Virus record (IMG/VR): IMGVR_UViG_3300018073_000014
Span: 1-35,900 of that record
From: a virus
Lineage: Duplodnaviria; Caudoviricetes
Direction: 5' to 3' (one strand)
DNA length: 35,900 nucleotides
A program made the position numbers and the translations under genes. The notes beneath the pieces are model-generated. The model had not been told where the DNA came from and did no database searches. It was given only the letters and a program-made list of their open reading frames with translations. Shown one piece after another: positions 1 through 35,900 of the stretch; positions within the stretch are counted from its first letter, which is position 1; every line of letters begins with the position of its first letter.

Positions 1-1325
1 CGGTCGACGATCGGGTCGAGCAGCTCGTCGTTCGTGCGTTCGAGCACGGGCCCGAGCGCGAGCAGCTTCTCTTCGTGACGCTCGTCGATCTCGCGCGCGG
101 TCGGCCGCTGCGCGCCGAGGCGTTCGTCGCTCGACGCGATCATCAGGAACAGATCCTCGTAGAACGCGCGCTGAATCCGATATTGCACCTCGCGCATGTC
201 GGCCGTCAGGTGCTGGAACCCTTCGAGCCGCACCTCGTGAATCGGGCGCAGGCCGGCCATGCCGTCGCGCGAGTCGTTATACGTGATGTCGCCGGCGAGT
301 AGGCTCGTCTTCTGCGTGCGCAGCGTCGACGGCCCGACGAGCGGCGGGTCGACGGCTTTCGAGATCAGCTGTCCCTTTTTCTTCTGCATCAGTTGGAGCT
401 GCTTCACGTCGGGCAGCGCCGTCATGCCGGGGCAGTCGGTGCCGTAGCTGTCTTCGCCGGTGATGTCCCATCGCGGGCACATCAGCGGAAAGGTGCGATA
501 GCCCGACTCGCGCAGGAACTTGCGTTGATCGAGCGAGGTGTTCGAGCTGAGCATCGAGCGGCTGCCCGTCTCGAAGTGACACGAGATCCACGGCAGGTAT
601 TTCGACTGCACGCGGTTCGCGTTCGCGTGCTCGTTCGGCTTCACGATCCAGGTGACTTCGATCGCCTGTTCGTAGTTGCCGTGATCCCACAGGTCTTTGA
701 CGGGCGCGCTGATGTTGCTCCAGTCGATCGTGCGGCCGTTCTCCTGCACGCCGAATTCTTCGACGACCTGGCGCACCGTGAGCTCGTAGTCGCGCACGAA
801 GGTCGTGACCATGCCGCGATGATCCATCCCGAGCGCGAAGCTGCCAGTCGGGTAGCTGAAGGCGCGGAACAGATCGCGGTTGTCCTGCATCATCGACATC
901 GCCGACGTGCCGAAGATGCCCAGGTCGAGATACGCCAGCGGCAGCACGTTGTAGAGATTCGACGTCGCGAAGATCGTGAGCATCCGCAGCGTGACGATGT
1001 GCAGCCACTCGCGCACCGGGCCGAACTCGGCCAGGTCAGGATCGGGCGTCGTCAGCTTCATCCACGGACGCGCCGGCGAGGTCAGGCCGGCGTGTAAGCC
1101 CGAGGCGAGCGTGCGCGCCGCGAAGCGGCCCGTCGAGTCGATGATCTTCTGGTTGCGTTTGTCGCCGCGGTTGCGGTCGCCCGCCCAGAACCGCGTGCGC
1201 CGCGGCATCATGTAGTCGGCGAGCTCCTGCCAGTGCGCGTCGAACGTCGCGCGCTCGCGCCACAGCTCCGAGCGTAGCGCCTCGTAGCGCATTCGCTTCG
1301 TCGCTTCGTCGATGTAGCTCGGCAT
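1..1325 (-). CDS. Portal (head-to-tail connector) protein, epsilon15 gp4/BPP-1 Bbp21-like; 3' end runs off the window
   Basis: Not in the ORF track. Manual translation from ATG 1325 gives MPSYIDEATKRMRYEALRSELWRERATFDAHWQELADYMMPRR...IIDSTGRFAARTLASGLHAGLTSPARPW and, near position 1, AREIDERHEEKLLALGPVLERTNDELLDPIVD. These are hallmark motifs of podoviral head-tail connectors. The gene lies downstream of terL. Confidence 0.93.
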   Translation of the reverse strand, partial: MPSYIDEATKRMRYEALRSELWRERATFDAHWQELADYMMPRRTRFWAGDRNRGDKRNQKIIDSTGRFAARTLASGLHAGLTSPARPWMKLTTPDPDLAEFGPVREWLHIVTLRMLTIFATSNLYNVLPLAYLDLGIFGTSAMSMMQDNRDLFRAFSYPTGSFALGMDHRGMVTTFVRDYELTVRQVVEEFGVQENGRTIDWSNISAPVKDLWDHGNYEQAIEVTWIVKPNEHANANRVQSKYLPWISCHFETGSRSMLSSNTSLDQRKFLRESGYRTFPLMCPRWDITGEDSYGTDCPGMTALPDVKQLQLMQKKKGQLISKAVDPPLVGPSTLRTQKTSLLAGDITYNDSRDGMAGLRPIHEVRLEGFQHLTADMREVQYRIQRAFYEDLFLMIASSDERLGAQRPTAREIDERHEEKLLALGPVLERTNDELLDPIVD

Positions 1326-1329
1326 CGGG

Positions 1330-1695
1330 TCAGGCTCCGATCAACGTCTTCGGGGTGAGGTTCGCCAGAGGCCCGGCTTTGCCGGCGCCGGCGACGAGCT
1401 GCTCGCCGGCGGCCGCTCGCTTGCGCTGGCGTTCGGCTGCCGACTTGGCGCCGCCCTGCGCCAGTGAGGCGGCCGCTGCCGTCGATGGCGGCGGCGCCGG
1501 CATCTGTGACGCCTTGTATTCTTCGCGCGTCATCGCCTGCCCGACGACCGGCGCGTTGTTCACATTCTTACGGCCGGCGCCGGTGCTGCCGCCAGCATCG
1601 TAGCCGCCGATGTTGCCCGTGCGACTCTGATCGCCGATGCGCTTCGTCGGGTCGCGCGGGGCCGTCGTGCCGCCGCCGCCGGTGAAGAAACTCAT
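1330..1695 (-). CDS. Small Gly/Ala-rich virion-associated protein upstream of the portal
   Basis: 121-aa ORF with an ATGA overlap to the GNAT gene. It ends in KTLIGA, similar to the short pre-portal proteins of this phage group. Confidence 0.65.
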   Translation of the reverse strand: MSFFTGGGGTTAPRDPTKRIGDQSRTGNIGGYDAGGSTGAGRKNVNNAPVVGQAMTREEYKASQMPAPPPSTAAAASLAQGGAKSAAERQRKRAAAGEQLVAGAGKAGPLANLTPKTLIGA

Positions 1696-2150
1696 GCAAG
1701 CCTCTTCAGATATGCCGTTTCTAGGGCGAGGTAGCCGCTGCGCTCATAAAGGGTGCCAAGCCGCGAGCCCATCGGCGCGAACATTCTAAGGGTATTTACC
1801 CCTTGGGAGTGTGCCCAATCCGAAGCACAGCGCAATAACTGGTGTCCCGCGGAGCTCGCGCGGCGCTCGGGTAGCACCCAAAAGGCGATCTCGTCCGCCA
1901 TCAGCGAGGCCGTCAGATCGTGCTCGGCGACGGCCAGCGCCAGGCAACCGATCAGACGATCGCCCTCGATGGCGACGAAGCACACACCGCGGGCGCCCAG
2001 GCTGAAGATGAAATCGAGGCGGCGGTGAATGGCGGCCGCGTGGTCGATGCCGGCCAGGAGCTCGGCCCACGGTTCCGCCAGGCAGAAGGGCAGCGCGAGC
2101 TCGACGATCGCCGGGCGGTCGTCTTCCGTGATCGCGCGAATGCTGATCAC
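1692..2150 (-). CDS. GNAT-family N-acetyltransferase
   Basis: N-terminal IRAITEDD, motif A FWVLPERRASSAGHQLL and C-terminal LYERSGY. Confidence 0.85.
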   Translation of the reverse strand: MISIRAITEDDRPAIVELALPFCLAEPWAELLAGIDHAAAIHRRLDFIFSLGARGVCFVAIEGDRLIGCLALAVAEHDLTASLMADEIAFWVLPERRASSAGHQLLRCASDWAHSQGVNTLRMFAPMGSRLGTLYERSGYLALETAYLKRLA

Positions 2151-2410
2151 TGCCGCAGTTGCGGCGGCAACGTCCAGCGCAGCGTGATCGGAAAGTTCAC
2201 GCCGCAGATGCGCACGTGCCCGGTGAGCTCCAGGCCCTGCATCCGCACCAGTTGCGCGCGCAGGCGACGCTCGCGATCGGCGCTGGCTTCGTCGTGCTGC
2301 CGCAGCAAGTCTTCGATGTGTGCCATCTGGCCGGCGACACTCTCTTCGAGTCGCTGGATCGGCGTGCGCTCTTCGCGTGCTTTGGCTTCTCGGCCCATGT
2401 CGTCGTTCAC
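2147..2410 (-). CDS. Hypothetical protein (87 aa)
   Basis: GTG start with AAGGTG upstream; the stop overlaps the GNAT start codon. Confidence 0.55.
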   Translation of the reverse strand: MNDDMGREAKAREERTPIQRLEESVAGQMAHIEDLLRQHDEASADRERRLRAQLVRMQGLELTGHVRICGVNFPITLRWTLPPQLRQ

Positions 2411-2425
2411 CGCTTCACCTTGTGT

Positions 2426-2668
2426 TTAAAGTATTCGACCTGCTGCAGCCGCTTGACCGCGGCCGCGTGACTCATCCCTGGTTTCGATAGGTTCTTTCCC
2501 GACTCGCTTTTCACCTGGTAGCCGCCGCCCTTTGACTTTTTGATCATCGGCGTCCCTCACACTGATCTGCGCCTTGTGATGAAACATCAGCCACTTCTGC
2601 AGGGCCAGCAACAGCGAGAGCTGCTCGGCCGGCGACTCGACGACGACGTCGAGCACGAGGTGCTTCAT
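2426..2668 (-). CDS. Hypothetical protein (80 aa)
   Basis: ATGA overlap with the upstream ORF; it fills the gap in the operon. Confidence 0.55.
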   Translation of the reverse strand: MKHLVLDVVVESPAEQLSLLLALQKWLMFHHKAQISVRDADDQKVKGRRLPGEKRVGKEPIETRDESRGRGQAAAAGRIL

Positions 2669-2901
2669 GTCTCTTCGGCCGTCTCCGGCGGCGAAATCGT
2701 GAAGTGACAGTCGTCGTTGATCTCGAAGGTCAGAGTGTAGCCGTTCTCAAAGTGCAGCGCGATGTAGCTCACGTGGTCTTCGAGGAACTCCTCGCGGTCG
2801 TGCTGCGTGATCTCGACGCACCGCTGCCCGACGAACGGCCCGAGCAGCTCCGGGTCGCGGATGTTCGCATACGGCCCTTCCTCGTCGTCATCAGTCGACA
2901 T
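2665..2901 (-). CDS. Hypothetical acidic protein
   Basis: ATG 2901 (MSTDDDEEG...) overlaps the end of terL; AGGTG lies upstream; codon usage is typical of the window. Confidence 0.65.
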   Translation of the reverse strand: MSTDDDEEGPYANIRDPELLGPFVGQRCVEITQHDREEFLEDHVSYIALHFENGYTLTFEINDDCHFTISPPETAEET

Positions 2902-4357
2902 CGTCACCTGTCAGCGCGCGGCCGGCGCCCGAGTGCAGCACCTGGTCGACGCTGTCGCCGGTGCGCACGTGCTGTGCCTGGCCGAGCGCCTGACGCATCG
3001 CGCCCGGCATATCGGGCAGCGCGTAGGTGAGCATGTAGGCGTCGGCGACGTCGGGCGAGACGCCGAGCCGCGCCTTGATCTGATCCTTCTCTTCGAGCAG
3101 GAACACGCCGCCGACGTAGGTGTAGGTCGGCTCGGTGAACTCGGCGATCACTTCGGGCATGTTCGGCAGCGCCGCGCCGTTCTTGATGGCCTTCGCACCT
3201 TCGAGCCACATCTCCGCGCGCCGATTCTTATAGCGTGGATCGATCGCGCGCTCGCTGTAGTTGATGCCGATCGCGGGATAGTGCGCGGTGTTCAGCGCGT
3301 CAATCACGCCGTGGCCCCAGTGCCCCGTGTCGTCGACGAGCACGAGCTCAGCTTCCCATTGTGTTTGCGCGCGCATCACCCGCGCCGCAATGTTCATCGT
3401 GTTCTGCGTGCGCATCGTCACCGGGCGGAAGCTGGCGAGGCCCTGGCGCGGGAAGATGATCGTGCGGTCGTCACCGAAGCGCGCGACGTCAATGCCGAGC
3501 CGCTTCTGCGCGAAATCGTATTGATGCTTCAGTAGGTGCCGCTTCATCGCGGCCTCGACATCCTCGACGCCGAGCAGCGCGTTGATGCTCGCCGGCGGGA
3601 ACTGGCCGAGCACGTTCACCATCACCCACGGGTTTTCACGACCGTAGCTGGCGATCTGCTGGCGCGCGTAGTCGAGACTGATGTTCGGCGACCGCATCGG
3701 ATCATCCGGGTCGCCGGTGATCGTCACGACATACCAGAGGTGCCGGTCGGTCGTGCAGGCGCGATAGAGCGGGCCGGTCGTGTGCGTGGGGTTGCCGGCG
3801 GCGACGACCTTCGTCTCGATGCCGCTCGCAAAGACCGCTTCGGCCGTCGTCATGATCGCCTGCGGGTAGCCGCCGATCTCGTCGAGCAGCCACATGGCGT
3901 AATCTTCGTGCAAGCCGGCGAGCGCCTCACTCTGCTGATCGGCGTTCGCTTTCTTCGGCCAGGTGCGCGCCTGAATCCACCAGGTGCCGGGGTGCTTGCG
4001 CGAGACGATGGTCGTCTTCGACCAGGCGAAGGCCTCGGTGAAGAACGTCGACCGCTGCATCCACTTCGCGAACTCGGGCCAGAGGTTCGCGTTCAGGTTG
4101 CCTTCAGTGATCGACGTCGCGCCAATGCGCGGGTTCGGTCGCGTGGCGAGGAAGTTCAGCCCGACCCATGCGAGCAGCGCCGTCTTGCCCGGTCCCTTGC
4201 ACGCTTTCAGCGCGAGCCGGTTCGTCTTCGGAAACGCCGCGAGCGCCTCGGCCTGCCAGGGATACGGCTCGACCTTGAACTCTTCGCGGACCATCGCGAT
4301 CGGGTCCGCTTTCCAGCGGAGCAACCGCTCACGGGCCCGCGTCATCACGCCGGCCAT
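2891..4357 (-). CDS. terL: Terminase large subunit
   Basis: Walker A ACKGPGKT, Walker B WLLDE, coupling motif AGNP, RNase H-like nuclease motif GIDVARFGDD and C-terminal SPDVADA. Confidence 0.95.
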   Translation of the reverse strand: MAGVMTRARERLLRWKADPIAMVREEFKVEPYPWQAEALAAFPKTNRLALKACKGPGKTALLAWVGLNFLATRPNPRIGATSITEGNLNANLWPEFAKWMQRSTFFTEAFAWSKTTIVSRKHPGTWWIQARTWPKKANADQQSEALAGLHEDYAMWLLDEIGGYPQAIMTTAEAVFASGIETKVVAAGNPTHTTGPLYRACTTDRHLWYVVTITGDPDDPMRSPNISLDYARQQIASYGRENPWVMVNVLGQFPPASINALLGVEDVEAAMKRHLLKHQYDFAQKRLGIDVARFGDDRTIIFPRQGLASFRPVTMRTQNTMNIAARVMRAQTQWEAELVLVDDTGHWGHGVIDALNTAHYPAIGINYSERAIDPRYKNRRAEMWLEGAKAIKNGAALPNMPEVIAEFTEPTYTYVGGVFLLEEKDQIKARLGVSPDVADAYMLTYALPDMPGAMRQALGQAQHVRTGDSVDQVLHSGAGRALTGDDVD

Positions 4358-4453
4358 CTAGCGCCCGAGCCACAGCACGCCGTAGATCGCCGCGAGCGAC
4401 GCCACCACGAGCAGCACCAGGCGCGCGCGGCGACAGAAGACGCAGTCGGTCAT
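4358..4453 (-). CDS. Small membrane peptide (31 aa)
   Basis: MTDCVFCRRARLVLLVVASLAAIYGVLWLGR. ATGA overlap upstream; the stop abuts the terL ATG; one hydrophobic segment. Confidence 0.6.
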   Translation of the reverse strand: MTDCVFCRRARLVLLVVASLAAIYGVLWLGR

Positions 4454-4665
4454 CCGATCGCGGAACGCACCGCGGCGTCTTTGCATTCGAGCAGCTTGCG
4501 CAGCGCGACGGTGCGCTCGGGGTTGCGCGGGTATTCGAGCGCGATCTTGCACGCGAGCTGTGCGAAGTCTTTCGACCGCGCCTGCAGGTGCTCGGGCAGG
4601 TGATCGTAGTTGAACCACTGCAGCATAGACTCGCCGGTATCGAGCTGCGTCTGTTTCACATCCAT
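4450..4665 (-). CDS. Small helical phage protein (FxYxHLP...ALRKLLExKDAAVR family), possibly an Acb2/Tad1-like hairpin
   Basis: AGGAG RBS before ATG 4665; sequence MLQWFNYDHLPEHLQARSKDF...PRNPERTVALRKLLECKDAAVRSA. Confidence 0.75.
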   Translation of the reverse strand: MDVKQTQLDTGESMLQWFNYDHLPEHLQARSKDFAQLACKIALEYPRNPERTVALRKLLECKDAAVRSAIG

Positions 4666-4830
4666 CGTTGCTTCTCCTACTCTGTTGAAAAAGTGCGGGC
4701 TTGCCTCGTCCCGCGCGGCGGCCCCTCTGTGTCCGGCGTTCGAGCATTGCAGCCATGCGTTTGCTCGATCCCGCTCGACGGCTGACCGCCGCCGGCGCAT
4801 CCGTTGCCGCTCCCCGTCCGTGTAGCTCTC

Positions 4831-4980
4831 CTATGCTGTTTTCGGCAGTTGCTTGATCAGCGCGGCGACGAGCTCCGGGTTGCTGTTCAGTAGCTTCACG
4901 AGCTGCTCGACGACGGCCAGGACGCGATCGGGGTTCTGCTCGATCTGCTTCAGCAGCCCCTTGAGAATCGTCTCCCACAT
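4831..4980 (-). CDS. Hypothetical amphipathic helical protein (49 aa)
   Basis: Manual translation MWETILKGLLKQIEQNPDRVLAVVEQLVKLLNSNPELVAALIKQLPKTA. GGAG lies upstream within the end of terS. Confidence 0.65.
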   Translation of the reverse strand: MWETILKGLLKQIEQNPDRVLAVVEQLVKLLNSNPELVAALIKQLPKTA

Positions 4981-4984
4981 CGGA

Positions 4985-5542
4985 TCACTCTCCCTCTTGG
5001 AAATCGCCCGCGAGGATCTTCGCCAGGTCGGCGATCGGGGCGAGCGGTGACTTGAGCTTGCCGGTCTGTTCGAGGATCAACTTCCGCGCCTGTAGGCTAT
5101 CGTTCAGCGTGACGGCCCATCCTTCCGGCGTCGGCCGGATCGCCTTCACGGACCGCGCGATGCTGTCGGGCCAGAGGTGCACCGGCAGCATCTTGCCCGC
5201 TTCATCGAACAGCATCCGCGGGTCGGCCTTGGCGTCGCCGGCGACCAGGGCGGCGGCTTCCTCGCCCGACATGGCGACTTTGGTGTAGCGGAGCTCCGCG
5301 AGCTCGTCAACGCGGCGCGCGATCTCAGGGTTCCTCAGGGCTTCCCATGCCGACGTGGCCGCGGCTTTGACGCTACGGGTGCGGGGGTGACTGCTGAGCC
5401 AGGCGCGGACGCCGTTGTTGCCGTTGGCGTCGTAATGGACGCAGAAGGCCTGTAGGGCGGGGGTGAGGGGCCGAGGCTGGCGCGGGGTAGATGCGGGCCT
5501 GGCCCCGGTCCCTGGTCGTTTCCGGGGTCGCTTACGTGCCAC
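4985..5542 (-). CDS. terS: Terminase small subunit
   Basis: HTH segment LTPALQAFCVHY...AATSAWEALRNPEIARRVDEL and DPRMLFDEAGKMLPVHLWPD. The start is inferred at GTG 5542, not 5899, because a terminator and another gene lie upstream. Confidence 0.82.
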   Translation of the reverse strand: MARKRPRKRPGTGARPASTPRQPRPLTPALQAFCVHYDANGNNGVRAWLSSHPRTRSVKAAATSAWEALRNPEIARRVDELAELRYTKVAMSGEEAAALVAGDAKADPRMLFDEAGKMLPVHLWPDSIARSVKAIRPTPEGWAVTLNDSLQARKLILEQTGKLKSPLAPIADLAKILAGDFQEGE

Positions 5543-5550
5543 TGGCGGGC

Positions 5551-5580
5551 ATTTTAGACGAGGCGCCCGAGAAATGCGAA
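5551..5580 (-). promoter_or_regulatory. Putative promoter for the terminase/late operon (TTCGCA-18-TAAAAT)
   Basis: -10 TAAAAT at 5556-5551 and a weak -35 at 5580-5575. The predicted start site is near GTG 5542, so the mRNA would be nearly leaderless. Confidence 0.45.
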
Positions 5581-5614
5581 AGGCCCGGCACCCTCGCCAC
5601 AGGGATACCGGGCC
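5572..5614 (-). terminator. Putative intrinsic terminator ending the DUF932 operon
   Basis: Hairpin GGCCCGGTATCCCT-GTGGCG-AGGGTGCCGGGCC followed by TTTCGCATTT on the minus strand. Confidence 0.6.
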
Positions 5615-5661
5615 CCTCCCTCTGCCGGCGGCGGCCGGTGCTTGGCTGCGCCGGCCGAGCT

Positions 5662-6039
5662 CTACGCCTTCGACTTCCGCGGCCGCGCCGGCGGTTTGAC
5701 CTGCGTGCCGGCGGCCTGGCGCGTCTCGAACCCACGGCGGGAACCGCGGCGCCTGGCGATGGTCGTGATGACGTTCTGCTGCCGGTTGATGGCGGCGACG
5801 ACGGCCGGCGGCACGATGTAGCTGCCGCCGCCGTTGGCCGTGATGTGCCGCAGGAAGACCGTCTCGCCGGCGTCCGTGCGGATGGTGCGGACGATCCACT
5901 CTTCCGCGTGCCCGTAGAAGGTGGTCGTCTGGATCGTCGTGCTCTTCGGCTCGATGGCGGCCGGGTCGCGTCGCAGGCGCCCGAGCTCCAGCGAGAAATC
6001 ATCGGTCGGCAGGATGCCGCTCGGCGTGTCGGTGTTCAC
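5662..6039 (-). CDS. Hypothetical protein (125 aa) with a basic C-terminus
   Basis: GTG 6039 in a GTGA overlap (VNTDTPSGILPTDD...); codon usage is typical. Confidence 0.65.
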   Translation of the reverse strand: MNTDTPSGILPTDDFSLELGRLRRDPAAIEPKSTTIQTTTFYGHAEEWIVRTIRTDAGETVFLRHITANGGGSYIVPPAVVAAINRQQNVITTIARRRGSRRGFETRQAAGTQVKPPARPRKSKA

Positions 6040-6278
6040 TTGGTGCCTGCCTTCCTCGCGCGTCGGCGCGACTTGACTTCCGTGATCTTGTCGATGATGT
6101 CGGCTAAGCGCACGGCCTGGCGCGTCACCGATTCGAGCTCGTGCTGCTTCACCGGCGCGGTGAGCATCGCCTGCGGATTCACCATGCACGTGCCGGCAAT
6201 ACCTTCGAGACGAGCGACGAGCGACCGCGCTTCGATAACGGCCGCATCCTTCCAGGTCGCGTCTGTAATTGACTTCAT
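6036..6278 (-). CDS. Hypothetical protein (80 aa)
   Basis: ATG 6278 with GAGG upstream (MKSITDATW...). Confidence 0.6.
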   Translation of the reverse strand: MKSITDATWKDAAVIEARSLVARLEGIAGTCMVNPQAMLTAPVKQHELESVTRQAVRLADIIDKITEVKSRRRARKAGTK

Positions 6279-6331
6279 GGTTGCCTCAGCATGAGAGGAG
6301 AGGCCGGCGCGGTGCCGGCCCCTGGCCCCTG

Positions 6332-7432
6332 CTATGCCGCCTCCGCGATGCGCTTCCACGACGCCGCGCCGACTTCAAGGATGGCGCCGCCGGCGCGTTC
6401 GAGCGCCGTTGCGTCTTCGTAGTCTTTCGTGTCGTTCGCGAGCCGCGTGATCGCCGACGAGAGGCCCCACCGGGTGAAGTCACCGCCCGCCGCGAGCAGC
6501 TTGAGCAAGCCGTTGTCGACCGCCGGCGGCAGCGCGAGCTCGACGATCGTCGCCTCGACGACCTTCGGGAGATCCTCGCTGACGATCGGCGCCGACGCGC
6601 TCAGCTTGATCGAGTCGACCGCCTTGCGGAAGAGATCCTCGCGGAACGCCGCCATCGTCACATCCTTCGCCTTGAGCCAGAAGGCGGCGTCGTCGGCGCG
6701 GCGCGTGGCGTCCTGAAACACTTCCCACGAGGCGTCAGCTTCGTGTGCGCGGCCGACGTGGTATTTCTTCATCGCCGCCTGCTGCATGATCGCCAGGTTC
6801 GTGCACCAGGTCGTGAACACCGCCGGCTCGATCTTGAGCGTGCCGTTGCCGATGTCGCTGTTGCTGATGGTGATGGCGGCGACGAGGCGGCCGCGGTCGC
6901 CCTGCCTGATCATGTGATGGCCGGTGCCGTAGCTGAGGCCCTCGGGGAGCTCGTCGCTGAGCGTCTCCAAGATGCCCTTGATGAACATCCGCGTTTCGGT
7001 GAGCTCGCACGACGTGATCGTGACCTTGTTCTCGATCAGGACCGGCAGCACCGTCTGCGCGAGATCGAAGTTGTCGAGCGGCCGATACTTCGGCGACATG
7101 AAGGCGCGCACCTGCTTGTCGAGCGTGCGGACCATTCGACGCTCGTCGCCGTTCTTGTTGAGCCACGTGTTGACGTTCTTCGCGAGCAGCGCCGGGTCTT
7201 CGGCGCGCATCCGGTCGTAATACTTTTTCGGGATCTCCAGGTGTTCGGCGACCTGACCGTGCGCGTAGTTCGTCAGCGGGAAGGGTTCCCCGTTGATACC
7301 GTCGATGGCGATGTCGTTGTTGTCGGTGACGACGGCGGCGAGTTTGTTCTGCGGCGCGAGGAAGTCTCGCTTGGTTTCCGACTGGCGCTGTAGTTCGGCG
7401 GCGAGCTCGGTGAGCGATCGACCGGATTTCAT
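6332..7432 (-). CDS. DUF932/DUF945-like phage protein
   Basis: MKSGRSLTELAAELQRQ..KRDF start, RMVRTLD..VRAFMSPKYRPLDN, ISNSDIGNG, CTNLA and LERAGGAIL; AGGAG RBS. Confidence 0.8.
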   Translation of the reverse strand: MKSGRSLTELAAELQRQSETKRDFLAPQNKLAAVVTDNNDIAIDGINGEPFPLTNYAHGQVAEHLEIPKKYYDRMRAEDPALLAKNVNTWLNKNGDERRMVRTLDKQVRAFMSPKYRPLDNFDLAQTVLPVLIENKVTITSCELTETRMFIKGILETLSDELPEGLSYGTGHHMIRQGDRGRLVAAITISNSDIGNGTLKIEPAVFTTWCTNLAIMQQAAMKKYHVGRAHEADASWEVFQDATRRADDAAFWLKAKDVTMAAFREDLFRKAVDSIKLSASAPIVSEDLPKVVEATIVELALPPAVDNGLLKLLAAGGDFTRWGLSSAITRLANDTKDYEDATALERAGGAILEVGAASWKRIAEAA

Positions 7433-7500
7433 GGCGGGATGACTCCTGGCGGCGCGCGGTGCCTGGCGGTATTGCCAGCGGATCGCGCCCGACCAGGCCC

Positions 7501-7533
7501 ACGATGACAGCCGGCGGCGTTGTTGTCAACAAC
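7501..7533 (-). promoter_or_regulatory. Promoter with overlapping operator (copy 1): TTGACA-17-TGnCATCGT; operator GTTGTTGACAACAAC
   Basis: Palindrome at 7519-7533 centred on the -35 box (7529-7524). -10 at 7506-7501 with an extended TG. Confidence 0.7.
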
Positions 7534-7570
7534 CGCCGGTCAGTCCTGCACACCCCGGCACACTTTATTT

Positions 7571-7741
7571 TCAGCGGACGGGAAACACCGGGCCACGCAG
7601 CGGCGGATAGGCGAACGCGCCCGCGCAGTAGAGGATGGTCACGATGAGCGCGATGAGCGCGATGAGCTTCGCGTTCTCCGGCACCAGGGTCGTGCAGTAT
7701 TGCGCGATGCAGTAGATCAGGACGATGACGACGAGCAACAT
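7571..7741 (-). CDS. Small two-TM membrane protein (56 aa)
   Basis: Manual translation MLLVVIVLIYCIAQYCTTLVPENAKLIALIALIVTILYCAGAFAYPPLRGPVFPVR; AAGGAAG upstream. Confidence 0.6.
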   Translation of the reverse strand: MLLVVIVLIYCIAQYCTTLVPENAKLIALIALIVTILYCAGAFAYPPLRGPVFPVR

Positions 7742-7745
7742 GCGA

Positions 7746-7862
7746 TCACTTCCTTTTCCGCCGCCGCGTCAGCGCGGCGAGCACCGAGGCGACGACCACT
7801 ATAACCGCGAGCAGCTCTAGCACCTCAAGAATCGCGCCGGTGAAGAGCGCCTGATCGATCAC
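7746..7862 (-). CDS. Small single-TM peptide (38 aa)
   Basis: Manual translation MIDQALFTGAILEVLELLAVIVVVASVLAALTRRRKRK: a hydrophobic helix with a basic tail. Confidence 0.55.
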   Translation of the reverse strand: MIDQALFTGAILEVLELLAVIVVVASVLAALTRRRKRK

Positions 7863-7863
7863 G

Positions 7864-8181
7864 TCAGATCAGCCCTTCCTCGGCGGGCGCCTGGTTGACG
7901 AACGCGCGGCCGAAGCCGAGCCGATCGTTCACGACTTCGTATTCGCGGCCCTCGGCGGTGACGGTGTAGGTCTGCGGCGGCGAGTAGTGCGCCCGGCCGG
8001 CGGCGGCGATCCTGGCGAGCTCGCGCGCCTGCATCATCACGACGTGCTCGCGCTCGCGTGCGACACCGGCTTTCTCACCGAAGGCGAGGCGTTCGCAGCG
8101 GCGACAGAGCCCGAGCTGTGACTGCGACCATTTTTCTTTACAGCGGGTGCACCGGGTTCCATGCGTCGGTGGCCGGCCCAT
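7864..8181 (-). CDS. Zinc-finger protein (CxxC...CxxC)
   Basis: ATG 8181 with an AAGGA RBS; CTRC...CRRC. Confidence 0.65.
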   Translation of the reverse strand: MGRPPTHGTRCTRCKEKWSQSQLGLCRRCERLAFGEKAGVAREREHVVMMQARELARIAAAGRAHYSPPQTYTVTAEGREYEVVNDRLGFGRAFVNQAPAEEGLI

Positions 8182-8183
8182 CG

Positions 8184-8381
8184 TCAGATCCTTTCGTGTT
8201 CTTCGCTGTGATGATCGAGCAGTGCCTTCGCGGTCGGCGCCGTGAAGCCGCACGTGCAGCGCCACACGGACGGCGGCTGACGGTTCGCGGCGCGTGGCGC
8301 CCCGCACGCGCTCTTCTCGAAAGCGGCCTGCACCGCCGCGGTTGCCTCGTCGACCTTGAGCTCGCGATCGTCTTCGTGCAT
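8184..8381 (-). CDS. Small C2H2-like zinc-binding protein
   Basis: GAGGTG RBS; WRCTCG...LLDHHSEEH. Confidence 0.65.
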   Translation of the reverse strand: MHEDDRELKVDEATAAVQAAFEKSACGAPRAANRQPPSVWRCTCGFTAPTAKALLDHHSEEHERI

Positions 8382-8385
8382 GGGT

Positions 8386-8895
8386 TCACCTCACAAGACA
8401 GCCGACCGCGCCGCCGGCGCCCAGGCCGGCAATGATGTCGGTCGCCCAATGGTTACGACTGATGCCGCGCAGGATGCCCGTCGTGATGCTGAGCGCCAGC
8501 ACGTGCGACGTCGGCGGGCCACACAGCGCCGTCATCGGCAGCGCCGAGTGCGCGCTGTAGAAGCTGTGCTGCGGGTCCACGTCAGGGCCGCAGTCGTTCG
8601 GCGCGCACGGTCGACTGCGGTGCACGGCCCGCTTGACGATCGTCACGGCGACATAGGTCAGGCTGACGCGCGTCGCTTCGAGCGTGCACGCCCGCCGGCT
8701 GCGCGTCGCCTCGGCGCCGCAGCTTTGCCAGCCATCCCACACGACCGGCGCGATCGCCGTCACCCAGGACACCGCGCCGGCGACCTTCTGCTCGGTCGGC
8801 GTCGCGTGTGACTCGAAGTATTTGTCGAACATCAGCGGCTGCGCGGCCGCCGGCGCGGCGACGAGCAGCAACAGCGCGATCGTGACGCCTCTCAT
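8386..8895 (-). CDS. PAP2-superfamily membrane phosphatase with signal peptide
   Basis: C1 KRAVHRSRP, C2 SFYSAH and C3 LRGISRNHWATD motifs. Signal peptide MRGVTIALLLLVAAPAAA. ATGA overlap at 8892-8895. Confidence 0.85.
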   Translation of the reverse strand: MRGVTIALLLLVAAPAAAQPLMFDKYFESHATPTEQKVAGAVSWVTAIAPVVWDGWQSCGAEATRSRRACTLEATRVSLTYVAVTIVKRAVHRSRPCAPNDCGPDVDPQHSFYSAHSALPMTALCGPPTSHVLALSITTGILRGISRNHWATDIIAGLGAGGAVGCLVR

Positions 8896-9413
8896 AGACT
8901 CCACCTGATTTCCTCCGCAGACAGCATCGGCGCGACGACGACCGGCGAGCCGTCTGCCCGCACGTCGGACCAGTGCCGCACGCGCACGGCCAGGTCGAGG
9001 CGCTCGCTCGACTTCATCAGGAAGCCGCGGCTCGTGCCGCGCTTGATGGTGATGATGCGCTCGGGCCGGGCGACCTGGCGCAGCGCGTCGCGGTTGAAGA
9101 GAAAGAAATCGCGGTAGTCGCCGACGCCATACCAGCGCGCTTCCGAGCTCGCGAAGATGCCGCTCGCGATCCAGGCCGCTTGCTCCGCGCGCCGCTTCTC
9201 CTCGACTTCGATGAAGAGGTTGCCCGTCTCGACGAAGTGCTGATCGAGTTTCAGCTCGACGTGATCAGGGCCGATGCGCACGTCGCCGTAGCTGATCTGC
9301 GCGCGCTTCGTCTCGTGCCGCACGATCGGGATGCCCTCGCGCGTGAGCCTGGCGACGATGTAGCGTTCCCAAGCTTCGGCACGCGCGAGCTGCTCCGCGT
9401 AATAGTCGCTCAC
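8892..9413 (-). CDS. PD-(D/E)XK-fold putative endonuclease
   Basis: E...GD...VELKLD....TGNLFIE pattern. The GTG start overlaps the methyltransferase stop (GTGA). Confidence 0.7.
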   Translation of the reverse strand: MSDYYAEQLARAEAWERYIVARLTREGIPIVRHETKRAQISYGDVRIGPDHVELKLDQHFVETGNLFIEVEEKRRAEQAAWIASGIFASSEARWYGVGDYRDFFLFNRDALRQVARPERIITIKRGTSRGFLMKSSERLDLAVRVRHWSDVRADGSPVVVAPMLSAEEIRWSL

Positions 9414-10471
9414 GACGCAGCGGCTTCCTTCGCCCACAGCCGCGGATCGTTGCCGAACACCGACCAACCCCTGACCGGCTGCCGCCCGAAGATTTCCAGA
9501 TACGGGCCTTCGGTGTAGAGCTGCTCAATGATCCGCCGGAACTCTTCCGGCTTCTGCGAGTGCACATCGCTGCGGCGAATGGTCTGCACGCTGTCGATCA
9601 TCGGCGTGATGCGATCCGGCGTGCACGAGCCGCGGGTCGCGATGATCAGGTGCTCGTGCCGCACGCTGACGTAGTGTCCGAAGTTGTGAAGAACCTTATC
9701 CCACACGATGCCGGTCTTCGGCTTGAATCCCCAGGCGTCGATTACCTCGATCGGGCCCGGCTTCGTCAAAAGAATCGGCGCCGTCGTCCAGAGGAAGAGC
9801 ACGGCGTTCGGCGTCGTATGTGCTTTCACCGGCAGCGCGCAAAGTTCTTCGATCGTCATGCTCGGGTAGTGCCGCTCAGCGCGGCCATAGGCGTCGTTGT
9901 CGGTGATGATGCCGCTGTCGTTGTAGCTCCACGGCGGATCGGCGTAGATGACGCGATAGAGGCCATCGAGCACCGCCTGCCCACTGACGACCGGCGTGCG
10001 TGCGCGTCGACGCTTCGCTTTTCTTAGGTCGCGCGTCGTCCAGTGTTCACGTTTCGATTCTTCGAGCAGCTCGACCTGATCGGCCTCATTCGTCAGATCC
10101 GCGACGACCATCGCATGAGAGAACGACTGCGCCGAGGCGCGCGCGCGATCGCTGACGTTCCGCGCGACGTAGCCACATTTGCGAAATGTCTCGGCTTCTA
10201 GATCGAGGCCGATATCGGCGAGTGCCTGCGGCAAGAGCTCGTGCCAGTCGTCGCGCTGCTCGGTGTGATTCCAGAGATCACCGATCCAGAACGGCGCCGA
10301 CTCGTTCGCTGCATGGACAAACAAAAAATCAGACGTCCAGTCGGGCAGCGACGGACGGCCCACGATCACCGCGCGTCGAGCGTGCAGGCGACACGCCTTC
10401 AGTTGAATCGGAGTTTCGTCGAAGAGATCGAATTGCTTGCCGGCCTGCACGGTCGGCGGCACGAGCTTCAT
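9410..10471 (-). CDS. MT-A70-family N6-adenine methyltransferase with an N-terminal LmbU-like DNA-binding domain
   Basis: YRVIYADPPW, HYPSM, LFLWTT, WGF, WDK, HEHLIIATRG, HSQKP, YLEIFGR and GWSVFGN. N-terminal FWIGD...SFSHAMVVADL...WTTRDLR resembles LmbU. Confidence 0.9.
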   Translation of the reverse strand: MKLVPPTVQAGKQFDLFDETPIQLKACRLHARRAVIVGRPSLPDWTSDFLFVHAANESAPFWIGDLWNHTEQRDDWHELLPQALADIGLDLEAETFRKCGYVARNVSDRARASAQSFSHAMVVADLTNEADQVELLEESKREHWTTRDLRKAKRRRARTPVVSGQAVLDGLYRVIYADPPWSYNDSGIITDNDAYGRAERHYPSMTIEELCALPVKAHTTPNAVLFLWTTAPILLTKPGPIEVIDAWGFKPKTGIVWDKVLHNFGHYVSVRHEHLIIATRGSCTPDRITPMIDSVQTIRRSDVHSQKPEEFRRIIEQLYTEGPYLEIFGRQPVRGWSVFGNDPRLWAKEAAAS

Positions 10472-10490
10472 CAGGCACGCCTTTCCACTA

Positions 10491-10530
10491 TGTAAAAGTT
10501 ACCGGGAATCAATTCCCGGTAAGTTCTACA
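10491..10530. promoter_or_regulatory. AT-rich palindrome upstream of the methyltransferase (candidate operator)
   Basis: Perfect arms TTACCGGGAAT-CA-ATTCCCGGTAA (10499-10522) within an imperfect 40-bp inverted repeat. Confidence 0.6.
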
Positions 10531-10539
10531 CGGTTCGCT

Positions 10540-11100
10540 TTAGTGACGCACCTCGCCGGTGTCGCCCTGCAGATCCGCTTCGTCAGCTTCGAGCTCTTCG
10601 CCCGCCTCGCCCGCTTCGCCGCCAGCGTCGGCCGTCTCGGGTTCGTTCGTGGTGTCGTTGGCGGCGCGGGCCTTCGCGTCGGTCGGCAGATCCTCGTCGA
10701 CTTCCGCGCTCGCGTTCTCGCCCTTCGTCTTTCTGATCCGCAGCTTCTCTTCGCCTGGCACGCGCGCGAGCTCGACGCCGGCGTGCCGCCAGGTCGTGCG
10801 ATCGTGCTTGCGCATCAGGTTTAGCGCGGTGCGCTTGTGGCCCTGCTCGTCGGCGCGGAGCTCGGCCATCTGATCACGGATGTCGCCGATCGCCGCGGCC
10901 GCGTCGTCGAGCGCCTGAATCCGTTTGCCGAGGCCGCCCGGCAACGGCAGCGCCTGCGAGCGCGGACTCTTCGCCTTCTGTCGCGCGGCCGCCTGGCGCG
11001 CGCCGCTCGTGCCGAGTTTCTTCGTCGGGTCAGCCTTGCCGCCGACGTGCAGATAGCGGCCCTTCGGCGGTTTCGTGCCCTTCGTCTTTTTCTTTGCCAT
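10540..11100 (-). CDS. Hypothetical protein with basic N-terminus, coiled coil and acidic C-terminus
   Basis: ATG 11100 in a TGATG overlap with an AGGAGGAG RBS; MAKKKTKG...EELEADEAD. Confidence 0.75.
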   Translation of the reverse strand: MAKKKTKGTKPPKGRYLHVGGKADPTKKLGTSGARQAAARQKAKSPRSQALPLPGGLGKRIQALDDAAAAIGDIRDQMAELRADEQGHKRTALNLMRKHDRTTWRHAGVELARVPGEEKLRIRKTKGENASAEVDEDLPTDAKARAANDTTNEPETADAGGEAGEAGEELEADEADLQGDTGEVRH

Positions 11101-11606
11101 CACTCCTCCTTGTTGTCGTGTAGAAACGAACCGAGGCAAATCGCCGGCGTCGGTCGATGTTCACCAAACGGAATCCCCTGGCCCATCCGCCGACGATACT
11201 CAGCGAGCAGCAGAGCATCGGCCATCCAGTGCGTAATCGTCAACTCAGGGAAGAGCTCCGCAGCGCGGGCCTTGGTGATGTTTTTGTCGCCGCGGCTGCG
11301 GCAGTCGAGCAGTGACTGCCAACGTATCGGCTGCACCTGGTCGAAGACGATGCGCGTCGCAGCGAGTGCCGTCTCGATCATCCCGTAGCCGCGGCCGAAC
11401 GTGAACGCCGACACGACGCCCATCTGCGGCGAGCTGTGCACCGCTTCGAGCACGGCGCGGATCTCGTCGTGCGTGCGCCAGGCGAGCAAGAGGTTGACGA
11501 GCGCAGCCGGCTGCGTCGGCATCTTCGCCGTGTCGAGCACAAGGCCGCTCGCTTCGAGGAGTGCGAGGCCGCCGCCAAGGCCGGGATCGATACCGAGGTA
11601 AATCAC
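11100..11606 (-). CDS. ruvC: RuvC-like Holliday junction resolvase
   Basis: YLGIDPG, AVLEAV, GVVSAFTFGRGYG, VQPIRWQ and ADALLLAEY. Confidence 0.88.
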   Translation of the reverse strand: MIYLGIDPGLGGGLALLEASGLVLDTAKMPTQPAALVNLLLAWRTHDEIRAVLEAVHSSPQMGVVSAFTFGRGYGMIETALAATRIVFDQVQPIRWQSLLDCRSRGDKNITKARAAELFPELTITHWMADALLLAEYRRRMGQGIPFGEHRPTPAICLGSFLHDNKEE

Positions 11607-11851
11607 GGGTAGGGATCAGCGCGCTGCGGCCCGACGCCGAGCTCGCGGAATTGTTGACGCATGATGTGAAACGTGTGCCCGAGCAGCCGGTGCGCATCCT
11701 CGATCGTCTTTGCGTGCGTGGCGATGATGGCGGCGAGCTCGTAGCTGAGCGCCGTCGCGAGCTCGTCGGGTTCGTAGTCGGCGTGCTCGCGAAGCCAGGC
11801 GCGCAGCGACTCGGTGAGCTGCACCGCCCGAAGCGTTTTGTTGTTGGGCAT
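11603..11851 (-). CDS. Hypothetical protein (82 aa)
   Basis: ATG 11851 (MPNNKTLRAVQ...) lies just downstream of operator/promoter copy 2; the stop overlaps the ruvC start. Confidence 0.65.
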   Translation of the reverse strand: MPNNKTLRAVQLTESLRAWLREHADYEPDELATALSYELAAIIATHAKTIEDAHRLLGHTFHIMRQQFRELGVGPQRADPYP

Positions 11852-11865
11852 GGGGAACGGCGTGC

Positions 11866-11899
11866 ATTGTTGTGAACAACGCCCGTTGTTGTCAACATC
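11866..11899 (-). promoter_or_regulatory. Promoter with tandem operators (copies 2a/2b): TTGACA-18-AACAAT
   Basis: GTTGTTGTCAACATC at 11885-11899 covers the -35 box; ATTGTTGTGAACAAC at 11866-11880 covers the -10 box. Confidence 0.7.
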
Positions 11900-12296
11900 A
11901 AAAGAGCGAGTCAGGCCTCGCGACGCGCTGCGCCGGTCGAAACGCGCGGCAATCGCATTGCCGACTGTCGTGATAGCACGCCCCGCGGCCGTCGACATGG
12001 TCGAGACGCCGATGCGTGCAGACGCAGAACGGCGCCGGCTCGGCCTTCGGCGTGCGTGGCGCGCGCGACTTCTCGGTGCAGGTCCAGAGGTGCGAGGCGG
12101 TGCCGGCGAAGACGTCGAAGCTGACCTGCGTCACCGGGTGCTTCTCCTGGCGCAGCGGCCGCTCGTGCGCGTTGAGCGGGATGCGCCGGCCCTCGTGGGT
12201 GAGCGCCCACACGATCGGCGCCTGGCAATACTTGCACCGGCCTGGCTTTCGGTCGAGGCGCCAAATCCGGTAGGTGACGAAGCCGCCGGTGCGCAT
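11898..12296 (-). CDS. Zinc-binding protein with two Cys/His clusters
   Basis: CKYCQAPIVW..THEGRRIPLN...SHLWTC plus CVCTH....H......C......CDC. The start is placed at ATG 12296 (AAGGGA RBS); the longer ORF would run through the origin-like element. Confidence 0.7.
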   Translation of the reverse strand: MRTGGFVTYRIWRLDRKPGRCKYCQAPIVWALTHEGRRIPLNAHERPLRQEKHPVTQVSFDVFAGTASHLWTCTEKSRAPRTPKAEPAPFCVCTHRRLDHVDGRGACYHDSRQCDCRAFRPAQRVARPDSLF

Positions 12297-12320
12297 CTTC
12301 AGATCCCTTCGTGATGACGT

Positions 12321-12505
12321 GTAAATACTAGAAGAGTAGAAGGTCTGTGGAAAACTCGGACGCTTCCCCGAACCCCTTGAGCCGTCACACTTAGCGCGAG
12401 ATCGACCTGTTGAAAAGCTGTGCACGCTTTGCGGATATCGGCCGTCGAAGATGGTCAGCTCTCCAACGATCCACAGAACATGCACAGCTTTTCCACAGGC
12501 CGATC
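12321..12505. other. oriC-like replication origin: DnaA-trio-like repeats, DnaA boxes and an IHF-like site
   Basis: Trios GAA GAG TAG AAG (12331-12342) beside box TGTGGAAAA (12346-54). IHF-like GAACCCCTTGAGC (12370-82). Left array at 12408/12419/12430 and an opposed right array at 12467/12478/12489, each with an 11-bp period. Confidence 0.78.
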
Positions 12506-12767
12506 AGTCAGTTCGGCCGTCGCGCCCGAGCCCGTGCCGGTCGGCCGCCGCGAGCACCGCCTTGAGCCCCTTGGTTCCGCCGCACCGCCAGCAGCCGGCG
12601 GCCTGGCGCACCTGGTCGAGCTCCTCGGCGGTGACGTCGAGATCCCCGGTCAGCGGGTTCAGGTTGTGCTGCAGGACGGTCAGGATGCGCTGAGAAGGGC
12701 TGCCGTGCGTCGCCCTGGCGCGCATCACCTCGTCGGCTTCGCGTGGCGTCAGGAGCATCCAGGGCAC
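12504..12767 (-). CDS. Hypothetical protein (87 aa)
   Basis: GTG start with AAAGG upstream; it continues the operon. Confidence 0.65.
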   Translation of the reverse strand: MPWMLLTPREADEVMRARATHGSPSQRILTVLQHNLNPLTGDLDVTAEELDQVRQAAGCWRCGGTKGLKAVLAAADRHGLGRDGRTD

Positions 12768-12780
12768 GGCAGCCGCCTTT

Positions 12781-12975
12781 CTAGTTGTTCTGCGCGTTGG
12801 CGCGCACCGCGATCAGCCGCTGCACCTGCGCTTCGAGCTCGCGGCGCTCGGCCTGGCAGGCGACCGGATCAGGATGCGCCCTGGCGACGTGCTCCGTTGG
12901 CGACTCGTCGAATATCTCCGGCGCCTGGCCGGCGACGATCGCCCGCATGGCGCACTGAAGGCACATGACCGGCAT
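12781..12975 (-). CDS. Hypothetical protein with CxxC (64 aa)
   Basis: ATG 12975 in a TGATG overlap; MPVMCLQC... Confidence 0.65.
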   Translation of the reverse strand: MPVMCLQCAMRAIVAGQAPEIFDESPTEHVARAHPDPVACQAERRELEAQVQRLIAVRANAQNN

Positions 12976-13217
12976 CAGTCCGGCACCTTCGAGCCGCGGT
13001 CTTTCTGCCAGCATTCGATCACGGTGACGTCGGCGAGCGCCTGGCGGACCTTCCGCCGCGGCGAGCCGAGGAGCTGCGCGAACATCGCCCAGGCGCGGAT
13101 CGTGAACGGCGTCGCTCGGTCGCGGCCGACGAGCACGAAGACCGGCTCGTCATCGTGGCACCGCCCGAGACATCCTTCGCCCTTCGCGGCCGCGTCGAGC
13201 ACTTCCTTTTTCGTCAT
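12975..13217 (-). CDS. Conserved small phage protein (DEPVFVLxxRD...WA...KxPD family)
   Basis: AAGGA RBS; CL...DDEPVFVLVGRDRATPFTIRAWA...KVPD. Confidence 0.75.
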   Translation of the reverse strand: MTKKEVLDAAAKGEGCLGRCHDDEPVFVLVGRDRATPFTIRAWAMFAQLLGSPRRKVRQALADVTVIECWQKDRGSKVPD

Positions 13218-13232
13218 CGGTTTTCCTTTTGC

Positions 13233-13511
13233 TCAGAATAGCGTTAAGAGTTTCGCCACGCCCGCCGGCGTCACGATCAATTGCACGTTGCGCTTACCAC
13301 GGGTGAGCGCCCGACCGCATTGCGGGCAGCGGACGCAGTCGACGACGTAGCCCCGCTGGCGCAGCCTGGCAATCGACTCAGAGGTGAGTCGCTGATACCC
13401 GTAGGTGAGCGATGTCTCGAATTTGAAATGCTGGCCGATCGGGATCGACGTGCTGCCGGGATGTTCAGCGATGTAGCGCAGCACCGCGAGATCGCGCTGC
13501 GCTCGCGTCAT
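13233..13511 (-). CDS. Winged-helix DNA-binding protein with a Cys-rich insertion
   Basis: VLRYIAEHPGST...IARLRQRGYV...LIVTPAG is a MarR-like pattern, with CVRCPQC in the wing. ATGA overlap at 13508-13511. Confidence 0.65.
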   Translation of the reverse strand: MTRAQRDLAVLRYIAEHPGSTSIPIGQHFKFETSLTYGYQRLTSESIARLRQRGYVVDCVRCPQCGRALTRGKRNVQLIVTPAGVAKLLTLF

Positions 13512-13936
13512 CGTCGCTCTCTCCAATCTGGTTGATCGATGACCTGGCCGAGTCGCGTCGTCTCCGCGAGGAGCTCGGCCACGGTCTGACTGAGGCGCTC
13601 GATGCGCCCGTCGAGCAGCTTCTCGCGGCACTTCGGGCACGTGACGAGCTCAGGGCTGCCGTAGCTGCCATCACCGCCACAGAGCGCGCGCAACGGTTCG
13701 CGACCGAGCCCATTACTCGCCGGCGCGTGGATGCCTGGCGTCGACAGTTGCAGAATCTCCGCTTGCCGCCAGGGCGACGGCAGGAAGCCGCCGCTGCGCA
13801 GCCACTGGTCGAGCGCGAGCACCAGCTCGCACAGGCCGATCGCCTCAATATCGATCGGCTCCTGGTTCACGTCGTGCCGACCGATCAGGCTCTTCGCGAG
13901 CGCGATCTGCTTCACAAGGTTCGTGGTTGGGTCCAC
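13508..13936 (-). CDS. Hypothetical phage protein (MDP..NL...LDxWLxxGGFLP..W) with a zinc-binding segment
   Basis: GTG 13936; ALDQWLRSGGFLPSPW and LCG...VTCPKC. Confidence 0.7.
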   Translation of the reverse strand: MDPTTNLVKQIALAKSLIGRHDVNQEPIDIEAIGLCELVLALDQWLRSGGFLPSPWRQAEILQLSTPGIHAPASNGLGREPLRALCGGDGSYGSPELVTCPKCREKLLDGRIERLSQTVAELLAETTRLGQVIDQPDWRERR

Positions 13937-13937
13937 C

Positions 13938-15107
13938 TCACACCCCTTTCGTGTTCTTCGTGTGGACGACGCCGGGCCAGCGATCGATCGCTTCATGCAA
14001 CGACTCGCCATACTTCCGCACGATCGACTCGTCGACGGCGAGCACGTCGCGCGGGATCTGGCCGGCGTAGCCCTTGAGGAAGCCGCGCACTGTCGCCTCG
14101 TCGACTGGCTTGCCGATCCAGGCGGCGAGCGTCGTGCCGAACTCGACGAAGACGGCATCGGTGAGCAGCCCGGCATCGAGCACCGTTGCGCCCCACCGGG
14201 TGCGCGAGCTCAATCCCGCGGCCGACGACACGCGCGGCCGCTCGACCGGCACATCAACCGAGATCGGGGCCTGCGCCTTCGCCGCCGCCTGCTGACGCAC
14301 TTCGTCGGCAGCGCGACGCGCTTCAAGCGCGGTGAGGATCTTCGGCAATGTGAGCAGCCGCTGTGCGGACGCCGCGGGATCTTTGAAGCCGGCGAGCGAC
14401 GCCGCACGAGCCTCGCGGCCCGGTCGCGTGTCGGCCAGGTAGTAATTGATAAAAGCCTGCTCGCGCGCGCTGACGGTCGGCGCCGCCGCTTCGAGGCGCT
14501 CGGCTTCCTTCGCCGCGGCGGCCGCTTCCTCGTCTCGTTTGCGCCGCTCTTCGGCTTCGAGTGCGCGCCGGCGTTCGTCGGCCTCACGCGCGATCCGTCG
14601 ATTCTCTGTGTCGACGTAATCGTTGTGCAGCTTGTTCGCGATCGCGTTCGCCTGCTCGATGGCATCGGTCGCGACCGCCCGCCGCGCGGTCAGTCGGCGA
14701 TGAAAGCCGTGCACGACGGTCGTGATCGACCAGAGTGCTTCCGCCGCTTTCTTCTGCTCGTTGGTCGTCTTGATGAAGAGCTGCACGCCCTCGTCGGCGG
14801 CCTGCGTTTTCGGTGTGCCGATCTTCTGCAGCTCCTGCGCGATGCCGAGCGTCTGCTTCGCTTTCGTCTCGATGGTGCGCGCCTGCAGGAAGAACTCGCC
14901 GAGGCCTTTCAGGAACGTGACGACGGCGCGGCCGGCCGTCGCGACGAATTCTTGATCGGGTTCCGTGGGTGCGAGCGTGCCCGATGCGAGCACGGCATCG
15001 AAGCTGTCGGTCGAGAGGATCGCGCCGCCGTCGTCGTCGAGCGGAATGCCGTGCAGCTTGCTCGTGCCGGCCCGTCTTCCCACGGGCGGCGTCTTCGTTT
15101 TCGCCAT
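13938..15107 (-). CDS. Coiled-coil protein of the recombination/replication module with an internal TerS-like HTH
   Basis: Long Ala/Glu/Arg coiled coil; C-terminal SSRTRW...IPRDVLAVDE...WPGV; AGGGGG RBS. Confidence 0.8.
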   Translation of the reverse strand: MAKTKTPPVGRRAGTSKLHGIPLDDDGGAILSTDSFDAVLASGTLAPTEPDQEFVATAGRAVVTFLKGLGEFFLQARTIETKAKQTLGIAQELQKIGTPKTQAADEGVQLFIKTTNEQKKAAEALWSITTVVHGFHRRLTARRAVATDAIEQANAIANKLHNDYVDTENRRIAREADERRRALEAEERRKRDEEAAAAAKEAERLEAAAPTVSAREQAFINYYLADTRPGREARAASLAGFKDPAASAQRLLTLPKILTALEARRAADEVRQQAAAKAQAPISVDVPVERPRVSSAAGLSSRTRWGATVLDAGLLTDAVFVEFGTTLAAWIGKPVDEATVRGFLKGYAGQIPRDVLAVDESIVRKYGESLHEAIDRWPGVVHTKNTKGV

Positions 15108-15127
15108 GAACTACCCCCTAGCGGGGC

Positions 15128-15161
15128 AGTCTATCGACCGGCTGAAGTTGTTGTCAACAAC
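15128..15161 (-). promoter_or_regulatory. Promoter with overlapping operator (copy 3): TTGACA-18-TAGACT
   Basis: Exact GTTGTTGTCAACAAC at 15147-15161; -10 TAGACT at 15133-15128. Confidence 0.78.
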
Positions 15162-15195
15162 GAAGGCGGGATGTGTGCAGGGGTGTAAACACGTG

Positions 15196-15245
15196 GGGGC
15201 GACCAGGCCAGCGTGTAGGCGCCTACACCGGACCCTGGCCGCCCC
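15196..15245 (-). terminator. Long GC hairpin, putative terminator or processing site
   Basis: Outer stem GGGGCGGCCAGG/CCTGGTCGCCCC encloses the perfect palindrome GTGTAGGCGCCTACAC (15213-15228). The U-tract is weak. Confidence 0.45.
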
Positions 15246-15256
15246 GCTCTTGGGGG

Positions 15257-15490
15257 TTATCCCTGGTTGGCCGCGACGGCTGCCGCCAGCTTCTCGCGGG
15301 TCGCCTTCAGGTTGGCGACTTCGTCCGTCACCGGCGCGAGCTCCTCGGCGGTTGCGCCGTTTTCGAGCGCCTTCGCGACCGCGGCCTCGATGCGGGCCGC
15401 GATGCCGTCGAGCGCGACGACCGCCGACTCTTCGACGCCGACCGTATCCGTCACTTCCTGCGCGAGCGCGGTCAGAATTTCCTTGCCCAT
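15257..15490 (-). CDS. Small Ala-rich coiled-coil protein (77 aa)
   Basis: ATG 15490 with a GGGAGG RBS; MGKEILTALAQEV...KLAAAVAANQG. Confidence 0.75.
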   Translation of the reverse strand: MGKEILTALAQEVTDTVGVEESAVVALDGIAARIEAAVAKALENGATAEELAPVTDEVANLKATREKLAAAVAANQG

Positions 15491-15500
15491 GCTGCCCTCC

Positions 15501-15782
15501 CTACTCTGTTGACAATGGTGCGCTGTTCTGGCGTGCGACCGCGGCCGCCAGCTTCGCGCGCTCGTCAGCGAGGCGAGCGATCTGCGGCGCGATGTTCTCG
15601 TCTTTCCCGAGCTCGTCGAACCAGCGATCGATCTGCGTGACGACTTCGGAGAGTGTGACGTCTGACTTGTCCGTCTCAAACTCGAAGCTCGCGTCGGGCC
15701 GCACAACGATCTTGATCTTCAGCACGGGAACCCCTTTCGGTCGATACCAGATAACGCGGAACGGCCAAAAGTCTAGCATCAC
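15501..15782 (-). CDS. Hypothetical protein (93 aa)
   Basis: Overlaps the HNH gene stop; C-terminal KLAAAVARQN. Confidence 0.6.
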   Translation of the reverse strand: MMLDFWPFRVIWYRPKGVPVLKIKIVVRPDASFEFETDKSDVTLSEVVTQIDRWFDELGKDENIAPQIARLADERAKLAAAVARQNSAPLSTE

Positions 15783-16312
15783 AACGTCATCGCCGCGAGT
15801 CGTTTCAGTAACGTCGCCTGCTCGGGGGTGAACGGCTCGAAGCTGTGCCGCGCCGTCTCGCGTCCGATCTCGAACCAGCGCGGGCGCGCGCCCTTCACCG
15901 CCGACATCATCCGCACCATGTCAACGTCGAAGGCGCATGGGCCCGCGGCGCCATCCTTCGTCAGCGGCCGCACGCGCAGGCCGGCGCCGTGGATCGAGAT
16001 CGGCAGCGCCCGGTGCCGCGGCCGGCACAGCGTAATTAAATTTTCCGGGTCCGAAGTATCTTCTTTCGGATTGCCGCCCATGCCTTTGTGCTTCAGGTGC
16101 GCGCTTTCGAGCGGCAGCTTGTGCTTGCGGCAGCCGCAGAGCGGGAAGCGACAGTAGCCGTCGCGATCGCGCACGACGTCTTTCTGCTTCCGCTCGCGCG
16201 TCGCGCGCTTCGTCGTGTTCTTTGCGCGCTCGACCTTCAGCACGACGGGCTGCTTGAAGTGCGCGCCAGGTTTCCAGCGCGGCGGCCAGGTGTCGGTGAG
16301 CTCGTCGCTCAT
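15779..16312 (-). CDS. HNH endonuclease
   Basis: VRDRDGYCRFPLC...ESAHL...GMGG...ENLITLCRPRH; ATG 16312 with a GAGG RBS. Confidence 0.82.
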   Translation of the reverse strand: MSDELTDTWPPRWKPGAHFKQPVVLKVERAKNTTKRATRERKQKDVVRDRDGYCRFPLCGCRKHKLPLESAHLKHKGMGGNPKEDTSDPENLITLCRPRHRALPISIHGAGLRVRPLTKDGAAGPCAFDVDMVRMMSAVKGARPRWFEIGRETARHSFEPFTPEQATLLKRLAAMTL

Positions 16313-16404
16313 CGAATCCTCAGCCCGCGGCCGAACGCGACGCCGATCAGGAAGCCGCCCACGAAGACGACCCAAAGCGCGAAGAGGCCGAGAATCAGGC
16401 TCAA
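16309..16404 (-). CDS. Small single-TM peptide (31 aa)
   Basis: Manual translation MSLILGLFALWVVFVGGFLIGVAFGRGLRIR, with 4-nt overlaps at both ends. Confidence 0.55.
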   Translation of the reverse strand: MSLILGLFALWVVFVGGFLIGVAFGRGLRIR

Positions 16405-16679
16405 TGCTTCACCATCAACTTGCAGAGTTCCTGGCGCAGCTCCACGGCGAGCGCATCGAGCTCGTCGTCGAGCAGGTCGGCCTCAACGATCGTCTCCCCG
16501 ATGTCGTTGCTTGTGTCGGGTGTGTCGAGTGCGTCGACGAGCGCCGTGCGATACGACACCATGCCGACGACAAACACGTGCCGCAGTGTTTCGAGCCACT
16601 CGGGATCGAGCGGCTCGGCGCCGACTTTCTCAAACTCGTCGACCAGATCCTGCCAGCAGCGCCGCAACCGATCCGTCAT
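16401..16679 (-). CDS. Hypothetical acidic protein (92 aa)
   Basis: ATG 16679 in an ATGA overlap with an AGGGGG RBS. Confidence 0.7.
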   Translation of the reverse strand: MTDRLRRCWQDLVDEFEKVGAEPLDPEWLETLRHVFVVGMVSYRTALVDALDTPDTSNDIGETIVEADLLDDELDALAVELRQELCKLMVKH

Positions 16680-16786
16680 CGATCCCCCTGGCGATGCTGT
16701 TCGAGCCATCGGGCACTGACGAATTGCGGCGACGGCTCACCCTTCAGCCAGAGCCAGAGACGACGCCAGAGCGGCACGTCGGTCAT
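16676..16786 (-). CDS. Small Trp-rich peptide (36 aa)
   Basis: Manual translation MTDVPLWRRLWLWLKGEPSPQFVSARWLEQHRQGDR, with ATGA overlaps at both ends. Confidence 0.55.
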   Translation of the reverse strand: MTDVPLWRRLWLWLKGEPSPQFVSARWLEQHRQGDR

Positions 16787-17400
16787 GCACAGCACTCGCG
16801 GATGATACGTCGAGCCTCGTCGAAATCGCGACGGTCAGGGAACCGCTCGACCTTGAAGCGTCCGCTCGGGCGCAGGTAGAACGCGAGGCGCTCGTAGTGC
16901 TCGGCCGGCAGTCCGCCGCGCGCGCCGCTGACGAGGATCGCCTGCAGCGCCGTCTGTAGTGCGTCGCTCTTTTTCGGGTCGCCGCTCTTCACCTCGGCGA
17001 TCGTGCGGCAGCCATACATCAGGCCGACACGATCCGGCCGCCCGCCGAAGCGGTAGCCCCAATGCACGAAGGGCACCTCGATCGACTCCCACGTCGGCCG
17101 CGTGCAATTGGTCGCCGCGACGTAGCCGAGCAGGTAGTTGCGGAACGGCGAGACGCACGTGCGCGCGTCGAGCGAGCCGAGATCGTAGTGCTTCGTGAGC
17201 TCGTGCACGCACGTGCCGCGGTCGCTGCCTTCGTCGGTGAACCAGAGATCGTCGATGTAGCCGGTCTGCTGCAGCATCCCCGTGATGTGCGGGAGCTGCT
17301 CGCCGGTGTCGAGCGCGGTGTAAGCGTGATCGATCGCATCGAAGCGGAACGCGCCGCCGTTGGCGACCGGGCCGAAATCATCGAGTTCAGCGCGGAACAT
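16783..17400 (-). CDS. PD-(D/E)XK (RecB/Cas4-like) exonuclease
   Basis: FDAIDHAY, RGTCVH, E..FVH..YRFGGRPDR, IAEVKSG and LQTA; lies one small ORF downstream of the annealase. Confidence 0.82.
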   Translation of the reverse strand: MFRAELDDFGPVANGGAFRFDAIDHAYTALDTGEQLPHITGMLQQTGYIDDLWFTDEGSDRGTCVHELTKHYDLGSLDARTCVSPFRNYLLGYVAATNCTRPTWESIEVPFVHWGYRFGGRPDRVGLMYGCRTIAEVKSGDPKKSDALQTALQAILVSGARGGLPAEHYERLAFYLRPSGRFKVERFPDRRDFDEARRIIRECCA

Positions 17401-17578
17401 CAATCCCCCAACTTTCAAGTTCTGACTTCGGAGTCTTTTCGATCACGAGCCGGCGGAACGCGCGCAGCTCCGCGAGCTCGTCCACGATCCGCACGACGAG
17501 TGACCAGCGCAGGCCGTAGCAGACCGGCATGAGCGCGCGCAGCACCGCATCAAGATCGCGCGTGTGACTCGGGATCAT
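17387..17578 (-). CDS. Hypothetical protein (63 aa)
   Basis: ATGA overlap with the annealase stop; GGAGG RBS. Confidence 0.55.
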   Translation of the reverse strand: MIPSHTRDLDAVLRALMPVCYGLRWSLVVRIVDELAELRAFRRLVIEKTPKSELESWGIDVPR

Positions 17579-18600
17579 CCTTCCTCCCCTGGCTCGCGCT
17601 CGTGCGGGCCCTCGTGCATGTTGCTCTCGTCGTCGACCTGGCGCGGCGGTGTGGAAAACATCGGCGCCGGCGCCTCGATCGCCGCACAGACGGCGTCGTA
17701 GTCTTTCTGCTTGATGCTCTTCGTCGAGTCGAGCTGATAGTGTCCCTTGAGCCAGGCGCGGAAGGTCGCCTCGTCGCGCCCACTACTGCGCAGAATGGCA
17801 AACAATCTTTTCCGCTGTGGCGCGGTAATGGGCTGCTCGCTGTTGCCGTCGTGATGGCCGGGCGCCTGGCGCCGGTCCTGTCGTTGCTGCTGCACGCTGT
17901 CACCTCCACGGTTGCCGACTTCGTTCCAGAACGGCGGATCGATCGCGCGCCGCCACTTATACGGGTTCTTCTCGTGGCTCGTCGTCATCACCTTGACGCA
18001 GCGCGTCGCCATGAAGTGATTCAGCCAGGGGCGATCCCACAGCTCCAGGCCGACGCCGAGCCGCTTCGCGCAGCGCCGCAGCGCCGAGGCGACCGTCGCT
18101 TCGAGCGCGTCGCCGTAGGTCTGATCTTTGTTGTCGTCGAAATACTCTTGCTCACCGAACGCCATCGCCGCCGGCTTGCCGTGGATGTAGAGCACATACG
18201 GGCAGACGACGCTGTTGCCGGATCGCATCGGCTTCGCGCGCGGCACCAGGTTCCAGCCGAGGCGCCCGAAGGCGCGATTGAACCAGCGCGTATAACCAGG
18301 GTGTGAGAGGAACGGCCGGCCGTTCGGTTTGATCTCGACGTCGTCGACACGCACCGGCTCGGCGAGCACTTTCTCTTCGGCCTTCGTCAGCTTGATCTCG
18401 ACCAGGCCGAGCGCGCCGAGCGCCGTCTCCTCGCCGAGCACGTTCAGGTCATTTCCCGACTGTCGGGAAATGTCGACCGCCGGCGCGGCGACGAGCTCAG
18501 CCCGCCGCGCTTTTGCAAGCATTCGAGAGGGGGGTGTATGCGACTTCCGACGCGCGAGCGCCGTCGACGGCTTCGCCGGTTTCTTCCGTTTGGTTGTCAT
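17575..18600 (-). CDS. Mgm101/Rad52-like single-strand annealing recombinase
   Basis: DVEIKPNG...NRAFGRLGWNLVPR...HG......GEQEYF...ALRRCAKRLGVGLELWD closely follows the yeast Mgm101 core. There is an additional C-terminal helical domain ITAPQRKRLFAI. Confidence 0.85.
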   Translation of the reverse strand: MTTKRKKPAKPSTALARRKSHTPPSRMLAKARRAELVAAPAVDISRQSGNDLNVLGEETALGALGLVEIKLTKAEEKVLAEPVRVDDVEIKPNGRPFLSHPGYTRWFNRAFGRLGWNLVPRAKPMRSGNSVVCPYVLYIHGKPAAMAFGEQEYFDDNKDQTYGDALEATVASALRRCAKRLGVGLELWDRPWLNHFMATRCVKVMTTSHEKNPYKWRRAIDPPFWNEVGNRGGDSVQQQRQDRRQAPGHHDGNSEQPITAPQRKRLFAILRSSGRDEATFRAWLKGHYQLDSTKSIKQKDYDAVCAAIEAPAPMFSTPPRQVDDESNMHEGPHEREPGEEG

Positions 18601-18701
18601 CGGGTTCCTTTTTCGGGTAGGCTAGCGGTGCTTTCGGTTCGCTTGCTGTCCCCTTCGCTTGACGGCCGCCCGCTTCCACACGGGCGGCCGTTTCTGTTTT
18701 T
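18594..18701 (+). ncRNA. Putative antisense sRNA of about 70 nt with its own promoter and intrinsic terminator
   Basis: Plus-strand TTGTCA (18594-99)-18-TAGGCT (18618-23). Hairpin ACGGCCGCCCG-CTTCCACA-CGGGCGGCCGT (18662-91) followed by TTCTGTTTTT. Confidence 0.55.
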
Positions 18702-18707
18702 CAGCTC

Positions 18708-18845
18708 CTAGTCATCCCACACGATCGCGTCGATCGCCGCGCGCAATTTCCGCGCCCCTTCAGCGGACGGGCTCGCGATGAACGCACGCGCCGCCGCCTG
18801 CGCCGCCGCGACCTGCGCCTCGTGGTTCGGGTCTTTCTTCGCCAT
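18708..18845 (-). CDS. Small hypothetical protein (45 aa)
   Basis: Manual translation MAKKDPNHEAQVAAAQAAARAFIASPSAEGARKLRAAIDAIVWDD; TGATG overlap. Confidence 0.6.
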   Translation of the reverse strand: MAKKDPNHEAQVAAAQAAARAFIASPSAEGARKLRAAIDAIVWDD

Positions 18846-19120
18846 CACGCTACCTTCCCTTTCTGCCTTGTGGCTTCTGCCTCTTCGACGAGCTCCTCGA
18901 CTTCCGCTTCGGCCTCGCGCGTGCCGATCTGCTCGCAGCGCGTCAGGAAGATGATGACGTCGGCGTCGCTCGTCTCCTCGACTTCGCGCGTCGCGACCTT
19001 CGCCAGCCGCCGGCGCACGTGCTCGAAGCGCGTCGATGACGTCGGCGTCAGCACGCCCTGCACGCGGTCGCCGCCTTTTTTCCCTCGGTAAATGGATGCC
19101 CGCCCGGTGGTGACTTTCAT
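18845..19120 (-). CDS. Putative ribbon-helix-helix transcriptional repressor (first early gene, leaderless)
   Basis: Strand RVQGVLT, helix to RRRLAK, then helix SDADVIIFL. The ATG sits 7 nt downstream of the -10 box of an operator-bearing promoter. Confidence 0.55.
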   Translation of the reverse strand: MKVTTGRASIYRGKKGGDRVQGVLTPTSSTRFEHVRRRLAKVATREVEETSDADVIIFLTRCEQIGTREAEAEVEELVEEAEATRQKGKVA

Positions 19121-19126
19121 GCGGGT

Positions 19127-19159
19127 AGGGTAGCTGTGCGGTGCGATGTTGTCAACAAG
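19127..19159 (-). promoter_or_regulatory. Promoter with overlapping operator (copy 4): TTGACA-17-TACCCT
   Basis: GATGTTGTCAACAAG at 19145-19159; -10 at 19132-19127; the predicted +1 coincides with ATG 19120. Confidence 0.75.
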
Positions 19160-19600
19160 TCAGGACGGGCGGCGCGGCGGCAGGTCGTCATCGCGTCGGC
19201 TTGGTCCCCAGGCGGCCATTACGTTCTTCGCTTGGTGCATCACGATCGACATCTCGCGCGTCGCCGCGGCGTCGTCGGTCAGGGCCTTTGTCGTGCCCTG
19301 CACGAGCTCGACAATGATCTTCGTTTGCGCCTGCCATTGGTCACTCTGCTTCTGCCAGAAGTCTGTAAGTTTTACGTAGTCGCGTCGGTAGAAAAACAGG
19401 ACCACGATCAGCACCAGCAGCAGGCCGCCCTGCCGCAGTGCTACTTCGAAGAGCTGCTCTGAGCCCGTTGGCGGCACCGAGTTCACCCCCTGCTCAATCG
19501 ACGTCGTGACGAGGCCAGCGACAAAGATCGCGCCGCCCGCGATCGAGGCCCGAAGCGCGTCGAGAAAGAGGCTGCCCGGCCCTAGTAGTCGTTGCGGCAT
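19160..19600 (-). CDS. Putative holin (BhlA-like membrane protein)
   Basis: Hydrophobic segments IAGGAIFVAGLVTT and QGGLLLVLIVVLFFY followed by a coiled coil; downstream of the putative lysin. The start is inferred at ATG 19600. Confidence 0.6.
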   Translation of the reverse strand: MPQRLLGPGSLFLDALRASIAGGAIFVAGLVTTSIEQGVNSVPPTGSEQLFEVALRQGGLLLVLIVVLFFYRRDYVKLTDFWQKQSDQWQAQTKIIVELVQGTTKALTDDAAATREMSIVMHQAKNVMAAWGPSRRDDDLPPRRPS

Positions 19601-19649
19601 CAAGAGTTTACGTCTATTCTCAGCCGTTCGGTTGAATGGTTGCACCAAA

Positions 19650-19665
19650 TGTTCCACGTGGAACA
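19650..19665. promoter_or_regulatory. parS: parS centromere-like site (chromosomal ParB/Spo0J consensus)
   Basis: Intergenic TGTTCCACGTGGAACA, within the perfect 18-bp palindrome 19649-19666, matches the widespread chromosomal parS consensus. Confidence 0.85.
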
Positions 19666-19679
19666 TATGCCGTGCCAGG

Positions 19680-20795
19680 TCAGCCGAGGAGCCCCTCGAC
19701 GAAGGCGCGGCCGCACGTGAGCTCCAGCGTGTTGAACAGCCGACAGTTGCCGGCGGTCCCTGCATCGGTATGATACCGGCCGCCGCACGCGCTGCGGGCC
19801 TGCGCGCCGGCGCCGTAGAAGGCTCTCGGGTCGCTTGATGTCTGCCCTGGCTTGAAGCCCTCGCCGCAGATGGCGACCAGGCCGCCCCAGGCGCCGGCAC
19901 CGGCAATGAACTCGACCGGGCCGTATTCACGGATCGCCTTCTGCACCGGCTCGCGCTCGCCGCTGAAGGTGAAGTAATCCCAATAGGGCAGCGCATCGGC
20001 GCCGCCGGTGACGGCCGAGGCGTTCGTCGCGAGCCGGTCGGTCGGCCGGCTGAAGTCTTTCGGGTCGAAGCCGTTCTTTTGGTATTCGTTCCCGAGCTGC
20101 TCGAAGTGGTTCGTGATGCCGGCCGTCGTCGCGCGCACCCCATCGACACGCACGTGCGGGTCGCCGAAGAATTGCTGATCGGCCAGGATGCAGCCCTCGC
20201 AGTAGAAGCCATACTCGGCGAGCAGCGAGAGGAAGCTGCGCATCTTCTCCGTGGGCATCTGCCAGGGTGAGGTGAGCCCGTTGCTGCCCGGCCCTTTCTG
20301 CAAGAGCACGCGCAGATTGTTGAAGCGCAGATCGTGCCGCTGCTGCAGCACCGGCCGGATCGCGTCGGCCCCTTCGAGATCATAGCGCCAGCCGAGCATC
20401 AGCTCCGTCGAGCCGACGATCACGTGCCGCTGTCCGCTCTCGGTGAAGAAATCGAACCGGCCGGCGACGATGCGCGGCAGCGCACTCGACTTGAGCGGCG
20501 GCAGCACGATGTCGAAGCCAGGCGTGACCGGATGCGACGGTTGACCGACGAAGAGGTTGTGCCCGCCGGCTGGAATGCCGCCAGGAATCAGCGAGCTCAG
20601 GACGTGGTCGTAAGGTTCGAAGCCGGCCGCGTGAATGTGGAGATTCACATCCCACGGTGATTCGGGCACGCGCGCGAAGAGCGCGTAGCCGTCGCCGTTG
20701 GTCGGCACCGTCTGATTGAAGCCGTCATTGCGTTCGAGCTGGATCGGGATGTTCGGCTTCCCCTCGATGATGAATGCGAGCGGCCGCTCAGCCAT
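19680..20795 (-). CDS. Clan GH-A (GH5-like) TIM-barrel glycoside hydrolase with an N-terminal beta domain; putative endolysin
   Basis: FNNLRV, acid/base motif QLGNE and candidate nucleophile ICGEG; GAGGA RBS; located between the tail genes and the holin. Confidence 0.6.
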   Translation of the reverse strand: MAERPLAFIIEGKPNIPIQLERNDGFNQTVPTNGDGYALFARVPESPWDVNLHIHAAGFEPYDHVLSSLIPGGIPAGGHNLFVGQPSHPVTPGFDIVLPPLKSSALPRIVAGRFDFFTESGQRHVIVGSTELMLGWRYDLEGADAIRPVLQQRHDLRFNNLRVLLQKGPGSNGLTSPWQMPTEKMRSFLSLLAEYGFYCEGCILADQQFFGDPHVRVDGVRATTAGITNHFEQLGNEYQKNGFDPKDFSRPTDRLATNASAVTGGADALPYWDYFTFSGEREPVQKAIREYGPVEFIAGAGAWGGLVAICGEGFKPGQTSSDPRAFYGAGAQARSACGGRYHTDAGTAGNCRLFNTLELTCGRAFVEGLLG

Positions 20796-20934
20796 GTGAT
20801 CCTCTCGTTATCTTCAGCAACAGCGACGTCACGCCGCACGCGATCAAGACGACGGCCCAGGCCCCGAGATACATCAGCCAGATCAGCCGCGCCCCTTCGA
20901 TCGCCAGCGTGACGCCGCCCCACTGAAACGGCAT
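20788..20934 (-). CDS. Small membrane protein (48 aa)
   Basis: Manual translation MPFQWGGVTLAIEGARLIWLMYLGAWAVVLIACGVTSLLLKITRGSHG; TGATG overlap upstream. Confidence 0.55.
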   Translation of the reverse strand: MPFQWGGVTLAIEGARLIWLMYLGAWAVVLIACGVTSLLLKITRGSHG

Positions 20935-21287
20935 CAGTGACCCTTGCTCTCGTCCTCGGCGCTCGCCGTCTTGTGATCCTTCGGCACCTTGCCGTGCGCG
21001 ACCAGGTCGACGATCTCGGGGATGTCGCTCTTGCGATCGTCGATCGCGAGTCGCAGCTCGTTGAACACCCTGCGGATGTTCGCGAGGAGCTGCGCTTGCG
21101 TCATCGTCGGCGCGTTCGCGACGACCGTCATCGCGTCGGCATACATCAGCTCGAAATTCTCAACTTCGTCGTTGAGAAACTCTTCGAGCCGCGCGCCGGC
21201 GTCGCTGTGTTTCTTGATCTTCGCGATCCCCTTCGCCCGCATCGCCTGGTGCTGTTGGTGCTCTTTCTTTTTCGCGCTTTCAGTCAT
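20934..21287 (-). CDS. Hypothetical helical protein (117 aa)
   Basis: ATG 21287 with an AGGAGAG RBS (MTESAKKKE...). Confidence 0.7.
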   Translation of the reverse strand: MTESAKKKEHQQHQAMRAKGIAKIKKHSDAGARLEEFLNDEVENFELMYADAMTVVANAPTMTQAQLLANIRRVFNELRLAIDDRKSDIPEIVDLVAHGKVPKDHKTASAEDESKGH

Positions 21288-21316
21288 TGACTCTCTCCTG
21301 TTTTGTGGACCGCGTG

Positions 21317-21691
21317 TTACACCTTCCCGATCTCGCCCTCGGCCTCGAACGTCAGCGAAGTGCCCGCGTCGGCGCCGCCGACGAGAAAGCCGTTCGTGCC
21401 TTCGAGCACCATATCGCCATACCAATCATAAACGTCGTTCGCCGCGATGACCTTCGCGACGCCGACGACTTCCGTGCCGGCCGCGTTCGCGCCGGTCGCG
21501 CCCTTGAAGAGCGTGAAGTTGTGCGGTGACGCCGTCTTGTTGACGATGCGGATGTGCTTCAGGCGGATGCGATCGGCGGTCGCGGTGTAGCCGACGCCGC
21601 CGGCACCAGCCGCCGCGGGCGCGATGATGTTTGTCGTCAGCGTCGCCGACAGCGCGACGGGTCCAAAAATCTCTTGCTTCTGTTGTGACAT
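21317..21691 (-). CDS. Beta-rich putative virion/tail protein
   Basis: 124 aa; GAGGAG RBS; LKHIRIVNKT...LVGGAD. Confidence 0.7.
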   Translation of the reverse strand: MSQQKQEIFGPVALSATLTTNIIAPAAAGAGGVGYTATADRIRLKHIRIVNKTASPHNFTLFKGATGANAAGTEVVGVAKVIAANDVYDWYGDMVLEGTNGFLVGGADAGTSLTFEAEGEIGKV

Positions 21692-21703
21692 TCGTCTGCT
21701 CCT

Positions 21704-22468
21704 CTAGAATCCGTCGACTTCCGACCAGATGACTTCAACCGTGAACGTCCACGTCAGTGTTGCCGGGAAAGCGGTCGCGCCGTTGCGGAGCACGAAACCC
21801 TCTTGATTCGCGAGAATCAACGGGAACGCCAGGCCGCCGAGGAACTCGCCCATCAAATTACATTTCGGGATGAATTGCGCCGAGCTCGCGACGCCGACCG
21901 CAGTCAAGACGCCGCCCGCGTTGCCCGTCACCGATCCGAAGTTCGATCCGTCGAGCGTCTTCGTGCCGGCCGTGAGCGCCGCCGTTGACGCGATGCCGGC
22001 GTCGTTCACCTCACTCGTCGCGTGCGTCGTGCGCAGCTTCGAGTTGTTAGTTGTGAGCACCGCGCGCGTGCCGCCCGATCCGGCCGCGGTCCAGGCGCGC
22101 GCGATTGTGCCGACGATCTGAAACGGTCCGGTGAGCACCGTCGTGCTGATCGCGGGCAAGGTCAACACCGCCGCGCTGATCGAGATGCCATGCACGAGCG
22201 CGACGCGCGAGCCCGCGGGCGCATAGCGAAACTGATAGATTTCCGCGTTCGCGCCGAGCGCCGCCGCCATCGTGCCCGACTGCATCCCGAGGCGATAGGC
22301 GCCGCCGGCGCCGACTGGCAGCGGTCCAGGCGTGACGTGTCCAGGCATCCAGCCAGGCGTGCCGCCCATGCCGACGCGCATCACGTTCGCCGCGGTGTTC
22401 GGATCGTTGATGACGGCGTGCAGCAGGCCGCCGGCGCCGGCCTCGAACGAAAAGCGTTTCAGATTCAT
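21704..22468 (-). CDS. Putative tail/virion structural protein
   Basis: 254 aa, Gly/Ala/Thr-rich, directly after the collagen fibre gene. Confidence 0.7.
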   Translation of the reverse strand: MNLKRFSFEAGAGGLLHAVINDPNTAANVMRVGMGGTPGWMPGHVTPGPLPVGAGGAYRLGMQSGTMAAALGANAEIYQFRYAPAGSRVALVHGISISAAVLTLPAISTTVLTGPFQIVGTIARAWTAAGSGGTRAVLTTNNSKLRTTHATSEVNDAGIASTAALTAGTKTLDGSNFGSVTGNAGGVLTAVGVASSAQFIPKCNLMGEFLGGLAFPLILANQEGFVLRNGATAFPATLTWTFTVEVIWSEVDGF

Positions 22469-22478
22469 CTAGCGCCCC

Positions 22479-23807
22479 TCAGCCGCTGACAGCATACGCG
22501 AAGGCGACGTCGCCGACGACAACAGACGGCGCCCACCAATACACGCGGATCGTGGTGGCGTCGACGACGTAGCCCGTCGCCTGCACGCCGTCAATTTCGA
22601 ATTCATCACGCGCATCCCCTTTACTCGCGACCTTCGCCGCGGTCTGCACGATCACGACAACCTTCTCCGCGGTCAGGCCCGAGAGCCCGGTGATATCGAA
22701 GGTGCCCGAGCGGCGCGCGACGCCGAGATCCTTCACGACGGCCGTCATCGCCGCGGCGCCAGCGACGCCCGTCGGTCCCTGCGGCCCCTGCGGACCTATC
22801 GCGCCGTCGTCGCCATCTTCGCCAGACGGGCCGGGCGGTCCTTGCGAGCCCGTCGCACCCGTCGCGCCCGCGACGCCGGTCGATCCCTGCAGGCCGGGCG
22901 GTCCGGGCGGGCCATCTTCCCCGTCTTCGCCGGCCGGCCCCGTGGCGCCGGTCGCACCTGTCGCGCCGTTCGTGCCGTTGGTGCCATTCGTGCCGTTCGT
23001 GCCCGCGTCGCCCGTGCGCGAAAACCAGAAGACGCACGGCGCACCGTCCACCGGCAGCACGCTGCCCGCAACGAAGACGACCGCGACCTTGCGATAGCCG
23101 CCGCCGTTCTGCACGCTCGGGCCCATCCGCCAGATGTGCACGTCGGGATTGCCGTTGACGTTCGACGCGACGAAGATGAAGCCGCGCGGCGACGTCGTCG
23201 AATCGTCCCACGTGTCGAGGTAGGCGCTCACATCGGCGCCCTCGATCGTCAGGTCGTCGATGTAGATCAGCGAGACGCTCGCGAGCGTCGCGTTGTTGTA
23301 ACGAAAAATCCCCTGGCCGGGATCGCTGTCGGTCGTCGACGTCGAGAAGTTGTAACGGAGCCCGCCCTTGTCGCCCTGCACGCCAGGCAGCCCAGGCGGC
23401 CCAGGCTCGCCGTCTTCGCCGTCTGCGCCGGGGATGGGGTAGCCAGGCGGCCCTGCGGCCCCTGTAGCGCCCGCAGCGCCCGCGGCACCTGTTGGCCCTG
23501 GCGGTCCGGGCGGCCCGTCCTCGCCATCCTCGCCGGCGGGGCCGGGCAAGGTGTCACCCTTCGGACCGGCGGCACCCGCGGCGCCCGCAGCGCCGGCGAC
23601 GCCAGGCGGCCCAGGCGGGCCCGCGGCGCCGTCCTCGCCATCATCCCCGGCCGGCCCAGGAATGCGCGCCTGGCTCGTCGAGACGCCGGTGATGTTCGGC
23701 GGCTGTTCGGTGAGCTCGCCGGGCGCGGTGCCGGTCGGCGTCCCGTCCTGCCGCGCCATCGCGACGTGCTCGCGGTTTTTCGTCCGCAGGGTTTTGTCGC
23801 GAGCCAT
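22479..23807 (-). CDS. Collagen-like tail fibre protein
   Basis: Two Gly-X-Y tracts built from GEDGEDGPPGPPG modules flank a globular domain (YNFSTSTTDSDPGQGIFRYNN...). Confidence 0.85.
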   Translation of the reverse strand: MARDKTLRTKNREHVAMARQDGTPTGTAPGELTEQPPNITGVSTSQARIPGPAGDDGEDGAAGPPGPPGVAGAAGAAGAAGPKGDTLPGPAGEDGEDGPPGPPGPTGAAGAAGATGAAGPPGYPIPGADGEDGEPGPPGLPGVQGDKGGLRYNFSTSTTDSDPGQGIFRYNNATLASVSLIYIDDLTIEGADVSAYLDTWDDSTTSPRGFIFVASNVNGNPDVHIWRMGPSVQNGGGYRKVAVVFVAGSVLPVDGAPCVFWFSRTGDAGTNGTNGTNGTNGATGATGATGPAGEDGEDGPPGPPGLQGSTGVAGATGATGSQGPPGPSGEDGDDGAIGPQGPQGPTGVAGAAAMTAVVKDLGVARRSGTFDITGLSGLTAEKVVVIVQTAAKVASKGDARDEFEIDGVQATGYVVDATTIRVYWWAPSVVVGDVAFAYAVSG

Positions 23808-24046
23808 CAGTTGACGCGAGGCACCGACTTCAGAATCGCCGCCAGCTTGACGGCGTCGCTGATGGTCATCGTCATCCGCACGACGGGCGTCGTCGGCCGC
23901 AGCGAGAGCCGCGCTTCCTGTGTGGCCTGCGCCGCCATCTGTTCGAGGAGCTGCGCGAGCTGCCAGGGATCGAAGGCGATCTCGCGGCGCGTGTCGATGC
24001 TCGGGCTGAGAATTTCGCCGGTCTGCTGATTCAACTTGCCGCCCAT
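23807..24046 (-). CDS. Hypothetical protein (79 aa)
   Basis: AAGGAG RBS; TGATG overlap with the fibre gene. Confidence 0.65.
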   Translation of the reverse strand: MGGKLNQQTGEILSPSIDTRREIAFDPWQLAQLLEQMAAQATQEARLSLRPTTPVVRMTMTISDAVKLAAILKSVPRVN

Positions 24047-24047
24047 A

Positions 24048-27000
24048 TCACTCCTTCGGCGGCGGCCCGAAAATGAGCGCCGCGGGGTTGGCCGTGCGTC
24101 CTTCGTAGAGTGCGATCGCGCCGTCGACGGTCTTCTGCACCTGCGTGGCGGGATACGCGAACAGGTAGCCGGCCCCTTGGTTGACGGCGTGCCAGAGGCC
24201 TTTGTCGGCTTCGCCCTGCTTCACTTGCGTCGCGACATCATACGCAACTTGCACCGGGCGGAACACCGCGGGGCCCGAGTAGCCGCGCGCGGTCGTGTCG
24301 AGGCCGAGCGCGATCTGCGCCGCGCCGGCCGCCTCGCGCATGTAGACAAGGCCCGACAGCGCACTCGATGCCATCTCGCCGGCAACCTGCTGGAACCAGT
24401 TGAGCGGATCGTCGTCGGCGCCGCCGCGGCCGCTCGCGTGCTTCAGCGCAATCGTGAACAGCGCCGGCATCGCGTAGAGCAGCCCCATGTGCCCGAGCAG
24501 CTTCAGGATGGTCGCCGGGTCTTTCAACCCTGAGCGCCGCGCGATGTCGACGTTGCGATACGCCGCGTTGAAGACAGTGACGCCGTAGCTCGCGAACGTC
24601 ATAAACGCCCGCGCGATCGGGCCGCCGCGCTGCACCTTCGCGAGATCCTTGATCTGCCCGCCGCCCTGGCTGTCGAGCACTGCCTGATCGGCGATCGCGA
24701 TGGCGCGGTCTTCCGACTCGCCGGCGGCGAGGCTCTTCTCGTATTGCCCGAGCCAGGTCGGCACGTCGGCGACACGCTGCGCGACGCTGATGTGCCAGAG
24801 GAACGAATCGGTCAGCGCCGCCTGCGTCAAATGATCCGAGCTCACGGTGCGCACCAGGCGATCGAACCAGCCGCCGGTTTCCTGGTAGGCGGCGCGCAGG
24901 TCGTGCAGATCCTGCGTCGCGGTCGTCACGCGGCCCGCCATCATCGGCGACTTCTCCGCGATCCATTGCGTCGTGCTCTCCATTGCCACGGCGTCACGCA
25001 GCCAGCGCTTCGCGCCCTTCGCGACCCAGGTCACGCCGACGCGGTCCATGCCGTTGAAGACACCGATCGGCTGCTGGATCGCCGTCCACATATTGAACGC
25101 CATCGAGGCGATCTGCGTCCGCTGCCGCAGCCAGGTCGCGCCCTGATCCATCGGCGTGGGTTTGCCAGGCGGTGACAGGTTGCCCTTCGCGATGTCTTCG
25201 AGCGAGTTCTTGAGCTGCTCGTAAATCTGATCGCCGGCCGTCGCGTAAATCGCCTTCGACACTTTCGGATCGCGCAGTAGACGGTTGACGTCGATCAGCA
25301 TCTCGTGATGCGTCAGGTCGTGCACGACTTGATCGATGTGCGCGAAGGCGACGCCCATGTCGAGCTTCAACGGCAGGCCGGTGTGTTCCTGGCGGGTCTT
25401 CGTGAAGCCGCGCCGCGTCGTCGTGCGCACGTAGGCGCCGGCGGTCAGCGCCTTGCCGGCCTCGGCTTGCGCAAAGCCCTGCGCGGTCGCGCTGCGCGTC
25501 GAGTCATACACGAGCGGATGATAGCCGCCGCGAAACGCGCCGTATTTCGTATACACCGGCAGCGGCGCGACCTTCTCCGGTTCGACGCCGGTCGTGCGCT
25601 GCATCTTCGCGGCGATCTCGGGCCAGAAGTGATCGAGGTAATCCCAATGCGCTTGCACGAAGTTCCAGTCGTTGCGGTCGAGCAGGTCAAGGATGGCGAC
25701 GACCTGCGCGTCGTCGAACTTGCGCGTCGGGTCGTTCAGCACGCGCTCACGCCCGTGCTCGTTCCCCCAATTCATCGCGACGGCGATCGCGAGGTTCTTC
25801 GACACGCTGTCATTGAGCGCGGGCACGAAGCGCGGTGTGTGCAGATCCCAGAGCGCGCGGCCGGGGTAGTGCGTCTCGACGATGGCGGCGTAGGCCGTGC
25901 CTTCGACGCGGGCGCGTGCTTCCTTCGCATCCGCGGCCGCATTGATCGGCTGCATGAAGGCCGACCAGAACGGGCCGCCATCGACGTAGTTGTCGAGCGC
26001 CTGCGCGATCAGCGCGATCTTTCGGTGACTCGCGACGTAGTCGCCGAACTTCCGCCACTTTTTATCGGACGGCTTGTCTTCGAGTTTCGTCGGCCGCTGC
26101 GGGTTCACCGCTAGGATGTTGCTACTGACCTGGTCGCGCTCGGCGCTGAACTCGCGCTGATCCTTCGCAGTTAGGAGTTGGTTCTTTAGGCTCGCCAGGT
26201 GCTCGATGTGATAGAGCCCATCGGTCACACCCATGAACTCGTCGACGCTCATATCCTGGTAGTTCTTCCGCCGCGCTTCGTCGAGCACGCCCTCGGGCAG
26301 ATCGACGGTGTAGCCCTGCGCCTCGACGCCGGCGGCCCACTTCGACAGCGCCGCGCGCCGGTCGAGCGCCCTCTGCGACACCTTCGCGAACTCGAAGCGG
26401 TCGAGGATGCCGTCGATCTGATCCTGGTAGCTGGCGCCGGCGAGGCCGATGCGCTTGCGGCTGGCCTGCGAGTCGAGCCGCTTCACGAAATCGATCCGCG
26501 TCGCGACGTCCTCTTGCGTCTTCTGCGCCTCGCGATACATGGCGAGGTTCAAAATCTCCTGCTGCTTCGCGAGGATGGCGCCGTCGAAATCCTGGCGCGC
26601 AGCTTTTTCGGTCGAGGCGAGCGATGCCCGCCGCGCCGTCGACCAGAACGCTTGCGCGTTGATGCGGCGGATCGGCAGCGCCCCGATGCGATCGCGCGCG
26701 AGCCCGCGCACCGCCTGCTCGCTCGGCAAGCCGGCGCGGATGGTCGCGGCGCCGCCGCGGGTCGACTCTTTCAGCTTGCGCACCTGCGCGGTGAGCCGGT
26801 CGATCTCCTCCGCGGCCGCGCCTTCTGAGATCGCCTTCTGTAATTGCACGAAGGGCGACACGGTCTTGCGCAGGTTGTTGAGCGCCTTCAGCTCCAGGCG
26901 CAGCACTTCGTCGTGCACGAGGTTCGCCGTCTCGGCCTGCGCGACGGCCTGCAGCGAGCCGTCGAGTTGAATGCTGCCGTTTTCGCGCAGCATTCGTGCG

Positions 27001-30000
27001 TTCGTCTCGTTCTCGATCGCGACGCGCATCGCCGGCGCCTGCGTGACGGCGCGCAGCATTTCGTCGCCGCTGCTGAAGCCGGTGAGCTCGGCGACATACT
27101 CAGGCCCGAGGCCGCCTTCGACCTGGTAGACGTAGGGCCGGATGCGCCCGAGCTCGCGCACGCGCTCGGCGCCGTAGCTGGCGATGAGCTGATCCTTCGA
27201 GAGCCGCAGCGGGCCGTCTTCCTTCAGGCCAGGGATCGCCTCGCCGTTCGCCTGCGTGCCGTATTGCATCGCCGCCAGCGCGCGATAGACCGGCATCGCC
27301 TGCAGCTCGCTCTTGACCTGGTCGCGGATCGCCATGCGCTGCGCCGTCCAGATCGCCGTGCGCTCGCGCTCGACTTCCTGCATCAGCCGCGCGTCGAGGT
27401 TGCCGACCGCGGTCGCGCGCTCACGCGCGGTCGCCTTCTCGTAGAGCGCGAATTCCGCCGACGTCACGCCCATGTCTTCGGCGGTCGCGAACATCTGCAC
27501 GTAGCCGCGAGTGCGCTCGGCCTCGGCGATGGCGGCATCGCTCGCCAGGAGCCGATCGAAGACGCCGCGCACCTCGGGGGTGAGCTGCACGTTCAACCGT
27601 TTCAGTGACTGATACACCGCGGTCAGCCAGGCGCGGAACGTCTGAAAGAAACTTTGCAGCTCCAGGCTCGGCGCCCGTCCTTCGTGCAGGTAGTCGATGA
27701 AGCCCTCGGCCAGCTTTTCGTGCGCCGCGGTCGTGATCGCTCCACCTTTTTCCACTCCCGCCCACTTTAGGGCAGCATCCCGATCCCTGATGATGCCGGC
27801 CTGGCTCTCGGTGAGCGTTGCCGGGTCGAGCGCCGCGAGCCGGGTCGCCGACTCGTCGAGCAGCTTGAAGAACAGGTGCCCCGTCTCGTGCAGGAAGGTC
27901 GAGAGATCCGCGCTCGGCAGCAGCCCGATGTTGATGCGGTCGCCGGGCCCGAACTGAATAAAGCCGCGGCGCTCGGGTGTCTGTCCCTCTTGAAACAGCG
28001 GTTGCCCGCCGAGGATCGACTCGCGCATCTTGTCGGTGATGACGACCGCCGGCTGCCGGCTGGCCTCCGGTCCCTTGAGCCGCAGCTCGCCGCCCAGGTC
28101 AGTTGCGGCCGACATCCCGCCGTAATTTTCGAGTGCGATCGCGAGCGTCTGCCCGCGCTCCATGCCGCGCGAGATGTTATCGAGCTGCTGCCGGCGCACG
28201 CGGTTGTCGTAGGCTTCCCCCTCGGCGAACTCGCCGAATTTGTCGTGCATGATGTTGCGGACCTGCGAGGCGTTCAGGTCCGGTCCCACCCATTCGCGCG
28301 TGCCCTTCTCGTTCGGCACGTCGACGTGCACTTCGCTGACGCGGCCGCCGTTCCGCTTCACCGCCGGCAGACCGTTGACGACGTTGATGAAATCCACGTC
28401 ATAGAGCCGACGCAGGCCTTCGCCGCCGATCTTCCCGAGCTCGTTGCCGGTGATGGTGCCTTCGAGCTCAGAGAGGATGCGCGTCGAGACGTCCTCGCCG
28501 ATCGCTTCTGAGAGGTTGCGGCCGACGAGATCCTCGGTGCGATGGCTCGGCGCGCCCTCGATGATCTTGCCGTTCGGATCGACATAGAGCTTGATGTTGT
28601 CGCCGCGCGTCGTCTCGACCGACACGAAGCGGCGCGCGCCTTTGTCGAAGCTCGACTCACTCGATCGGTTCTGACTCCACGCGATCGAGGTGACGACGGC
28701 CGCCAGGTTATACCGCTTGGCTTGCTGATCGCCGGTCGTCCAGGCGACGGCCGCCAGGTCGTGATCGACGGCATAGCGCAGCGCCCACTTGAAGGCGAGC
28801 GTGCGCCAATTCTTCCGCAGCAGCTCGGGCATCTTCGCGAACTCGTCGGCGTGCGGCGTCTGCACCTCTTCGAGAAAGAGGATCGGCAGCCCACTCGCGC
28901 GATCGTGGCGCGTGTTCAGCCGCAGCCGCACGATCGGGTTTTCGATGCCCTCGTATTCGTCGTGACCGTCGACCCATCCCTCGGGCGCCAGCTTCCGCGG
29001 ATCGGCCAGTGTCTTGCGCAGGACCGCCTCGCCGACTTCCTGCCAGTGGTCATCGCCGAGCATCCGATACTCGCTGCGGACTTCGACCGTGCGATCTTCG
29101 AGGCCCTGGCTGTCGATGCCCTGCTGCAGCTCGGTCGCCTTGCGGTTCGCGCGTTCGAGCGCCGTCACCGGGTTCGGCGTCGCCTCGCCGCGGTTGCCTC
29201 GGTCATACCAGTCCGCCGGGATCTCGCGGCCTGTATCGTGCGGCTCTTCACCCGCCGTGCGCAGCGGCTCGCCGTGTGCGTCGAGCAGACGCACCGCGTA
29301 GCCGAGCACGGGCTTGTCTTCAAAGGTGCCGAGGTGATGCGTCTGGTTGTCGTTCGTCCGATACGTCAGCGTCACCTCGCCCTTCGTCGTCGAGATCAGC
29401 CGGCGCTTGATCTCCAGGTGTGACGGGGTGAAGGTGAAGCGGCCGCCGACGCGATCCATCGGCAGCGTGAGGAACACCTCGCGATAGCTGCCCTTTTCGC
29501 CGCCTGGCTCGACGTATTGCCCGTAGCGCGTGCGCACCTCGTCGTCGGGCCGGCGGATGCCCTGGCGTTCGAGTCGCCGCTGTGCCTGCTCGCGCGCGTC
29601 GTCGCGGTCGACGTTCTCGATCGCGCGGTCGCGCGCCCAATCGTAGGACTCTTCGCGCTCTGACTGAATGCGCTCCTCGTCCATGCGATCGGCGACGCGC
29701 TGCGCCTCGCCGGCGGTTTCGTGATAGTCGTCTTCCTCACCGATGCGATCGCCGTTCTCGTCGTAGAGCACATAAACGATCTCGCCAGTCTCTTCATCGT
29801 GCTCGTCGAGCAGCGGCTCGGGGCGCACCTCGACGGGCGTGATGTCGTTCTCCATGTTGTCGAGGGTGTCTTTAATTTCCTCCTCGATCATCTCGTTCTC
29901 GATCTCGTCGGTGAGCTCGTCGAGCTGCTCCTGATAGTCTTCCTCGCTCTGCTCGTCGGCGCCTTCCTCGCCGAGTGTGACGTCTTCGAGCTTGATCTCA

Positions 30001-32978
30001 TTCGCCGCCAGGTAGTCGAGCACTTCCTGCTGCGTGTAGCGTTTGCCGTCTTCGAGATCCGCGACGCGCGTCAGCGCGAACTCGTCGGCGTTGATGCCGG
30101 CCTTTGCGTTTTTGACCGTCGCTTTCCACTGCTGGCCGGTCGCCGCTTTGTTCTTCGACTCCTCGACCGCGCGCCGGATGCGGCTGTAGAACATCTCGGC
30201 CGCTGTCGGCGCGGTTTGGAAAAACGTCGACGGCTGTTCCGCCGCGAGCCGGTTCACAAAGTTCTGCGCGTCTCGCGAGATCGTGCCGGCGGGTGCGGTC
30301 GCGCCGATGCTGATCAGCCGCTTGCCGATCGCCTGCATCGCGCGGCCGGTCAGCAGCCCCTTGCTCTTGTCGGCCGCCAGGTCTTGCACGAGTGCGTTGC
30401 CGGCGCTGTCGTGCACAACCTTCGCGACGGCGATCGGCGTGCCGTCCTTGCCGCGATACACGATCCGCTGCGCGTTCAGGTCAGCCGTCGATGTGCCGGC
30501 TACCGCTTCGACGGAGAGCCCTGGCGTGCCGGGGCCGGCGGCGCTGAGCACCTTGCCGACGTAGTCGCTGCTCTCCGGGTGTCCACTGCCGCCGAACGCC
30601 GCGAGCCGTTCCTCGAACGACCCTGGCGCCGGCGCGGGGGCCTGTTCCCCGCGCGACTTGAGCGCCGCTTCACGGAGCTGTGCTCCGGTCAGACGTTCGC
30701 CGGTATCGGCGGGCGTCTCAGGGATCGCGATGCCGAGATCCTGCAGGCCTTTCGCGCTCTTCGTGCTGCGATCGAAGGGGCCGCCGACGACGTTGTAGAG
30801 CGGGCCGTCAGGGCCGAAGCCGAGGAAGACGGCGCTCGGCTGCTTCACGCCGCGCGCTTTCTGTGCCTGCGCGTCGAGGCGCATCTCGTAGGCCTTCAGC
30901 GCCTGGCCGCGGAATTCCTTCGGCGTGCCCTCGACCGCGATGCGTTTGCGTTCGTCGAGTGTCAGGTCGGGCTGCCCGAGCTCGGTCGTCTCGCCGGCGA
31001 CAGCCGGCGGCGCCTCGGGCCGCGTGATGCCCATGCGGTCGAGGAGCTCCTGCGCGGCCGCGTGCGGATCGGCGCCTTCACGCTGCGCCAGGTGCTCGAC
31101 GACCGACTCGACGAGCCGCGCCTGCTTCTCGGCCTGCGCCGGCGTGAACTGCCCGCCCTCGGTCAGCCGCTGCACGAGCTGCTCGCGTTGCAGGTTGCGC
31201 TCGTCGCCGGCGGGCGGTTCGGCGTGCTTGATGTCGTCGAGCGCGGCCTTCGCCTCGCGCGTGTTCAGGCTGTCGATGCCGAAGCGGATCTCGTCTTTGA
31301 AAAAGGTGTTGTGCTCGGTGTTCGCGATCTGCGTCAGGTAGCGCGCGGTCGGGATCGCCAGGTCGCGGCCTTCCGCCTGCGCCTGCGCATACGCCGCCGG
31401 CGAGCCCGTCACCTCGGCCGCCTTCGCGACCGGGTCGACGCCCTTGCCTTGCCAGTAGGTATCCCAGGATTCGAGCGGCGCGTGCACCTCTTCCGCGCTG
31501 TCGGTCGTGACGTGCCGGATGAAATCCTCGTAGGTGCCGGGCGAGCTCGTCGCGAGGCCGGTCTGCTTCACCTGCTCGCCGAGGTGTTCCAAGGTCGGGC
31601 CGGTCGTCAGCCCGCCCATCACGCGCGCCAGGCCGTGCAGCGCGCCCGTTTGCGCGCCGGTCGCGAGGATGGTCGCGAGCGCCGTGTCGACGAACGCCTG
31701 CGGCCGGTCTTTGATGTAGTCGCTGAACGGCCGATCCGGGTGCAGTGTCGCCCACTCGTCGAGATCCTGCAGGGCGGTCGCGATCTCCTCGCCGGCGACT
31801 TCCGGCAGCATCTGCTTGATCGTGCTGGCGAGGATGCCCTTGCGGGCCCCGATGTTGCCGAGCAGGGTGTGCAGCGGCAGGGCCTCCGTCCAGGCCTCTA
31901 CGGCGCCCTGCGCGCCGCCGAACGCCATCGACTCGACGACACCCTTGCCGGCCGCCCGCGCCTGGCTGTAGGCCGGCAGGCCGGTCTGTGCGCCCATCAG
32001 GCCGAGGCTCAGACGCTCGACCGCCGGGCCGCCGCCCAGGAGCACCGAGCTCGCGATGATCGGGCCCGACTGCCCGATCGACTCGGCGGCGCCGTAGATG
32101 TTGCGCTCGATCATGCCCGGATCTTGCGGCGCCGGGCCGCGGATGCCGACGCCGCGGGACTCGGCCTGTGCGTTCGCCTGCTGCCCTTTCTCGCGCAGCC
32201 AGTAGCCGACCGGGCTGCCGGGGTTCACCTTGATCAGCAGGTCGCCAACGAGCTCCAGGCCCGACCAGGCGCCCAGGTCGGCGCCCTTGTAGAGCGCCGC
32301 CGCCGCGGTGCGTGCCGAGTGCGTGACGATCTGCAGCGCGCGCTCGGTCGACGTCAGCGGCGCGAGATCATCCTGCGCCGCCGGCGCGTTGAGCGGCCGC
32401 TTCTCCAGCCAGGACGCGAGCGCCGGCGACTCGCGGCGAAACTTCACCGGGTCGAAATCCTGGCGAGCCGCCTGCTTCTCGATCTCGTCGAGGTTGCGCT
32501 CAATGACTTCCGCCGGCAGCCCGGTCTTGAGCTGCAGGTTCAGGATGCGCGCGGCCTGCGCCGGCGGCGTCGACGGCGCACGGCCGATCGTTTCCTTCAG
32601 CCGATCCTGCGCGAGCGGATCGCTTGAGAGGCCGAACGCCGGCGAGCTCGGCGCCGTGGTGCCGACCGGCGGCGGATCGTATTTGCCGGCGGCGTAGTCG
32701 GTGTGCAGTTGCTCGGCGTATTGGTTCGAGCTCAGGACGTCCGAGAAGATGCCGAGGTGCTTGCCGGTGCGGCGGAACTCGTTGATCGCCTGCTGCGCGC
32801 GTTCTTCCTCGGTGCCGACAAAGTGCCGGCCGTCCGGGGTGACGGTCGGCAGCAGATACTGCTTGTCGTCGAGGCCGACGCCGATCGAGTCGACGGTCGA
32901 CGTCGAGCCGTCAGGGTTCTTCACGCGCGGCTGCGCACGCAGATCGACGTTCCCTGGTGTGAGCTGTTCGTCGGCCAT
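24048..32978 (-). CDS. Giant internal virion (ejection) protein, epsilon15 gp13-like large polyvalent protein
   Basis: 2976 aa, third gene of the ejectosome trio. Contains an LPD22-like segment (PAQAARILNL..TGLP...SPALASWL), a zincin motif STFLHETGH with downstream HEKLAEGF, a GNAT-like insert and an acidic tract. Confidence 0.85.
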   Translation of the reverse strand: MADEQLTPGNVDLRAQPRVKNPDGSTSTVDSIGVGLDDKQYLLPTVTPDGRHFVGTEEERAQQAINEFRRTGKHLGIFSDVLSSNQYAEQLHTDYAAGKYDPPPVGTTAPSSPAFGLSSDPLAQDRLKETIGRAPSTPPAQAARILNLQLKTGLPAEVIERNLDEIEKQAARQDFDPVKFRRESPALASWLEKRPLNAPAAQDDLAPLTSTERALQIVTHSARTAAAALYKGADLGAWSGLELVGDLLIKVNPGSPVGYWLREKGQQANAQAESRGVGIRGPAPQDPGMIERNIYGAAESIGQSGPIIASSVLLGGGPAVERLSLGLMGAQTGLPAYSQARAAGKGVVESMAFGGAQGAVEAWTEALPLHTLLGNIGARKGILASTIKQMLPEVAGEEIATALQDLDEWATLHPDRPFSDYIKDRPQAFVDTALATILATGAQTGALHGLARVMGGLTTGPTLEHLGEQVKQTGLATSSPGTYEDFIRHVTTDSAEEVHAPLESWDTYWQGKGVDPVAKAAEVTGSPAAYAQAQAEGRDLAIPTARYLTQIANTEHNTFFKDEIRFGIDSLNTREAKAALDDIKHAEPPAGDERNLQREQLVQRLTEGGQFTPAQAEKQARLVESVVEHLAQREGADPHAAAQELLDRMGITRPEAPPAVAGETTELGQPDLTLDERKRIAVEGTPKEFRGQALKAYEMRLDAQAQKARGVKQPSAVFLGFGPDGPLYNVVGGPFDRSTKSAKGLQDLGIAIPETPADTGERLTGAQLREAALKSRGEQAPAPAPGSFEERLAAFGGSGHPESSDYVGKVLSAAGPGTPGLSVEAVAGTSTADLNAQRIVYRGKDGTPIAVAKVVHDSAGNALVQDLAADKSKGLLTGRAMQAIGKRLISIGATAPAGTISRDAQNFVNRLAAEQPSTFFQTAPTAAEMFYSRIRRAVEESKNKAATGQQWKATVKNAKAGINADEFALTRVADLEDGKRYTQQEVLDYLAANEIKLEDVTLGEEGADEQSEEDYQEQLDELTDEIENEMIEEEIKDTLDNMENDITPVEVRPEPLLDEHDEETGEIVYVLYDENGDRIGEEDDYHETAGEAQRVADRMDEERIQSEREESYDWARDRAIENVDRDDAREQAQRRLERQGIRRPDDEVRTRYGQYVEPGGEKGSYREVFLTLPMDRVGGRFTFTPSHLEIKRRLISTTKGEVTLTYRTNDNQTHHLGTFEDKPVLGYAVRLLDAHGEPLRTAGEEPHDTGREIPADWYDRGNRGEATPNPVTALERANRKATELQQGIDSQGLEDRTVEVRSEYRMLGDDHWQEVGEAVLRKTLADPRKLAPEGWVDGHDEYEGIENPIVRLRLNTRHDRASGLPILFLEEVQTPHADEFAKMPELLRKNWRTLAFKWALRYAVDHDLAAVAWTTGDQQAKRYNLAAVVTSIAWSQNRSSESSFDKGARRFVSVETTRGDNIKLYVDPNGKIIEGAPSHRTEDLVGRNLSEAIGEDVSTRILSELEGTITGNELGKIGGEGLRRLYDVDFINVVNGLPAVKRNGGRVSEVHVDVPNEKGTREWVGPDLNASQVRNIMHDKFGEFAEGEAYDNRVRRQQLDNISRGMERGQTLAIALENYGGMSAATDLGGELRLKGPEASRQPAVVITDKMRESILGGQPLFQEGQTPERRGFIQFGPGDRINIGLLPSADLSTFLHETGHLFFKLLDESATRLAALDPATLTESQAGIIRDRDAALKWAGVEKGGAITTAAHEKLAEGFIDYLHEGRAPSLELQSFFQTFRAWLTAVYQSLKRLNVQLTPEVRGVFDRLLASDAAIAEAERTRGYVQMFATAEDMGVTSAEFALYEKATARERATAVGNLDARLMQEVERERTAIWTAQRMAIRDQVKSELQAMPVYRALAAMQYGTQANGEAIPGLKEDGPLRLSKDQLIASYGAERVRELGRIRPYVYQVEGGLGPEYVAELTGFSSGDEMLRAVTQAPAMRVAIENETNARMLRENGSIQLDGSLQAVAQAETANLVHDEVLRLELKALNNLRKTVSPFVQLQKAISEGAAAEEIDRLTAQVRKLKESTRGGAATIRAGLPSEQAVRGLARDRIGALPIRRINAQAFWSTARRASLASTEKAARQDFDGAILAKQQEILNLAMYREAQKTQEDVATRIDFVKRLDSQASRKRIGLAGASYQDQIDGILDRFEFAKVSQRALDRRAALSKWAAGVEAQGYTVDLPEGVLDEARRKNYQDMSVDEFMGVTDGLYHIEHLASLKNQLLTAKDQREFSAERDQVSSNILAVNPQRPTKLEDKPSDKKWRKFGDYVASHRKIALIAQALDNYVDGGPFWSAFMQPINAAADAKEARARVEGTAYAAIVETHYPGRALWDLHTPRFVPALNDSVSKNLAIAVAMNWGNEHGRERVLNDPTRKFDDAQVVAILDLLDRNDWNFVQAHWDYLDHFWPEIAAKMQRTTGVEPEKVAPLPVYTKYGAFRGGYHPLVYDSTRSATAQGFAQAEAGKALTAGAYVRTTTRRGFTKTRQEHTGLPLKLDMGVAFAHIDQVVHDLTHHEMLIDVNRLLRDPKVSKAIYATAGDQIYEQLKNSLEDIAKGNLSPPGKPTPMDQGATWLRQRTQIASMAFNMWTAIQQPIGVFNGMDRVGVTWVAKGAKRWLRDAVAMESTTQWIAEKSPMMAGRVTTATQDLHDLRAAYQETGGWFDRLVRTVSSDHLTQAALTDSFLWHISVAQRVADVPTWLGQYEKSLAAGESEDRAIAIADQAVLDSQGGGQIKDLAKVQRGGPIARAFMTFASYGVTVFNAAYRNVDIARRSGLKDPATILKLLGHMGLLYAMPALFTIALKHASGRGGADDDPLNWFQQVAGEMASSALSGLVYMREAAGAAQIALGLDTTARGYSGPAVFRPVQVAYDVATQVKQGEADKGLWHAVNQGAGYLFAYPATQVQKTVDGAIALYEGRTANPAALIFGPPPKE

Positions 32979-34868
32979 CTACTGCCCGCGGATGGCGGCC
33001 GCGATCTCCTCGTCTCTCGCGCCGAGCAAGCGCAGCGCCTCCGCGTGCTGGAACCGATCGCTGTAGCGCTGCTGCAGATCCGCGTCGCTCATGCGCTGCT
33101 GCGCCGCCCCGAGGCTGCGCACGTAGTTCAGATACTGCGTCAGCTTGTTCGGGTGAATGTCCTTGATCGGCACGTAAGCCTTCGCCCGATCGTCCGGGTT
33201 CGTCACCAGCGCGGCGATCTTCTGCGGGTCGGTGCGCCAATAGCTTAGGTAAACCTTCTTATCGACGATCTCGTGCATCACGGTTTCCTTCTCCGTGCGC
33301 GTCAGCTCTTTGCCCTTCGCCTGCTGCTCCTGGTCGATGCGGGCCTCGACGGCGGCGCGGAGCTGCCCGAGTTCGGCGTTCTCCGCTTCGGTCTTGCCCT
33401 TCGTCTCGTAGGGGTGCAGGCCGGCGCCGCTCGCGATCGTCTTGAAGAGATCGTCGTCGATGGTCGCGGCGCGCACTTTGTCGTCGCCCTTCTGGAGCGC
33501 CCGCTTGTTCGCGAGCAGCCGGTTAACGTGCTCGTCGCCGAGCTCGCCGCGCATCGCCTGCAGCGCGTTCTCGCTCGTCGCGTTGAGCGTCTTCGGGTCG
33601 GAGAGTTCCCAATACCGCGACCAGCCCTTTTGCTCTTTCTCGTGCTCGACGCGCTGCTGCGAGGTGTAGCGGCGGCCCTCTTCGGCATACGCGCGATTGG
33701 CCTGATGCTCGGCGCGGTTGAGGATGTAGTCGTTGACCTGCAACTGCACGCGCCCAGGCGCGGCGAGATACGCCGGATCGCGCGACACTTCCGTGAGGCC
33801 CGCGCCGGCGGCGACCTTCGACCAGAGCCCGCCGAGCTGCGCCTCTTCGCGATCCTTGCGGCCGGCATCGGTCGCGGCCTTGCGCTCGCGCAGGAAGTGC
33901 ATCGTCGCATCGAGCGCGTCGGGATCGTTGGCGAACTGTTTCCGTGCGGCGTCCTCCATTTTGTCGATGTTGATCGGATCGTTCTCACCCTTCGGCCCGA
34001 GCGAATCCCATATTTTCGTCGAGGCATCGAGGCCCTGCTGCTTCGTGCCGGCGACGTCGAGCTGCTTCTCTAGGGTCGCGCGCGTGTCGCCGACCGTGAT
34101 CTCGTCTTTCGCGTGGTCGAAGTAAGCCTGCGCCTTTTTCACCTGCTGCTGTGAGAGCAGCGCCATGATGACGCCGGCGTGCGTCGAGGTGCGCGTCGTC
34201 TCGATCAGCGCCTGCTGCTTCTCCGGCCCGAGCCCGAGCTCGGGCGCGTGCAGGTTGATCGCGTCTTCCGCGGTGTGCAGGTTGACGGCAACGATGCGCG
34301 GGTCGTTCGCGTTCGCGACGGCGTTCGCGCGTTGGTTGGTGACGAACGAGTTGAGCTCGTCGGCGCGATACTGCTGCATCTCGCTGTCGGCGTGCCGGTC
34401 GAGCGTGACCTGAATCGAGAGCCGCTGCTGCTGCCGCTGCTTCGCGAAGGCGATGCGCTGTGTGTCGTTGCTGAGGCCTTGCGCGATCTCGCCGGCTTTT
34501 TTGTCGAACTCGTCGAGCACCTTCTGCGTGATGCCGAGCGTCGCCGGGCCCTTCGTCAAGAGCGCGCCGGTCTTCGGATCGTAGAGCGTCGTTGCGCTCC
34601 ACTGGTCGAGATCGTTCGACGTCTGCAGCGCCTTGAGCGTGTTCGCCTTCTGCGTTTCCCAGGCGAGTGTGTCGGCCTTCTCGATGCCGAGCTCCTGGCC
34701 GAGCGCCGTCACGCGCTGGCCGAGGCGCGTCGCCTGGTCGAACTTCTCCGCGCGCGCCTGTTCGACGCCGGCGCCTTCCGAGAGTGCCGTCTCGGCGGCC
34801 GTCATCCGCACGCCCGGCAACGCCTGCGTGCCGACCTTGCGCATCCGATACAGATCGACAGTGGCCAT
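32979..34868 (-). CDS. Internal virion (ejection) protein, epsilon15 gp12/T7 gp15 position
   Basis: 629-aa helical protein between the small and giant ejection genes; LYDPKTGALLTKG..TLG. Confidence 0.75.
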   Translation of the reverse strand: MATVDLYRMRKVGTQALPGVRMTAAETALSEGAGVEQARAEKFDQATRLGQRVTALGQELGIEKADTLAWETQKANTLKALQTSNDLDQWSATTLYDPKTGALLTKGPATLGITQKVLDEFDKKAGEIAQGLSNDTQRIAFAKQRQQQRLSIQVTLDRHADSEMQQYRADELNSFVTNQRANAVANANDPRIVAVNLHTAEDAINLHAPELGLGPEKQQALIETTRTSTHAGVIMALLSQQQVKKAQAYFDHAKDEITVGDTRATLEKQLDVAGTKQQGLDASTKIWDSLGPKGENDPINIDKMEDAARKQFANDPDALDATMHFLRERKAATDAGRKDREEAQLGGLWSKVAAGAGLTEVSRDPAYLAAPGRVQLQVNDYILNRAEHQANRAYAEEGRRYTSQQRVEHEKEQKGWSRYWELSDPKTLNATSENALQAMRGELGDEHVNRLLANKRALQKGDDKVRAATIDDDLFKTIASGAGLHPYETKGKTEAENAELGQLRAAVEARIDQEQQAKGKELTRTEKETVMHEIVDKKVYLSYWRTDPQKIAALVTNPDDRAKAYVPIKDIHPNKLTQYLNYVRSLGAAQQRMSDADLQQRYSDRFQHAEALRLLGARDEEIAAAIRGQ

Positions 34869-35437
34869 CAGCTCCTCGATGCGCGCTCGAAGCCGTAGCG
34901 CGTCTGCAGCATGGACGTCGCGCCGCTCACCAGCGTGCCGACCGCGGCCAGGTTGCGCGCCGACTTCGCCTGCTGGCCGGCCGCCTCCAGATACACGCCT
35001 TCCTTCCGCGCGATCTCGGCCCGCTTCCGCAGGTCGGTCGCCTGCATCTTGAAGCCCCAGGCCTCACGCGCGGCGTTGTTGCGGATGCTGAGCGCATCGA
35101 GCTCGCCGAGGTAAGCGGCATCCGCCTGCACGTCGACGGCCGAGCCAAAGCCGACCTTGACGTTCTGGCTCGCGATGCCGGCGCGCTGCGTCCCGATCGA
35201 ACCGCGCACCTGGCTGCGGTAGCGGCTCTCGTCTTCGGCGCCGCGCTCGACGGCATCCTGCGCCTGCAGGTCGGCGATCTTCGCGTTGAAGTCTTGCAGG
35301 TCGGCGCCGCTCTCGGCGGCTTTGCGCTGCGCCTGCGCCGAGGAGAGCTCGGCGTCGCCGGCTTTCTTTTGGCTGAAGTATGAAATCGCAGTGCCGACGC
35401 CCTGAATGATCAGCGGTGCGGCGAGCGCCCATCCCAT
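34868..35437 (-). CDS. Small internal virion protein, epsilon15 gp11/T7 gp14-like
   Basis: Hydrophobic N-terminus; QAQDAVERG...GTQRAGIA....GSAVDVQAD...DALSIRNNAAREAWG. Confidence 0.8.
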   Translation of the reverse strand: MGWALAAPLIIQGVGTAISYFSQKKAGDAELSSAQAQRKAAESGADLQDFNAKIADLQAQDAVERGAEDESRYRSQVRGSIGTQRAGIASQNVKVGFGSAVDVQADAAYLGELDALSIRNNAAREAWGFKMQATDLRKRAEIARKEGVYLEAAGQQAKSARNLAAVGTLVSGATSMLQTRYGFERASRS

Positions 35438-35442
35438 CGGGG

Positions 35443-35793
35443 TTACTCCTTATAGAGCGCGGCCGCGACGTCGGCCGACGACTTTTTCTTCGTCGGCGCG
35501 TCTTCGAGACACATCTCGGTGATCTGCAGCGTCAGGTTTTGATTCTCGCCGCCGACGACTGACTGCCGCGCGCTCGTCTCGCAGACTTCGCACGTCGCGA
35601 TCAGCATCACGGTGTCGCCGACCGGGTAGTCGCTGACGTCGAGCCCGAGCTTCTCCAGTGACTCGTTATCGAGCCGCACGGTGAGGCCGTAGGGATACGC
35701 ATCGCCATCGACCGGCGACGCGGTCGCATATTTCTCCTGCTGCGCCTTGCGGTCGGCCTTCGTGACTTTCATGCTGACGAGTTTTGCGGCCAT
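35443..35793 (-). CDS. Capsid staple/cementing protein, epsilon15 gp10-like
   Basis: YPYGLTVRLDNESLEKLGL...VGDTV...LQITEM matches my recollection of epsilon15 gp10 (YPWGLRITLDNESL..LGL...LQITD). Confidence 0.85.
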   Translation of the reverse strand: MAAKLVSMKVTKADRKAQQEKYATASPVDGDAYPYGLTVRLDNESLEKLGLDVSDYPVGDTVMLIATCEVCETSARQSVVGGENQNLTLQITEMCLEDAPTKKKSSADVAAALYKE

Positions 35794-35900
35794 CAGAACA
35801 TCCTCGTCTGCACCGCCGTGATCGTGTAGGTCGGCCCGACCGGCGATCCTGATGGCGCGGACACCTTCTCGCGCACGCGCAACAACTGGCCGAAAGGGCC
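35793..35900 (-). CDS. 3' end of an upstream structural gene (partial)
   Basis: Open frame GPFGQLLRVREKV...TITAVQTRMF ends in a TGATG overlap with the staple gene. Confidence 0.55.
   Translation of the reverse strand, partial: GPFGQLLRVREKVSAPSGSPVGPTYTITAVQTRMF

Follow-up and report, generated by a model that had tools for sequence, protein, structure and literature searches.

An oriC-like element occupies the slot of replication genes in an uncultured tailed phage that also carries a chromosomal-type parS site

How a tailed phage could copy and maintain its genome when no gene for replication, integration or partition is recognised in it is the question raised by this locus. The phage is uncultured and comes from soil and sediment, and the window analysed here, the whole stretch of 35,900 nucleotides, is a 77%-complete fragment of its genome, of which 10 kb are missing. 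To our knowledge, the tailed phages described so far encode an initiator of their own or insert into the host chromosome. A preliminary description had proposed that this one is temperate and is maintained as a plasmid-like mini-chromosome through cis-acting mimics of host DnaA, IHF and ParB sites.

Gene content of the phage and its relatives

All recognised genes of the window lie on the minus strand (Table 1), as in the one-strand layout described before, and the annealase, exonuclease, RuvC and HNH genes named then kept their identities in PHROGs/Pfam searches. The same searches of the 53 ORFs revealed no replication, integration or partition family, so the reported lack of integrase, polymerase, helicase, primase, Rep and Par genes stood; an NCBIfam search of another 28 ORFs, taken from this phage and its relative G002, found no such family either. 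The portion lying outside the window was read in relatives. G001 is circularly complete at 46 kb with a 488-bp terminal overlap, and G003 has direct terminal repeats; the missing 10 kb, as read in G001 and G002, hold head and tail genes and no integrase, Rep, polymerase or ParAB gene. Roughly one early ORF in two could be assigned to no family, and for the coiled-coil protein there was no fold match and no initiator or ATPase domain was seen. Rfam gave no match in the window or in loci L203 and L220, no tRNA or tmRNA was found in 11 loci, and GC skew gave no origin signal.

The virion module is that of BPP-1/epsilon15-like podophages (portal PF12236, capsid GP7, Bbp16, Bbp19 and a T7-gp14-like internal protein), whereas their early region is unrelated to that of this phage. 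The annealase had no match among 50,697 GenBank phages, and none of its relatives appeared in the genome contigs searched with two peptide patterns, a search that does not show prophages to be absent. As the recombination genes are common to carriers of the origin-like element and to relatives with their own replication module, they cannot be counted as an adaptation to the origin-like element.

Table 1. Coordinates of the features discussed, by position in the window
Feature	Position	Strand	Remarks
Portal	3-1325		BPP-1/epsilon15-like virion module
Terminase large subunit	2891..4357	-	BPP-1/epsilon15-like virion module
Terminase small subunit	4985-5899		BPP-1/epsilon15-like virion module
Small Cys-rich protein	7864..8307	-	cluster 31; start probably further in
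MT-A70 adenine methyltransferase	9410..10471	-	N-terminal part LmbU-like
RuvC-like Holliday junction resolvase	11100..11606	-	phrog_1770
Small zinc-finger-like protein	11898..12296	-	phrog_5984; just after origin
oriC-like element, whole	12326..12498	-	inverted box arrays, IHF-like spacer, last box, trios
Four DnaA-trio-like NAN repeats	12332..12343	+	central A; 3 bp from the 12346 box
Perfect DnaA box	12346..12354	-	adjoins unwinding region
IHF/HU-like bend site candidate	12372..12395	-	about 40 bp ahead of last box
Proximal array, three DnaA-type boxes	12407..12438	-	inverted relative to distal array; 1-mismatch box 12408-16
Distal array, three DnaA-type boxes	12467..12498	+	11-bp pitch; 12467-75, 12478-86, perfect box 12489-97
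Small gene, slot marker	12504..12767	-	cluster 30; precedes origin here
Coiled-coil protein, 389 aa	13938..15107	-	in nearly all relatives
HNH nuclease	15779..16375	-	PHROGs/Pfam search
PD-(D/E)XK exonuclease	16783..17418	-	PHROGs/Pfam search
Mgm101/Rad52-type annealase	17575..18600	-	PF06420, E 2.6e-31
Candidate ribbon-helix-helix regulator	18845..19120	-	first early gene, apparently leaderless; weak fold matches only
Early promoter -35 within TTGTTGACAACA palindrome	19146..19158	-	candidate operator
Chromosomal-type parS, TGTTCCACGTGGAACA	19650..19665	.	exact palindrome; intergenic, putative lysin / putative holin

Integration by an unrecognised recombinase or by host XerCD, with the cis sites as leftovers, would be in keeping with the integrating members among the terminase relatives (6/17, found with the same integrase search). 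That search was negative for tyrosine and serine recombinases in the array-bearing records, which also gave no ParB, ParA, HTH_36, Prim-Pol or PolA. No dif-like site was found within 7 mismatches in this phage (G000) or in G001, the consensus used being what we take dif to be and perhaps not that of the host, and an active second oriC would presumably be costly in a chromosome. Integration is considered very improbable.

The origin-like element and the genes that it replaces

The element comprises 173 bp with two inverted DnaA-box arrays, a further box and four DnaA-trios. Its perfect boxes follow the consensus TT(A/T)TNCACA. The box cluster scored 5, whereas none of 300 Markov simulations exceeded 4, and the weaker boxes keep a pitch of about 11 bp within the two inverted arms. 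Both arrays are kept in G001, where identity to the window was 58/63 in the boxes and 12/12 in the trios against 6/31 and 17/34 in the spacers. The 17/34 stretch holds what we take to be an IHF/HU motif, whose spacing resembles that of host origins by eye and which is the weakest part of the proposed anatomy. The earlier claim of host-site mimicry held for the DnaA boxes, which are conserved, as are the trios, in an element that matches a host profile (see below); it is less secure for the IHF site.

The basal-unwinding rule of PMC8287927, exemplified by B. subtilis boxes 6/7 and their DnaA-trios, consists of a DnaA box, a short spacer and at least three NAN trios. Applied as a box with up to 2 mismatches, a spacer of 0-16 bp and at least three NAN trios, it picked out the element in this phage (perfect box, 3-bp spacer, four trios), in G001 and in G004, whereas M178 lacked the arrangement and G003 and G015 had it only at another, weaker position. 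A profile built solely from 30 host dnaA-dnaN regions ranked G004, G003, G000, M178 and G015 at the top (E 8e-5 to 0.07), compared with E 16 for the best array-free record. The window itself scored E 0.008 and 14.3 bits, while the best of 60 simulations reached 11.1, with profile positions 28-192 matching 12488-12325; G001 did poorly (E 7 and 27).

The order and direction of the parts, inward-facing arrays included, are those of host dnaA-dnaN origins, namely of the dnaA-dnaN regions of one Acidobacteriota class. In contrast to a bacterial oriC, this copy lies on a 46-kb phage, with phage genes on both flanks and neither dnaA nor dnaN alongside, and is no chromosomal origin. Of the 401 genomes examined from the class proposed as host, one had a related portal (52%). 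Its 43-kb contig appeared to be phage-only in the 39 kb read and had no array or parS, which is weak host evidence. Twenty genome matches to an origin-like 20-mer were attributed to chance. In a near-identical strain (run X5), different letters stand in place of 12297-12520.

The array was present in 6/28 records of a first set of relatives. An SF2 helicase, an initiator-like gene or DnaB was found in the same slot in 21 of the 22 array-free records and in none of the six array carriers; taken singly, the helicase was present in 19/22, the initiator-like gene in 18/22 and DnaB in 14/22 of the former, against 0/6 each. In a second set, all eight records with the same early module had the initiator-like gene, and none had the array. 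The slot is shared, since the cluster 30 gene that precedes the origin here precedes the initiator-like gene in the origin-less G005, G013 and G021, and also DnaB in G005 and G021. The oriC-like element replaces the helicase and initiator-like genes of relatives in the same slot. The Fisher values (5e-5 to 1.5e-3) overstate independence, as trees gave one to three origins of the array and its carriers may descend from one event; the careful tree was made for one marker only and the other markers were run with FastTree.

Two small Cys-rich families are enriched in array carriers: phrog_5984, right after the origin, in 6/6 carriers and 2/22 others, and cluster 31 in 6/6 and 4/22. DnaA acts as a helper at P1 oriR and at many plasmid origins, and a small unrecognised protein could likewise be the real initiator or helicase loader here, a reading that G793, in which an HTH initiator-like gene is paired with DnaA boxes, also favours. 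We consider it improbable: both proteins are below 150 aa, match no initiator family and occur in own-module relatives too, no iterons were seen besides the DnaA boxes, and all parts of a host origin are laid out in the element.

More doubtful still is a datA-/DARS-like decoy, in which the array would titrate or re-tune DnaA and stall host replication while the phage relied on its recombination genes, which are present, and on host restart proteins. In T5-like injection-stop arrays, DnaA-box pairs likewise stand in order within non-coding phage DNA, and their author thinks that they are no origin, T5 differing in having its own replication genes (preprint 10.1101/866236, in the part cited). 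Against a decoy, the trios are fully conserved in G001 and correctly placed, the element substitutes for replication genes instead of being added to them, and its link with parS would be left unexplained.

The parS site and the lifestyle of the phage

The parS, identified with what we take to be the chromosomal consensus, is the sole site of the window under 3 mismatches and lies 7.15 kb from the origin-like element, so that two host-type cis elements about 7 kb apart, as first described, are indeed present. The same 16-mer was found in 145/401 Acidobacteriota genomes (control, 0) and, in several bacterial genomes, 8-30 kb from dnaA. It is likely that the phage site loads host ParB.

Among the viral records surveyed, parS with at most 1 mismatch was detected in 5/5 array-bearing ones and 0/16 others, that is, both elements in five and neither in 16 with no exceptions, and it lay at three different genome positions. 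In addition, G793 carries a palindromic parS variant, and its DnaA-box pair lies inside its own HTH initiator-like gene. Two-mismatch sites in G008, G017, G018, G790, G796 and G798 were dismissed as chance, reversed controls giving such sites in 2/19 and 1/20 records. Co-occurrence of parS with box arrays, for which a survey had been suggested, was seen among the relatives, but not in viral contigs broadly, where an estimated 2600 stretches have an exact parS, mostly without a nearby array. An exact parS is also present in G800, a distant relative with an integrase, and for both reasons a plasmid prophage cannot be deduced from parS by itself.

Taken together, the anatomy of the element, the mutual exclusion of array and own replication module, the co-occurrence with parS and the ranking by the host profile make it likely that host DnaA initiates replication of this phage. 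The joint core claim, a host-DnaA origin plus a ParB site, is also probable on this sequence evidence.

The lifestyle is less clear. The absence of an integrase had been read as a sign of temperate plasmid life, but this trait is group-wide: integrase was found in 0/22 first-set records, members with their own replication genes included, and in 0/8 records of the second set that share the early module, with ParA in none. As own-module relatives lack both too, the group looks lytic. A strictly lytic phage could use the same host-DnaA origin for the first rounds and recombination for the rest, its parS placing the DNA near the host origin or replisome, loading SMC, or tuning ParA/DnaA activity. 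The single-strand layout, the strong sigma-70-type promoters and the lack of a divergent repressor, unlike in the integrating G787 and G790, fit such a life. Phage phi29 encodes its own protein-primed replication. Classed as lytic, it likewise has host ParB/Spo0J sites on its DNA without encoding the protein, and it differs from the present phage in its five parS sites, used for spore entrapment, its linear genome and the lack of an oriC (PMC2731898, as far as the cited portion goes). In B. subtilis, one parS is enough for ParB to control ParA and, through it, DnaA (PMC7614844).

Two observations argue against a strictly lytic life. The first is that parS tracks the use of DnaA boxes, the G793 variant included, as expected if DNA coupled to the cell cycle must survive division. 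The second is that every early promoter is overlain by a palindromic operator candidate, further copies of the early-promoter palindrome lying at 15148-60, 11867-98 (double) and 7520-32. The ribbon-helix-helix candidate, as an immunity repressor, gave only weak fold matches (Z under 4). On balance, the lytic reading seems rather unlikely, and a temperate mini-chromosome is tentatively preferred, at somewhat under even confidence.

Proposed cycle and comparison with known systems

In the preferred temperate cycle, the injected DNA would circularise, DnaA-ATP of the host would fill the arrays, and a bending protein would act at the spacer. A DnaA filament would then open the trios, on which the host helicase and polymerase would load. 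Since firing of such an origin would depend on the host being able to initiate, the circle would meanwhile stay at low copy, with parS and ParB carrying it through cell division; lytic amplification would later use the annealase, exonuclease and resolvase. In the fullest and more tentative form of this reading, the phage may have discarded all replication genes and copied the host's oriC and centromere in cis. Host DnaA would replicate it once per cell cycle and host ParABS would segregate it, with DnaA-ATP as a sensor of host growth and the origin as an exchangeable cassette rivalling a protein- and RNA-based replicon in the slot.

Laboratory oriC minichromosomes exist and are engineered, whereas the phage element is natural and known here from its sequence. 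P1 and other plasmid prophages have DnaA boxes at the origin and a partition site and do not integrate; these prophages rely on iterons and on RepA and ParA/ParB proteins of their own. In contrast to such P1/N15-type phage-plasmids, no Rep initiator, ParA/ParB or iterons were recognised here. In RepA-less extrachromosomal mycobacteriophage prophages, a maintenance cassette likewise replaces a module at a colinear position, with no phage initiator protein, but these have their own parABS and RNA-based origins, and the available text of PMC7157519 mentions DnaA 0 times. A phage with a full oriC and a host parS in place of replication genes was not found in the literature outside subscription journals and supplements.

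If true, a full-oriC phage would be a replicon without a trans-acting part, and such a replicon would be invisible to lifestyle tools keyed on integrase, Rep or Par genes. The matched pairs in this family, with an own module or an oriC plus parS in one slot, make the roles of phage DnaA boxes and parS testable, and the arrays are candidate minimal origins, and might even yield vectors, for an Acidobacteriota group with few cultured members.

Anatomy and conservation of the origin-like element and parS

The window is a 35.9-kb podophage fragment (CheckV 77%) whose recognised genes all lie on the minus strand and which carries a virion module of the BPP-1/epsilon15-like type. The oriC-like origin proposed in the preliminary description was confirmed as an ordered element in which, along the minus strand, three DnaA boxes in one orientation, a 31-bp spacer and three boxes in the opposite orientation are followed by an IHF-like stretch, a perfect box and four DnaA-trio repeats. 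The cluster of boxes exceeded 300 of 300 Markov simulations, and the element agrees with the basal-unwinding-system rule published in PMC8287927. When the window was compared with its relative G001 (about 88% identity), the seven boxes, delimited by hand, were identical at 58 of 63 positions and the trios at 12 of 12, and the two spacers at 6 of 31 and 17 of 34.

The parS palindrome was confirmed as well and is unchanged in G001, although the flanking sequence differs. In these two genomes it is located between lysis genes, in the relatives G003 and G004 in frame within the gene of the giant internal virion protein, and in the relative G015 directly after the terminase gene. As the G001 flank is still similar to the in-gene flank, the site seems to have been relocated.

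The ends of G001 (46,436 bp) overlap by 488 bp with 99.8% identity; it is therefore a closed circle, which settles for this relative the circularity that had been put forward as a check. Its frameshifts resemble sequencing errors. The 10 kb missing from the window are covered with intact frames by the relative G002 (portal end, Bbp19-like, scaffold, capsid, Bbp16 and tail genes). At least half of the early region was present in 6 among the 24 public runs listed, from freshwater sediment and soil metagenomes, three of the six being possibly the source. In run X5, a soil contig whose flanks are about 99% identical to those of the window has other sequence at the origin, possibly an alternative origin allele or else a counter-example.

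Coordinates of the features in the window and in loci (L) of related records
Feature	Location	Remark
Origin-like element	window 12326-12498	read along the minus strand
parS	window 19650-19665	exact palindrome
Intergenic segment replaced in the X5 contig	window 12297-12520	exactly replaced by 324 other letters
Departure from the window in runs X1 and X2	window 12296	one contig in each run
Promoter palindrome	window 7520-7532, 11867-11898, 15148-15160, 19146-19158	family-wide; over the -35 box
MT-A70 methyltransferase, then restriction-enzyme-like gene (phrog_13596)	window 8892-10471	latter in few relatives
Collagen-like tail-fibre block	window 21270-23794	shorter unrelated block instead in G001 and G002
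Internal virion protein, LPD22 domain	window 24048-32978	2976 aa; relatives' versions 2000-3900 aa
parS of G004	L198:14968-14983	
parS of G003	L194:5645-5660	
Initiator-like frame of G793	L444:400-900	
KTSC-domain gene	L200:18618-18980	and homologues
Acb2/Tad1-like anti-defence hairpin protein gene of G015	L229:9539-9817	right after the origin
SF2 helicase gene of G020	L242:3-3521	with an intein-like insertion
Non-coding stretch of about 450 bp	L203:14290-14720, L220:16540-17000, L216:13680-14160, L217:14480-14900, L231:15060-15530, L234:6330-6830, L227:9100-9560, L211:3360-3800, L205:4880-5400	

Box arrays and own replication genes among the relatives

Alignment of the annealase added 19 IMG/VR records and 45 loci from metagenomes, and the first set (n = 28) was formed by all 19 records whole, the window, G001 and the 7 of the 45 loci that were long and not duplicates of viral records. 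A box array was detected in six (the window, G001, G003, G004, G015 and the partial metagenome record M178), and a seventh, incomplete, at the end of locus L152. SF2 helicase, the initiator-like gene and DnaB were absent from all six array carriers, whereas they were present in 19, 18 and 14, respectively, of the 22 others, 21 of which had at least one of them. The initiator-like gene (150-200 aa) has no family match and is named from its position only, the place at which the relative G009 has a PHROG-annotated initiator. The array occupies the same slot as this own module, in the interval from the coiled-coil gene to the resolvase gene, and in several genomes the same small gene precedes one or the other. 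The co-occurrence of parS and box arrays, for which a survey had been suggested, was seen in this set: parS with at most one mismatch was present in 5/5 array-bearing viral records versus 0/16 other viral records, and M178 had none in its 21 kb. The portal tree unites five array carriers, weakly, and the concatenation places them in three groups; these trees are compatible with one to three origins of the array type.

Family searches of the window, G001, G003, G004 and G015 revealed no tyrosine integrase or serine recombinase, no DnaB, HTH_36 initiator, Prim-Pol or PolA, and no ParA or ParB. The lack of integrase, polymerase, helicase, initiator and Par genes noted at first for the window applies, as far as genes are recognised, to these five array-bearing genomes; about half of the early ORFs match no family. 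The integrase search was sensitive in the terminase-related group, since it was positive in 6 of 17 terminase relatives.

These 17 near-complete new records, from the best 80 of 585 terminase relatives, formed the second set. As none had a full array, this origin type is a minority of the family. Eight of them share the early module of the first set (initiator-like gene in 8/8, SF2 helicase and DnaB each in 7/8) and had no integrase and no exact parS. The relative G793, with its own HTH initiator-like frame that contains a DnaA-box pair and lies upstream of the resolvase, plus a palindromic parS variant, is a possible intermediate between an own replicon and a pure oriC.

A KTSC-domain gene precedes the early operon in 15/22 array-less records versus 0/6 array carriers, and G793 has it along with its parS variant. 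In array-less relatives, a conserved non-coding sequence of about 450 bp also separates the SF2 helicase gene from the initiator-like gene. In its nine aligned copies both sides had changed in 20 of 31 predicted pairs, and no Rfam or tRNA match was obtained; it is a candidate RNA-based origin or copy-control leader.

Candidate host, probable mode of initiation and possible persistence

Among the 401 Acidobacteriota genomes sampled, 145 contained exact parS (143 of 399 when the unpublished G046 and G174 are left out) and none the reversed control, and TTTTCCACA was the most frequent box close to the dnaA genes of these genomes. A host-origin profile, built exclusively from 30 dnaA-dnaN regions, all from the class to which G168 belongs (at a guess from GC, the Vicinamibacteria), ranked G004, G003, the window, M178 and G015 top, the first three nearly full length and in the same orientation. 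G001 was weak against it, the best array-less record had an E of 16, and the window scored above 60 of 60 simulations. These data are no more than suggestive of a host in the Acidobacteriota class of G168, the profile coming from that class alone.

The analysis establishes the anatomy and conservation of the element, its mutual exclusion with the own module and its co-occurrence with parS. Given the known functions of oriC and ParABS, it is quite likely that the phage initiates via host DnaA and that its parS recruits host ParB: host DnaA-ATP would open the trios, the phage circle would be copied by the host helicase and polymerase, and host ParB would load onto parS.

That the phage persists as a mini-chromosome, as was proposed at first, is a more tentative idea, with a probability somewhat below even. 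The presence of parS follows the use of DnaA boxes, as expected if DNA awaiting host initiation must survive division, and the palindrome on every early promoter, a doubled copy of which follows the origin in the window, G001, G003 and G004, could be bound by a small leaderless candidate regulator. However, the relatives with their own module likewise have no integrase and no ParA, the recombination genes are common to the whole family, and phi29 uses host parS yet is no plasmid prophage (PMC2731898). Furthermore, the exact parS 16-mer is present in an estimated 2600 IMG/VR stretches of wide GC range (extrapolated from 3/64 parts; loci L009-L129), none of the 80 loci listed having a comparable array; host parS may be widespread in phage DNA, some matches being possibly host DNA. 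The distant relative G800 (47% GC) has integrase, initiator and exact parS together, so a parS does not by itself indicate a plasmid prophage.

Each part of the arrangement has a precedent: oriC itself, the host parS carried by phi29 (PMC2731898), the DnaA-box arrays described for T5 (10.1101/866236) and the RepA-less mycobacteriophage prophages, which are reported with their own parABS (PMC7157519); the origin given for one Pseudomonas phage is an Ori-Finder prediction (PMC11512268). A literature search found no report of a phage in which a complete origin of the host type, together with a host parS, takes the place of the replication genes.
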